Origin: an uncultured Erysipelotrichaceae bacterium
GTDB lineage: Bacteria > Bacillota_I > Bacilli_A > RF39 > UBA660
Reading direction: 5' to 3'
Length of the DNA: 64,000 nucleotides
Assembly: GCA_902780585.1 (NCBI GenBank)
Contig: CACZGA010000001.1
Coordinates: forward strand, 10,819-74,818
The notes under the pieces are model-generated. The model was not told the origin of the DNA. It made no database searches and worked only from the letters and a program-made list of their open reading frames with translations. A program made the translations under genes and the position numbers. Of this stretch, positions 1-64,000 are shown in pieces (within the stretch, counting starts at the first letter, position 1; each line of letters begins with the position of its first letter).

Positions 1-1
1 A

Positions 2-226
2 ACATTTACAGTTTCATGTAGAGGATCTAAACACGATAATCTTGCTGAATTTGGTACAGTATTTGAAGTAATTCCTTATGAGGGTAAAGAAGGTTATTTC
101 AAGTTGATCGGAGATGCTCCTCAAAAGGAAGATGATATAATTGAAGTACCAGAAGAAATTGAGGATCCTGATGATATTGTAGATGATGATACTCAGGATA
201 TTGAAGATTTTGAATTAGAACTTTAA
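2..226 (+). CDS. 3' end of a gene cut by the window edge; product ends in a strongly acidic tail (DPDDIVDDDTQDIEDFELEL)
   Basis: Open frame from the window edge to TAA at 224-226, translated by hand. Confidence 0.5.
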   Translation, partial: TFTVSCRGSKHDNLAEFGTVFEVIPYEGKEGYFKLIGDAPQKEDDIIEVPEEIEDPDDIVDDDTQDIEDFELEL

Positions 227-299
227 ATAATGAATTTTAAAGTAGATGTTTTTATATTAATAGATAATTCTTCTTATTTTATGACTAATATGAATATAT

Positions 300-983
300 A
301 TGAATTTTAATTTTAATTCTCTTTCAGAACAGAATTTTACTAGTGCAGCTGGACAATATCTTCGTCCTTATAACATTTATGATGTAAACCTTACTAAGAT
401 TGAAAAAACAACATTAAAGGGTTCTAAAGATCCTAATGCAGAATATCCTGTAATTGCTCTTGAATTTACCGGTTGTGGAGATGATAAGGGAGTATTTACT
501 ACCAATTTATTTATTCCTACTACTGAATCCGATATGGAACGTAAGATGCTGAAAAATGCAAACGGACATGAAAATCCAGTTCCTTCTCGTTTTGAAGAGT
601 TTCAATTTACTTTGATGCAGATTGTTCATGCACTTAATCCTACTGGAGAAGAGAAAATCAAGGAGAATGCTTCTAAAATTAAGAGTATTGATCAATTTAT
701 TGATTTAATTATTAAGGCTCTTAGTAATAAAAACAATATAACTACAAAGCTTAAGCTTGTTGGTAGAAACAATAATGGAACAATTTATGCAGCTATTCCT
801 CGTGCTTGTGGAATTAATAAAGCTGGGGAAATTTTCCCTGTAAACTTTATTGGAGATAATTTATTCTTTACTAACTATGAACTTACACAACAGAAGAAAT
901 ATCAAGATGCCAAACCTACTAATATGGATAAAGTAGATTCTTCTGATGATGACGATATGGATCTTGATGATTTAGAAGTTTAA
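300..983 (+). CDS. hypothetical protein with acidic C-terminal tail; possible ssDNA-binding protein
   Basis: 227-aa ORF. C-terminus DSSDDDDMDLDDLEV resembles the acidic tails of phage SSBs, and the gene sits next to the primase. No diagnostic motif. Confidence 0.35.
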   Translation: MNFNFNSLSEQNFTSAAGQYLRPYNIYDVNLTKIEKTTLKGSKDPNAEYPVIALEFTGCGDDKGVFTTNLFIPTTESDMERKMLKNANGHENPVPSRFEEFQFTLMQIVHALNPTGEEKIKENASKIKSIDQFIDLIIKALSNKNNITTKLKLVGRNNNGTIYAAIPRACGINKAGEIFPVNFIGDNLFFTNYELTQQKKYQDAKPTNMDKVDSSDDDDMDLDDLEV

Positions 984-1004
984 TAAAATAAAATATAGAC
1001 TCTT

Positions 1005-2003
1005 ATGGAATTTATATCGTTAAAACCAAAAATTACTAAAGACTTTATACTTTCCAAAGTAAATCAGGAGTCTATAATGCAACACTATACCGGACTGGAC
1101 GTTAACTCTAAAAAGTTAATGCTCAGTCCATTTAGAGTTGATAATCATTTTACTGTATCTTTTTATAAATCTAAATCTGATATATTGTATTTACATGATT
1201 TTGCTACTAATGAACATATTAATTGTTTTCAAGCTGTTATGAAAAAGTTTGGAGTAAATTTTTATGAAGCATTAAATATAATAGCAAAAGATTTTGGACT
1301 AATAGAAGGAGAAAACGATATAAAAATTAAACCACTAAGTGTACAACCTTTAAAAGAAACTGAGTCTTCAAGGTTACAAGTTCAAATAAAGAGTTATACT
1401 AATAAAGAATTAGAATGGTGGAAACAATTTGGAATATCTGTTAAGACTTTAAAGAAGTTTCATGTATTTTCTATAGAACACGTATTCTTAAATGGAGAAT
1501 TAAAGTTTACATCATCTGAACAATGTCCAATTTACGGATATTATTTTGGTAAGGATAAAAATTCTGTAGAAAAATGGAAAATATACTTTCCTTTAAAAGA
1601 AAATTATAGATTTCTAAATAATTTATCTAAAAAAGTACTTCAAGGTTATCATCAACTTCCTAAGACTGGAGATTTACTTGTTATTACAAAATCTATGAAG
1701 GATTTAATGGCTATGTATGAGTTTGGCATATCAGCAGTATCTCCTAATAGTGAAACTCTTTTTATAGATGATAAAAAATTAGAAGAATTTAAAAAACGTT
1801 TTAAACATATTCTAGTATTGTACGATCAAGATAGACCAGGTAAACATAATATGTGGTTAATTCGTAAACAATATCCAGAATTAAACTATTATTTTATGCC
1901 TTGGTATTTAGCAAAAGATTTTACTGATTCTATTAAAATGGTAGGAGTAGAGAATATGAAAGAATATGTTAATGAATTTATGTCTAATTATAAATTTAAA
2001 TAA
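1005..2003 (+). CDS. DNA primase, Toprim type, with a degenerate N-terminal zinc-binding region
   Basis: Toprim-like LVITKSMKD (Glu position degenerate) and LYDQDRPG (DxD) motifs. The N-terminal SPFRVDNHFTVSF...CFQAV...FYEALNIIAKDFGL follows the layout of a DnaG/T7-type primase zinc-binding region, but most Cys/His are lost. Confidence 0.6.
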   Translation: MEFISLKPKITKDFILSKVNQESIMQHYTGLDVNSKKLMLSPFRVDNHFTVSFYKSKSDILYLHDFATNEHINCFQAVMKKFGVNFYEALNIIAKDFGLIEGENDIKIKPLSVQPLKETESSRLQVQIKSYTNKELEWWKQFGISVKTLKKFHVFSIEHVFLNGELKFTSSEQCPIYGYYFGKDKNSVEKWKIYFPLKENYRFLNNLSKKVLQGYHQLPKTGDLLVITKSMKDLMAMYEFGISAVSPNSETLFIDDKKLEEFKKRFKHILVLYDQDRPGKHNMWLIRKQYPELNYYFMPWYLAKDFTDSIKMVGVENMKEYVNEFMSNYKFK

Positions 2004-2005
2004 TT

Positions 2006-2143
2006 ATGAATAAACAAGAATATTTAGAATCATTAACTCAAGATGATTTATTTGTTATTATTAAATATGGTTTAATAGGTCATGCTCCTTCTGGTGTAAC
2101 AGTAGAGGATATTTATTATGTAATTCAATGTAATCCATTATGA
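2006..2143 (+). CDS. small hypothetical protein (45 aa)
   Basis: ATG 2006 to TGA 2141-2143, with an ATGA overlap onto the next gene. Fills an otherwise empty gap. Confidence 0.35.
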   Translation: MNKQEYLESLTQDDLFVIIKYGLIGHAPSGVTVEDIYYVIQCNPL

Positions 2144-2346
2144 AAGTTTATATAGCTAAAGATTGGACAGGTTCTAAAGTATTTACAGAACCTCCAGTAC
2201 TTATGAAATGCGGAGGAATGCCAGATATTTGGACTGGTCATAAACTTCCTTTTAATATTACAGGTTCTTTTGTAGAAGATGAAATTCTAAGAGGACAATA
2301 TTTGGAAAGAAACATTCTTTGGTCAATAATACATATTATAAAATGA
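2140..2346 (+). CDS. hypothetical protein
   Basis: ORF track entry, compactly overlapped with its neighbours. Confidence 0.5.
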   Translation: MKVYIAKDWTGSKVFTEPPVLMKCGGMPDIWTGHKLPFNITGSFVEDEILRGQYLERNILWSIIHIIK

Positions 2347-2552
2347 AACCTTCAAATAAACAATTAGAAATAATTAAATTCTGTAAAAGTATATTATCTA
2401 CTTGGGAATCCACAAATGATATTACTTCTCCAACACATTGGAATGATTTGCAAGAATTTGTAGATGCAGATCTTGAAAATTATCCAAATAAAATAAAGGA
2501 TGGAATTTATGATTCTTTATCAGATTTACTTAATATAATTAGAAAAGTATGA
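2343..2552 (+). CDS. hypothetical protein
   Basis: The track ORF 2319-2552 begins at a TTG. The in-frame ATG at 2343 forms an ATGA overlap with the upstream stop. Confidence 0.5.
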   Translation: MKPSNKQLEIIKFCKSILSTWESTNDITSPTHWNDLQEFVDADLENYPNKIKDGIYDSLSDLLNIIRKV

Positions 2553-2845
2553 TAATTACCGAATCTACATTAGATAAACTTCCAAAAAAAGAGCAGAACC
2601 TAATAGTTGCTTTATTAAGTGATTTAGAAGAAATAAATCATAATTTATCATTACGTTCTCCTAATATACAACTAGACTGGATTGATAAACATACTGAATA
2701 TCCTCCAGAAAGAGTAGATCCTTGTCCAGATTATTATGGAATGTATAGAGTAATTCAAGGAAATAAAGTTTTAGGAGTTGAAATGGATATAGATACTCTT
2801 GATACAGCTTTATGTTTATTATATAATTTTATAATAGATGACTAA
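2549..2845 (+). CDS. hypothetical protein
   Basis: ORF track entry with an ATGA overlap onto the upstream gene. Confidence 0.55.
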   Translation: MIITESTLDKLPKKEQNLIVALLSDLEEINHNLSLRSPNIQLDWIDKHTEYPPERVDPCPDYYGMYRVIQGNKVLGVEMDIDTLDTALCLLYNFIIDD

Positions 2846-2987
2846 GAAAGATATAATTAAGATATTAGAGAAAGGACTAGAATCTTGTGAATTTAATTAT
2901 AGTCCAGAAGATATTTGGTATAAGATAATAGGAATTTATCTTAGAGAAACAAGTAATAGTAAATATGAAGAAGAGTTAGAATCTTAA
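2838..2987 (+). CDS. small hypothetical protein (49 aa)
   Basis: ATG 2838 to TAA 2985-2987, translated by hand. Confidence 0.35.
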   Translation: MTKKDIIKILEKGLESCEFNYSPEDIWYKIIGIYLRETSNSKYEEELES

Positions 2988-3519
2988 TACAGGTGTCAAA
3001 ATAACTGATAAAGGGGGAAATACTTATATATACGATAGTATAGAAAAAGCCTCTGAGATGACACAAATGAGTATACAAACATTAAAAATAAGAGCTAATA
3101 AAAATAATATTCCTAAAGATGGAATAAAAGTTGAATGGTTAGATCCATCAACTAAAAAACATTACACTGCTAAGAGATCTAAGCAAAAAGGTAGTCAACT
3201 TGAGCTAGATGTTATTCACAAGTTAAACGAAATAGGATATAATACTGTTAGTAGTAGATCTAATAGTAAAAATCTTGATAATGCAAAAGTAGATGTAGAT
3301 GATTTAGGTGGAAATCTTCCAGTTTATATTTAGTGTAAAGCTACATAGACAACTCCCTCTTATTTTAAAATAGAAGAAGAGTGTCCTTTAAAAGATAAAG
3401 ATTTTGTAGTTGTTTGGAAGAAACAAGATAAAGATGGAGGACAAAGTCCAGGTACTGTTTTTATTGCTCCATTAAGTTTGTTATATGATTATTTAACTTT
3501 AAAATTAAGAAATGAATAA
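2965..3519 (+). CDS. TAG-containing nuclease candidate: NUMOD1-like HTH plus an Hjc / T7 endonuclease I-like PD-(D/E)XK core
   Basis: Track ORF 3058-3333 stops at TAG. Reading through TAGs at 3331 and 3346 continues the frame to TAA 3517-3519, which overlaps the next ATG (3512). The KGSQLELDVIHKLNEIGYNTVSSRS...VDVDD...PVYI[TAG]CKAT layout parallels Hjc (GSxxE ... D ... ExK). An upstream ATG at 2965 (one more TAG at 2977) completes a GVKITDKGGNTYIYDSIEKASEMTQMSIQTL motif typical of NUMOD1 HTH modules. The alternative start is 3058. Confidence 0.45.
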
Positions 3520-3739
3520 ATATATTTATGCTGAGGCTACTGAGGATTACTGGCCTCAAATTAAATCAATTGAAGCTCGTTCTTATAACGACGCTGTTGA
3601 AAAAATTATTAATAAATATGCAGCTGAATTAGATGATGATGAACTTTTAACTTATGATGATTGGGAATCTTTTAGAGATTTTCTCAATGAATTCAAAGCA
3701 ATCGCATTATCTGATTTGGAAATTTATGAAGAATTATAA
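3512..3739 (+). CDS. hypothetical acidic protein
   Basis: ORF track entry. Confidence 0.55.
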   Translation: MNKYIYAEATEDYWPQIKSIEARSYNDAVEKIINKYAAELDDDELLTYDDWESFRDFLNEFKAIALSDLEIYEEL

Positions 3740-4270
3740 ATGAAAAAGTTAAGAGTTGGATTTGATCTTGACGATACTATTTTTGGATTTAGTCAAGGTT
3801 ATCTAAAAAGATTTAAAAAATTTCCAAAGTATGATTGGGCTATAACTAGAAATGTACAACATATTCTTATTAAAGAAAGAGATTTTTGGGTAAATCTTCC
3901 AGTAATAAGACGTCCTAATTTTGAACCTAAACTTTATTGTAGTTCAAGAGTAAATAAAAAATGTTGGACTAAAAAAGCAATAGAAATTAATGATTTACCA
4001 AATAGCCCATTATATCAAATTCCTGGATATCATATACCTAAGAGTAGGTATATTAAGGGAAGAGTAGATGTGTTTGTAGAAGATAGTCCACACCAATGGA
4101 AATTTTTAAATCAAGCAGGAATTCCATGTTTACTTATAGATAGTCCTAATAATAAGGAATTTGGTCCTATACTAAAGATTTATACTCTTGATTATGACGA
4201 AATTGAAGAAGTATATAATTTAGCTAAAGAGATGAATATTTTTAGAGATTTTAATAAATATTTCATATGA
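3740..4270 (+). CDS. HAD-superfamily phosphatase, 5'(3')-deoxyribonucleotidase-like
   Basis: N-terminal GFDLDDTIF matches the HAD motif I (DxDxT); a later VFVEDSP acidic motif is also present; 176 aa. Confidence 0.6.
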   Translation: MKKLRVGFDLDDTIFGFSQGYLKRFKKFPKYDWAITRNVQHILIKERDFWVNLPVIRRPNFEPKLYCSSRVNKKCWTKKAIEINDLPNSPLYQIPGYHIPKSRYIKGRVDVFVEDSPHQWKFLNQAGIPCLLIDSPNNKEFGPILKIYTLDYDEIEEVYNLAKEMNIFRDFNKYFI

Positions 4271-4359
4271 TGACAGTTAGTGGATTTTGGGGATTTGCTA
4301 CAATTACTATAATTGCAGCAGCCTTTGTATATTATACTTATATGAAGTATAAAAAGTAA
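4267..4359 (+). CDS. 30-aa single-pass membrane peptide
   Basis: ATGATG at 4267 to TAA 4357-4359. Hydrophobic core GFWGFATITIIAAAFVYY. Overlaps both neighbours. Confidence 0.35.
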   Translation: MMTVSGFWGFATITIIAAAFVYYTYMKYKK

Positions 4360-5387
4360 TGGAAATTGATAAAGAATTAATTAAACAAATTAAAATAACT
4401 CCAATATTGGATTCTTTAAAACTAGAGGATATTGATGATGATATATATTTTTCAGAGAAATTTAAAAACTACATAAGTAATTCACGTTTAGGAATACTTA
4501 AAAAAGATGGTGTTAAAGTTTTCTTTGAAGGAATACCTCAAGTATATAATCCAAGTTTTGAAACAGGTAGTCTTATTCATCAACAAGTATTACAACCAGA
4601 AGCATTTGAAGTAATTAATACTGTATTTAAACCAACAGCTAAAGCTGGATTAATGGCTGATGCTTTATATAAATCTGATGGAACTGTTCCTACTGATGAT
4701 GAAATTAAAAGTATGTCTTATGTAATTGGTTATTACAAAGATAAACTTACTGTTAATAGACTTAGTGAATTTAGACAAAAAGCAGAACCATATTGGAGAG
4801 ATAGATTTCTATATGAGACAAATAATCCTTTTAAGGAGGGTGATAAGAAACGTATATATACTGATGAGAGGAATTTTGAATTATTAACAAATTGTCTTAA
4901 AACATTAAATGAAGATAAAAATATTCAAAATTTACTTCATCCAAGTGGTATTATAGATATTCCAATTATAGGAAATGAAAAAACTATTTTGTTAGATATT
5001 CAGATGGAAGTTCCTGGATATGAACCAAGAACATATAAATTAAAGGCTAAATTAGATAATTTTAGTATTGATACAGAAGAAAATACTATAACTGTAAATG
5101 ATTTAAAAACTACTAGTAGACCTGCTGTTCAGTTTGATCCAGAATATTTTAGTTATCAAAGAGAAATTGCTTTTTATAGTTATTTACTTAAGAATGTTGC
5201 TAGTAAGTATTATAATATAGAAAAACCTGTAGTTAAAGGTAATTTCTTAGTAGTATCTACAATTCCAGATTATAATACTTTAGTATATCCTATGACTCCA
5301 AAATTATTTAAGAGTGGAATGCAAGAAGTAAGTTATTTACTTAAATGTGTTGCATATTTTAATCAAGTTAAAGGATATGAATTTTAA
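4359..5387 (+). CDS. PD-(D/E)XK nuclease, RecB/Cas4-like family
   Basis: Ordered motifs GSLIHQQV, KLDNFSID ... VNDLKTT (D ... D-x-K) and QREIAFYSY (QxxxY). Confidence 0.6.
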   Translation: MEIDKELIKQIKITPILDSLKLEDIDDDIYFSEKFKNYISNSRLGILKKDGVKVFFEGIPQVYNPSFETGSLIHQQVLQPEAFEVINTVFKPTAKAGLMADALYKSDGTVPTDDEIKSMSYVIGYYKDKLTVNRLSEFRQKAEPYWRDRFLYETNNPFKEGDKKRIYTDERNFELLTNCLKTLNEDKNIQNLLHPSGIIDIPIIGNEKTILLDIQMEVPGYEPRTYKLKAKLDNFSIDTEENTITVNDLKTTSRPAVQFDPEYFSYQREIAFYSYLLKNVASKYYNIEKPVVKGNFLVVSTIPDYNTLVYPMTPKLFKSGMQEVSYLLKCVAYFNQVKGYEF

Positions 5388-5724
5388 GGAGCTTAGAAGT
5401 TTTTATTCTGAACATTTTAGTTTAGGATATTTAAATCTTCCAGACAAAGATGGACATTCTTCATTCGAAAGAAAACTAATTCTTATTTCTCTAATATGTT
5501 ATGTTGTAGAGAAAAATAAAGCAAAAAATCCAGATTTAACTCATTATGCTTTATTATATAGGATAAATTCAAATTTAAATTTACCTGATGATTTCATAAA
5601 AGGATTAGCAATAGTTTGTGAAGATTTTTCATATCAATGTCACAACTTTCCTACATTTGGTCTGGAAGGCAAAAAAATTTTAGAAGAGATAGTTTCAATT
5701 CTAAAAACTTATATTCCGTTTTGA
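5377..5724 (+). CDS. hypothetical protein
   Basis: The track ORF starts at GTG 5347. The in-frame ATG at 5377 overlaps the upstream stop. Confidence 0.5.
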   Translation: MNFKELRSFYSEHFSLGYLNLPDKDGHSSFERKLILISLICYVVEKNKAKNPDLTHYALLYRINSNLNLPDDFIKGLAIVCEDFSYQCHNFPTFGLEGKKILEEIVSILKTYIPF

Positions 5725-5883
5725 TAAAAATTTTCAAATGTTAAAAATATGTTAAAATCATATTTTTTATTTTGAGAATTAATAATAAATAATAAATTTA
5801 ATATGTTCTTCGATGAGGAGAAAGATAATTCCATAATAGTAGATAGTTGATGTCAGCTTAGGCTGAATGAAAATGTATAAATT

Positions 5884-6435
5884 ATGATTTTTATTATGGA
5901 GAATAATGTATTCTTTACGAAATTTGAGACTATTGGTTTAACCAAAGATGAAGCTAAGAAGAACTCTGAACTTAACCTTCGTGTTGATGCTACACAGGCA
6001 TATAAGAAATGGGCTAAGGAAAATACAACTAATGAAGATAATGTAAGAGAATGGATGGTTGACTATCTTAATAAGAAAAAGTTTAATATGCCTAATGATG
6101 GTGCATATATCGTTCTTCAGTCACCTGTTCTCGATTCAAGAGAGCGTCCTTATAAGGTAGAAAAGATTAAGTATGAAACTCGTACACATACTCCTATAAG
6201 AGTTTATGTTGGACGTGCTCAAGATACCGGTGAGGAAATCTTCACTGAGAAGAATGCAAAGGCTGCTGAACAAGCTGCTAAGGAGTGGTTGATTGATAAC
6301 CATGTAGGTGTAGATATTGCTATTGAAACTCGTATGAAAGAGAAGAATTCTCTTTATGCAAAGGTTAATTATGTTCCTTCAAAGGGTACACAACCTTGTA
6401 AGTTACTTGTATTTGGTTATAAGGTTATGCAATAA
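5884..6435 (+). CDS. hypothetical protein in a stand-alone expression unit
   Basis: 183-aa ORF with a 159-nt AT-rich spacer upstream and a strong hairpin terminator downstream. Its codon choice (cgt, ctt, ggt) is less AT-skewed than in neighbouring genes. Confidence 0.6.
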   Translation: MIFIMENNVFFTKFETIGLTKDEAKKNSELNLRVDATQAYKKWAKENTTNEDNVREWMVDYLNKKKFNMPNDGAYIVLQSPVLDSRERPYKVEKIKYETRTHTPIRVYVGRAQDTGEEIFTEKNAKAAEQAAKEWLIDNHVGVDIAIETRMKEKNSLYAKVNYVPSKGTQPCKLLVFGYKVMQ

Positions 6436-6460
6436 TCTCAGATTTTGTAAACTCTCATAT

Positions 6461-6497
6461 AAAGCTGACTAAGATTCTTTTCTTAGTCAGCTTTTTT
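6461..6497 (+). terminator. rho-independent terminator
   Basis: aaagctgactaag / cttagtcagcttt forms a perfect 13-bp stem and is followed by a T run. Confidence 0.7.
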
Positions 6498-6524
6498 GTT
6501 ATCACCTTTGTAAAACATTGAAAA

Positions 6525-8021
6525 ATGAATAAAATAAGTGAGAAAAAAGTAAAAGAATTAATTGAAGAATTAACAAAACTATCTTCTTTAAAAGATAGTA
6601 AAAGAAAAATAAGCTATTGGTATTCTCAAAAACAAAATGTTGTAAATTCTGAAAATTTATCTACAGATCTAATTAAAGAATTTCTAGATTTATACAATAG
6701 TTTAAAGAAGAAATCTGGAAGAGTAGAAAGTGTAGAAACTGATGATAGAGCTATCACAAATGTAGAAAGAGATGAAGATGGATTAATTCAATATTATACA
6801 TTTGAAATATATAGAAAAGATTCTCCTACTTTAATTGGAAAACTTGATAGAAAAGAAATGGAAACTATATATAGGTTATATACTATATATGGAGCTAATC
6901 TTACACAAAAAATTGTATCTAGAGAATTTCCGGAATATACATTTGTAGAATTTAAAAGAATTTTAAGAGCATTTAATATTTATAAAGCCAATTCTGAATT
7001 TGCTCCTCATATTATAGAAGAAAGATCAGAAGAAGAACTTATTAATCTTCATAATCAAAATAAAGAAAATAATGTTCTTAGAAGAATTGAGAAAGATCAA
7101 TTAGTTGAAGCTAATAAACTTATTAATAAATTAGCTAAAGAAAATCTTGAATTAAAGAAAAACACAGGAGATTTTCATTTTATTGAAGATGTAGAAATCA
7201 AGCCTTTTAAAATTAAAGAAAAATATGATACACATAAAGATTTAATATTACATTTATCTGATATTCATGTTGGAGCAAAATGTAATAGTGGAAGTCTTTA
7301 TGAAAATAATTGGAATGAAGAAGAGCTTGAAAGAAGGCTTAGTAGAATCGTTGATTTAATTGAAGATTCATTTGGTATTCTTGATACAATAGTTATAAAT
7401 ATGTTAGGAGATTATCTTGATGGAATGGATAATCAAACCGCAAGACGTGATCATTTTATGCCTCAAAACATGGATAATAGAGAACAATTTAATGTTTTTA
7501 TTAGACAAATGTTAATGTTTGTTGGCAAATTAAGTAACTATTGTAGTAGAATTATCATATATGCTGTTCCAGAAGGAAATCATGGAGGAACTGCTGATTA
7601 TATGGCTATTAAAGCATTAGAATATATTACAACAAAGAAGTTTCCTGATATTAAATTTAACGTATTTGAAAAGTATTATGGATATTACAAATTTAATAAT
7701 GAATCGTATGTCTTACATCATGGTAAGGACGGACAATTTATGAAGAAACCTATGCCATTAAATCTTAATGATTCGGCTAGTGTTATGATTAGAGATTGGC
7801 TTGATACAGAAGGAATTTATGAAAGTAATGTTCATATTATAAAAGGTGATTTACATTCTAATAATCTTAATTCTTGTAGAAAATTTGATTATAGAAATGT
7901 ATTAAGTCTTTTTGGTAATTCAGATTATAGTATGATGAATTATCCAACTAATTCATATGGTATCTCATATGATTTCTTTATTAATGGATTTAGAACTATA
8001 GGAACATTCGAAAATTTTTAG
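6525..8021 (+). CDS. calcineurin-like metallophosphoesterase (Mre11/SbcD-like) with an N-terminal coiled-coil region
   Basis: Motifs LSDIHVG, MLGDYLDG, EGNHGG and LHHGKDG occur in the canonical order. The ORF ends at TAG 8019-8021, and the next in-frame stop is TGA 8043-8045. Confidence 0.7.
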   Translation: MNKISEKKVKELIEELTKLSSLKDSKRKISYWYSQKQNVVNSENLSTDLIKEFLDLYNSLKKKSGRVESVETDDRAITNVERDEDGLIQYYTFEIYRKDSPTLIGKLDRKEMETIYRLYTIYGANLTQKIVSREFPEYTFVEFKRILRAFNIYKANSEFAPHIIEERSEEELINLHNQNKENNVLRRIEKDQLVEANKLINKLAKENLELKKNTGDFHFIEDVEIKPFKIKEKYDTHKDLILHLSDIHVGAKCNSGSLYENNWNEEELERRLSRIVDLIEDSFGILDTIVINMLGDYLDGMDNQTARRDHFMPQNMDNREQFNVFIRQMLMFVGKLSNYCSRIIIYAVPEGNHGGTADYMAIKALEYITTKKFPDIKFNVFEKYYGYYKFNNESYVLHHGKDGQFMKKPMPLNLNDSASVMIRDWLDTEGIYESNVHIIKGDLHSNNLNSCRKFDYRNVLSLFGNSDYSMMNYPTNSYGISYDFFINGFRTIGTFENF

Positions 8022-8022
8022 A

Positions 8023-8763
8023 ATGGAAATGATAACAAGAGATGAAGTATTATCCCAAGCAGTTAATCAATGTATAAAAGAATTATATTCTTTAGTACAA
8101 CCACATGTAGAATGGGATGAATTTGTAATACAAAATAAATTGTATTCAAACCAGTATAAAATATGGGAGGAATCAAGAGATACTGATCCTAATTATATAG
8201 GAAAATCTATAGTAGAATGCATAGGTCCTCGTCCTTATGAATTTTATTATCTTCCTAAAGAAGTAATGAAGAGAGTATGTGATTCTTATGTATATGCTTA
8301 TAGAATTGATACTAGACAAGAATTTTTAGATAGTATAGAAGTTCTCAAAAATTATTGTAAAGAACCTATTGTTGATAAATGGATTGAAGGAGAAGATGAA
8401 AATGATCCTGGACATAGAGGATATGAGCATCCCGATAGTCTACATAAAGAATTAGCAACAATACTAAAGATATATTGCGACGATTCCGAAGCTGATTTTG
8501 GATATGTAGCACAAGAAATACAAAACAAGTTCTTTGAATTCTTAGATATGGCTGGTAACTTCTATAATTGGAATAGAGATTTAAATACTTTTAGTGTCTC
8601 TGTATATTTAGGTCCTAGTCCTAATTCTAATAAAGAAGCAGTTATAGAAAATTGGAAAAAATATAGAGATAAAGACATAAAAATTGATGAAAAACAATAT
8701 GAAGACGAGGATATTGATGATGAACAAATAGAAGAAGAATTTTATGGAGAAGAATTGGATTGA
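8023..8763 (+). CDS. hypothetical protein with an acidic C-terminus
   Basis: ORF track entry. Confidence 0.6.
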   Translation: MEMITRDEVLSQAVNQCIKELYSLVQPHVEWDEFVIQNKLYSNQYKIWEESRDTDPNYIGKSIVECIGPRPYEFYYLPKEVMKRVCDSYVYAYRIDTRQEFLDSIEVLKNYCKEPIVDKWIEGEDENDPGHRGYEHPDSLHKELATILKIYCDDSEADFGYVAQEIQNKFFEFLDMAGNFYNWNRDLNTFSVSVYLGPSPNSNKEAVIENWKKYRDKDIKIDEKQYEDEDIDDEQIEEEFYGEELD

Positions 8764-9115
8764 AAAAATTGAAGGCTTTATTATTAAAGCTATGAATAAG
8801 GGACTTTTTGTTATAGGTTATAAGTATAAGTCGTCTTTTGATGACGAAGAGCTTACCTATGATTTTACTATTGATAATAATATAAATATTACTATTTGTA
8901 TTAATGGAAATTTTATATTATCAACTCCTACAGGAAGATTTAAAGGAACGTTAGATTTAAATAGGAGAAATATTCTTACATTAGACACATTAATTGCAAC
9001 TATTGAAGAATATAGAGAGGATATGGCAATATCTGAATTTGATAATTTCTTCAATAAAGATGATGAAAGTGAAAAGAAGATTAGTATTGATGATCTTGAT
9101 AGTGAGGATGATTAA
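8744..9115 (+). CDS. hypothetical protein
   Basis: ORF track entry. Confidence 0.55.
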   Translation: MEKNWIEKIEGFIIKAMNKGLFVIGYKYKSSFDDEELTYDFTIDNNINITICINGNFILSTPTGRFKGTLDLNRRNILTLDTLIATIEEYREDMAISEFDNFFNKDDESEKKISIDDLDSEDD

Positions 9116-9117
9116 CT

Positions 9118-9909
9118 ATGGCAGAACTTACTCTTAATGAATTATTAGCAGGACGTGCTACTAGAATTAAAGGAAGAGAATATTTTCAAACTGCTGCTTA
9201 TGTTGAACCGTTTTTAGAAAGAGTTCAGAGATTAACTACTGAATTTAGAGTACAAGTTCAACTTCCAACTCAAATTACCTATACAGCAAATGGAGATATT
9301 AATACTGAAGATATAACTTATAATAGAGTTCTTATCGAAGGTATTCTTCCAGATGAATATAAATTTTCAGATGATCCGCATAGATCAGTAGTAGGAATGG
9401 TATATGGTATTGATGTTCGCAAACCAGTTGTTAAGTTCTTTAAAGGATGGGAAAGAATGTCATGTACTAATATGTGTGTATTTTCTCCACAATTATTGAC
9501 TTGTCAAGATTTAGAGTCTGAAAGAGCTATTGATTATTCACCATTAGAAAATATTATTAGACAAACTGATGATACTGCTACTTGGCTAAAGAAATTGGTA
9601 GAATCAGAGTTTAGTACTAGAATTCAAAATGTAAATGAATCTCTTGGAAAATGGGTTAGAAACTGTATTAATTATAGTTTTAATAACCATTATCAACCAG
9701 TAAAGATTGCTTGTTCTACTCCAATCGATGCATATAAATCATTATTTGAAAAAGAGGATAGTGAATATTATGCTGGGTTAGATTCTGGAAATATAAGTAT
9801 GTATCAAGTATATAATGCTTTTACTCAGGAACTTACTGATGGAATGAAGAAAGATCCGTTTAACATATTTGAAAAGACTTTATTACTTAAAGATATTCTT
9901 GATATATGA
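9118..9909 (+). CDS. hypothetical protein (weak DUF932-like resemblance)
   Basis: 263-aa ORF. The segment GMVYGIDVRKPVVKFFKGWERMSCTNMCVF recalls the DUF932 core, judged from memory only. Confidence 0.4.
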   Translation: MAELTLNELLAGRATRIKGREYFQTAAYVEPFLERVQRLTTEFRVQVQLPTQITYTANGDINTEDITYNRVLIEGILPDEYKFSDDPHRSVVGMVYGIDVRKPVVKFFKGWERMSCTNMCVFSPQLLTCQDLESERAIDYSPLENIIRQTDDTATWLKKLVESEFSTRIQNVNESLGKWVRNCINYSFNNHYQPVKIACSTPIDAYKSLFEKEDSEYYAGLDSGNISMYQVYNAFTQELTDGMKKDPFNIFEKTLLLKDILDI

Positions 9910-10205
9910 ATACAAAAGAAATAATAGACTTTATTAATAAATGTATTGAAAAGAATCACAAAGTATTTCTAAATGGATACGGAGGAGTAACTATTGAAGA
10001 TTTAAATATTGAAATTTATAGAACAAATTTTAGAATAGATGGGGAAATTACAGTAAAAAGAGTGTTTCCTTATTATAGTAAATCTTATTGTGAATTTCAT
10101 ATTAGAAATATTAGTGATGAAGATTGGGATAATTTTTCTGTTTGTATAATTAATGCAAAAAGAAGGTCCATAGAAAAATTTAAACAAGATATTCTTGATA
10201 TATGA
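9906..10205 (+). CDS. hypothetical protein
   Basis: ORF track entry with an ATGA overlap. Confidence 0.55.
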   Translation: MNTKEIIDFINKCIEKNHKVFLNGYGGVTIEDLNIEIYRTNFRIDGEITVKRVFPYYSKSYCEFHIRNISDEDWDNFSVCIINAKRRSIEKFKQDILDI

Positions 10206-10378
10206 AATTGATAAGAATAATTGACGATGCTAATAATTATATTAATGCTGATTTCTTAGTAAGAGTTTGGAGAGAAGATAATAAACAATATTGTCAATTA
10301 GTAACCGGAACTACTTATCAGATAAGCAAGAATGCTCTTATAAAAATCTTAGAATATGACAAGGAAACAAGCAAATAG
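10202..10378 (+). CDS. small hypothetical protein (58 aa)
   Basis: ATG 10202 to TAG 10376-10378. Overlaps the start of the next ORF. Confidence 0.3.
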   Translation: MKLIRIIDDANNYINADFLVRVWREDNKQYCQLVTGTTYQISKNALIKILEYDKETSK

Positions 10379-10595
10379 GACTATATTATTAGAACTCTAT
10401 AATTTAATTGAAAAATATCCAAGTTTAAGATTTGGACAAATTCTTGTTGATTGTGATATAATTCAAGAAGAAGAAGTCTTATTGGAAGGAGAAAGACAAA
10501 CTGTACTAATTGGAATTGATCCGTTTTATGAAGAATCTGAAGATACTTTAAATAGAATGATGAATAGTAAAATTATCAGTAAAGAGTACAATTAG
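10356..10595 (+). CDS. hypothetical protein
   Basis: ORF track entry. Ends at TAG 10593-10595, with a backup TAA at 10617-10619. Confidence 0.5.
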   Translation: MTRKQANRTILLELYNLIEKYPSLRFGQILVDCDIIQEEEVLLEGERQTVLIGIDPFYEESEDTLNRMMNSKIISKEYN

Positions 10596-10617
10596 AGTCT
10601 TAAATACTATTTTGATT

Positions 10618-10668
10618 AAAGGGTTAATAAGAATATATTTATAATTCTAATAACCCTTTAATTTTTAT
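10618..10668 (+). terminator. hairpin terminator upstream of nrdD
   Basis: aaagggttaataagaat / attctaataacccttt forms a stem with one bulge and is followed by aattttta. Confidence 0.55.
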
Positions 10669-10671
10669 TAT

Positions 10672-12879
10672 ATGAATAAAGAAACAATGTTTATTGTAAA
10701 AAGGTCAGGAAAAAAAGAAATTTTTAATCCTGATAAAATTAAAAATGCTGTAAGAGCAGCCTTTAATTCAGTAGGCTATTCTATAGATGAAGATGTATAT
10801 GATGAAATAGTTAATTCTGTAAAAGTTTGGAATGAAATGACTATTGAGGATATTCAAGATCAAGTAATTGAAACACTTAGAAATCTTGATTATGATGAAA
10901 TAGCAGACTGTTATCAAGCTTACAGATTAGAACACAAACAAGCAAGATTTATCCGAGAAAGAATTGATTATATGGATAAATACGCTAACTCTGGAGATAA
11001 TGCATCTACAGCATCTGAAACTGACGCAAACGCAAATGTTACTATGAAAAATGTAGCTAATCTTGAAGGTGAAGTTTATAAGGTAACAAATAGACGTATC
11101 CAGAGACAAAGAATGAAAGATAAACTCAATGAATTATATCCTGAAGATAATGATTTGGGTAAACAATATATAAAAGATTTAGAAAATTGGATTATTTACA
11201 CACATGATGAAGCCTCATCTCCAGTATTAAAACCTTATTGTATGGCAGCAACTCTTTATCCATTAATGGCTGAAGGTGTTGGTGTAATAGATGGAGTAAC
11301 TCCTACTCCTCCAAATGATATACAATCATTTAGTGGACAGGTAACTAATTTAGTATTTTTATTATCAGCATCTGCAAAAGGCGCAATAGCATTAGGTGAT
11401 TATTTTATAGCACTTAACTATTATGTAATAGCAGAATATGGTCCAAAATGGTATGATAAACTTGATGTTAATACAACTACAGATCACTGTTTAAAACCAA
11501 TGACTATTCGAAGAGCTATTAGAAAAGGAATGAAACAATTTATCTATGGTGTTAATCAACCAGCAGGTAACAGAAGTTATAATTCTCCTTTCTCTAATTG
11601 TTCTTATTATGATAAAACATACTTTAATAGTATATTTGAGGATTTCTACTATCCTGATGGAACTCAACCCGAATGGAAAGCTATAGATACTCTTCAAAGA
11701 ATATTTATGGAACTTCACAGAGAACTTAGACTTATTAAACCATTAACATTCCCTGTTACTACATTTGCTATGGTACATGATGGTACTGATGTAATTGATA
11801 AAGAATATAAACAATTATGTGCAGATGAATGGGCTAAAGGTGGAAGTTTCTTCTGTTATCTTTCTAATAATCCATCGGCATTAGCTAGTTGTTGTAGAGT
11901 ACTTAATGAAATGTCTGAAAATACATTTAGTAGTACTACTGGAATGACTGGAATCATGACTGGTTCTTGTAACGTAATTACTCTTAATATTAATAGAATT
12001 GTTCAAGATTGTGCTAGAAAACATCACGCTTGTATGTTTAGAGAAGATCAACAACAATCTATATCTATGCATGGAAGGTTTCCAGATTATTTAAAAGAAT
12101 ATCTTATTTCTATATTAGAGAGAGTTTATAAATATCATATTGCTTATAAAACAATGCTTTATGATTTAGAAGAGAAAGGAATGTTTTCTCCTTCTAATGG
12201 AGGATATATTTATATGAAGAAACTCTATTCTACTATCGGACTTATAGGTTATACTGAAGCAGCTCAATTCTTAGGGATGAAAGTTTCTAATAATCAAGAA
12301 TATATTGATTTCTTAAAATTAATATTTGGTACAGTAAAGGAACAGAATAAGTTAAATTCTATTAGAAATAAGAAGAGACCTATTTTATTTAACAGTGAAG
12401 CTATACCAGGTGAAGGATTAGGTGTAAAATTATATGAACATGATAAAAAAGATGGATATTGGGTACCTGAAGATCAAAATCTATACAATTGTTACTTCTA
12501 TAATCCTTGGGATAATACTTCTATTCTTGATAAGTTTATTCTCCATGGTAAGCAAGTTGCTTCGTTCTGTGACGGAGGTCAAGCACTTCACGCAAATCTT
12601 GACGAACATCTTTCAAAGGAACAATATCTTAAATTAATAAATTTTGCTATACAAGAAGGAACTAATTATTTTACATTTAATATCCCAATTAGTGAATGTA
12701 AATCTTGTGGTCATGTTGTAAATGCTCCAATTCAAGAATGTCCTAAATGTGGTAGTAATAATATTGATTATTGGACTAGAATTATTGGGTATCTAAGACC
12801 TGTAAGTGCATTTAGTAATCCTAGAAAGATTGAACAAAAGAAACGAGTTTATAGTACTAACTTAAATGAAATACCTTAA
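10672..12879 (+). CDS. nrdD: anaerobic ribonucleoside-triphosphate reductase (class III)
   Basis: N-terminal ATP-cone (VKRSGKKEIFNPDKIKNAVRAAF), C-terminal Zn ribbon CKSCGH...CPKCGS and glycyl-radical motif RIIGYLRPV; 735 aa. Confidence 0.95.
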   Translation: MNKETMFIVKRSGKKEIFNPDKIKNAVRAAFNSVGYSIDEDVYDEIVNSVKVWNEMTIEDIQDQVIETLRNLDYDEIADCYQAYRLEHKQARFIRERIDYMDKYANSGDNASTASETDANANVTMKNVANLEGEVYKVTNRRIQRQRMKDKLNELYPEDNDLGKQYIKDLENWIIYTHDEASSPVLKPYCMAATLYPLMAEGVGVIDGVTPTPPNDIQSFSGQVTNLVFLLSASAKGAIALGDYFIALNYYVIAEYGPKWYDKLDVNTTTDHCLKPMTIRRAIRKGMKQFIYGVNQPAGNRSYNSPFSNCSYYDKTYFNSIFEDFYYPDGTQPEWKAIDTLQRIFMELHRELRLIKPLTFPVTTFAMVHDGTDVIDKEYKQLCADEWAKGGSFFCYLSNNPSALASCCRVLNEMSENTFSSTTGMTGIMTGSCNVITLNINRIVQDCARKHHACMFREDQQQSISMHGRFPDYLKEYLISILERVYKYHIAYKTMLYDLEEKGMFSPSNGGYIYMKKLYSTIGLIGYTEAAQFLGMKVSNNQEYIDFLKLIFGTVKEQNKLNSIRNKKRPILFNSEAIPGEGLGVKLYEHDKKDGYWVPEDQNLYNCYFYNPWDNTSILDKFILHGKQVASFCDGGQALHANLDEHLSKEQYLKLINFAIQEGTNYFTFNIPISECKSCGHVVNAPIQECPKCGSNNIDYWTRIIGYLRPVSAFSNPRKIEQKKRVYSTNLNEIP

Positions 12880-13324
12880 TACAATGGTTACATTTAGTGA
12901 ATTTCCAGATGAAATTGCTTTATGTATAAATATAACTAATTGTCCTTTCCATTGTCCTGGATGCCATAGTCCAGAACTTTGGGAAGATATTGGAATAGAA
13001 TTAACATTTGATGAACTTAATAAACTTATAAAATCTAATAAAGGAATTACTTGTGTTGGATTTATGGGAGGTTTTCCTTTAAGTGTATATGATGCAGCCT
13101 GTTTTATTAAAGCTAATTATAATTTAAAAGTAGGTTGGTATTGGGGAGGTGAAAAGAATAATTATCCTTTGTATATTTATAATATATTAGATTATATTAA
13201 ACTTGGACCTTATGATAAAGAATTAGGAGGATTAGGTAGTCCTAATACTAATCAAAAATTCTATAAAATAGAAAATGGACAATTAATAGATTGGACTTAT
13301 AAATTTTGGAAACATGGAAAATAA
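12866..13324 (+). CDS. nrdG: anaerobic RNR activating enzyme (radical SAM)
   Basis: CPFHCPGC cluster (CxxxCxxC) near the N-terminus; 152 aa; overlaps the nrdD stop. Confidence 0.9.
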   Translation: MKYLNTMVTFSEFPDEIALCINITNCPFHCPGCHSPELWEDIGIELTFDELNKLIKSNKGITCVGFMGGFPLSVYDAACFIKANYNLKVGWYWGGEKNNYPLYIYNILDYIKLGPYDKELGGLGSPNTNQKFYKIENGQLIDWTYKFWKHGK

Positions 13325-13514
13325 TAATAAAGTAACGATAGGATGTGCTACTCCAGCAGTAGTTATTGTATTTCTGGCATTCTTTTTTGCTAAAATATTT
13401 GATAAAATAGATTGGAGTTGGTGGTGGGTATTCAGTCCATTATGGATTCCTGCTCTATTATGTATAACATTTTTAATAATTATATTTATACTTAAAATAT
13501 GGCTAGAATGGTAG
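13314..13514 (+). CDS. small two-TM membrane protein
   Basis: Hydrophobic stretches VVIVFLAFFFAKIF and LLCITFLIIIFIL. Ends at TAG 13512-13514, with a backup TAA at 13521-13523. Confidence 0.5.
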   Translation: MENNNKVTIGCATPAVVIVFLAFFFAKIFDKIDWSWWWVFSPLWIPALLCITFLIIIFILKIWLEW

Positions 13515-13780
13515 AAATCATAACTGATGGATATCCAAAAGAAGATCAGGTTCTTCTTGATGAAATAACTTGTAAATATGTTCAAGAACCTGATTGTACT
13601 GAAAGTAGAGATGATGATTGGCAGGAAATAATATTATCATCAAGAGATGGAGGAGGTGGTAAATTTATCCATATTAAAACTACAGGTTGGAGCATTAATG
13701 GAGATAAATTAGAAGATGATTTAATTCCTCTAATTAATGATTTTAAGAAAAGAATGAATGAAACTTTTAATAATACCTGA
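13499..13780 (+). CDS. hypothetical protein
   Basis: ORF track entry. Confidence 0.5.
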   Translation: MARMVEIITDGYPKEDQVLLDEITCKYVQEPDCTESRDDDWQEIILSSRDGGGGKFIHIKTTGWSINGDKLEDDLIPLINDFKKRMNETFNNT

Positions 13781-14414
13781 TGTTCATGGTCGTGATTTCT
13801 GGATAGAGCCTTGTTCTCACATAGATGAATTTGATAAAGTAATTTTTTTAGGAGATTATCATGATCCATATTCTTATGAAGTAAGTCAAGATACTTCTAG
13901 ACATAGATTACGTGATGAATTATTACCATTTGTTCAAGAACATCAAGATAAAGTTATATGTTTATTTGGAAATCATGATGGTAATTATTTAGTTGGAGAT
14001 ATGGCTGATAGAGTTGATTATTGGAATAAAGCTAAAATAAAAGAATATTTACAGAAAATGAATCTTAAACTAATTCATAGAGAAGGTAAATATTTATTTT
14101 CACATTCTGGAGTACTTCCTAAATGGTTAGATTCAAATAATTTAACTTTAGAAGATTTAGAAATTTTATCATTTGATCATCAAGCTTTAATGCAAGTATC
14201 TCCTTATAGAGGCGGATGGTTCTCTGAAGCTGGTAGTTGTATATGGGGTGATGTTAGAGAATATGCTACAAAAGAACATATTCCAGATATTTATCAAATA
14301 TTTGGACATACTCAACTACAAAAAGATGCTATAATAGAGAAAGATTGGGCTTGTTTAGATTGTAGAAAAGCTTTTGTCTTAGAAAACGATACTATCAAAG
14401 AATGGAGGCAATAA
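13758..14414 (+). CDS. metallophosphoesterase, lambda-phosphatase / PrpE-like
   Basis: Motifs IPDVHGR, FLGDYHD, FGNHD and FGHT in the canonical order. Confidence 0.8.
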   Translation: MKLLIIPDVHGRDFWIEPCSHIDEFDKVIFLGDYHDPYSYEVSQDTSRHRLRDELLPFVQEHQDKVICLFGNHDGNYLVGDMADRVDYWNKAKIKEYLQKMNLKLIHREGKYLFSHSGVLPKWLDSNNLTLEDLEILSFDHQALMQVSPYRGGWFSEAGSCIWGDVREYATKEHIPDIYQIFGHTQLQKDAIIEKDWACLDCRKAFVLENDTIKEWRQ

Positions 14415-14671
14415 TAGTTTATGATGATAAGAAAGATAGGGAACTTTTGAATTTAGTAGATTCTAAGTTTCCTATTTTTATTGAATATATAGATTTTAAT
14501 ACAGTAGAAGGTAGAAAAGAAGCATATAGAGTAAAATCATATTGGGGTGCTAGAAAAAATCCTTTTGTTGTAGTACAAGAAGAAGAGAAGATAATTAAAG
14601 TATTCTATACAGAAAATGGTAAGAATGCTATTCAACAATTAATTAATTATCTAAATGAAAGTAAAAATTAA
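14402..14671 (+). CDS. hypothetical protein; possible glutaredoxin/NrdH-like fold without a CxxC motif
   Basis: 89 aa. The layout IIVYDD...IEYIDFNT...NPFVVV resembles NrdH, but there is no redox cysteine pair. Confidence 0.35.
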   Translation: MEAIIVYDDKKDRELLNLVDSKFPIFIEYIDFNTVEGRKEAYRVKSYWGARKNPFVVVQEEEKIIKVFYTENGKNAIQQLINYLNESKN

Positions 14672-15140
14672 ATTATTAGACGAAAAGGCAAAGGTTCCTT
14701 TTAAAAAACATATAGATGGAGATGCTTGTTATGATTTAGTTCCAGTAAGTTATAAGTATAATCCTAAATATGATAGATTTGAATATGCTTTAGGATTTGC
14801 TACTGAATTTAGTTCAGATTGGGAAGCTGAAATTAGACCAAGAAGTACTAATACCAAGACAGATGCATATATCCCAAATACTCCACCCACTATTGACTCT
14901 AATTATCGTGGAGAATGGCTAATAATGTACAAACTTCGTACTCCATTTGAACAATTATTTCCAGAAGGAGATAGAGAATTAAATATTCTTGAAATGGAAA
15001 ACGAACTTGCTCCTTATAAAATTGACGGAACACCTATTGCTCAAGTTAAATTTAATAGAGTTGAACATACTGATTGGATCGAAGTAGATGAATTATCTGA
15101 TACTAGTAGAGGTGCAGACGGAGGACTTAAAAGAGTATGA
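14655..15140 (+). CDS. dut: dUTP pyrophosphatase
   Basis: dUTPase motifs GDACYDL, RPRS, TIDSNYRGEW and a C-terminal SRGADGG. Confidence 0.85.
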   Translation: MKVKIKLLDEKAKVPFKKHIDGDACYDLVPVSYKYNPKYDRFEYALGFATEFSSDWEAEIRPRSTNTKTDAYIPNTPPTIDSNYRGEWLIMYKLRTPFEQLFPEGDRELNILEMENELAPYKIDGTPIAQVKFNRVEHTDWIEVDELSDTSRGADGGLKRV

Positions 15141-15490
15141 TTACTAAAGAACATTTCATTGACTTTATAACTGAATATCAGAATTTTGACAAAGCTATAG
15201 AGAGATTGGAGATAGCTATATCTGGAAAGAAATACGGATGTAATTTATTTGAAAGTGATTGGTATGAATCTGTAGCTAGAATGTTTGATGTATTTCTAGA
15301 ATCTTTCTTTACAGATGATGGACAGGATGTTATAACTTGGTGGTTATTTGAAGATGTTGATCATATTATATGGCAAAAAACTGATCCAGACTTATTTAAT
15401 GGAAAATCTGAAATAGAATATAATGTCAATGATATAGAAGATTTGTGGAATTATCTGTTTAAATACAAAGAGGATTACTTAAATGACTGA
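15137..15490 (+). CDS. hypothetical protein
   Basis: ORF track entry with an ATGA overlap. Confidence 0.55.
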   Translation: MITKEHFIDFITEYQNFDKAIERLEIAISGKKYGCNLFESDWYESVARMFDVFLESFFTDDGQDVITWWLFEDVDHIIWQKTDPDLFNGKSEIEYNVNDIEDLWNYLFKYKEDYLND

Positions 15491-16742
15491 TGATTTATTT
15501 AAACCACAAGAAGTAATTCCTAACAGTAAAACTTGGAATTTAATTACTAAGGATGCTAAAGGAAAGATTAGGTTTGCAATTATTAGTTATGAATTAATAA
15601 ATCCAAAAGATAAACAAACAAGACATTTTCTAATTCATCGTATAACTGGACAATACGGTGGTAAAAGAACTAGTCAACCTGATAAAACTGTTGATAGAGG
15701 TAAGGCTACAAGAAATATGTGGGATCAAGTAATGCTTGAAGCTAAACACTTGGTAAAAGAAAAACTTGATAGTGGTTATAAGGAAATTGAAAAAGATCCA
15801 GATGAGTATTCTGAATCCGAATTAATATCTATTCTTGGTGAAGTAATTACTAGTCAAGATGGAGTTCCTAAGCCAATGCTTGCTAAACAGGTTGATAAAG
15901 TAACTAGTACTAAAATATTTGATAAAGTTTGGTTAGGCTCTCGTAAAATTGACGGATTAAGAGCGTTGATTTATATGGGAACTGATGGTAAACTTCATAC
16001 TTCTTCAAGAGGAGCTATGAATTATGATGCTGCAATGTATCAAATAATTACTAATCCTACTTTAATTAAATTATTTAAAGAAAATCCAGGACTTATAATG
16101 GATGGAGAATGTTATCATCATGGATATACACTTCAACAACTTAATTCTATAGCTAGAACTCAAAAAACTGCTGTTGACTATGATATATTACAATTTTATT
16201 GGTATGATATAGTTGATACTAATTCTACTTTTGATGAACGTTGGGCTTATATGCAGGATTTAAAAGATGAATATAATTTTGGATTTGATCCTGAAAAAGA
16301 GTTTGATAGAGAAGAACTTAGAATTCAATTTGTTCCTCAAGTAGAAGTTTCTGGATATAATAATATGATCAAACTTCATAATGATTATGTAGAAGAAGGT
16401 TGGGAAGGATTAGTTATAAGAGATCCAGATAAGGTTTATAAACCTAATGGACGTACTAATGATATGATTAAAATTAAGGTTTATAAGGATGATTGCTTTA
16501 AAGTTGTAGGTAAAGAAGCAGGTCTTCGTGGAAGTGAAGATATGGTCTTTATTATGCAAATGCCTGATGGTAGAATATTTAAAGCAAAACCATTTGGTGA
16601 CAGGGAACAGAAGGAAGAGTATTGGAATAATTTTGAAGATAAATATAATGGTCATATAGGAGAATGTAAGTTCTTCTATTATAGTGATGATGGTATTCCT
16701 CTTCAACCAGCATTTAAGGCATTTAGAGACGATATAGAATGA
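15483..16742 (+). CDS. ATP-dependent DNA ligase
   Basis: Adenylation motif I KIDGLRA, then IMDGECY, EGLVIRD and MIKIKVYKD (motifs III-V). Confidence 0.9.
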   Translation: MTDDLFKPQEVIPNSKTWNLITKDAKGKIRFAIISYELINPKDKQTRHFLIHRITGQYGGKRTSQPDKTVDRGKATRNMWDQVMLEAKHLVKEKLDSGYKEIEKDPDEYSESELISILGEVITSQDGVPKPMLAKQVDKVTSTKIFDKVWLGSRKIDGLRALIYMGTDGKLHTSSRGAMNYDAAMYQIITNPTLIKLFKENPGLIMDGECYHHGYTLQQLNSIARTQKTAVDYDILQFYWYDIVDTNSTFDERWAYMQDLKDEYNFGFDPEKEFDREELRIQFVPQVEVSGYNNMIKLHNDYVEEGWEGLVIRDPDKVYKPNGRTNDMIKIKVYKDDCFKVVGKEAGLRGSEDMVFIMQMPDGRIFKAKPFGDREQKEEYWNNFEDKYNGHIGECKFFYYSDDGIPLQPAFKAFRDDIE

Positions 16743-17092
16743 TTACATACAATTTTGTTATATTAGATGTTAATAAAACTATTAGTCCTTTCCTTAATCT
16801 TTTAGATGAAAATAAATTTTTAGAAAAATTATGGGAATGGTGTTATGAAGATGACTTATGGGATTTTATTGATGAAAATCCAGAAGTATTGACTAATTCT
16901 GAAGATTTAGAAAATTATATACTTGATACTTTTATTCCAGAAGATTTATTTCATCGTTATGAAGATGATGATTTAAATTGTTTTGCATTTGCTGTATCTG
17001 ACGAAAAATTAAATACAAGAGAGTATGATGAAGATAGAGCTCTTGGATTTGTATTAAATAAAATAGAAGAACATTATGGAAAAAGTTTATGA
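16739..17092 (+). CDS. hypothetical acidic protein
   Basis: ORF track entry. Confidence 0.55.
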   Translation: MITYNFVILDVNKTISPFLNLLDENKFLEKLWEWCYEDDLWDFIDENPEVLTNSEDLENYILDTFIPEDLFHRYEDDDLNCFAFAVSDEKLNTREYDEDRALGFVLNKIEEHYGKSL

Positions 17093-17261
17093 AGTAACTC
17101 TTCATAGAGTTGTAGAACATGAAACAGTATATAGAGTTCATGCTGAATCTGAAGAAGAAGCTGAAGAATTAGTATTGTGTTCTGATTATGATGAAATAGT
17201 TGAAGATTCAGAACAAGGAGATATGGAAGATCCAGAAGTAGTTGATATTACTAGAGTATAA
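17076..17261 (+). CDS. hypothetical acidic protein
   Basis: ORF track entry. Confidence 0.5.
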   Translation: MEKVYEVTLHRVVEHETVYRVHAESEEEAEELVLCSDYDEIVEDSEQGDMEDPEVVDITRV

Positions 17262-17419
17262 TGGTTCAAATAGTTAAACAAACTCATGAAGAAAAAGTAG
17301 CAATGTATATGAAATGTAAGAAAAAACAACTTGCTGAAATGCTTGCTACTAGGGATGATTATGATGAAATAAATAGTAATACAGAAAATTATTATTATTA
17401 TGATTCAACTAGTAGTTAA
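17261..17419 (+). CDS. small hypothetical protein (52 aa)
   Basis: TAATG overlap at 17261; runs to TAA 17417-17419. Confidence 0.35.
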   Translation: MVQIVKQTHEEKVAMYMKCKKKQLAEMLATRDDYDEINSNTENYYYYDSTSS

Positions 17420-17918
17420 TGTCAATTTACTAAGAGAAATAGAAGAATCTAAATTAATAGGAGCTTATGCACGTTTAGTATATAATGATGAACTTGATTT
17501 AACTGACGATACAAGAATAAAAAATAATCTTATTCAACTTCTTGACTGGGATAAAAACGGAGAAAATGGATTAGGATTTTACTGTGGAAAATTTGAATCT
17601 ATTAAGAGAAAAGATTGGGATTTTCTTATAAACTTTATAAAAGAAAATGAACATACTATAAAACAATATGGTTATTATCCATCAAAGGAAAGGAAATTAG
17701 AATCTATAAAAATTATACACGATGCTCTACAAGCAAAGGAGCAACATAATATAGAAAGATTTTCTGATGAAAATTATGAGGTTAGCGGAAGAGGTAAAAA
17801 AGCTAAACCTTGTATATATAAAGGAAGAAAATATAAATCCAGACAAGAATGTATCTATAAAGAAAAAATCACTAAATATGAATTATATAGTTATTTAAAA
17901 GAAACTAAACAATTATGA
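17400..17918 (+). CDS. hypothetical protein
   Basis: ORF track entry. Confidence 0.55.
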   Translation: MIQLVVNVNLLREIEESKLIGAYARLVYNDELDLTDDTRIKNNLIQLLDWDKNGENGLGFYCGKFESIKRKDWDFLINFIKENEHTIKQYGYYPSKERKLESIKIIHDALQAKEQHNIERFSDENYEVSGRGKKAKPCIYKGRKYKSRQECIYKEKITKYELYSYLKETKQL

Positions 17919-18238
17919 TACAAATTGGAAGTACAAATATATATTTAAATAATAGAGATGGAGCCAAATTGTGGTTAGAAAGAACAGAAGAAGTAGAACC
18001 TAATATATTTAAATATGAGATGCGTGTAGATTATAACCATCAATATTGTTTAAAATATATTAGAGTTATTAGAGATTCTAATAATATTGAAGCTATTGAT
18101 CCATCTGGTGGTCCTTTTATTTCTTTAGCAGATGAATTTGAAAATGGAAAATATAAGATAATTAAAATAATTAATCCTATTACATTTTTAATAAGTGAAA
18201 GAAATAACGACAGAGAAAACAATACTAACAGAAAATAA
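17915..18238 (+). CDS. hypothetical protein
   Basis: ORF track entry. Confidence 0.5.
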   Translation: MIQIGSTNIYLNNRDGAKLWLERTEEVEPNIFKYEMRVDYNHQYCLKYIRVIRDSNNIEAIDPSGGPFISLADEFENGKYKIIKIINPITFLISERNNDRENNTNRK

Positions 18239-19037
18239 TGAAATTCTAAAACATTATTTTGAAAGTATTAGTAAATATCCTATATATAGTCCTGAAGAAC
18301 AAATAGAATTAGCTAGAAAAATGAAAAACGGAGATGAAAGAGCGAGAGAGAAATTGATTACTTCTAATCTCCGTTTTGTTGTTACTTGTGCGAAGAAATA
18401 TACCAAACAAGGAGTTCCATTAATAGATTTAATTCAAAGTGGAAATGTAGGATTAACATTAGCACTTAATAATTATGATCCAGATAGAGGTTATCATTTT
18501 ATAAGTTTTGCAGTGTGGTATATTAGAAGAGAAATTCTTAGAGCAATCTATAATACTGGAAGAACTATTAGGTATCCAATTACCTATATAAGTAAAATAA
18601 CTAAAGTAAAGAAAGCTTATGATGATTTCTTAACTAAATATCAAAGAAATCCAACAGATGAAGAACTTATAGAATTAACTAATTTAACACAAAAACAATA
18701 TAATTCTGTAATAATGGATAAATCATATTGTCAATCAATAGATTCTCCAGTTACAGAAGATGAAAAGACAACTATAGAAGATACTCTTAGTGAAGAAATA
18801 ATTCCTTTTACTGATGTGTTTACTAAAGAAGCTATTAAAAATGCTTTAAATGTTCTTAATCCTAGAGAATATAAAGTAATTAGTGAATTTTATGGATTAG
18901 ACGGAAAACTAGAGAGAAGCATTAAAGATATAGCTAAAGAAATGAATCTTGGTGATGAAAGAATAAGACAAATAAGAAAAGGAGCTATTAAAAAGTTAGA
19001 AAAACGTTGTGGAAAAACATTAAAGACTTTATTATGA
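18195..19037 (+). CDS. sigma-70 family RNA polymerase sigma factor (regions 2, 3 and 4; no region 1.1)
   Basis: Region 2: LITSNLRFVVTCAKKY...LIDLIQSGNVGLTLALNNYDPDRGYHFISFAVWYIRREI. Region 4: REYKVISEFYGLDG...IKDIAKEMNLGDERIRQIRKGAIKKL. Confidence 0.9.
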   Translation: MKEITTEKTILTENNEILKHYFESISKYPIYSPEEQIELARKMKNGDERAREKLITSNLRFVVTCAKKYTKQGVPLIDLIQSGNVGLTLALNNYDPDRGYHFISFAVWYIRREILRAIYNTGRTIRYPITYISKITKVKKAYDDFLTKYQRNPTDEELIELTNLTQKQYNSVIMDKSYCQSIDSPVTEDEKTTIEDTLSEEIIPFTDVFTKEAIKNALNVLNPREYKVISEFYGLDGKLERSIKDIAKEMNLGDERIRQIRKGAIKKLEKRCGKTLKTLL

Positions 19038-19204
19038 TATATTTTACTATTGCTAAAAATGACTGTGGATATTTAATTGATAGTATTTCAGATTGTTATG
19101 AAGTACTTAAAGCTAAATTTCCAGATGAAAAAATATATAAATCAGATAAAGCTATAGTTAGTATTTATGTAATTAAAGATCAATTAGAAGAAATAAATGG
19201 CTAA
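19034..19204 (+). CDS. hypothetical protein
   Basis: The track ORF begins at TTG 19007. The in-frame ATG at 19034 makes an ATGA overlap with the sigma-factor stop. Confidence 0.45.
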   Translation: MIYFTIAKNDCGYLIDSISDCYEVLKAKFPDEKIYKSDKAIVSIYVIKDQLEEING

Positions 19205-19544
19205 AAAATCCACAATTACAAAAGCTACAATTAAAGGTCCAACTAAGGTACAACCTATTTGGCAAATAGGAATTCTTTTTCCAGATGGAAAAAAGATTTC
19301 TAAACCAAAATGTACTTTAAATGATATATTTGATACATATTTTATAGGACTAGATAAATATTTATCTAATAGTTTAACTGCTGAAGAATTATTAGATAAA
19401 TATAAAACCACATTCTCTAGTAAAGGAATTAAAGTACAAATAAATTATATAGATAGTTGGTCACATAAATGGACTGGAAAAATTGCTTGGCCTAGAGAAT
19501 CTAAATTTATTGAATATTTAAATAAAAGATTAAATGCGATTTAA
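19197..19544 (+). CDS. hypothetical basic protein
   Basis: ORF track entry. Confidence 0.55.
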   Translation: MAKKSTITKATIKGPTKVQPIWQIGILFPDGKKISKPKCTLNDIFDTYFIGLDKYLSNSLTAEELLDKYKTTFSSKGIKVQINYIDSWSHKWTGKIAWPRESKFIEYLNKRLNAI

Positions 19545-19785
19545 CGAAATTATTGAAAATCAGTTAGAAGTGGACGATGAAGTCATCGAAGATTATATAA
19601 GAACTCGTGATAAAGAAAATATTATTGAATATACAGTAGAAGATTTTATTCGATTCTTTACTACAGAATATTATGTTGAGGATTTTATAGAAATAAATGA
19701 TACTACATATACTTTAAAACAAAAAGATCTTTTAGAAGAAATAAATCGTGTAAAAGAACAAATTGGTATTAAAGATAATGACTGA
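19534..19785 (+). CDS. hypothetical acidic protein
   Basis: ORF track entry. Confidence 0.55.
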   Translation: MRFNEIIENQLEVDDEVIEDYIRTRDKENIIEYTVEDFIRFFTTEYYVEDFIEINDTTYTLKQKDLLEEINRVKEQIGIKDND

Positions 19786-20146
19786 ACAAGAATTTTTAGA
19801 AAAAAGAACACCTATCTGGTTAGAAGGAGAAGACTTACATATAAGTACTCCTAGTAATATGGATAAGAATGATATGCATGTATTTTTGTCCAAGAAATAT
19901 GGATATAATTGGATGTTTGCAATTCGTGGATATTACTGGCCAGGCAGTCATGTAATGCTTTATATAGGAGATTATGAATGTCCTAATTGTACTACACTAG
20001 TGGCTCCTTATATATTTAATTATTTTGATGATATTAAATATGTTGGATTTGGATGTAATAAAGGTAAACCAGGAGAAGTATGGGAACCTAAGATTATAAT
20101 AGTTCGTGATATGAATTGTTTGAAAGATGATATTAGAAGTATATGA
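19778..20146 (+). CDS. hypothetical protein
   Basis: The track ORF begins at TTG 19763; the in-frame ATG is at 19778. Confidence 0.5.
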   Translation: MTEQEFLEKRTPIWLEGEDLHISTPSNMDKNDMHVFLSKKYGYNWMFAIRGYYWPGSHVMLYIGDYECPNCTTLVAPYIFNYFDDIKYVGFGCNKGKPGEVWEPKIIIVRDMNCLKDDIRSI

Positions 20147-22055
20147 TTTAGAGTCGTTATCTAACTTATTTACTTATACTGGCTATCGTTCTAAAACTGA
20201 TACTTGGTATCAATATGTAATTTGCAAATGGCGTAATGATGCTAAAGAACTTTATGAACATCTAAAAGAAGAGAAATTTGCACTTTGTGGATTTAATAAT
20301 CTGGCTTACGATTATCCGTTATTACATCATTTTCTTAGACATTGGAAAGAAGAATATGAATATTATCACGGACAAGAATTAGCTCAAGCTTTGTATGCTA
20401 AATCACAATATCTTATAGAAGAATTATTCACAGAGATTAAGAAACCACTAATTCCTCAAATAGATTTGTATAAAATTTGGCATTATAACAATAAGGCTAG
20501 AATACAATCACTCAAAGGATTAGAAATACAAATGAGAATGGAGAATGTGGAAGAAATGCCTATTCATCATGCTCATTGGTGTCAAGAAGGAGACGAAGAA
20601 CAAATACTTGAGTATAATAAGAACGATGTACTTGCTACTTATAAATTTCTTTTAGTAACTTTAGGACAAACTGATTATCCTCTTTATAAAGGAAAGAACA
20701 AACTCCAATTAAGAAGTGATTTAAATAAAAAATTTCATGTAAATGTAACTAATATGGGTGATGTTCCAATGGGCGAAGAATTATTATTACAATTATATTC
20801 TAGAGCTACAGGACAAAATCCATATTATTTAAAGAAATCTGGAGGAACACCTAGAAATCTTATTTGTTTAAAAGATTGTATTCCATTTTGGTGTAATCTT
20901 AAAACTAAAGAGTTTAGTAAATTTTTAAATGAACTACAGAATACTTGTGTTACTGGAGAAAAAGGAGAATTTCAATTTAGTGTAGTATTCCATGAATTTA
21001 AGTTTGATTTTGGATTAGGTGGTAGTCATGGATCTATAAAACCAGGTGTATATGAAGAAAATGAAGATTGGATAATAGTAGATTATGATGTTTCATCACT
21101 ATATCCATCTGTAGCTAAATCTCTTCAACTTTATCCAGAACATTTAGGAATACAATTTATGAATCAATATGTAGGATTTATAGATACACGTATTGCTGAA
21201 AAACATAAACCTAAAGATACTCGTGATAATGTTTTAATTGAAGGATTTAAACTTATTGTAAATGGAGCTTATGGTAAATCTAATGAAGAAAAATCCTTTT
21301 TATATGATCCCTTATATACATTTAAAACTACTATTGCCGGACAGATATTTATTTGTATGTGGGCTGAACGATTAGTAGAAGCATCTCCAGAATTAACATT
21401 CTTACAAGCAAATACAGATGGAATTACTATTAGAATTCCTAAACATCGATTAGAAGCTATAAGAAAGGCTAATGAACAACTTACTAAAGAAACTACTCTT
21501 ATTATTGAAGAAGCCTTTTATAGTAAGATGTTCATCAGGGATGTCAATAATTATGGAGCTGTATATAAGGATTCTACTCCAGAACATGAACACATTAAAT
21601 TAAAAGGTGATTTTGAAGTAGATAAGGAGTTTCATAAAGATCCTTCTATGAGAATTGTTCCGTTAGCAGTTAAAAATTATTTTGTATATGGAATACCTGT
21701 TGAAGAAACTATTAAAAAAGATAGGGATATATTTAACTTCTGTATGCAATTAAAAACTAATTCATCAAGTAATGCTTTCTTTAGACATTTAATAGATGAA
21801 AATCTTGTTGATGAACAGTTACACAGAATGACTAGGTATTTAGTAACTAAAGGAAAAGATTCTGGAATTCTTTTAAAGAAATTTCAAGATGGTCGAATAA
21901 CTGGAGTAAATGTAGGATATTCAGTAACTTTATTTAATAAAGCTTATCATTTAGATAATTGGGATGATTATAAATTAGATTATCAGTTCTATATAACTGA
22001 AGCTAATAAATTAAAAAATCCATTAATTATGAAAGAATTAGATTTGTTTGGATAA
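20127..22055 (+). CDS. family B DNA polymerase with 3'-5' exonuclease domain
   Basis: Exo motifs VYDLES, NNLAYDYPLL and EYNKNDV. Pol motifs DYDVSSLYPS (DxxSLYPS), KLIVNGAYGK (KxxxNSxYG) and QANTDGI (motif C). Compact at 642 aa. Confidence 0.9.
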   Translation: MILEVYDLESLSNLFTYTGYRSKTDTWYQYVICKWRNDAKELYEHLKEEKFALCGFNNLAYDYPLLHHFLRHWKEEYEYYHGQELAQALYAKSQYLIEELFTEIKKPLIPQIDLYKIWHYNNKARIQSLKGLEIQMRMENVEEMPIHHAHWCQEGDEEQILEYNKNDVLATYKFLLVTLGQTDYPLYKGKNKLQLRSDLNKKFHVNVTNMGDVPMGEELLLQLYSRATGQNPYYLKKSGGTPRNLICLKDCIPFWCNLKTKEFSKFLNELQNTCVTGEKGEFQFSVVFHEFKFDFGLGGSHGSIKPGVYEENEDWIIVDYDVSSLYPSVAKSLQLYPEHLGIQFMNQYVGFIDTRIAEKHKPKDTRDNVLIEGFKLIVNGAYGKSNEEKSFLYDPLYTFKTTIAGQIFICMWAERLVEASPELTFLQANTDGITIRIPKHRLEAIRKANEQLTKETTLIIEEAFYSKMFIRDVNNYGAVYKDSTPEHEHIKLKGDFEVDKEFHKDPSMRIVPLAVKNYFVYGIPVEETIKKDRDIFNFCMQLKTNSSSNAFFRHLIDENLVDEQLHRMTRYLVTKGKDSGILLKKFQDGRITGVNVGYSVTLFNKAYHLDNWDDYKLDYQFYITEANKLKNPLIMKELDLFG

Positions 22056-22057
22056 AT

Positions 22058-22396
22058 ATGAAAATTAAAGATTTAATTGCTAAAACTCCTGAAGTATCGG
22101 AGGAAAAATTATTAGAATTTATTAATTCTAATAAACACTATTTAAGAAGTACTACATCTAGATCAGTATATTCTCGTAATAAAGAAGAAGATGATACACA
22201 TGCCATACTAAAAGAGTATGATAAGATACAAGAAAAAACATCTTATCTTTCAAAATCTCAAAGAGAAGAAATCTCAGGTTTTGTAGGATGGTGTATGATT
22301 CAAATGGTTAAAGCTGATGGAGAAAGCAGAAGTAACGATACCCTGGGAACTATACCAGAAATTGAAGAAATTAGGGATAATCCAGAATCCGAATGA
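22058..22396 (+). CDS. hypothetical protein
   Basis: ORF track entry. Confidence 0.5.
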   Translation: MKIKDLIAKTPEVSEEKLLEFINSNKHYLRSTTSRSVYSRNKEEDDTHAILKEYDKIQEKTSYLSKSQREEISGFVGWCMIQMVKADGESRSNDTLGTIPEIEEIRDNPESE

Positions 22397-22637
22397 TGAT
22401 ACTAGAAGCTTCAATGTTGGAGCTTCTGATTATTCTAAACATACAATTCAACCATGGAGTATATGGATTGATTACAATTTAAATGGGTTTGATGCAGATA
22501 TTATAAAACGAGTTCTTAGAACAAAAGATGGAGAACCTCGTAGTAAAGATTACGAAAAGATAATTCATATCTGTAAAGAAAGACTTCGTCAATTAGAAAA
22601 TGAAAATAGAAATTCAGAGAGTAACCTCTTGGACTGA
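22317..22637 (+). CDS. DUF3310-like protein
   Basis: GASDYSKHTIQPWSIWIDYNL...DADIIKRVLR...DYEKIIHICKERL fits the DUF3310 pattern as I remember it. Has an unusual 80-nt overlap with the upstream ORF. Confidence 0.5.
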   Translation: MEKAEVTIPWELYQKLKKLGIIQNPNDDTRSFNVGASDYSKHTIQPWSIWIDYNLNGFDADIIKRVLRTKDGEPRSKDYEKIIHICKERLRQLENENRNSESNLLD

Positions 22638-23157
22638 TGTATTAAATGCAGCAAGATTTACTCAAAGACTTCCTTTAAAAAGTGGAGAACCTTCGATAAA
22701 ATGGAAGAAAAAAATTATTAAAGCAGAGCATTCTCCTTTAAGATGTTTAATGTTTAATATAGATTTTTATGACATACCCTATTATGTGTCAGTTCATCTT
22801 GTTCGTCATGTTCATGCTCAGCCTTTTGTTAGTACAAGTCGTCCTGATATTGATGGACATCAACAACCTAGAGAGGAACAGCACAAGACAGATCCAGTAA
22901 ATATGAGATTATTTCTTAATGCTCAAGAAATAATTAATATTAGTAAAGTAAGACTTTGTAATAAAGCAGAAAAAGAAACACAAAAAGTTTGGGTTAGAGC
23001 TATATATGAATTATCAAAGATAGAACCTGAACTAGCATGGGCATGTCAACCTAGTTGTATATATAGAGGACATTGTCCAGAGTTTAAATCATGTGGATTT
23101 TCAGATGGAGAGTTATTCCCTTTAAAAGTAAACGATTATATTAACAATTTAAATTAA
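22600..23157 (+). CDS. divergent ThyX-like (flavin-dependent thymidylate synthase fold) protein
   Basis: AEHSPLRCLMFNIDFYDIPYYVSVHLVRHVHAQPFVSTSRPD parallels the ThyX core (HxSxxEH ... RHRxxSxxxxSxRY). However, RHR is RHV and SQRY is TSRP, and the protein is only 185 aa. Confidence 0.5.
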   Translation: MKIEIQRVTSWTDVLNAARFTQRLPLKSGEPSIKWKKKIIKAEHSPLRCLMFNIDFYDIPYYVSVHLVRHVHAQPFVSTSRPDIDGHQQPREEQHKTDPVNMRLFLNAQEIINISKVRLCNKAEKETQKVWVRAIYELSKIEPELAWACQPSCIYRGHCPEFKSCGFSDGELFPLKVNDYINNLN

Positions 23158-23163
23158 ATTATT

Positions 23164-23307
23164 ATGACTAAAGAATTTCCTTGTACTTGTAAGAGTGATT
23201 TCCAAGATGAACGCTATGGAAAAGGTATTAGACTTTTTAATGAAAGAATGGCTGGTACCAAAAATAATGGATGGCGTTGTACTGTATGTGGTAAAGAAAT
23301 AAAATAA
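23164..23307 (+). CDS. 47-aa zinc-ribbon-like protein
   Basis: CTC ... CTVCG cysteine pairs; ATG 23164 to TAA 23305-23307. Confidence 0.4.
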   Translation: MTKEFPCTCKSDFQDERYGKGIRLFNERMAGTKNNGWRCTVCGKEIK

Positions 23308-23308
23308 T

Positions 23309-23440
23309 ATGCATTATAGTAATTGTTATAGATGTGGATGGTTTCGTGAGATAGAAAGATCTGACGGAACCATCCGTAATTATTGTAACGATAGAGATTG
23401 TACTGTAGATCCTTATGATCCTGAATGTAATTATAATTAA
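23309..23440 (+). CDS. 43-aa Cys-rich protein
   Basis: CYRCG ... CNDRDC ... EC; ATG 23309 to TAA 23438-23440. Confidence 0.4.
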   Translation: MHYSNCYRCGWFREIERSDGTIRNYCNDRDCTVDPYDPECNYN

Positions 23441-23442
23441 TT

Positions 23443-23646
23443 ATGAAAATTAGAGTTCAAAGAAAAGTAGAGGTGTGGGTAGAGGATATTTATCATATAG
23501 ATGATGAATCTCAAATAGAAGATGCCATAAATTACGATATTGATTCTGATGATTCAGATACTTTATGGGAAACTCAAATAGACTTAGGTCCTGTTAAAGT
23601 ATATGATGAAGACTGGAACACTTTATATAGTAATGTAAATGAATAA
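23443..23646 (+). CDS. hypothetical acidic protein
   Basis: ORF track entry. Confidence 0.5.
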   Translation: MKIRVQRKVEVWVEDIYHIDDESQIEDAINYDIDSDDSDTLWETQIDLGPVKVYDEDWNTLYSNVNE

Positions 23647-23956
23647 ATATATTAAAACAGATATTGAACAAGGAATAACATTCCTTAAAATAGCTATTAA
23701 TAATGCTCTTGCTAACTTAGAGACTGGAGAAGAAAAGGAAATCAAATTTGAATATCCGATTCCGTTACAATTAATAATCAATTGTGCTAAAGAAAGAGGA
23801 TGGACTGAAGATTCAAATATGAATTCTGATTGGACTAATGGTTGGCAAATAGATTATTGGTATAGTATGATTCATCCTAATAGATCAGATTATTTAAGTA
23901 TTGATGGATCTTTACTAGACGGAAACACTTCTTTAAGAATAATAAATGATTATTAA
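23639..23956 (+). CDS. hypothetical protein
   Basis: ORF track entry. Confidence 0.55.
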   Translation: MNKYIKTDIEQGITFLKIAINNALANLETGEEKEIKFEYPIPLQLIINCAKERGWTEDSNMNSDWTNGWQIDYWYSMIHPNRSDYLSIDGSLLDGNTSLRIINDY

Positions 23957-24131
23957 TGTTAATATATCCGAATGTTTAAGCTCAACAAAGAAAATTGAAG
24001 TTCCTGATGATTATGAATATGATCCAGTTACTTTAAAAAACTATGTTGAAGAACAAATTATGTTGCCTCACGATATTTTACGTGAGTATAATTATTATGG
24101 ATGGTATGTTGATGATTTTTGTGTATTATGA
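23946..24131 (+). CDS. hypothetical protein
   Basis: ORF track entry. Confidence 0.45.
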   Translation: MIINVNISECLSSTKKIEVPDDYEYDPVTLKNYVEEQIMLPHDILREYNYYGWYVDDFCVL

Positions 24132-24454
24132 CTAAAGAAATTTGGATACAATATAAGGGAAAATACATAAAGAATCCATCTAAATGGATAATGTTTAAAT
24201 GGAATCTAAGGAATTGGTTTACTAAATGGAAAATAGTTGACAAAACTTGTTATAAATTAGTTCGTATTGATGAATTAGACAGATGGTTTTCCTTATCTTC
24301 TAAAGAATATAAAGAAGCTGATCGTCTTTATAAAGAAGAACATAGAACTCTTTCATATGAATTTTATCCTTGTGCTGGAATAGGATGGGGAATAAGAGTA
24401 CATGATTTGGATACTAAAGAAATTTTTGATATAACAAGTTATGATAATTGGTAG
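24119..24454 (+). CDS. hypothetical protein
   Basis: ORF track entry. Ends at TAG 24452-24454, with a backup TAA at 24458-24460. Confidence 0.5.
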   Translation: MCIMTKEIWIQYKGKYIKNPSKWIMFKWNLRNWFTKWKIVDKTCYKLVRIDELDRWFSLSSKEYKEADRLYKEEHRTLSYEFYPCAGIGWGIRVHDLDTKEIFDITSYDNW

Positions 24455-25022
24455 TCATAATTCATGGAGTTATTTACCTCCTAAAAAATTTTGGATGAAA
24501 CTCATAAAATTTACTGCTAAATGTCAATCGTTAAACATTAAAGAACAGTATAAATTAGGAGTAAGATGTTTTGATCTAAGAGTAAGATTTAACAAGGATA
24601 AAATTGCTAAAATTTATCACGGAATAATTGAATATAATTATTCTCCTATAGAATTGTATGAAGATTTATCTTGGTTAAATAAACAATCTGATAAAGTATA
24701 TATAAGAATACTACACGAAATTAGAAACAAGAAAAATTATACTATAGATTCAATAAATAGTTTTATCGATTTTATAGAATTAGTTAAATTTCGCTTTCCA
24801 AAATTAATTTTTTGGTGTGGTAGAAATCTTTATAACTGGGAGAAAGATTATGATTTTGGAGAAGATCCTACTTGTGATGAAAAATATGCAAGTGTATGTT
24901 CCCCAAAATTAATTGATGATTGGATTCCATGGTGGTTTGCTTTTAGAAATAATAAGAAAATAGTTAAAGAAGGAACTGATAAAGATATATTGTTAATAGA
25001 TTTTGTAGAATATGTACATTGA
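24441..25022 (+). CDS. PI-PLC X-domain-like phosphodiesterase
   Basis: IIGSHNSWSY (catalytic His context), GVRCFDLRV and KIYHGIIEY (second His) follow the bacterial PI-PLC X-box order. Confidence 0.5.
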   Translation: MIIGSHNSWSYLPPKKFWMKLIKFTAKCQSLNIKEQYKLGVRCFDLRVRFNKDKIAKIYHGIIEYNYSPIELYEDLSWLNKQSDKVYIRILHEIRNKKNYTIDSINSFIDFIELVKFRFPKLIFWCGRNLYNWEKDYDFGEDPTCDEKYASVCSPKLIDDWIPWWFAFRNNKKIVKEGTDKDILLIDFVEYVH

Positions 25023-25467
25023 TGATTTAATTAAAAAAGCTACTCTTGAAAAGAATAGTGCTAAAAAAGAAGCATATCGTGCTATTAAAGCTGAACTCTT
25101 ATTAAATAATTCATCTAAGAATCCCAAACCGATGGGAAAAATGATTAATGTTGGAGATAGCACTTTATGTGAATTAGAGATTTCTATTATTAAAAAACAA
25201 ATTCAAATAAGAGAAGAACAAGTATCTATGTATGAAGCTAATTCTAGAAAGGATTTAGCTGATATGTATAGAGAACAAATGAAATATCTTAAGGAACTTC
25301 TTCCTCCAGAAATTTCTAAAGATAAAATTCAAGAGGCTGTTGTTACTGCCTATCCTAATGGATTTACTCAAAAAGAAATGGGTAAAGTAATTAAAGAAAT
25401 TAAAGCTATTTATCCTACAGCCGATGGAAAGATTATTTCAGAAATTGTAAAAGAATATATTGTATGA
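25012..25467 (+). CDS. YqeY / GatB C-terminal-domain family protein
   Basis: RKDLADMYREQMKYLKELLPPEISKDKIQEAV and KEMGKVIKEIKAIYPTADGKIISEIVKEYI parallel the YqeY signatures (R.dLa...E...l..yLP..ls.eEi ; dMGkvM......aDGk.vs..Vk..L). Confidence 0.75.
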   Translation: MYIDDLIKKATLEKNSAKKEAYRAIKAELLLNNSSKNPKPMGKMINVGDSTLCELEISIIKKQIQIREEQVSMYEANSRKDLADMYREQMKYLKELLPPEISKDKIQEAVVTAYPNGFTQKEMGKVIKEIKAIYPTADGKIISEIVKEYIV

Positions 25468-25661
25468 ATCTTGTTTATAGTTGTCTAAGTAATATTTGTG
25501 TAGCTATATTATTTGTATTAGCTACAAAAATTGGAGAACATGATATAGTTTATGGAGTTATTGCATATGTTGTAGCATTCATATGTTTAGACCTACATTC
25601 CTATATAGATAAAAAACTTAATTATCCTAATAATATATTCATTAATTCTCAAACAAAATGA
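25464..25661 (+). CDS. small two-TM membrane protein
   Basis: Hydrophobic stretches NICVAILFVLATKI and GVIAYVVAFICL. Confidence 0.5.
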   Translation: MNLVYSCLSNICVAILFVLATKIGEHDIVYGVIAYVVAFICLDLHSYIDKKLNYPNNIFINSQTK

Positions 25662-26230
25662 TTACTTTAGTTATTGTACATGCTCAAAATGACTTTATTA
25701 CGGGAACTATGTGTGTTAAAAATGCAAGAAACGTAATAGAAGAAATTAAAAAATTTATTAAAAATCATCAAAAAGAAATTGACAAAATTATTTTTGTTGT
25801 AGACTGGCATCCATACAATCATTGTTCATTTAAAAAGTATGGCGGAGAATATCAATATCATTGTATTCAGTATACTCCAGGAGCATGTATTGAACCTAAA
25901 CTTTTAAAGTATGTTCAGTCTCTAGAACTTGATTATGAAGTAAGTAGGATTGGGGAAATAGAGGAAGTATCCGAATTAGGTGCATTTAATGAAATTGAAT
26001 TTGTACAAGATGCTCTTGGAAGCAGATATTATTTTGATAGTATTGCTACAGCTGATGCAAATACAGATTTTGTAATATGTGGAGTATCAAATTCAGTTAC
26101 TTCTACTATAACTAATATGTTAAAGGAGAATTTAGTTCCAAAGGTGTTTATGCCTGGAATTATATCTAATGATGGATGTAGAATATTTAGTGAATTTGTT
26201 AAAGAAAGACAATTAGAAAAAACAACATGA
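25658..26230 (+). CDS. isochorismatase-family protein, nicotinamidase (PncA)-like, with catalytic residues apparently substituted
   Basis: IVHAQNDF, VVDWHPYNHCSF and YHCIQYTPGA match the PncA metal-binding and core motifs. By eye alignment, the catalytic Asp position reads His (VH) and the GxxxDxC Cys position reads CGVSNSVTS. Confidence 0.6.
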   Translation: MITLVIVHAQNDFITGTMCVKNARNVIEEIKKFIKNHQKEIDKIIFVVDWHPYNHCSFKKYGGEYQYHCIQYTPGACIEPKLLKYVQSLELDYEVSRIGEIEEVSELGAFNEIEFVQDALGSRYYFDSIATADANTDFVICGVSNSVTSTITNMLKENLVPKVFMPGIISNDGCRIFSEFVKERQLEKTT

Positions 26231-26724
26231 ACTCTAAATTGAAGAATAAATTGTCTAAAAAAAGTCGTTTAAATAAAATTAAACAGCAACTTTGTAATAG
26301 AATAAATCAATGTAAATCTTTAAAAGAACTCGAAGGATGGAAGAGAACTTTCTCTTACCATCCAGTTCTTAAAGATGATCAAGATTGGGATTATGATTTC
26401 TTTTTTGATTTAATTGAATTTAAATTAAAAAGAATGAAAGAATACTTTCATACTCATAATATTGTTGTTGATGAATATATCTATGGAGATATTTGTAATA
26501 AATTAGTAAATATTCTTAATGCAGGATATAGGACTGATATTATTTTGGATGAAGATCTGATAACTAAAGTAAATGATAGAAATAAGAACAGATTTCTTAA
26601 TGAATATGAAATAAATTTCATATCTAAATGTCCTAAATATTATTATGCTACTATAAGAGAAGCTAAAGCTAAATCTTTATTTTGGAAATATTTACAACAC
26701 AAGATTGAATGGTTATGGGATTAA
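26227..26724 (+). CDS. hypothetical protein
   Basis: ORF track entry. Confidence 0.55.
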   Translation: MNSKLKNKLSKKSRLNKIKQQLCNRINQCKSLKELEGWKRTFSYHPVLKDDQDWDYDFFFDLIEFKLKRMKEYFHTHNIVVDEYIYGDICNKLVNILNAGYRTDIILDEDLITKVNDRNKNRFLNEYEINFISKCPKYYYATIREAKAKSLFWKYLQHKIEWLWD

Positions 26725-26736
26725 ATTTTACTATGT

Positions 26737-26865
26737 ATGAGAACAATAACTTGTCCTAAGTGTATGAATCACTTCTCTGTGACCATTTCTGATGCAATAG
26801 ATGAACACGGAGAAGTTTATATTTGTCCACATTGTGGATGGAAATTAAGATATGTCGAAGAATGA
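26737..26865 (+). CDS. 42-aa zinc-ribbon protein
   Basis: CPKC ... CPHCG; ATG 26737 to TGA 26863-26865. Confidence 0.45.
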   Translation: MRTITCPKCMNHFSVTISDAIDEHGEVYICPHCGWKLRYVEE

Positions 26866-26998
26866 AGAACAAGAATTATTATCATTAGTAAAGGATAATA
26901 ATAAAATGCTCAAAGATATTTGGATTATTTTAAATAATCCAAATAATGATATTAAAGATTTTATAATGAATGTAATTGCTAATCAATTTGGAAGATGA
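26852..26998 (+). CDS. small hypothetical protein (48 aa)
   Basis: ATG 26852 to TGA 26996-26998, translated by hand. Confidence 0.35.
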   Translation: MSKNEEQELLSLVKDNNKMLKDIWIILNNPNNDIKDFIMNVIANQFGR

Positions 26999-27120
26999 AT
27001 CCAACAGATGAAGAAATTGAGAAAGTTTTAAAATTAGCTAAAGAATATTCTAGATTGAATGTTCCATTTCAACAAAGAGTTAATATGTTTGATTATATTA
27101 GAGAAAAGTGGAATGAATGA
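26995..27120 (+). CDS. small hypothetical protein (41 aa)
   Basis: ATGA overlap at 26995; runs to TGA 27118-27120. Confidence 0.35.
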   Translation: MNPTDEEIEKVLKLAKEYSRLNVPFQQRVNMFDYIREKWNE

Positions 27121-27394
27121 TTTTGAAAAAAGATTATATAAACATTGGATATATACTTCTAACTTATACAATATAGTTCAAGATTTAATAAATGATTTAT
27201 TTGAAAGAGGATTTAGCTGTCATTGTGATAATTATAAATCTGGACAATATATTTCTGTAATAATTAATAATTATGATGAAACATTTGAAGAAGTTCTTGA
27301 ATTTCTTTTAGAAGAATATGATCCAAATTATTATGGTAGTTTAGGATATGTTATTGAAGAAGATGATAAAATAAGCTTTTATATTAAAATATGA
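27113..27394 (+). CDS. hypothetical protein
   Basis: The track ORF 27059-27394 overlaps the previous small ORF. The in-frame ATG at 27113 gives a compact arrangement. Confidence 0.5.
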   Translation: MNDFEKRLYKHWIYTSNLYNIVQDLINDLFERGFSCHCDNYKSGQYISVIINNYDETFEEVLEFLLEEYDPNYYGSLGYVIEEDDKISFYIKI

Positions 27395-27516
27395 CAGGAT
27401 ATGAAGAATTTCAGCAAATAATGGCTGAATTAAATAGAAAGAAAAAAATTTCTGAGGGAGAATTTGGTTTGCCTTCAGGATTTGAGGAACTTTTTAATGG
27501 ATTAACAAATGATTAA
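27391..27516 (+). CDS. small hypothetical protein (41 aa)
   Basis: ATGA overlap at 27391; runs to TAA 27514-27516. Confidence 0.35.
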   Translation: MTGYEEFQQIMAELNRKKKISEGEFGLPSGFEELFNGLTND

Positions 27517-27697
27517 AGTATTAGAACACGGTATAAGAAAGATTACTTGTCCACATTGCAAAGCTAAATTACAATATGAACAAGAAGATATTCGAGAAGC
27601 AATTAAACCAGCAATACTTGGAGAAGATGAAATTTATAAATTCATAACTTGTCCAGATTGTGAAAATGAAATTATTTTAACTCCTATTAAAAAATGA
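27509..27697 (+). CDS. 62-aa zinc-ribbon protein
   Basis: CPHCKA ... CPDCEN. Confidence 0.5.
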   Translation: MIKVLEHGIRKITCPHCKAKLQYEQEDIREAIKPAILGEDEIYKFITCPDCENEIILTPIKK

Positions 27698-27810
27698 GTG
27701 ATTCTGATAGATTAGATATTCTTGAAAACAAAGTAAAAGAACTTGAAAAAATAGTTAAACAACTAAAAAAGCTTGTTAAAACAGATTCGTTAGGAAACAT
27801 TATTAATTGA
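27694..27810 (+). CDS. 38-aa coiled-coil peptide; last gene of the plus-strand module
   Basis: ATGA overlap at 27694; runs to TGA 27808-27810. Heptad-like LDILENKVKELEKIVKQLKKLV. Confidence 0.35.
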   Translation: MSDSDRLDILENKVKELEKIVKQLKKLVKTDSLGNIIN

Positions 27811-27816
27811 TAAAAT

Positions 27817-27861
27817 AAGGCTGTAATCACCGTAATTGGTGGTTATAGCCTTATTTTTTTT
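27817..27861 (+). terminator. rho-independent terminator closing the plus-strand module
   Basis: aaggctgtaatcacc / ggtggttatagcctt forms a 15-bp stem (two G-U pairs) with a 6-nt loop and is followed by T8. Confidence 0.75.
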
Positions 27862-27965
27862 CTAAGAGCTTAAAATTTTCAGGATGAATAATTTATCATC
27901 TGAAACATAAAAATCGATTGTAGACTTTCCTACATATCTTAAAATTAAAATTTTTATATAGAAAA

Positions 27966-28007
27966 GGGAAGCTGAACTATAAAGTTCAACTTCCCTTATT
28001 TTTTTTG
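27966..28007. terminator. bidirectional hairpin terminator closing the minus-strand late operon
   Basis: gggaagctgaac / gttcaacttccc forms a 12-bp stem. The single mismatch is a G-U pair in the minus-strand RNA. T-rich tracts flank both sides. It lies 37 nt past the stop of the last late gene. Confidence 0.65.
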
Positions 28008-28043
28008 AATTTTGTTTCTGGATTATTTTTTTGATATAAAATT

Positions 28044-31000
28044 TTAAGTTAATTCTCTTTCTCCTATTTTTCTACCAGTTAATTCTAATTTAACACTTTC
28101 CCAAACAGGTTCAGTACTTTTTCCCATACCACTAGATTTAACCATAAAATCAAATAAATCCTATTTTCCAGTTGCTGTTCTTAATACATTATTAGATAAT
28201 CTATCAGCAGATTTTATAGCAAACGGAGTCCAATCTTTACCTCTTCCAGCTATAGATTTAATAAAGTTAGCATCGTCTGTAGATATTTTTAAAGTATCAC
28301 TAGTTAAAGTTAATGCATTATTTTTGATAGCATTACCAAATCCTTTATTTCCAGTTTCTTTTACATACTATTTTACTTGTTTATCTAATGAACCTAACAT
28401 AAGATTTCCTATAAGTAACCATATTATTAAATCTACAAATAATTGTCTTAAATTAGCATTGTATAATCTTCTTAATTCAGGATCAACATTTTCATCATGT
28501 AATAGGTACCATGCTCCTTTTATTCCAGATTTAGTAGTTTGATCAGATTTTCCATTCATTGCTCTTGCCAATTCCCACATTGTAACAATTATTCCTTCTT
28601 GTGGACGTCTTTTCCAAGTTTGAACGGCTACTCCTGTATCATCTTCTGGTTTTTCAATTCTTTTTGGAATTAAATCTCCATCTTCATCTATAGTCCAACA
28701 ATATTTAATTTTTTCTCCATTTGGTCCTTCTTCTTCGTAATCTTCAAGCTTTCCTTCTTGTGTATAAGAACGAACTTGAGCATATTGATTCTTTTTAGCT
28801 GACCAATAAGTATTCATTTGCATAAACATTGCTCCTACAGTATATGAATGTAATAAAGATTTCTTTTCATGTGCATAATATCCATAAATTCTATCAGATA
28901 AAGCTTTAGCTGATTCAGATTGTTGATTAGTGTAAGCTTTTGGAAGAGCTTTAGGATTATTTATATCAAGTGTAAATAAAGTTCCATCTGAATATTTCGC
29001 TCCTTCTAATTCAAACTATCTAGCCATAGTAATATATAATGATTTTTGTTCATTATATTTTTTTAATTCTAAAGGAGAAACAGATGAATCTTTACCTTTA
29101 TATTTAGCAAATATATCGAATCTTTTATCCTTAGTCCAATCATAAACTAGTTTTCCATCAACTACTTTATAAGCTTCTAATGAACCATCTTTATGCATCT
29201 AAGCATAAAAAAGAGTCATTCTATTATAAAAATCAGGACGTGATGCAAATCTAAATCCTACTCCCCAGAAATGATAAAGTAATCCAGTATTATCTGTTTT
29301 AATTCTATCTATATAGCTATTAGCATCCATATCATTAAATCCATACTATTGATTTAATAATTCTGACATTGTAAAATCATTACCAAGATGTAATAAATCC
29401 TACATTACAATAGACCATCCTTTAAATAATCCTTCTCGTGTAAATGGATTATCATCATTATTATAATATTTTATAAATAGAGTAATGTCTTTCCATAATC
29501 CATCTATAAATTGATACCACTGTCTAGGGTTAAATGCTAAAGCTAATTTAGATGCTGTAGACATTGCTACTTTGGAAACATCAGTTACTATTTGAGATAA
29601 ACTATCATCTCTATCTTCTACAGGACGATTATGAATTCTTGTTTTAATATATGTAAGAATATATTCAATATCATTCTTAAAACTTTCATTCAGTATTCCT
29701 CCTTGCATATTTAAATGAAGTGTTAATGCTCTAAGTACTGGAAATATATTATTTAATTCATCAGCCATTTTATAAGCTGAAGTATGTTTTAATAAAAGAG
29801 TTTCAAGATTATGTTCAAAATATGCTTTTCCACCTAATCTTTCATCAGAAAGGATTTGTAACCTATATTTTTCATTTTCTTCTCCTTCTCCATCTGTAGC
29901 ATCAAAATTATTTATAGCTTCCCAAAATTCACCGTTCTTTAATTTTTCTTTATATTTATCATCGGTTACTAATCCAGTAGCATCAGCATCATATCTTCTT
30001 TTGAGTGTACTTAACATATTCTTAGGAGCTAACATAGCAAATCTAGATCTTATAAAATTAAGCCATCCGTGTCTTACGGCAACTTCAGAAGTTAAATCTC
30101 CTTTTGTTAACGGAACTCGTAAATATCGTTTTGGATTTTTCTTTATATCTTCTTCTATAGTATTAGGATTAAAATTTTTTATTCTATTATCATTAATTTT
30201 TAATAATGCAAACTTTAAGAAATCTCTTTCTTCATCAGTAAGTTCAACAGAATTATCCCAAGGATTTTTAAACAATAAATCTTCTCCACTTTCATCATAC
30301 ATATTTATATATAATGACTATACTTGATTTCCAGTTGTATATTGCTATAATTTTCCAAATCCTTTTTTCTCTTTAAGAGTTTCTACTTTTTTTCTTAATT
30401 CTTGATTAAATGCAATAACATTATCACGAACATTTTGATAAGCTTTTGTTACTTGATCTGTAAATTCATTTAATGTTTCACTCTATAATGTTCCTGGATT
30501 ATCCACCATTGTTCCAGCTATTCCTCTAAAGTTACTAAAATTTCCTCCAACTAATTGAAATTTAGCATGGTCTTCTATTTGCTGGAGTAAATTTACATCA
30601 GATAACTAAGCAATTGCATAAAGAATTTGTCTATGTAAAAGATATTCAGGATTAGAGTTTTCATCAGGAATACTAGATGTTTCCTAATTTAAATTCTTAT
30701 ATCCATAATCAAACCCGTCATTTCCTGTAAGTTTTTTATCCAATTCTATTAATTTCTATCTTAATAAAATAGGATTTGCTCCAAAATCATCTAAATCAGA
30801 AATACATCTTTTTATGTCTTGTTTAATTCCATATGCAATTTTACCTAATCCATTTTCTTCTGGACTAGCTTCTAAACATTCTTCAAAAGCAAATCTACAA
30901 GCATCAACTCTATTTACCATTCTGATTTTTCCGTTTTTTCCGTCAAAATTAAAATTATTTTTAATATTTCCTAATGAACATAATCTTTTAAAATTATATA

Positions 31001-33071
31001 ATAATTGTTCATTAGTTGCTGTTATACCCTTTTGTCCTCTAGGACTTATTACTTCAATGTTTCCAATACCTTTATTTTCAGTATTAAATAATCCTGGAAT
31101 TTCATTTAAAAGTAACATTACTTCCTATAATTCTATATTTCCACCTACTCCAGTCATAACTTGATTATTAGAATCAGAATTAACTACATCATCAGTTAAG
31201 AAAGTTCCTAATAAAGTAGTTCTATTTTTTCCAGAAAATTTAACTTTCTATGTAGGATTAAAATAATCGGAAATTCTAATTACATCAATTAATCCAGTAT
31301 ATTTATTTCTAAACATCAGTACTCCTAACTAATCAAATATAGAATCATATTTATCATCACTTATTAACTTCCATTTATTAGTGTTTGTATATTTTCCTAG
31401 TTTATCTTTAATCCAAAGAGGATTATCTTGACCAAAAGATGCTTTAGATGCAAGATTTAAAAAATCTTCTTCTGTCTCAGTATTTCCTAAAGATTTAAAA
31501 GTTTTTCTAATACTCGAAGTAGTATTTGGAACATAGTATTCTTTATATTCATATTTAGCTACTATTTTATTAAATATAATAGTTTCAGCTTCTTCTTTAG
31601 ATTTGTTACCACTAGCAACAAAATTATTTTTATTGTCTAATTTGAATTCCCAATTCTGAGTTATTTTATTCTTTTTAATACCTCCTGCTTCTTTTATCAT
31701 CTCAGCTATATCTTCTTTTGACATATTTTTTCCATTTTTCTTTATTTTAAATAAAGTTCTTGAATTTTCAGCAACTTTTGTTAATAAATCACCTGTTATA
31801 AAAGAATCTTTTTTAAAATTTCTTGGAAACACTTGTTCAAGATTATTTTCTATAGTGTTATATAAATTTCCACCTTTAGTTGCAGATGTATTAGATAATT
31901 CTTGAATTGGTTCATCCATTATAGATATTTCTGAAAATTGTACTTTTTTAGTATTATTATCAAATCCAAAGTTTTCAAATTTTAAAGGAATTATTCCTAA
32001 TCTCATTTCTTCATTAGGTTCAATTCCAATACTTTGTAATAATCTTCTATAAGCAGCCAACTAATATTTAAAGGTTAAAACTTTAGCAGGATCGTATTTA
32101 TCAAGTTCTTTAGAATAATTTGATTCAGTATAATCTTTAGGAGAACATTTAAAATCAAGTATTCCTATTCTACCATCTCTTGATACTACCATTAAGTCAA
32201 TTCTTCCTACTACTGGAAAAGCGTTAGTTCCATCCGATCCTTCTCCTATAACTTTCTTTTCAGAATAGATTACACAATCTTCTCCATAATCCTTTTTAAT
32301 ATTTTCATATATCTTAATAGCAGCTTTAATAGAAGATTTTTTTATTTCTGGAGTTATATATGGTCTAAATTTAGAATAATGAGACGTTTTTAATTTTTTT
32401 TCAAATTCTATATTTAACTAGTCTTCAGTAAGATTTTTAAATCTAATTCCTTCGTCAGTTTTAGATTTGAAGAAATCTGACATTATATTATGAATTAAAT
32501 CTCCACAAAGAGCTTGTTGTTTCCATACATCTGTCATTCTTTCTTCGATTTTATTTAAAGTATCTTCATCTGTAATCTTTTGGGGTATTCCGTTTATTTT
32601 AGGAAGTAGATCATCAACAAATGGTAATTGTGCCTATATTTTTGGATCATCATATTTACCATCTCTATATAACTGTTTCTAACCACCTGGGTTAGCTTCT
32701 GTTCCATCCCAGTAATTTTCAGCTACAAATACAGGAAATACAGGATTTCCATCAGGTCCTTTCATCTAATGAATAATATCAGTAATAGATCTATAATCTC
32801 CAGAAGCTTTAATAGGATCTAAATCTGACGGTTCTCCTTCTTCTGAAAGTTCAGTTATTTTATTTGATTTTTCTCCTTTCTCATATAAATCAGATACTTT
32901 CTCTAAAGCTTCATGAACTTGATTCTATTGTTCACTCCATTTAGAGTTTTCTGTTTTTTTAAAAGCAGCGTCTCCTAATTTATTTCTTAAATTATTATGG
33001 AATAATAAGTATTCATCTAACTCTAATTCTGAATTAAAAGTTAGTCCATTATATTTATATTTACAAGTCAT
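28044..33071 (-). CDS. late giant protein F (1675 aa, TAG read as sense) with an N-terminal RecB-family PD-(D/E)XK nuclease domain
   Basis: Track fragments 28368-28829, 29016-29198, 29400-30302, 30756-31118 and 31329-32060 share one frame, and all end at TAG. A triplet check of every gap found no in-frame TAA or TGA. The ATG at 33071 overlaps the stop of gene E (ATGA). The true stop is TAA 28044-28046. Confidence 0.85.
32040..32520 (-). other. PD-(D/E)XK nuclease motif set inside protein F
   Basis: CGDLIHNIM, GRIDLMVVSRDGRIGILDFKCS (D ... D-x-K) and TFKY[TAG]LAAYRRLL (QxxxY, with the Q encoded by TAG 32061-32063). Confidence 0.65.
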
Positions 33072-34132
33072 ATACAATTTTCAATTAATTCATTATTAGT
33101 TAATAACTCTTCCTTTACATTTGACATAATTCTGTGGATTGTTGCATCATCAATTGTTCCAGCAGAATCTATATCAAAATTAGAAGAATTTAATCTAGAA
33201 GCTAAGTTCAATAAAGAATTCTAAAATAAATTATCAATAGTTTTTACACTAACTTCTCCAAATATTATAGAATCTATATCTCTTTTTATATTATACATTA
33301 CATAATTCATTATATTTTTATCAGCTGAATCAAATAAACTTGGCTAATTAGTTAAAAATTTTGCTAATTCCTTTACAAAAATTTCTTCTTGAATATCAGA
33401 CATAGTTCTATTCGGATAAGATTTAGCCTAAAGTTCAAAATTTGGTAATTGCTAAACTTGTGATACTAATGAAAAATATAAATCTGGATTATTATATCTT
33501 ATAGATCCCAAAAATAAATGAAGTTGTTCATGTATAGGAGCATCTACTGTAGCTATGTCTGTATTTATATAGATATTTCCATTATATATAAATGCTTCAA
33601 GCTAGTGTACTGGTAAATTCTAAAATTCTGGATCTGAAGATAACTATTCGCTAGTTATCGGAATCATATTTATTCCATAATATTTCTATAATCTATCTAA
33701 GGCATCTTCGATTATTATAGAATTATTTGATTCGTCAAAATCTATATCTCTATTTACTTCTAAAATATCAGTGTACTCGGTAGGTCTATGTTTTATATCT
33801 ATTAAAACAGAATCTCCAATTTGAGTAAAATGTACTTCTAAATCTTTATATTCATTATTTATTTTTGAAGTAGCTTCCTCTATAGATTTAGAATTAGTTA
33901 GTTTTAATATATCCTAAGCTAGGACGTATTCACTATTTCCTTCTTTTCTAATTTTTAATTTATCTCTTAGATAAGGTTCTGAATTAGCTTCAGGAATCTC
34001 ATCTAATTCTGGCATTCTTCCGTTTTCTTCTTCAAAACCTCTAATAAAAGAATAAGAGGAAAATTCCGAAAGACCAGACATCTTTTTTAATGTCTGGCCT
34101 CTCTAAGAATTTTTTACTTCACAATAATTCAT
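33068..34132 (-). CDS. late protein E (354 aa) with an HExxH zincin-like motif
   Basis: Frame verified triplet by triplet. It has 10 in-frame TAGs and ATGA overlaps at both ends. The motif context is NGNIYINTDIATVDAPIHEQLHLFLGS. Confidence 0.8.
33518..33532 (-). other. HEQLH (HExxH) motif
   Basis: cat gaa caa ctt cat in the frame of protein E. Confidence 0.5.
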
Positions 34133-37100
34133 GGGCAATCTTTTACAGTATTATCATGTAATATAGCATCTAAATAATATTTAATTTTTTCTAAGTCATA
34201 TTTTCCATTTTTTCTTGGAAATATTTTAGAAGGAGTTATTTTTTCATCAGATGATTTTTCCTTAGCCATTTGTATTATCTAATTTACTGTATAGGACTTT
34301 TCTCCTTCATTTACTACTAAATCTTTTAATGGTTTATTAGTAATTTTATAATTTCCAACTTCCAATATATCTACTTCATTAGAATCATCAAAATTATTTT
34401 CTAATCCAATCATTACATATCCAGCATCGTTCATTTTCTTTATAAATGATTCTCCCTAAAAGTCATCTTCATTTCCTTCATCATTATCTGGATCTGGGTC
34501 AGGTGAATTGTCATCATTATAATCATTAGAATTATTATTTGATTCATTCTATTTTTTATATCCAAGATATGTTTTTTTATCTTCTGGATTAGTTACATAA
34601 ATCCAAGGAATTTTTAGATTAGGAGTTACTTCATAAGGTTTTAATAACGGAGCTATTGCTTTTATTATTTCATCTTGATTTTCTAAACTTACTGTATCAG
34701 ATTTTCCCCATTTTACTATAAAATCATTATAATCTTTTATAACATCTAATCTATTAGCTTTAATTAAATCTTCGAATAAAGAGGTTAAGGATAACTATCC
34801 TGGCTAATTATTATATGCTAATAAATTATAATAAAACATATATTCTATATATTTAGTAGGAAGTAATGATAAATCATACTTAGCTAAATCAAATTGAACT
34901 ACATCTGAAGGATTACTCATATCATTAGTTTTTATTTTAGCTAAATTTATAGAAGTATTATGGTCTGGATTATAATCATAACTTCTATATCCTAAATACT
35001 AAATAAATCTATTACTAGGATATTTTTTCTTTAATTCTGGGAATACTATATACTACATATATTCCTTAAATTTCTAATCGTCTTTCTCATTAATTCCTAA
35101 CTATATAGTCTATGGTCTACCTTCAGTATATACTAATTTTCCATTTACAATTTTAAATTTAGGAACATTTATAATTTTAATATTCTATTCTTGTAAAAAT
35201 TCCTAATGCATTTTTCTATATATAAATGGATTTATATTCCTTCTTATTTGAGATAAATGAGTAGTTTTTCTAGTATTCATCTAAGGAATTATAGAATCTT
35301 CTATTAATCTAGTAGCTCTGTATAACTATGAAGATTTAGAACCCATCCTTACTACAGCATTAGCTAACTTAAGGTAAGTTTGATAATTATCAACAGTATC
35401 AGCTACTTTTAGTATATTTGTAGTAGATTTTATTTTTCCATAAATACTTTTAGCAAGTTTATTATAATCTTTATCATATAAGAATGTATGTAAGTCTAAA
35501 TAATAAGATTCATTAGATTTGATTATTCCCTATTCTCTTAATTTATCATTATACTATTTGAGTTGGTCTAATTCTGTTAAAACTTCAGAATAATACTTTT
35601 CTAAACGAGTACTTCCAATTAAATCTAACCTATTAGAAATAATTTTTGAAAAATTAGTATAGAATGTTATCTAATCTTCTATTTTATTAGGTAATCCTTG
35701 ATTAAGTGCCATTAATGGACGTAACTAACTTTGTTCTTCAGCTATCTCCGCCAATCTAGATAATTGATTGATTATTTTATGTTGTTCTCCATCATAACCT
35801 TCTATTAAATCATTATCTATAACATTCTAATTACTTAACCAATTATATATACTTTTAATTTGTCCTAAATATCTTTTAGAAGAAAATATTAATCCTTGTA
35901 TAGCTTTTAACTAATCTTCAAATTTAGTATTCTAACTTTCATTAAATGATTTATCGAACTCTACTATTTTATCTAAACTTTGTTCTCCAAAATCTCTATA
36001 GTCTTTCCAAGCCTAGATTTCATCTAATACTTGTTGTTTCTATTGTTGTTTAGCTAATAAATCATTATAAGATTTTTCCTAGTCTTCTGTTCTATTTTCT
36101 ATTGAAGATAATTCATTTAAATAATTTTCAGCTCTTCTTGAGAATTTTCTATATTCTTTCTTGGTTTTAAGAGTAGCTATAATATTATTAATTAACTAAT
36201 CTTTATCTTGTTTTAAAATAGAACTTTCTGCATTAGGAGTTTGTAAGAATTTAAATATTGATAACATCTAATCTCTAAGATGCGGATTAGCAATTTTATT
36301 AGCTAAGTTACTTTTATTGATTTCCTCATTCTCTTGATAAATACCTAATTTAACAAATAAAGGTTTAAGAGTTTTTAATTGAGTATCAGTCAAATTTATA
36401 ACAGGAGGAACCTATAACTCTCTAATTATATCCAATATTCGAGTTCTGGCTTTCTATTCATTAAATACATTTCCATCAGATAATCTTGTTAACAACAATC
36501 CAGTATCAGATAATATTAAACGAGCTAGTTCTTCTACAGAATATCCTAAAATAACTCCAGCATTATATAAAGATAACATTTTAGGTCCACAATTTAACTA
36601 AGGTAATTTTGGATCTTTAGCATTATCAGTACTTAAAGAAAGTAATCCAGATTTACTAAGATATTCATCACGATACTAATTTACTTTTCTTAATGCTTTT
36701 AATACATCTTCATCTTTAATAGTATCTTCATTTCTAACTCGAACATTAGCCAACATATTTACTTCTCTTCCATTTATTATTACTCTAAAAAGTAAATCTT
36801 TCTAATCTTCAGCTGTTCCTTCTTCTAAAACTTGATAATTATATTGACTACTTATTTCAAAATTCTTTAACGAAGACGCTTCAATACCTACACCTTCCTT
36901 ACCTCCTAGTGTTAAAGTAAGCATTTTAATTTTAGAATATACAGAACCTCTATCGAATTTTTTAACGAATCCAGATAATTTCTAAAATTCAGGATGAGCT
37001 TTTTCATCATCCACAAGAGTTTTTATTTTATCCATCTAAGGATCAATAGGAGCTTGTGCCTAAATCCTATTAATAGGATCTTTAGAAATATCCTTAGCTT

Positions 37101-40100
37101 TTATAGAAATAAAATTATATAAACTATCAAGTAAAGTCTTTCCTTTTATTGATTTATTATGATAATTTACTAAAGATTTAATAAACATATGTGACTAATC
37201 CTAGGATTCGGGAATATATCCTAATTTATTGTATACATCAATTAATAATCCAAGATTAGGAGCTAGTTCTATAATATTATTCTAAATATATTTAGCATTT
37301 AGTTCAGAAGCTTTATATAGATTTTCTGATATTATTGAATCATTAAAATCTTTAAAATCAGATTCTATATCTACATCAACCAAATATCCATCTCCTGTTA
37401 ATCCTAATGCTTGTCTTGTAATAAAACTTATATCAAAATTAGATCTATTTACAATTCCTTTGAATCCTTCTAGCTCTTGTCTTACTCTTCTTAATAATAA
37501 ATACTATTCCAATTTAGAAGTATTGTTCCAATTATTTGCAGATATATTAATAGCATCATTATTGATATATTGAATAGTTAAAGAATTTCCAGAAGGAAGA
37601 GATATTATAGTCTATCCTTCATTTTTAGTAATAATAAAATCATTTCTTATTACATCATAAGGTCTTCTCTAGAACTTACTTTTATTTTTTAATAAAGCTA
37701 ATTCATTCTACTCTGATTTAGTTAATTCATTTTTATCCTATAACTATTTTAATCTATATCTTTCGTTAATAGTTAATGCTTGAATAATATTTAATTCTCT
37801 CTAATTAGGGAATGGAAGTTTTTTAGAAGCTAAGAATGTATCTTTAGATTTTAGACTAAAGAATGGACTCCAAACTACTAATTTTCCATGTCTAAATTTA
37901 AGTCCTAATAGGGATATTTTATCAATGTCATAGTCAGAACCTTGAAGCCATAACTAATCTCTAGATACATATGCAGAGTTTGTATTTTCAACACCAAATG
38001 CAGCAATGGTCATTGCCATAAATGATTGTTGTGATTGAGCAGGAGTTCTAGATACTATAGTTTCAAGAGATTGCAAGAATGACGTATGAACATCAATTCC
38101 TGACAAAATCATTCCTTTAAAGAATCTATTATTATTAATTAAATCATCACCAGTAATTCCAGAATTTAAATCTTTTTCAAGAGATTCAATTTGCTATTCT
38201 GTATATGTTTTATCATTAGAAATTAATTCTAAAAGATATTCTGTATCTTCTGGAAATTCTAATAATTCTTCTAAAGTTCCATCCTCTAATATTTCATCAA
38301 CATCTTCTCTAAATAAATCAAATAAATTTCCTTCAACTTCTTTTCCCGACTATATTGTAGAACTTAATAGATTATTAAACATTAACCTAACAGTCATGGA
38401 ATCTCTATCATTTCTATTAAATGGCTATTTTAATTTATTATTAATTCTTTGATTAGCTATTTTTAATAATATTTGAATTTTACTTCGAGCTGTCTTATTA
38501 ACACTTTCGTTAAGTTGTCTTAATAAATTAGCTTTATCAGAAGTTCCTTGTTCAGAAAATATTATTTTATTATAATTAAATTCATCAAGAAAATGTGTAA
38601 GATTATTAGAATAAATTATTTCAGTTCCTGTAGCTTTATGTTTATAAATTTGTATATCAGGAGTTATTAGTCCATGTTCATCAACTGTATAAGGTACAGA
38701 ATAAAGACGTTTTCCGAGTGGTGTTGTTCTATAAAGAACATCCCCATCAAGTTCAAAATTAGTTGGAAATTCTAATCTAACTTGTTGGTAGTCACTACTC
38801 ATTAAGTCTTCTGGAGGAAAACCTAAATAAATATGATTACCATCTAATGTTTTTAATTCTAAATCAAATACTTCCTAATCAGTAATTTTAGATTTCCAAT
38901 TTTCTAATTGTCTCTTAATAAAGAAATTCTAATCGTTTTCAATATCTTTAACCTAATCTCCTTCTTTTAATCCAAATTCTGTTTTATAAATCATAGGTAA
39001 TATAATTTCAAATGGATTTACCTATGTTTTAGATTTATCAACTTTTAATACCTATCCATTAATAGTTACTGTAGTTTCTATTCCAGAACTTAAAGCATTC
39101 AAATCTTTCTAGAATTGAACGGTTAAATAATCCTTTCCATTAACATTATTTTCAGTTATTTCTGTTGGAAGCTATAATAATTGTAATTCTTCTTGTTGAG
39201 GAATTGATAATAACTAAATATATTCTGGATGTTTAAAAGCGTTATATGCTTTTTGAAAATTATTTAATTTATCCCAATTTCTCTGTAAATTTGCCTAAAA
39301 AGCAATTTGTTCTTCAGAAGTTTTATTATTAGGAATTAAGAATCCATCTTTTTTATCATCCCAATCCTATAAAGCTCTTACAGTATCAAGTTGCCAAGTA
39401 TTATATTTTGTTCCATTAGCAACAAATGTTAATTGATAGGTTGCTAAATCTCTACCTAATGGAAGTATGACTTCTTTTCCATTTATATTTTTATATTCTA
39501 CTACTGTTTCGTAGAAGTTTTCTCCGTTAAGAATTCTCTACTCTAATTCATAGAATTTTTTAGGAGAATCTACTATAAATAACTCATTTGTTATAGTATT
39601 TCTATAGTTATAACCAAGTTTAATATCAGCAGGATACAAACGGGACTATATTGCTTTTTTCTTATTCTCTTCTTCTAAAGCTAATAGTTCATTCATATGA
39701 GTATGATAATACCCAGAAAGATGTCCGTTTATTAAAGTCATTCTTCTATTTGATGGATTTAATACTTCCATTCCTCCTTCAAATTTAAGTCTAATTGATT
39801 TTTCTAATTGTGATGCTAAACTTGACATAATTTTAGCAAATACAGCAGGATGACTTATAGGAAATTTCTATATTATCTCACTTTTATCAAAAGAAGAACT
39901 TTCTGTATCAAGTATAGAAGCAGCTAAAGCATTCATCATATCTCCATCTTGATTAGATACTTTAAGAAGAGTTTTATAAATACTATTGTTTATAGCTTCA
40001 TCTATAAGATCAGGATTATCAGATTCCATAGCTTGTAATACATTACCTGATATTATTTCTGCTATAGATGCTAATGCTTCATAACATTGTTTTCCTTCAT

Positions 40101-43100
40101 AATATGAATATCCTCTAGCAGTGAGTGCATTAATAACCTGAGTCATAAGAGCAACATGTCCTTCTTCTGCATTATGTTCTGCGTTAAGTTGTTCTCCTAT
40201 ATTATAAGATTTTATAGTAGATGTAGTTAAATGATAATTATCATCATAATAAGCCCTCTTACTATTTATATTTGCTCCACCATACTTAACAGCACCACCT
40301 GTAGGAATAAAATGAATACAAGCTTTTTTAAGAACTTGATTTACTCCATGCTGATCAAATACTTTTTCTACAAATTGTCCATTTTCTAATCTTCTCCTAT
40401 ATCCTACATTATTAACAGCCTTAAGAAGTCTCATGACAGATCCTTCATCATATACTAGACTATATTTTCCATTATTATCCTTTTGTATAGAAGCCGAGTA
40501 TTCTCCTCCAAAAGCTTGATATAAATCATAATTAGAATTTATAGGTTTATTATATGATTGCCAATCAGATATATTAAGTTCTTCACCATTGTCTAAAACT
40601 GATACGTATTTCTATTCAATTTTACCATTATTTACTCTACGTTTAAACCACCTCCAGTTAGAATTTTCATCCTAGTCATAAACATACCATTCTCCATAAT
40701 CAATATCTCTACCAAAATAGTCTTTTGTCCAATCTGGAATTTGTTTAGGCATAGTTGAATTCCAATTTGGATTTATTATTTTCTACACTTTAGGAGAATC
40801 CCATTTAATATCAAGCATGTGTTTATTCATTCTCCTATCAAATGCACTTGCTCTAATTCTAGCATTAGTTAATGGAAATCCTGCTGTCTTCCAAATAAAT
40901 CCTATTCCAGATTCTACTCCTTGATAATGTCCAAAAGGTTTTTTATCAACACCCATTGCATCTGCACCAAGAGAATTATTATCAAGATAATTCATTAATA
41001 TGCACATATAAGTAGCTCCGTCAAACGGTTTATCTCTACCACTTTCTCCTATAAAGTTATATGACATATCAGTATCATCCTCTATAATAGCATATGTTAA
41101 TTCTTCTGGAATACCGTTCAATGCATTAGGTTCTTCTCTATGAATAGAAGCTGTATAAGCAACATATCTTTTAACAGCTTGTCCAAATTGTTCAGCTTCT
41201 CTTTGTATAATATCATCAGACTTAGCTGGATGTGCAACATAAGTACCAGTTGTTGCTAATACAAATTCTTCTCCTAAATAAAAATCGTAAAGATTATGTT
41301 TAGATATTTCTGGATTTATTTCAATACTGAAATTATCAGGTTCTTCTTTAAACTATTCTAAATAAGAAGCATTGTTATCAATATCTTCCTTAATACGAGA
41401 AGTTTCTATATATTCTTTTAATTTAGATTTATTAATTTTATTATTAGTATCAATAAATCCTTCTTTTCTACGTTTTCTTTCCCATCCTTGCTATATCTAT
41501 TCTTCTGTTAAATTAGGAGAATATTTTAATCTAATTTTCTTATATTCCTAATAAGCTAATTCCATTAATTCATCCTATTTATTAGGAAGTACTATATTTT
41601 TAGCTTTTACTAACTCAGGAATTTTATTAAATAATTTAGATCTAATACTTTCCTTTCTTAATTCATTGAATATATCAGATAGTGAAACATAAGGATTATC
41701 AATATCTAAATTAGCAGGGAATTTTTTACCATATTTTTCTCTAAGTAATCTATAAGGAAACCATTGTTTAAAATCTTCTTTAGTTGAAATTAATAATGAT
41801 TTATCACCATAAGTTACTTTACCAACAGCTATATTTTCTCCTTTTATCCATCCTGTATTCTTTTGAATAGCTGCTGTAATAGCAATTCCGTTTTTAGGAA
41901 CTGTTCCATTTTTTACTTGAAGTTCTGTATTAGATTGTAGAAAATCTACAAATAGTTGATTTTCTTTTCTATTCCAAAACTATTCGTAAGTTTCAAAAGA
42001 ACTAGTTCCATTAAATAATTCATACTAATGAATTAAAGTTTTATTATTACTTAAAGTTCCATCTTTATTAACTAAATAATGAACCTAATCAATAAATTCA
42101 ACTTTTTCTCCAGCTTCTTGAGCAAGATATATAGCTTCTCTAAATATTGAATATGCTTTATCTTTAAAATTTAAATTAGCATTTTCAAAATTTGATAAAT
42201 AATCAAAATGTATTCCTTTTGGAATATCAGTATAACCTAAAGAATCAATAGCCTAATCTATATAATTCTAAGTTTCTCCTATAGGAATTCTATTTAAAAT
42301 ATTAAACTATTTATTAATATAATTAATAACATTCTAATAATATTCTCCAAATTCCTATTGAATTATATATTTAATATCATCATTGGTTAAATCACGTAAT
42401 CTTAATTGTATAACTTTAGAATCACCAGGTCTTAATGCTGGAATATATTTAGAAGGAATTAATGAATCCCATCCATATTTAAGTTTTATAAGATTTCCTT
42501 TATCAGAAACAACTGGACCCATTACTCTTAATATTCCTCCAGTTTTTTCTTCTAACGATTTACCATCTTCTCCATATTGATACATATCTCCATACATATC
42601 ATATAAAAAAGATACAGTAATTAATTCTTGTTCGGTAAATTTTTTAGCTTGTTTATTATTTCCAGGATCAGAATAATCTCTCATATATTCTGCTCCTCTA
42701 TACATATCATATATTGAAAAATGTTTTATTGGAGATTCTTTTCTTTTTCCATAATTTTCTATTATTTCTCCAAACCTTGCCAACATACAAGGTAATCCTA
42801 AAGTGGATATTTGTTTCCTATCTCCATCCATTACAGTATTAGTATCTACATATCCTTCGATAGAATCTTTAGTTTTAGAAATTTTTTCTAATGTGTCCAA
42901 ATCTAATGAAGATATTATAGAAGGCTATATGGAGCTATAAGATATTCTTGGTATTTTATGTAATAATTTTTTTGGACCGATATCATAGTATTTTCTAGCC
43001 GTAGCTTCATATTCATCAGTTTCTAAATTAATCATATGTTTTCCAACCTAATAGTTATATAACATACGACTTACTAAAGATACTGCTTGATCTAATTTCC

Positions 43101-44973
43101 CATCTAGACTATTAAATACTGAAATGAATCCTGGAGTAAATTCTATATCTAATACTTCATTGATTAAAGGAATAAAATAATTATAATCTGGTTTCTATAT
43201 TATTTTATTATCTTTATCAGTAATAGTAATAGACATATCAGGAGATATTACTATATTATATTTCTCCATAGAAATAGTAATTCCTTTAGTATCATTATCT
43301 ATAATTTCAAAATTTGTAAATTTTGTAATATTATTATTTGTACTTCCTAAAGGATTTACTTTATTAAATTTTCCTTCTAAACCTCTTTGTAATGCTTTAA
43401 GTCTAGTATCGTTAGTTTTTGTACCTAAATTAACAACTTTTACTCCATTTTCTGGATCTTTTAAATATTCAAGTTGCTATTTATTTTCAATATTTATAAA
43501 TATTCCTGTAATATATTGATAAATTGACTAATTGTTTGGATTGAATCCTAATCCATTTCTCTAATTCATTGAAAATATAGAGTCTGTTCTAGGAGAAAAA
43601 ATTTGATAATACAGTGAAGTTAAAGTTTCGTTTGTTTTTACATGTTTTGAAAATATGGCTGAATAAGGATTATAATCAGTTTCACCTAAATATATTGGCT
43701 ATGTTAATCGAAATAAAATAGGCATTAATAGCTAAGGATACATTTTAGCAGAAGCTAACAACTATTTAAAATTCTTTCCATAAACAAATTCATTTAAAAG
43801 TTCTTCTAAATAGTTTCTTCCATATAAATGTTCATATTCATTCTAAATAACAGAAATTATTTCTGCTCCAAATTTTGCAGATGAAAATTTATTATTCATA
43901 AAAAAGTCTCCATCTTGAACATCTAAAGTTTTCATTAGATTACCGATGGCAACTTTAATGTTTGAAAATTCTAAATTTTCCTATTTAAAGTTTCCAGATT
44001 TATCAACTACTTTCAAAGATTTTAAAAATAATACTCCTAGAGTTCCTAATTCTTCTGTTTCATCAACATCTTCATCTTCATCTCTCCAAGTATTTATTAC
44101 TTTGTCAGCAGTTTTTATAGTATATTTATCACTATTATCTAGATTATATTCTCCATAATTTTTTATTGCTATAGCCTTTCCAAAACTTAAAGTCAATAAA
44201 TCATCAAAATGTTTTAATGTTACGAATGCTTGCCAAGCGTTTAATAATTTTTGTCCATTTTCGTTTAAAGTATCAATTTCAGGAATTCGAGCTATTAAAC
44301 TTGAAGGAAATATACCTTTATTTTCATTAAATATATTATTAAATACATAATTCATAGCTTCGTTTAAATTATGATTAAATAAATATTCAAATCGTTCAGA
44401 GGCTCTTTCTCCAAGATTTTCAAGTATTATTTCTTTAATCTAATCTTTCAAATATTCTCTATATTCCTAAAATGACTAATTTAAATCTTCTACGGAATTA
44501 ATTAATGTTGCAGAATCATTTTCTCCTTGAATAAACATTCTTCTCACAACATTATTTCCAAAATTCCTTAAGAATACTAATTTACTAAAAGAACTTATTC
44601 TAAAATAATTATCTAAGAATCTCTATCTAATTTGAGATTTTTCAGAAGTAGGAGAGAGGGTATCCAATTTGGATCCCTCATCTTCCTACGGAATATTCTA
44701 TAAACCTTCAAATATTGAATCAATTGCAGACCTTATACTGTTAGCAATTTGTTCATCGATATTTGATATTTCGTATATCTAAATTTCATCATCTAGATAT
44801 TCTCTTACAGCATCTTCAAAATCAGAAGAAACATTTTTATATAGTTTTTTTAATTCTAATAAACCTTGTTCAAAAGCAGAAATTGGATCGCTTTCTTTAC
44901 TAATAGAATTAATTAAAAGATCCATTTCATCTAAAAACTCTTGCTAGTCTATCAATCTACAACTGTTTCCCAT
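34129..44973 (-). CDS. late giant protein D (3614 aa); candidate virion-packaged RNA polymerase of the crAss-like single-chain DxDxD type
   Basis: A single frame runs from ATG 44973 to TGA 34129-34131. I checked all 181 sequence rows for in-frame TAA or TGA and found none. My hand count is about 96 in-frame TAGs. Contains GSDYDIDK at residues 2345-2352. Confidence 0.85.
37921..37935 (-). other. DYDID (DxDxD) motif, possible catalytic metal-binding loop of a double-psi beta-barrel RNA polymerase
   Basis: gac tat gac att gat in the frame of protein D, context AYVSRDQLWLQGSDYDIDKISLLGLKF. Compare NADFDGD of beta-prime and DYDGD of QDE-1-type polymerases. Confidence 0.4.
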
Positions 44974-44974
44974 A

Positions 44975-47900
44975 TTACCATTTATAAGTACAATTTCCGT
45001 TATTATCTTCTTTTAATATCTACTAAATATAATTTTCTAAAAGATCAATATTAACATTTGCTTTTATATTATCTATTAAACTTATATCATTATTATAAAG
45101 AGCTGAAATATTTTTTCCTATAAATAAAGCTAAAACTGGAATAGTTTTATCATTTAAAATAAAAGAAATACTTCCATCATCATTATATTTTAATAGGTCA
45201 TTTCCAAATACAGTATTATAATTTTTAGTTTTTCCTATTCGTTGTTTAATTATCTATTCAAGTTTATCATCAGTAGTTTTTTCAATAATATTTTTTGTTC
45301 CTTGAGGAATATTACTGCTTAATAATATTTCTCTTAATTTCTAAATTTCAGGCTAAACTTGTTCAAATTTAATATCAGAAGATTCCCCTCCTTTAGGAGG
45401 ATTATTTTCAGTAATTTCTTTTATAGTATTATTAACATACTGTTCCATTCCGTTCAACAATTCTTCCATTCCATTTTTTAATTCAATAGGAACATCTATT
45501 AAATTGTTAAATTTTAATTTTAATTCCTAGATTTTAGGTAACTACTAATTAAAATAATTAATATCTGTAGAATCTTTATTAGCAGATATATCTTTAGCTA
45601 ATGAATAAATATTAGATATATTATCAAGTATAGAATTTCTTGATTCTTCTGATATATTTAACTATTGTAAAAAAGTTTTAATATCATTTAACGTTTTATT
45701 AAATTCTTCTTCTTCTGAATTATACTAACTTACTCCATTTTCATTAATAATCCATTGTCCATTATCATTTTCAAATGTAGTAGTTCCATCTTCATTAAAC
45801 TAAATATTTCTAGCTGTCTTTACTTCTTTATTATTATAAATTTTATACTTTCCAGTTTTTTCATTAAAATAGGAAAGTGTTTTAGTATTCTAATATATGA
45901 ACTATCTAGCATCATTCAAAACTTTTTCCTATTCTTCAAGTGTTAAATTTTTAAAAATTTCTTTAAGTTTAGTTTTAGTCATTTCTCTTGGAAGAGTAGT
46001 AGGAATTATTTCTACAAATTTATTAAGATTATCAGCTTGTTTTATTTCATCTTCAGTTTGATGCTATGTAGCTGTTTCATCTTCATAATGTCTTTTATTT
46101 CCAGACTAGATACCTTCTGCTTTAGAATCTTCAGCAAAAATACTGGATTTCTTAGGATCAGAATCTACTTTACTTGGATTTCTTCCAAGGGCTCCTCTAA
46201 TTAACCATTCTAACATAGGAACAATATTAACTACATACATTGTAGAATCAGTTTTTCCATTAATTAAATACTATTGAGTAGGATCTGTTTCTATTAAAGT
46301 TATATTTATAGAATTATTCTCATCAATAGTATAACTACTTGTAGATTTATAATCTGCTTTAGGATGTAACTAAACCTCTTTCCATTTTACTGTATTTAAA
46401 AATGCTTCTATTCTTGATTTACATTTATCAGAATATACAAATTTACCATCTTTTAACTCTACAGCAGATTCTGTATTTTTAACACCTTGATTTATGTAAC
46501 TATAAGTTTCATCAACATTTTTTAATCCAAATAATAAACTATTTAATTCTCTTTGGAAAATGTGACGTAATGTTAATTTTGGATTGTTTAAAGAAATAAG
46601 ATAACGTGTTTCATTGTTTACTTCATATTTAAGAGCATTTATAATAGCTTCTTTAATAGAATCGTTTTCTTCATTCTTTTTATAATCAGTAACACTTCTA
46701 TTTAAATAATCATATAACTAACTTCTATTATCAATTCCAGTTAATATTTTTATTAATTCCTGAAGAGCTTTTAATTTAGCATTTACTTCATTTCTAGTTT
46801 CTTCTGGAAGAGTATTTAAATATTCTTCTAATGCTGATAAGAAAGGACTTCCTTCCCCTAATACTTGTGATAATAATCTAAAAGAAGTATTTTTAGTTCC
46901 TATATTTTTATCAATTTCTACAGTATCATTTTTCTTAGCAGATAATATTTTATGTAAATTATAAAGATACTATTCAGTTGGAACTGAAGGAGGAACAATA
47001 TATACTAATTTTATTAAAGGAGGTTCGTTTCCATTTTTAAGTTGTTTAATATATTCTTCCATCAATCTCTAATCACTCATTGTAGAATCATAGTAATCAG
47101 ACATTAATATAAAAGGTTTACCTTGATCAAGTGTTACTCCATTAATAGTAATAGGTTTTGTTTCTTTAATAGCCATTATTTCAGAAACTTTTCTCCAAGG
47201 CATTAATTTTTTATATCTATCTAATTCTACATAATCTCCATTATAGAAATAATTTTCATTATCAAGATAATTATCACCTTTAATTTTATTAGTAATAGTA
47301 ATTCCAGTAAGTTTAGCAAATTTAGCTAATGTAAAATGTCCCTTAGTATTAAACATTTTATTTAAATAAGCAATGTTATTATAAGCTTCCCCTTGATAAA
47401 GTTCTAACATCATTGCAAATTCCTTTAAATGTGGTATATCTTCATTATTAGCTAATGCTTGTTTTATTAATAATTTAAATGCTTTCTTATGATCTTCTTT
47501 ATTTACTACATTTCTAGCTGCTTCATCGTATAAAGCTTTAATTCCTTCGAATTCTTTAGTTTCTAAAAGTGTTAATGGAGAAGTCATTTTGGCTAATGGA
47601 ATTTCAACTAATTGAGTTCCATCTTCCATAGTAATAATCATTGATATTACCTAATTTCTAGGTTCTTTAATATCTTTAGAAGCATTTCCATCATTAATTA
47701 TACCATCTACTGTTTCTTCTTTTCCTTTATAATATTTCTGGTAATCAGAATAATCTTCTTCAAATTTTCTTTTAGTTTCATTAGGATCCTTATAATCTTC
47801 ATAATATGTTTTGTAGACATAATCTATATTTATCTTTTCGTTAGTGTTTCCTAAAAGAATTTTTACTCTATCTACTAAATCATTATAATCACTACAATAC

Positions 47901-50900
47901 TATCCAAGTATCCTAAGTCTATTAAGAAGGGTTAGTAATTCTTCTTTTCCAGAAGTTATTTTTCCATCTTTTAATTCAAATTTTTGAAAGAGTTTGATTT
48001 TTTTACCACTAGTTTCATTTATTTTAACTAATCCATTAAGATTATCTTTTCTATTTTCTGTAAAATCACCAAGTTGTAAAGTTGCTTCATCATCCATTGG
48101 ATCTAAATTAGTTACTATTTCTCCTTTAGAATTAAGAACTTTACATCCAGTTTCATTACACATAAAAGTATGTAATAAAATATTTAATTCCCCTTCTTTA
48201 CTATTATCAATAGTTCTTTCTGGATCTATATTACGTTTGTGTGTTTCTTCTTTAGTAATATCTTCACCATCAGTATCAATATTATCATCTTCAGAAACTT
48301 CTTCTTGTTTTTTAATTTCTCCTGTCCAATTTGGTTCTGGAGTTTTAACATCACCTGATAAAGCACTTTTAATTATATTTTGTCTATCTTTTAAGAAATT
48401 CTTTTTAACAGAAGGAGATAAATTATTTACTCTAAGTTTAGATTGAGCAACTGAATTAAATAATGGATTTGCTGGATAATTTTCATTATCATAATTACCA
48501 AATAATAATGAACCTTGTTTTGCTCTTGATAACGCAGTGTATATTCCACTATAAAAAATATCAATGGGACTTTCATCAGAAGAATCTACAGATTGAATAG
48601 CTTTATCAAAAGAATTTCTTAAATCAATAATATAATACTATCCCTCTTGACCTTGTGATGCACCCGCTGAAACAAGCTAAATTTTACCCTTATATTTATC
48701 TAATTCATTTAGAGCTAAAACAGCTTGTGCAAATTCATTAGTAGGATCATCAGTAATAAAGTTAATTCTATTAATTTTCTTTTTTACATTTCCATCTTTA
48801 TCAGTATATTCTTCATCAGGAGACATAGTATCAAGCATAGTTTTAATAGTTTCTATTGCTTTACTAAGTTCTGTTTCTGTCTTATCTCCATATAAACCTT
48901 GAGTTTTATCTTCAAAATATGAAAATGTAATTGGGGTAACTTGTGCTCCTTGATCATAATCTGGACTTAATTTTCTAATATTTTCTTTTATTTTTTCTTT
49001 ACTAGCCTTTAATTTAGCTATGTTTCCAGATTTAAAAGAATTATTAGCTCTCATAGAGGTTCCTAATTTCCAAGAACCTATAAAGTTACCATTAGATAAT
49101 CTTAAATATATATTTCTAGGATTATTTGGATCTCCACTAAGATTATAATTTTCTTTACCGTCAGGATTTTTTACAATACCCTATGCTCCAAGCTAATTAA
49201 AATCACCAGCAGCAAAAGCATATATTCCGTTCTTTTTAAGGAAGTCTTCTGATAATAATAAATCCTACTGAGAGAATGAAGAAACTTCATCAAAAAAGAC
49301 TAGTTTTGGAGCTTTTACATTGTCGTTTACTTTAATGTTCTTATAATGATAAATTCCATTTTCATCTTTCTCAAGTTCATCTATTCCAATTATAATTTTT
49401 CCAGTAGGATCAAATTTTTGCTCATAATTATGTGCAATTTTTTCAAAATACTACTATTTTGTCATAGTAGTAGCATTTTCCATTCCTGCATTTCTAGATA
49501 TATCTAAAGCATTTTCCTCTGAATTACTTACAAACCATATATCATCAGTTAATTCTGGATGAAATTTATTCAACATACTATAGAGAGTTTTATAAGTAGC
49601 TGAACTTTTTCCTGAACCAGGATCACCTTCTATTAAGAAATGTCTCATTGACATTATATAAGCGTCATTATCAACATTATCATGTCCTTGTTTTTTTGCT
49701 TCATCCTTAATTAAAGAATTATAAGCATTTGCAAACTGTTCAAATATTTTCGGATTAAGTATATATGAGTATGCTCTTCTTATAGCTTCTTCCTAACCTA
49801 TAATAGGTACATATTCTTCTCCTATAACCTACTAATATTCATTATATACAGCTTCTGGATCAATAGCAGCTAATGAAGCTAAATGCCAAATAAAATCAGC
49901 ATCATCCTAATTTTCAACATTAGCGTTTATAGTAGAAGTTTTTCCAGATAACGCAGAAAAATTGAAGGATTTAAATAATTTTTTAAGTTCTTCCGTATCT
50001 TTCAGTTTATCTATATTTTTATTAAAGAAATTAAATATAGCTTTATCTATAGCTAATTTTTCCTTAAATAACTATTTTCTTTCATCTAATGATAATTCTT
50101 CTTTATTGTTAGAAATTAAATTAGTTAAAAGAGTAGCTTCATTTAAAGCTTTAGATATATCTTGTTTTCCTTCCCAATTGTCAGGAATATCTACTATAAG
50201 TCTCTATACATTCTAATGGAAGATTTTGTTTAATTTAACTTCCTAAATTATATGGTCATTTAAAGTAGCTCCAGTATTAGCTGCATATACCGCTTGATAA
50301 AATTTTAAATCATTTTTAATTTTAGCTAATTCATATAATATAGAATCAACAGTAGAAGCTTTTAATTCTGGTAATTTCTCCTATTTTTTAGTAGTATCCT
50401 AATTTTCTCCTTCTATAGGAAATTTTTCTTGAACTTCATTAACTGTACTGTTATATCCAAATACATTTCCGAGTTCTCCTATAACTTCTGTTCTTGAAGC
50501 TAATAAATGAGATTGTGCTAAGTCTATTAATTGAAGAGTTCTCTCAATCTTTTTATTAATATCATCAGAATAATTAAATTCAGCAACGTTTTGTCCATTA
50601 GCTAAATCAGACATAAATAAAGCTAAATCTGTAATCATTCCTGTAGTATCAAATCCAGATTCTCTTAATGAATAAATCATTTGACTTAATAATTCTTCAA
50701 CAGGAGAAGATTTAATAGCATCAAGTTCTTTATTTAATGTTTCTACTACTTTAGGATCAGCTATATCAGCTTTATTTATAAAATCTCTTATATACTATTT
50801 TGTAGTAGGAGTTATATATTTAGTATTTTTAAATATTTTTATAATTTCATCCTATACAGCTTTATTTTGAATAAATGAAGTCCAATAATATTTATAATCG

Positions 50901-53900
50901 TCAAGTTTCTAAGCATTAAAACTATTTCTTTTTTCTTCAATAGACTAGAGTAAATCTTTATCTTCAGTTAATTCATCCTATTCTAATTCTAAAATATCTA
51001 ATATTTTCTATTTATCATCATCAGAAAGGTTATTAAATTCTTCTATAGTCTATGGTAATTCAATTCCAATTGCTTCTTCCCATGTTTTACTAAGATTTTC
51101 AAGCTATATTTTAAAATTATCATATATAGTTTTATCAAGATTATCTTTAGAAGCTTCTAATAATGCAGTCCATATTCCAGCTCGGGTTTCTGCAGGAATA
51201 AATTCTTCTGTATCCTATACAATATTTTTTGATCTAGATAACTATACTTCTTTTTCATTTAAAAATATATTTTCTAGTTCTCTGAGTGGATTTATTTCCT
51301 TGTCAGTAAAATATGTTTCTTCATATTTCTTTAAAAGATTAGAAAAAGCTTGTTGATTATGTTTAAATACCTGATAATTTCTATGTATCATATCTCTACG
51401 AGTTAATGAACTTTCAGCCCAATCTTCTCTAAGCTTCTTCATTCTTTCTTCAGAAATTTCATTAAATTTTTTTCCTTCTACTGCCTCAGCCCAAATATCA
51501 AATCCAGTTAAAGCATACGCAGATGAAATTGGAACAGTCATTTCAAATAAAGATTCTGCTATAAACTCATTAGCCATAGTACCATCTTTATACATAGTTA
51601 ATTTTTTATCCAACTTCTTTTTCTATTCATTTAATTCTTTTAATTCTTCTTCGTTCTATTTAGTCCAATTCTTTTTAGCTTCTCTATTCTATTCATCTGT
51701 TCCTACTTGGCCATTTTTCTACTTTTCTAAAGTATTTATTTTCTAACTAACATCAACATACTCAGATAATAGATTATTAAATTCATTAGTATATACTCCT
51801 AAAACATTACTATTTAATAATGAATAATATTTAAGTTGTTTTCTAACTAATCCATCAAGTAATTCATTATCAGAAATTTTAAATTTCATTCCTTCTGAAT
51901 TTAAAATTTCTTCTACCATATTTACTTGTTCTAACAGTCTTTGTTTTATAGCATAATCCTAACTTTCTTCATAAGTATTAGCTGGTTTATATATTTTTTC
52001 TCCATCAGAAGTTTCTAATTGCTAAGTTGATAAAGAAGTACTACCGAACGTCATTTTATTAATAGTATCTTTATATTCCTAAGCTTGTCCATTCTATACT
52101 AAATTTACAAGTTTTATAAATGCATCTGAATTAGACCCAGGATTATTGACAGATTCTACTAATTCTCTCTATGCAACTCTAGCTTGTCTATAGCCAGGAA
52201 GTCCTGTAGCTAATCCTCCTCCTACAAGACCTCCTATTGCAGACATAGAATATCTAGTTGCCATGTTTTCCCAAACATCAGTAAATTTAGTATCATCACC
52301 TCTTAATGTATTAACAATATTAAAAATACTTTTAGCTGCATCAGCAAGTAATTCTTCAGAAGTTTCTTCTGTTGCTTCACTTAACATTCCAGAAACAGTC
52401 ATTTTACTTGTATTAGTAAGCACTGAATCAGAATAATCCTATTTAGCTAATTGTTTTCCATAATCAAATAACTTCTAAAACCATTTTTTCTTTACTTCTG
52501 GATCTTTATTTAGATTTTCACCTGATTCTCTTGTAATTTTAGCTAACGAACGTGCTATAGTTTGATTTTGAAATTTTTCCATTTTTAATTCTGGAAGAAT
52601 CCATTTACCAATATCACTTCTTAAAATCTACCATTCTCCTAATGAATAACCTAAAGCAAACAAAGCAGCCTCCGTATCAGATGCCCCTTGTTGTTTAGCT
52701 TCTCCATAAGAATCTGCTGTAGTAATTCCAGTCATATAAGCCATAGATATATTTTTACTTATGTTCTATCCTGCTTTTAGACGTTCATTTAACTTAGTTT
52801 CTGCTGTTGCAAAGCGTATTGTTTTTTCAGTATTTAATTTAGAAAATAATTCGGCCTAAGTTTTTGCTGGTCTTACTAAATCTACATTAAAAGGTTCACT
52901 TTCAGCTAATTTATTTATTAATTCTTTTCTTGCAGTATTAGCATCTGTTCCTTCTCCTATTAATTTAGGATTAACTCTTGAAAACAATGCATTTCCATAT
53001 TTAAATATCCAACGCTATTCTGCAAGTTGTGTAAATACATCAGAGATAAGTTTTAATCCAGTTTCCATTGTCCAAGGGTTAGCCTATATATTAGCTTCTT
53101 CTGAACCCTAAGTATAATCAGAAGTAGAAAATGAAAAAGTTTTATTTAATGCTTCTATATAGGACATCGCCTCATTATCATTACCAGTAAATATTTTACC
53201 TATAGTTGGGAAAAGTTGCATTAAACTAAGTCCTACTCTTGTTCCTATATAAATTGGAGAAACATAAGGAACGAAAGCTGGAGCAATTTGTGCAACAGCT
53301 CTACTTAAACTTCCAAAGGTAGATTTTTCTCTATCATCAGAATCGAAGAAATCATATTTATTCCATTTAGATCCATCTTCTGTAAGTGTATCAAATCCTG
53401 ATAAAACTTCTCTTCCGTATATATCTCTTCCTCCAAGAGTTTCATAATAATAAGTACCAGTAGTTGGATCTATTTTCTTTTCTCCTTTATGATAAACTAT
53501 TTCATCTTTATTGTTAGTAGGATTTCCATTTTCATCAGCATCAAAATCCCATTGTGCAAGAACTTTAGGATTTATAAAATTATCTAACCAATTAGAATTA
53601 GGACTTTCTATCCATTTTCCTGTTTTATAATCATAAACTGGTTTAGATTCTGCTATTTCTCTTAAAGATTTAGTTGGATCTTCTTTTATTCCAAAATTAA
53701 TAAATCCTTCTTGCTATCTTAAAGGATTAGCTACTTTTTTTATATTAAATTCAGGATTAATTGGATTTCCTTGTTCATCTACAGAAGAACTTTTTAATGT
53801 TGAAGGAGCAAATATATCATCTCTAAAAAATATATTATCAGAGTCTGTTAAATCCGATAAAGTATTAAACTAATGTAATGCCTATTCATAAGCATTATTG

Positions 53901-54088
53901 AATTTTTTTTCATCAAATTTTCCATCTGTCTAGAAAATAGGAAGATTTTGAATTGTCTGAGAATTTTTATATTTTTCCTTATCTTGTATCATAGTATTCG
54001 AAGAATTTAGTCCAACCAACTAAAAATCTTTAGGATTAAAAGTTGGATTGGACAATAATTCTAAGAAATAATCATGTTCTTTCATCAT
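44975..54088 (-). CDS. late giant protein C (3037 aa) with a central SF1 helicase/ATPase core and Gly-rich hydrophobic segments
   Basis: Track fragments from 47069-47641 up to 52169-52423 share one frame, and all end at TAG. All gaps checked triplet by triplet. ATGATG at 54088 overlaps the stop of gene B. The stop is TAA 44975-44977, 1 nt before the ATG of gene D. Confidence 0.85.
48518..49627 (-). other. SF1 (RecD/Pif1-like) helicase core inside protein C, about residues 1488-1857
   Basis: Walker A GDPGSGKS (49604-49627), Walker B LVFFDEVS, motif III AAGDFN[TAG]L, motif V SAGASQGQEG and motif VI YTALSRAKQG (48518-48541), all in the canonical order. Confidence 0.75.
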
Positions 54089-57000
54089 AATACTAATTCA
54101 TTCTTTTTATAAGTAGATATTTTCTACTTATCATATCCTTTTTGTTTCAATTCTAAATCTGTAGCATCAGTCATTGAAATTTTCTATCCGCTACTAATAG
54201 CTCCTGCTACTAAACTATTTTTTATTGGAACAAATACTGTTCCTTGATATAACTCTTCTTTACCTCCAAATATGGGTAATCCACTATCTAATGAATATTT
54301 CTTATCATTAAATTTATTTTGAATTATATTTTCATAAAATTCTCTAGTTTGTTCATCAGCAGGTTCTAATATATCTAAAATTACTTTTTTATCATTAAGT
54401 GCTTTTTCTGTAGTAGTTACCTAAAATGCTGCAAATCTATTCCACGACTACTTATTTAGATTCCCTTGATTATCATATTTAGGAGGTAACTATAATTTAG
54501 AACAAATTTCATTTACTTTCTACCAATTCTATGAAGAATCTTCTATTCCTTCTATTAATAATCGATCATCTAACTATTCTAATTTTTTTAACATTTCAAA
54601 ATCAGGAGTATTTTTATCTCCTATTTTAGTTGGTAAATCTACTCCTACTACTTCTCCATTGTTTAATATTATATAATTATAAGCAGTTGGATTTAATGTA
54701 GATCCTCCAAGTGTAGCTTTATTCCAATCTAAAACTCCTTTTAATGTAGAAGTTGATGCTTCCTACATAGTAATTCCTGCTCCCATATTTTCTCCACTAT
54801 GTTTCTAAAATTCAGAATATCTAGCTTTTACGTTTATTGCATAGTTACTTCCAGTATTTAATTCTATATTTGTATTATATCCTTTTCCTGTAATTAATGC
54901 AGATGCTGCATCTAATTTTAATCCTTCTGAATTTTCTTTTGAATTTCCATTAGTATCTTTAGCAGCTTTTCCAGTTAAAGGAGAGAAACTAACAGTCTAA
55001 GAATCATCTATTTGAGAAGATAAGAATGTAGGAATAAGATTTTTTGCTCCGCCATGTATATCTAACACTGCTTTATAATTTTCTGGCAACATTTGCGTAA
55101 TATAATTTATAGCTGCCTACTTCTAAGCTAATTGATTTTTAGTTTCAGTAGTTGTTTTATAATACCCATCTGGAGCTCCTTGTAACAATTTTATTCCTTG
55201 TTTAATCTAATTAGATTCCACTTCAGACATTCCATCAAGTTTAAGTTCACTACTACCTAATTTTCCAGCCATTGATTTAACCTGTTCAGCAATTTTCAAA
55301 AGTCCTACACCATTAGCAACAACATTTTGCATAATATAATCACCTTTATCAAATGCTAAATCAGGTCTATATTCTCTAAGTGTTAATAGTTGAGAATTAG
55401 TTAAAGGAATATGTTTAGAAGTATCAATTTTACTAACAGTTTCAATTTTTCCTGTTTCTTTATTCTATACAGCATAATTTCCAACAGAATCAACTGCTAT
55501 TTCATTTAATGCTCCATTAGCAGCAGCTACTTTATAAGCTTCATCATAAATTTCTTTACTTCTACTAACATTATTTAATTGCTACATAGCTCTCAAATAC
55601 ATACTAGCAATCTACTAAGAATTTAATTCTTTTCCAAATATTTCAGCTTCTTGTAAAACACCGCTTAATGTAGAGTAAATACTACTTACATCAACTTTAA
55701 CTCCTTTAAGATCTTTAAACATCTTAATTAAATCAAGTACATCTTTTGATGAAGTATCTTTACTAGATGATGTAGCTTTTGAGGATGTTCCTATAGAATC
55801 TTGACTAACTGTTCTAGCAGTTTCACTTACTCCAACAGCAGGAGTATATATAGTAAACGGAGCTAAGAACTGTCCTCCAACTTGATATTTTCTTCTTCTA
55901 GTCCCATCTGGATGTGGAGCTAATGGCTATATTTTTCTTTCTTTTTCAGGATAACGTCTACACATCTTTCTAAAGTGGTCTACAACATCTTTAGTAGATT
56001 TATATAGAAGTTTATCGTCCTTTTTATATGTTATTTTAGAACCAGATTTTACAAATAATAATGGAAATGAACTAGAATATTTTCTATTAATATCTCTGTA
56101 ATTTCTTAAATTTTCTAACTATATTCTTGTTTGTACTTTTTTAAGTTTTTCTTTAGCTTCTTTAACTCTTGGGTCACTTTCATTCCACAATCCATTTTCT
56201 CCACGAAGAGCATATAATTCATCAGTTGCTTTTTTTAATTCTGGATCATTTTCTAACTAAGTTTGATAAGTAAGTAAATCAATCTATTTATTATAAGCAT
56301 TATCTTCTTCCATCTACTATCTCTTACGAGTTTCGATTTCCTTAAGATAATTATCAATAGATGACCACTATGCGGAATGTTTCTAAGCCAATAAAGTATG
56401 TTTTTTTTCATTAGCATCATTTAATGAAGCTAAATTAGTATTGGCTACTTCTGTTGCTCTTTGGGTATTAGCCCATTGATGTTGATTAGATTCATCAGAA
56501 GTTCTACGAATTTCTTGATTATCAGCTAAGTCACCTTGTGCTCTGAGTTCATCTCCAACTCTTCTGGCTTCTTGCATATAAGCCATCTATCTATCAGCAT
56601 CAGAAGTAAATGGTTGAGCAGCTTTTGTCTATCCAGCAGCTGCTCTTCTGTAATATGCTTGTTTAGTAGCCTCATCACCAACAACTTGTCTATGTGTATA
56701 ATAAGGCTAAATTAAAGTAGGTCTAATTCCCTTTAAAGCTTCATCATATACTCTAGCATTATTAATAAGATTTCCAGCAAGTCTTCCTGTAGATAATAAT
56801 CCAGGAATCATTCCTCTTAGTCTTCCTAATAAATCATTTCCTTGTGGAGTTTCTTTTTTATCTCCTGTTGGACCACTTCCTATTTCTGTACTTCCTCCAG
56901 TTTGTTGAGGCTAAGGATTTAGTTTTTGTAGAGTTTCTGAAGGAGGATTATTAGGAGATTCCTATAACGGAAGTCTTTTTAATTTATAATATCCATCTGA

Positions 57001-57555
57001 ATCATCTAAATATGTATCCCATCCTCTTTTATTGAGTTCTTGTTTCCAATTTCTAAATTCTTGTGAATTTTCATCCCAATCCCCTTTTCTACCAAGAAGT
57101 CTTCTCCAATCAGTTACACTACTATATAATCCATCTGCAACATATTTCTAACTTGGATTATCTCCAGATAATCTTTTTCCTGGAGCAGTAAAGACATTAT
57201 TATTATAGGCATTAGCAATACCTAGATTATTATAATTAAAATAATCCTCTTCGTTTATCTAAGTACCCTAATTATTGGAATTTCCTAAATAATCATTTTG
57301 GTACTTTTTAACACTTTCATTAGAATAGGCTTTTTTCTTCCAAGCCTCATTTGCTCCTCCAGCTGCATTATAAATTTGTGAATGAGAATGTTGCATATCA
57401 TTCAACCAATATCCATAATCATTTTTTTCACCATATTTAGATAACATATCTAATATATGTTGTGACTATTTACTATGAACATATTTATACCAATCTGAAG
57501 TTGTACGACCTATTCCAGTATTTCCCCCATATTGAAATCTAGGAATAATTTTCAT
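54085..57555 (-). CDS. late large protein B (1156 aa), function unknown
   Basis: Every row from 57555 to 54085 was translated: 35 in-frame TAGs and no TAA or TGA. ATGA overlaps at both ends. Includes track fragment 56383-56586. Confidence 0.85.
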
Positions 57556-60332
57556 TTCTTTATAAATTCTTTATATTGTTGTATTCTTTGTTTATCTAAT
57601 CTTCCACCTTGTTTAAGCCAACCTTTTCGTTTAAAATCTTGAAGAATTTTTCCCAATTCAGTATTTCCTATTTTTACAGGAGAATTAGGTTTAATATTTC
57701 TTCTATTATTATTTATTATATCCCTTATTTTAGTCTATAATTCTTTCTATTGAGATTTTAAATAATTTCCTTCAATATTTCCCTTATAAATTAGATTAAA
57801 AGTTCCATCAGACTATTCAACAATTTGTAACTAGTGTCCATCAATGTTAGCACTTCCACTCTTTAATTTATTTTTAGAAAATTCTCCTCTAGATAATTTT
57901 TCTTCTCTATTTTTTACATATTCGTTATATTTTTGAATTCTTTCTTTAGACTACTTACTTATTTCTGAATTTTTTTCATTATTTCCAGAAGTTTCATTAG
58001 CTTTAGGAGTTTCAGACTATTGTTCTGTTGTTGGTTTTACTGAATTATTTCCTAAATATTTATCATATCTTCTAATATCACGATTACTTCCATTGAAGAA
58101 TTTTTTTAACCATGTATTATTATGTTCTGACAAATATTGCTCAAATTCTTCATCTGACTTTAATGCTGAAGAATTTCTTGTAGTAGTTGTTGGAGTTCCA
58201 AATATTTCAGAATTTCCTTTTCCTCTGTATCTATTTAAATTTTCTCTACTCCAAGTTTTAGTACTAGTAGATTTAGACTATATTTTATATCCTTCAGGAA
58301 TTTCTATTTCTAAATCTTTAGCTTTAGCTTCTAAATCCTCTGCTTTAGTTTTACTTAAAATTTTCTATTTTTCTTTATCTATAGGAATTTCTATAGTTTC
58401 TACTTTGCCATCTTCTCCAGTTTTCTACACTTTTAAAGTAGGAGCTGTTTCTGTAGAAGAAGTTGTTTTTGCTTTAGTTCTAGTAATTCCTGATTTATTT
58501 AATAAAGAATTAGAAGTTTCGATTCCTCTAGCTTTCATAGCAGATCTTTCAACTCTATTTCCTCTATTCAATTGATGATGTCCTAATCCTCCAATAAAGA
58601 AATATGCTAAATCCTAATAATCCTTAAGAGATAAATCTTCTCCTTTTTTAATTTTTTCTACAGTATCAAGAGCTCCTGGAGCATTAGCTGCCATAGCATA
58701 AGTAGATCCAGCTCTTCCAGCAAGTCTTATATATTTTTCTATTTTTGGAAGATATCCAGCTAGCTTAGAAGCAGCCCAACCTCCTTTTATCCATCCACCT
58801 GCTATTGGAATAGTACTCAATAATCCTAGACCGTGATCTAAGGCAGCCCAACCGGTATCTCCCCAAGTCCATCCTTCAGGATCAGATGCCCTATTATAAT
58901 CACGAATTCCAGCAGCTATTTGAGATAGTCCAGCAGAGCTAAATCCTTCTGGATCAACAGCTGCTCCTAAATCAAATAATAATGCAGCTACTTCTCTCTA
59001 TTCAGCAGGAGTAAATCCTCCTTCTGTAGAGTTTAAATAATTTTGTTGCTATTTATTTTTTAAAACATCAGGATTATTCTAATCTAAAATATCCTAAAAA
59101 TTTACTCCATTATTCTATTGTCCTTTAGCATAAGGTTTAACAATTTGATTTGTTAAAGAATCCCAATAAATTCCATTTAATTCTCTGATTTTCTTAAATC
59201 TATTAGGATTACTTCCAAATCTAGGACCGAATGTAGCTAGTTCTTCTTTAGAAAGATTTTCTAAAGCATTATTTCTTTGTGCAAGTTTAAATGTTCCTAC
59301 TAATTGTGATAATTCATCGCCATTCCATGAATCTTTAGCAGCTAACTAATTTAAATAATCTAAATTACTATTTTCAGGAGAAAGTGGACTTCCAGTTAAT
59401 CCTTTACCATACCATTTTAATCCTCCAATAAGATTAGCATTATATGCTTTTCTTGCTGCTTCTGCTTTAGCATTAGCAGCCTATATTTTAGCATCTTTCT
59501 AAGCTTGTAATCCTCTATAGTAATTACCATAAGTTATTGGATTTCCTTGTTCATCAGTAGTATAAACTTCACCAGTTCTATTGTTAAACCAATCCTTATA
59601 GTTTATTCCAAGTTTATTTAAGGCAGGTGTATCATCATCAAGTTCTGGACTTCTCAATGCTCTTACAGCTTCTCCTAATCTAGATTTAAAGTCATCAGCA
59701 TCCTTAAAAGGACTATCTTTCCAATTATATTCTTCTGCATTAAAATCTCTGTCTATACCTTCTAAATACTTAGCAAGAGCCTCTTTTCTTTTATCTGTTC
59801 CAACAGCTCCCGTTTTTTCATTACGAACATCATCTAATGTATTCCAACGATTCATATCAAAGGTTTTTCCATCAAATGCTTGTCCGCCAAATTCTTTATC
59901 TGATATATTTTTATAAAGAGTGCTTAAAAATGAATTGCTATCGAACGTAGGTAATTTAGCAATTCTTTCTTCTTCCTCCTTCTTTTTCTTCTCTTCAATA
60001 GATTTTTTAGTTGGTAATGACTCAGCTAATCTTCCAATAAAACTAGCTGCATCTTGCCAACCTCTTCTTGTATTTTTATCATATGTATTAATATCAAATG
60101 GATCTCCACCAAATGTAGTATAATACATAGATTCTCCAGTATCTGGATTTGTATATTTTCTAGTCCCTAAAATTCCTCTATTTAGAGCTAATTCTATAAC
60201 TGCATCAAAAGCACCTCTACGAGCAGCTGACCAGGGTTGGGTACTAGAATAAGCTTTATAATCTCCTATAGCTTTTAACAAATCCTATTTACTAACCTAT
60301 TCATCACCAAAATTAATGTATTCTTCTTCCAT
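57552..60332 (-). CDS. late large protein A (926 aa) with a Gly-rich hydrophobic segment (GLGLLSTIPIAGGWIKGGWAASKLAG); possible ejection or membrane-active protein
   Basis: ATG 60332 to TGA 57552-57554. Joins track fragments 59499-60281 and 58614-58820. Fully translated by hand with 20 in-frame TAGs. Confidence 0.85.
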
Positions 60333-60338
60333 ACGCTT

Positions 60339-60379
60339 AAAATATAAAAGGGTAACACGACTTGCGTGTCGTATTACCC
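60339..60379 (-). terminator. rho-independent terminator (or attenuator) between the Ala/Pro/Gln-rich mini-gene and gene A
   Basis: The minus-strand RNA GGGUAAUACGAC-ACGCAA-GUCGUGUUACCC forms a 12-bp stem (one G-U pair) and is followed by UUUUAUAUUUU. It ends only 7 nt before the ATG of gene A. Confidence 0.7.
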
Positions 60380-60386
60380 TTGTAAA

Positions 60387-60692
60387 TTACTTGTTTTCCC
60401 AACGAACTAATCTTCCACCCTTACGATAAACAGGTGCTTGACCTTCGGGTGCTGCAGGAGCAGGTTCACCACCTCCTTGAGCAAGCTCAACAAGTGCTTG
60501 ACATACTTGTAAAGCTAATTGAGCATCTTGTGTTTGAACTGCCTGAGCAGCAGCCATTACAATCTATTCTAAAGGATCTCCACCTTGTTCAGGTGCTTGT
60601 TCAGGAGCTGGAGCAGCTTCAGGAGCAGGTGCTCCAGCTGGAATTTCTCCACCTTCTTGTAATTTTAAAAATTTTCTGTCAGTAATTTTCAT
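60387..60692 (-). CDS. 101-aa Ala/Pro/Gln/Glu-rich low-complexity protein, locally GC-rich
   Basis: MKITDRKFLKLQEGGEIPAGAPAPEAAPAPEQAPEQGGDPLE[TAG]IVMAAAQAVQTQDAQLALQVCQALVELAQGGGEPAPAAPEGQAPVYRKGGRLVRWENK. Frame checked. Has its own upstream spacer and downstream terminator. Confidence 0.7.
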
Positions 60693-60726
60693 AATTTTAT
60701 CGATAAATTTTAATTTGTTAAAAATA

Positions 60727-60738
60727 ACCAATATTGGT
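60727..60738. promoter_or_regulatory. perfect 12-bp palindrome ACCAATATTGGT in the only sizeable intergenic spacer of the late block
   Basis: Seen directly. Lies 35 nt upstream of the mini-gene ATG. Its function is untested. Confidence 0.25.
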
Positions 60739-60789
60739 CGTATCTTTCTAACTAATTTATATGTTTCATTTAAAAAGTCAAAATCTTAA

Positions 60790-61062
60790 TTATTCTTCCT
60801 TATTAATAGTCTTAGACCATAGTCCAGAAGGAATTACATCTACTCCATATAATCCAAGACATCCAATAAATACTACATTAGCAAATTCTGGAATATCTTT
60901 TTCTTGAATGTATGCAGCAATTAATATTCCAAAACAAACAAATGCTCCTAATAAAGCAATTATTCTTTTAGAACTAATTCCACCACTATTTCTTAAAAAT
61001 ATAGTACGCCAATCAAATTTTTGTAACTACTTTAATTCTGAATTACGATATCTTTTATCCAT
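60790..61062 (-). CDS. 90-aa two-TM membrane protein; holin-like candidate
   Basis: TM segments IIALLGAFVCFGILIAAYI and FANVVFIGCLGLYGV. One TAG at codon 12. Its start overlaps the transglycosylase stop by 8 nt. Confidence 0.6.
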
Positions 61063-61789
61063 AATCTTTTAATGCTCTTTCTATACTATATCCACCAAGA
61101 GAAAAATTCTTTTTTCCATCGAGAACCATTCTCATAGATTTTGGATACCACCAACCTAATGCAGCTATTTGTGCTTTATTATATCCATTTTGAAATAATT
61201 TTTCTGCTTCAGTAGTACTAAGAATATGTCTTAAATATTTTGTAGCAGCTCTTACTTGTTCTTTCGGATCATTTAAAAATGATTCTTTATCATAATTACT
61301 ATAAAGTTTTCTTGTACTGTCTATAAACTAGAAATATCCAGATGCAGTAGAAGAACTACTCTTAGCTTTTTGTTTAAAATTAGATTCTCTTTTTGCTTGT
61401 AATAGTATAAGACTTTTCATTTCTGGATCTTTTAAATCTTCAAATCCTTTTTCATTAGATACTTCATCTAGTAATTTATTAAAATTTTCTGGACCCTATA
61501 TTGTAGTAAAATTATTAGATTTAACTTCTTTATTAATTTCTCCGTTGTCCTCCTTAGGAGCTTTTGTCATTTCCATATTCTGTTGTTCTTTAGGTTTTTC
61601 TATTTGAGAATTAAGTACTAAATCTTGAGGCCATAAAAGTCCATTTCCGTTCTAATCCTATATAAATTTAAATCCATCTGGAACTTTAGTTCTACCAAAT
61701 ACAGGATCTTCCATATAATCAAGTTCTTTCTAAGTATAGGAAGGTTTATAGATAGTATTTTCAAATAATTTACTATAATCAACTGCCAT
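61055..61789 (-). CDS. lytic transglycosylase (SLT domain) protein, 244 aa
   Basis: Complete hand translation with 5 in-frame TAGs. Contains LQAKRESNF (catalytic E-S), TASGYF[TAG]FIDST (GLMQ-type motif) and NGYNKAQIAALGWWYP. Confidence 0.8.
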
Positions 61790-61791
61790 AA

Positions 61792-62409
61792 TTAATCCTC
61801 CTTTTTCTTACTTTCTGGACCATCTACATATTCAGCAGGACGTTCATCCTATCCTTTAAGCACTTTAAACATATATTTTCCAAGTGCTTTATAATCTTTA
61901 TCTTCTTTAGAAGCATTAGCTTTAAGTGCTTTCTTTATTAATATAAGAGTTTCACGCCTTGAAACAATACGTTCTCCACCCTCCAAATGCATTTGTGTAC
62001 TTCCATCAGGAGATAATACTTTCATTACATAATCGTGAGATTCATCATCATCTAAATCAGCTTTATCTCCAGGTTTTATTCCAGAATCTGCATTAACTTC
62101 TAATACATATGAAGCAATTCCTTCTATTTTATCATCTTCTGGATTTCCTCTTTTAACATCAAGAACTTTAAATTCATCGTCCATAAATACCATATCAAGA
62201 GGAAATGGAACATTGTGCATATGAAAGAAAGTTTCAACAGGATTAGATTCATTAATTACAAACAACATTCCTTCGTCTTTTGGAAGAGATTTAAAATTCT
62301 AAAGACCTTGCTTTTTCTATTCTTCGGATTTAGCAATAAATATATCATATTCCTATCCACCAAGAGTTATAACTCCTATATTTTTAGATTTTCTACCTTC
62401 TATTTCCAT
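61792..62409 (-). CDS. DUF192-domain protein, 205 aa
   Basis: AKSEE[TAG]KKQGL[TAG]NFKSLPKDEGMLFVINESNPVETFFHMHNVPFPLDMVFMDDEFKVLDV...ASYVLEVNADSGIKPGD fits the DUF192 pattern (GLM..L....GMLF ... M.N...PLD..F.D ... YVLE...G). Extends track ORF 61849-62268 in both directions through TAG. Confidence 0.7.
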
Positions 62410-62410
62410 A

Positions 62411-63703
62411 TTACATTTTCTCCTATACTTCTTCTATAAGTCCTGTTCTATCATCTGTATTAGTTAATAATTCTTTTACAAGACGTTTTCCTACTTTAAT
62501 AGCAATTTCATCTTTTTCAGAATTACTTGTTTCTTCGGAATTAAACTTTTTAAGATTATTTTCTATAAAGTCAGTTAAATCTTTAGTGAAGATTACTTCA
62601 TTCTTTTCTATTTCAGCTTGTTGTTCTCCATTATTATCAACTACAGGAATACCTTTAGCAGTAAAATCTTCTCCTGCACCTTCCATATTATTTTTACGAG
62701 CATGAAGAGCACCTTCTGGGATGACATTCATTTGTCCTCCTTGCTTAAAAGCTTGTGGAATTTTATCAAATCCTTTATAATAATTTTTATAATTTTTAGT
62801 AAACCAATCAGCTGCATCATTTGATGGAAAATAAATATAATCTTTATGTTTTATTGCTGATTTCCAGGCTTTTTCTGGATTTCCAGATAAATCAACAAGT
62901 TGTCCATCAATTTCCTATATTTCTGGATATACTATTGTTCCGGTTTCATCTTCAGACCAAGCTAATTTAAAATTGTCCCAAGAACCGTCTGGATAAGTTA
63001 TATATTTTCTATTTGGATCTTGTAATCGTTTAGCCCAATTAGTATTGGAATTTTTAACTAAATCAAAGAGATTATCTTTTCCAATATTTTCTTTTGTTAA
63101 TGGACCAATTGTTCCATCACCTTTTTTATACAAAGGAGTTCCATCATTTAAATATCCTATAGGCTCTTCTCCACTCTCTTTAGAATCTAGTTTTGGTTTT
63201 CCACCTTTCTAAAAACTGTCAATTAACTCTCCACCCTATTCCTTCTAAATGTTGAACCATTTCTAGTCCAAGGTATTTTTATTTTGTAAATTTTTAGTAT
63301 ATGTCCAGCAATCTTTTTCTTTATTGAATGTACGCACATAACCACCAAGTTTAAGTTCTTGTACGAGAGGAATTACATCATTATCCCATACTCTAATATC
63401 TTTAGCTACAGTTTCATTATCTTCACCTTTATTAAGATATTCATATTCATCTGTCTCTTCATTATAACCAATAGAAGGTAATTTAAATTCTGCTTCATTT
63501 ATAGGTTGAATTAATCCTTCCCATAAAGCATGTTCATAATCCTTAGGTTGTCCATATAATTTCCAAGCAACCTCTAGTCTATAATTATCTCCAATCTGCA
63601 TTTCTTTAGGAAGAGACTTTTTAAATTGTTCAAAAGCTGAACCAACAGGTTTATTAATTTCTTTTGATTTATTAATTATATTTTTTAATCGTGAGCGTTG
63701 CAT
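62411..63703 (-). CDS. late protein G (430 aa), function unknown
   Basis: Track fragments 63263-63703, 62915-63133 and 62423-62731 share one frame and are joined by TAG. Gaps checked. Stop is TAA 62411-62413. Confidence 0.8.
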
Positions 63704-64000
63704 AATATCATTTGTTTATTATCAATTAATGCAGCAGCCGATAATAATCTCATTCCCATATTATGGTTGGTTGCATTATTAAATATCTTCATTCCTTGTT
63801 TACCTCTATATAAAGGCTTCCATCCTCCCATTATTTGTTGAGCATATCTCTAATTATTTATAGAAGACATATACTAACTTCTAATTTTCTATAATTCATT
63901 TTGGTCAGCCATACTTAATATCTTATTCCAAGCTTGATTTGCAAAATCTATATTATCCTAAGCATCCCCGTATGCTCCTCTTGAAAATAAACCATAAGTT
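63685..64000 (-). CDS. 3' end of an upstream late gene (5' end outside the window)
   Basis: Open frame with 4 in-frame TAGs that ends at TAA 63685-63687 and overlaps the start of gene G by 19 nt. Confidence 0.6.

What the first reader, a model, noticed from the sequence alone, without database searches (positions are those of the whole stretch)
32061..61330. TAG sits on invariant glutamine positions of three unrelated domain families
Three cases support Gln. (1) Lytic transglycosylase: AKRESNF...TASGYF[TAG]FIDST puts TAG (61328-61330) at the Q of the family-1 GLMQ motif. (2) SF1 helicase motif III: AAGDFN[TAG]L puts TAG (49193-49195) at the Q of GDxxQL. (3) RecB-family nuclease: TFKY[TAG]LAAY puts TAG (32061-32063) at the Q of QxxxY. 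Three independent conserved-column hits point to Gln (table 15) rather than Trp, Ser, Leu, Tyr or Glu.
Basis: partly seen in the sequence, partly recalled or inferred. Interest (0 to 1): 0.7.

Follow-up and report, generated by a model that had tools for sequence, protein, structure and literature searches.

The report
Phage late genes read TAG as glutamine

Summary
It is not new.

- **Coding layout.** The minus-strand genes at 28044-64000 carry 277 in-frame TAGs, 2.3% of codons, and all end in TAA or TGA. The plus-strand early genes at 294-27394 are almost free of TAG.
- **The three sites.** All sit on invariant glutamine columns. At 32061-63 (QxxxY of a PD-(D/E)XK nuclease), 29 of 29 standard-code relatives have CAA or CAG. 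At 49193-95 (GDxxQ of a Walker A/B ATPase), 52 of 52 do. At 61328-30 (SLT domain), the TAG aligns with the Q of GWFQ in phiKZ gp144.
- **All TAG columns.** In standard-code relatives only Gln is enriched at 227 TAG columns (z = 11, 0 of 5000 permutations). At 45-90% identity, TAG columns show the same substitution spectrum as CAA/CAG columns. In a 97%-identical relative, 11 of 13 TAG changes are to or from CAA/CAG.
- **Context.** The phage is crAss-like: a 174-kb contig, a giant protein with a DxDxD motif and a muzzle protein next door. Late-gene TAG-to-Gln recoding in this group was published in 2021-2022 and confirmed by mass spectrometry. The public protein collection already translates this contig with TAG = Q.
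- **Gap.** No tRNA(CUA) was found in the regions I could reach.

The parts
28044..33080 (-). Late gene of 1678 codons with an N-terminal PD-(D/E)XK (RecB/Cas4-like) nuclease domain. It has 21 in-frame TAGs and a TAA stop.
   Evidence: Searches give the ORF and TAG count. Pfam PDDEXK_1 scores 23.3 bits at aa 187-348. PF12705 is precomputed on 30 of 32 homologues. The motifs GRID, ILDFK and QLAAY are invariant in alignment A1.
32061..32063 (-). TAG at the Q of the QxxxY nuclease motif (TFKY-TAG-LAAY).
   Evidence: 29 of 29 standard-code loci have CAG or CAA. Recoded loci have 22 TAG, 9 CAA and 12 CAG. The Tyr at +4 is invariant.
33068..34150 (-). Late gene of 360 codons, function unknown, with 10 in-frame TAGs.
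   Evidence: no Pfam hit.
34129..45012 (-). Giant late gene of 3627 codons with a DxDxD (DYDID) motif at 37921-37935, RNA-polymerase-like. It has 96 in-frame TAGs.
   Evidence: It has no Pfam family. Its most conserved segment matches the standard-code relative MT835470.1.
37954..37956 (-). TAG seven codons upstream of the DYDID motif, a fourth invariant-Gln site.
   Evidence: ORF index 2352 is Gln in 23 of 23 unique standard-code cells. Coordinates were derived.
44975..54097 (-). Giant late gene of 3040 codons with a central SF1 (RecD/AAA_30-like) ATPase core. It has 73 in-frame TAGs.
   Evidence: Visible motifs are Walker A GDPGSGKS, Walker B FFDEVS, GDFN-TAG-L, and then SQGQEG and YTALSRA.
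49193..49195 (-). TAG at the Q of helicase motif III (GDxxQ).
   Evidence: 52 of 52 standard-code loci have CAA or CAG. Recoded loci have 15 CAA/CAG and 6 TAG. Searches agree.
54085..57570 (-). Late gene of 1161 codons with 35 in-frame TAGs.
57552..60386 (-). Late gene of 944 codons with 20 in-frame TAGs.
61055..61807 (-). Late gene of 250 codons with a C-terminal SLT lytic transglycosylase domain. It has 5 in-frame TAGs.
   Evidence: Pfam SLT scores 38.2 bits. A family profile matches phiKZ gp144 (PDB 3BKH) at E = 1.4e-4.
61328..61330 (-). TAG at the Q of the G-[LWY]-[MF]-Q transglycosylase motif (ASGYF-TAG-FIDST).
   Evidence: It aligns to the Q of GWFQF in gp144. L078 and L118 have CAA there, and L158-L161 have TAG.
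61792..62463 (-). Late gene of 223 codons, DUF192, with 5 in-frame TAGs.
   Evidence: PF02643, 68 bits.
62411..63715 (-). Late gene of 434 codons with 6 in-frame TAGs.
294..27394 (+). Early and replication block that is compatible with the standard code. It encodes primase, exonucleases, NrdD/NrdG, a phosphoesterase, dUTPase, DNA ligase, a sigma-70 factor, DNA polymerase and ThyX.
   Evidence: Searches give the annotation. One search finds 8 in-frame TAGs in 8206 codons, against 556 TAG trinucleotides over all frames.
2965..3519 (+). The one early-block gene that needs TAG read-through. It is resolvase-like and has 3 in-frame TAGs.
   Evidence: phrog_244, E = 1.7e-6. Relative L164 has Gln codons at two of the three sites.

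Best explanation
The window is part of a ~174-kb crAss-like (Crassvirales, Zeta-group-like) phage genome with a block-wise dual code.

The early/replication genes on the + strand avoid TAG as a sense codon. They can therefore be translated by the unmodified host machinery. The late genes on the - strand use TAG as a frequent glutamine codon: 277 TAG against 300 CAA and 22 CAG. These genes include the nuclease-containing protein, the giant RNA-polymerase-like and helicase-containing proteins, the transglycosylase and neighbouring virion genes. They terminate only at TAA or TGA.

**Shown here:** TAG is a sense codon in these genes, and the amino acid it stands for is Gln.

**Inferred from published work on the same phage group, not observed here:** an amber-suppressor tRNA(CUA), encoded elsewhere in the genome and charged by the host GlnRS, is made early in infection. 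Full-length late proteins can then be produced only after the switch. This would time virion and lysis functions and make late genes unreadable to an unmodified host.
For: **ORF structure.** Reading through TAG, but not TGA, restores ORFs of 3627, 3040, 1678 and 1161 aa.

**Near-identical relative.** L007 is 97% identical at the protein level. Of the aligned codon pairs with TAG on at least one side, 82 are TAG in both and 13 differ. Of the 13, 11 are exchanges with CAA or CAG.

**Standard-code relatives, read from DNA.**
- In 83 loci, Gln makes up 14.4% of 3279 unique cells at the window's TAG positions. That is 3.9-fold enrichment, and no other residue exceeds 1.3-fold.
- A column permutation gives z = 11.0 and 0 of 5000 for Gln, with all other residues at |z| <= 2.1.
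- The log-likelihood is best for Q by 22 nats.

**45-90% identity class.**
- TAG columns: Q 31.8% + TAG 16.3%, E 14.6%, K 9.1%.
- CAA/CAG columns: Q 46.2% + TAG 10.0%, E 11.4%, K 8.9%.
- Q is favoured by 99 nats over E.

**Invariant sites.** 29/29, 52/52 and 23/23 Gln in standard-code relatives. The SLT site aligns to the Q of phiKZ gp144.

**Early block.** 8 in-frame TAGs in 8206 codons. Three of them lie 2-8 codons before the end, which is consistent with TAG acting as a stop there.

**Phage identity.**
- crAss_MUZ Pfam domains on the neighbouring gene.
- DnaB_C, DEAD/ResIII and AAA_24 genes upstream.
- A DYDID motif.
- A contig of 174,238 bp.

**Literature.**
- PMC7886860: the Zeta group has 145-192 kb genomes, with TAG-to-Gln or TGA-to-Trp recoding in late genes only.
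- PMC9523058: mass-spectrometry proof of TAG = Gln in two crAss-like phages.
- bioRxiv 10.1101/2021.08.26.457843: the code-switch timing model.
Against: No tRNA(CUA) was found in any region I could reach:
- the 64-kb window;
- the 10 kb upstream or about 8 kb downstream;
- 89 of the 176 kb of the closest IMG/VR relative, which carries 24 tRNAs including Gln(UUG).

The suppressor step is therefore unverified for this lineage.

Standard-code relatives are only about 30% identical to the window, and many are near-duplicates. Gln is the plurality, not the majority, at TAG columns: 16 of 49 strongly conserved columns, against 50% for canonical Q columns.

No peptide evidence exists for this genome.
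Confidence: 0.9

Rival explanations
1. TAG is a sense codon here, but it is read without a canonical phage-encoded tRNA(CUA). Candidates are the phage's own or the host's tRNA-Gln through near-cognate or modified-anticodon reading, combined with interference with release factor 1, or a non-canonical tRNA-like RNA that standard tools miss.
For: - No tRNA(CUA) was found in the window, its flanks, or 51% of the closest relative's genome, despite 24 other tRNAs including Gln(UUG).
- Two degenerate tRNA-like hits and a Y-RNA-like hit lie beside that relative's tRNA cluster.
- Borges et al. detected TAG suppressors in only 40% of TAG-recoded phage genomes.
Against:
- A more distant relative, L236, has a normal tRNA(CUA) in the equivalent tRNA cluster.
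- The published crAss-like cases do carry suppressor tRNAs.
- The two tRNA-like hits lack an acceptor stem or a normal anticodon loop, and neither has a CUA anticodon.
Confidence: 0.1
2. TAG encodes a different amino acid, such as Glu, Lys, Tyr, Trp, Leu, Ser or pyrrolysine.
For: - Glu and Lys are the next most frequent residues at TAG columns.
- ARAGORN labels CUA-anticodon tRNAs as 'Pyl'.
Against: - The E and K frequencies at TAG columns equal those at canonical Gln columns, so they are simply the normal substitution neighbours of Gln.
- The likelihood gap is 22 to 99 nats.
- Every invariant column is Gln.
- Trp, Tyr, Leu and Ser are depleted or neutral.
- TAG interchanges with CAA/CAG in a 97%-identical relative.
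Confidence: 0.02
3. The TAGs are real stops, and the late region consists of fragmented pseudogenes, assembly errors, or genes made only by rare read-through.
For: Under table 11 the region breaks into ORFs of 741 aa or less.
Against: - There are 277 TAGs, all in one frame per gene, with no TAA or TGA interruptions across ORFs of up to 3627 codons.
- Homology is continuous across TAG positions with full-length standard-code homologues.
- 82 of 89 TAGs are conserved as TAG in an independent assembly.
- The same proteins occur on several independent contigs.
Confidence: 0.01

Closest known systems
Genetic code 15 (TAG to Gln) in the late genes of crAss-like phages: Yutin et al. 2021 (PMC7886860), Borges et al. 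(bioRxiv 10.1101/2021.08.26.457843), Peters et al. 2022 (PMC9523058)
   Same: - TAG is reassigned to Gln only in the late structural and transcription block.
- The early and replication block is compatible with the standard code.
- The genome has low GC content (27.5%).
- Standard-code and recoded members are close relatives within one family.
   Different: Nothing essential differs. No suppressor tRNA has been located for this lineage so far, and one early-block resolvase-like gene also carries TAG codons. Membership of the Zeta group is inferred from size and gene content, not from a TerL or MCP phylogeny.
TGA-to-Trp (code 4) recoded relatives within the same crAss-like group
   Same: The same block-wise recoding logic applies. 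Several relatives fetched here carry tRNA(UCA) in the homologous tRNA cluster.
   Different: In this window TGA is a genuine stop. Half of the late genes end in TGA, and reading through TGA does not extend ORFs.
Lak megaphages and other TAG-recoded gut phages, such as phAss-1 (PMC10607447)
   Same: TAG is recoded in late genes of AT-rich gut phages whose hosts use the standard code.
   Different: These are unrelated lineages. The window carries crAss-specific markers: a muzzle protein next door and a giant DxDxD RNA-polymerase-like protein.

Membership tests
Genetic code 15 (TAG = Gln) usage | In-frame TAGs inside conserved genes, with read-through restoring full-length ORFs while TAA and TGA still terminate. 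| tested here: met
   277 TAGs in 12 late ORFs, 11 of them complete, and every terminal stop present is TAA or TGA.
Genetic code 15 (TAG = Gln) usage | TAG columns align with Gln in homologues that use the standard code. | tested here: met
   These are codon-level comparisons on DNA, so they are independent of database translations.
Genetic code 15 (TAG = Gln) usage | A phage-encoded amber-suppressor tRNA(CUA). | tested here: inconclusive
   None was found in the window, its flanks, or 89 of 176 kb of the closest relative.
Genetic code 15 (TAG = Gln) usage | Peptides with Gln at TAG positions. | not testable with these tools
   This needs metaproteomics of the source sample. It has been shown for other crAss-like phages (PMC9523058).
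Crassvirales / crAss-like phages (Zeta-group-like) | A transcription block of giant proteins, one of which has the RNA-polymerase DxDxD motif. | tested here: met
   DYDIDK at 37918-37935 in the 3627-codon gene. The gene order is shared with more than 150 IMG/VR contigs of 90-190 kb.
Crassvirales / crAss-like phages (Zeta-group-like) | crAss structural signature genes (muzzle protein, MCP, portal, TerL). | tested here: inconclusive
   PF25731 and PF25729 (crAss_MUZ) hit an 1806-aa protein about 3 kb beyond the window end on a contig that carries the identical SLT protein. MCP, portal and TerL lie outside the reachable sequence, and no phylogeny was made.
Crassvirales / crAss-like phages (Zeta-group-like) | A replication block with DnaG primase, DnaB and SNF2 helicases and an AAA ATPase, and a genome of 145-192 kb. 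| tested here: met
   Primase is phrog_12622. DnaB_C, DEAD/ResIII/Helicase_C and AAA_24 lie upstream, and the contig is 174,238 bp.
SLT lytic transglycosylase (PF01464) | A profile score above the cut-off, a catalytic Glu-Ser motif, and the G-x-x-Q motif. | tested here: met
   The score is 38.2 bits against a cut-off of 21.3. RESNF and ASGYF[TAG]F align to ESAF and TGWFQF of phiKZ gp144.
SF1 helicase, RecD/AAA_30-like | A profile score above the cut-off. | tested here: not met
   For the window protein the best hit is AAA_19, at 16.1 bits against a cut-off of 25.1. Many full-length homologues carry precomputed PF13604 or PF13245.
SF1 helicase, RecD/AAA_30-like | Motifs I (GxxGxGKS/T), II (DE), III (GDxxQ), and V/VI (QGxE, YTAxSRA). 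| tested here: met
   All are present and invariant or nearly so across 120 homologues. Helicase activity itself was not tested.
PD-(D/E)XK nuclease, PDDEXK_1 (PF12705) | A profile score above the cut-off and the motifs D, (D/E)xK and QxxxY. | tested here: met
   The score is 23.3 bits against a cut-off of 22, which is marginal. PF12705 is on 30 of 32 homologues. D292, D306, K308, Q337 and Y341 are invariant.

The most novel reading that the evidence does not exclude
This lineage may decode TAG as Gln without a canonical phage tRNA(CUA). In the reachable half of the closest relative's genome there are 24 tRNAs, including tRNA-Gln(UUG), but no amber suppressor. Two acceptor-less or short-looped tRNA-like elements and a Y-RNA-like element lie beside the tRNA cluster. 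If the complete genome also lacks a tRNA(CUA), the switch would have to rest on an unconventional decoder or on manipulation of host tRNA-Gln and RF1.
Probability: 0.08. Interest if true: 0.55.

Novelty: already known. Interest (0 to 1): 0.15.

Why it matters
For annotation it matters a great deal. Under the standard bacterial code about 36 kb of this window breaks into meaningless fragments. With TAG = Gln it yields the phage's giant virion and transcription proteins.

Scientifically it is another instance of a published phenomenon. It adds codon-level support for Gln from hundreds of columns, and it shows standard-code, TAG-recoded and partly recoded members side by side in one family. It opens no new question by itself.

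Tried and rejected
- **Protein-level tallies.** They looked decisive: Q in 120 of 120, 32 of 32 and 58 of 58 homologues. They are partly circular. The public protein collection translates recoded contigs with TAG = Q: P0128, P0160 and P0191 do not translate back under table 11, and L007 has 21 TAGs where P0128 has Q. I replaced these tallies with codon-level counts on DNA.
- **Megablast against GenBank phages.** No match. tblastn found only three records.
- **The search for related loci with a single helicase fragment.** Nothing found.
- **PHROGs on late proteins.** Almost no hits.
- **PDB sequence searches.** Nothing for the helicase region. For the nuclease family profile, only a weak TFIIS-like match and no nuclease.
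- **Amino-acid composition of early versus late genes.** Not decisive.
- **Reaching the rest of the source contig.** A guessed table-11 fragment was not on record. Of ten candidate fragments, only one was in the collection, and only on short contigs.
- **Walking through the closest IMG/VR relative to find a tRNA(CUA)**. This found two tRNA clusters but no amber suppressor. The extra Rfam tRNA hit at L170 9476-9557 is tRNA-Tyr(GUA).
- **Exact search for the anticodon arm of the L236 tRNA(CUA).** No contig of this family was hit.
- **Pfam on the 3614-aa protein.** No family.
Full report
**1. The observation**

The three codons are present as CTA on the + strand, which is TAG on the - strand, at 32061-63, 49193-95 and 61328-30. 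The window is AT-rich, with 27.5% GC.

With the three standard stops the longest ORF is 741 aa. Reading TAG as sense, and only TAG, gives ORFs of 3627, 3040, 1678, 1161 and 944 codons. Reading through TGA has no effect.

All of these long ORFs lie on the - strand between 28044 and 64000. Together they hold 277 in-frame TAGs in 12,045 codons (2.3%), against 300 CAA and 22 CAG. Each ends in TAA or TGA.

The + strand genes at 294-27394 encode primase, exonucleases, NrdD/NrdG, dUTPase, DNA ligase, a sigma-70 factor, DNA polymerase and ThyX. After their first ATG they contain 8 in-frame TAGs in 8206 codons. The same stretch has 556 TAG trinucleotides over all frames.

**2. The three domains**

- **Transglycosylase.** Pfam places an SLT domain (38.2 bits) on the 250-codon gene.
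- **Nuclease.** Pfam places a PDDEXK_1 domain (23.3 bits, just above the cut-off) at residues 187-348 of the 1678-codon gene.
- **Helicase.** The helicase region of the 3040-codon gene stays below Pfam cut-offs. Its homologues carry AAA_30 and AAA_19. Motifs I, II and III, together with QGxE and YTAxSRA, are visible and conserved.

**3. A trap: the database already assumes TAG = Q**

Homologue searches returned many full-length proteins with Q at every TAG column. A 96%-identical homologue, P0128, had Q at all 21 positions.

Its DNA (L007) has TAG at those positions, and the look-up reports that the gene does not translate to the protein. The same is true of the window's own SLT protein (P0160) and of P0191.

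The collection's gene caller therefore already applies TAG = Q to such contigs. Protein-level tallies are partly circular, so I used DNA from this point on.

**4. Codon-level tests**

I fetched about 150 related loci from IMG/VR and two from GenBank. I classified each by its own in-frame TAG density. There were 83 standard-code loci, 66 recoded and 3 mixed.

Site by site:

| Site | Standard-code loci | Recoded loci |
|---|---|---|
| 32061-63 | 24 CAG + 5 CAA | 22 TAG, 9 CAA, 12 CAG (nothing else) |
| 49193-95 | 52 of 52 GDxxQ (25 CAA, 27 CAG) | 15 CAA/CAG, 6 TAG |
| 61328-30 | none available | CAA in L078 and L118, TAG in L158-L161 |

L158-L160 carry the identical SLT protein, so they are the same or a near-identical phage. 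For the third site, a family profile aligns the column with the Q of GWFQF in phiKZ gp144 (PDB 3BKH, E = 1.4e-4).

A fourth invariant site turned up at 37954-56. It lies seven codons before the DYDID motif of the giant RNA-polymerase-like protein and is Gln in 23 of 23 unique standard-code cells.

**5. All TAG columns together**

In standard-code relatives, with duplicates removed by local sequence context:
- Gln fills 14.4% of 3279 cells at TAG positions, a 3.9-fold enrichment. No other residue exceeds 1.3-fold.
- Per column, the mean Gln fraction is 0.123 against 0.034 ± 0.008 for random columns. That gives z = 11.0 and 0 of 5000 permutations. Every other residue has |z| <= 2.1.
- A likelihood built from the substitution frequencies of the same alignments favours Q over K by 22 nats.

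In the 45-90% identity class, Q is favoured over E by 99 nats. There TAG columns behave like canonical Gln columns:

| Window codon | Q in relative | TAG in relative | E | K |
|---|---|---|---|---|
| TAG | 31.8% | 16.3% | 14.6% | 9.1% |
| CAA/CAG | 46.2% | 10.0% | 11.4% | 8.9% |

In the 97%-identical relative L007, 82 aligned TAGs are shared. Of the 13 positions where only one genome has TAG, 11 are exchanges with CAA or CAG.

**6. What the element is**

The source contig is ENA ERZ28613548 scaffold_58, 174,238 bp. Three lines of evidence point to a crAss-like phage:
- A contig with the identical SLT protein has a crAss muzzle-protein gene (Pfam crAss_MUZ) just beyond the window end.
- Upstream lie DnaB, DEAD/ResIII-type helicase and AAA_24 genes.
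- The giant protein carries the DxDxD motif.

This fits the Zeta group of crAss-like phages described by Yutin et al. 2021. That group has genomes of 145-192 kb and a rich replication module. Different branches use TAG-to-Gln, TGA-to-Trp or the standard code, and reassignment is seen only in late genes.

Peters et al. 2022 showed Gln at TAG by mass spectrometry in two crAss-like phages. Borges et al. proposed that the code switch times late and lysis genes. Group membership here is inferred, because no TerL phylogeny was possible.

**7. Mechanism**

Shown: TAG is a sense codon for Gln in the late block, TAA and TGA terminate, and the early block is readable by the standard code.

Three early genes have a TAG 2-8 codons before their TAA or TGA. 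One of these (TAG at 8019-21) is followed directly by the next gene's ATG at 8023. This suggests TAG still acts as a stop there.

Inferred: an early-expressed suppressor tRNA(CUA) charged by the host GlnRS. I could not find it in any of these places:
- the window;
- about 10 kb upstream or about 8 kb downstream;
- 89 of the 176 kb of the closest IMG/VR relative, which holds 24 tRNAs including Gln(UUG).

A more distant relative does have a tRNA(CUA) in the equivalent cluster. Borges et al. found suppressors in only 40% of TAG-recoded genomes. The absence in half a genome is therefore weak evidence.

**8. Verdict**

The finding is ordinary for this phage group and is already handled by public gene callers, so its interest is low.

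Noticed in passing
window 2965-3519 (+): This is the only early-block gene that needs TAG read-through. It is a resolvase-like ORF (phrog_244, RusA-like Holliday junction resolvase, E = 1.7e-6) with 3 in-frame TAGs. The closest IMG/VR relative has ordinary Gln codons at two of them (IYIQCKATQTT). A junction resolvase is usually a late function, so its translation may be gated by the code switch even though it sits among early genes.
   Followed up: partly
window 8019-8021, 10356-10619, 24128-24460 (+): Three early genes have a TAG 2-8 codons before their TAA or TGA. At 8019-8021 the TAG is followed one base later by the next gene's ATG (8023). TAG probably still works as a stop for early genes, so the codon would have two meanings in one genome depending on the stage of infection.
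   Followed up: partly
window 18321-19034 (+): This is a complete sigma-70 family factor (regions 2, 3 and 4; phrog_351, E = 2.5e-61) in the early block of a phage that also carries its own giant RNA-polymerase-like protein.
   Followed up: no
window 28044-33080 (-), about residues 870-925 of the protein: A profile of this protein family gives a weak match (19.5 bits, E about 1e-3) to the central domain of eukaryotic transcription elongation factor TFIIS/TCEA1. This is intriguing beside an RNA-polymerase-like giant protein, but it may be chance.
   Followed up: no
loci L059, L079, L080 and L023 (IMG/VR relatives): In these 'mixed' relatives one giant late gene has no in-frame TAG while neighbouring late genes have several. 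They may be snapshots of gain or loss of recoding. The family also contains fully standard-code members (about 35% GC) and TAG-recoded members (26-31% GC).
   Followed up: no
L171 8330-8403, L181 8208-8301, L184 7044-7134, L194 19359-19432, L197 19615-19688: Several relatives carry a tRNA with a UCA (opal-suppressor) anticodon in the homologous tRNA cluster. L171 comes from a contig whose late genes are TAG-recoded, not TGA-recoded.
   Followed up: no
L196 2113-2231, 2808-2880, 3416-3473: A Y-RNA-like (YrlA) hit (39 bits, below the family cut-off) lies next to the tRNA cluster of the closest relative. Beside it are two tRNA-like elements, one without a proper acceptor stem and one without a normal anticodon loop. 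ARAGORN does not call either of them.
   Followed up: partly
L194 2038-2432, L236 5294-5653: Relatives encode a tmRNA inside their tRNA clusters.
   Followed up: no
window 27800-28010: Two strong hairpins followed by T-runs sit in the 650-bp gap where the early (+) and late (-) gene blocks converge. They are probably terminators.
   Followed up: no
public protein collection (P0128, P0160, P0191): The collection's proteins for recoded contigs are already translated with TAG = Q. Residue tallies made on those proteins are therefore circular unless they are checked against DNA.
   Followed up: yes
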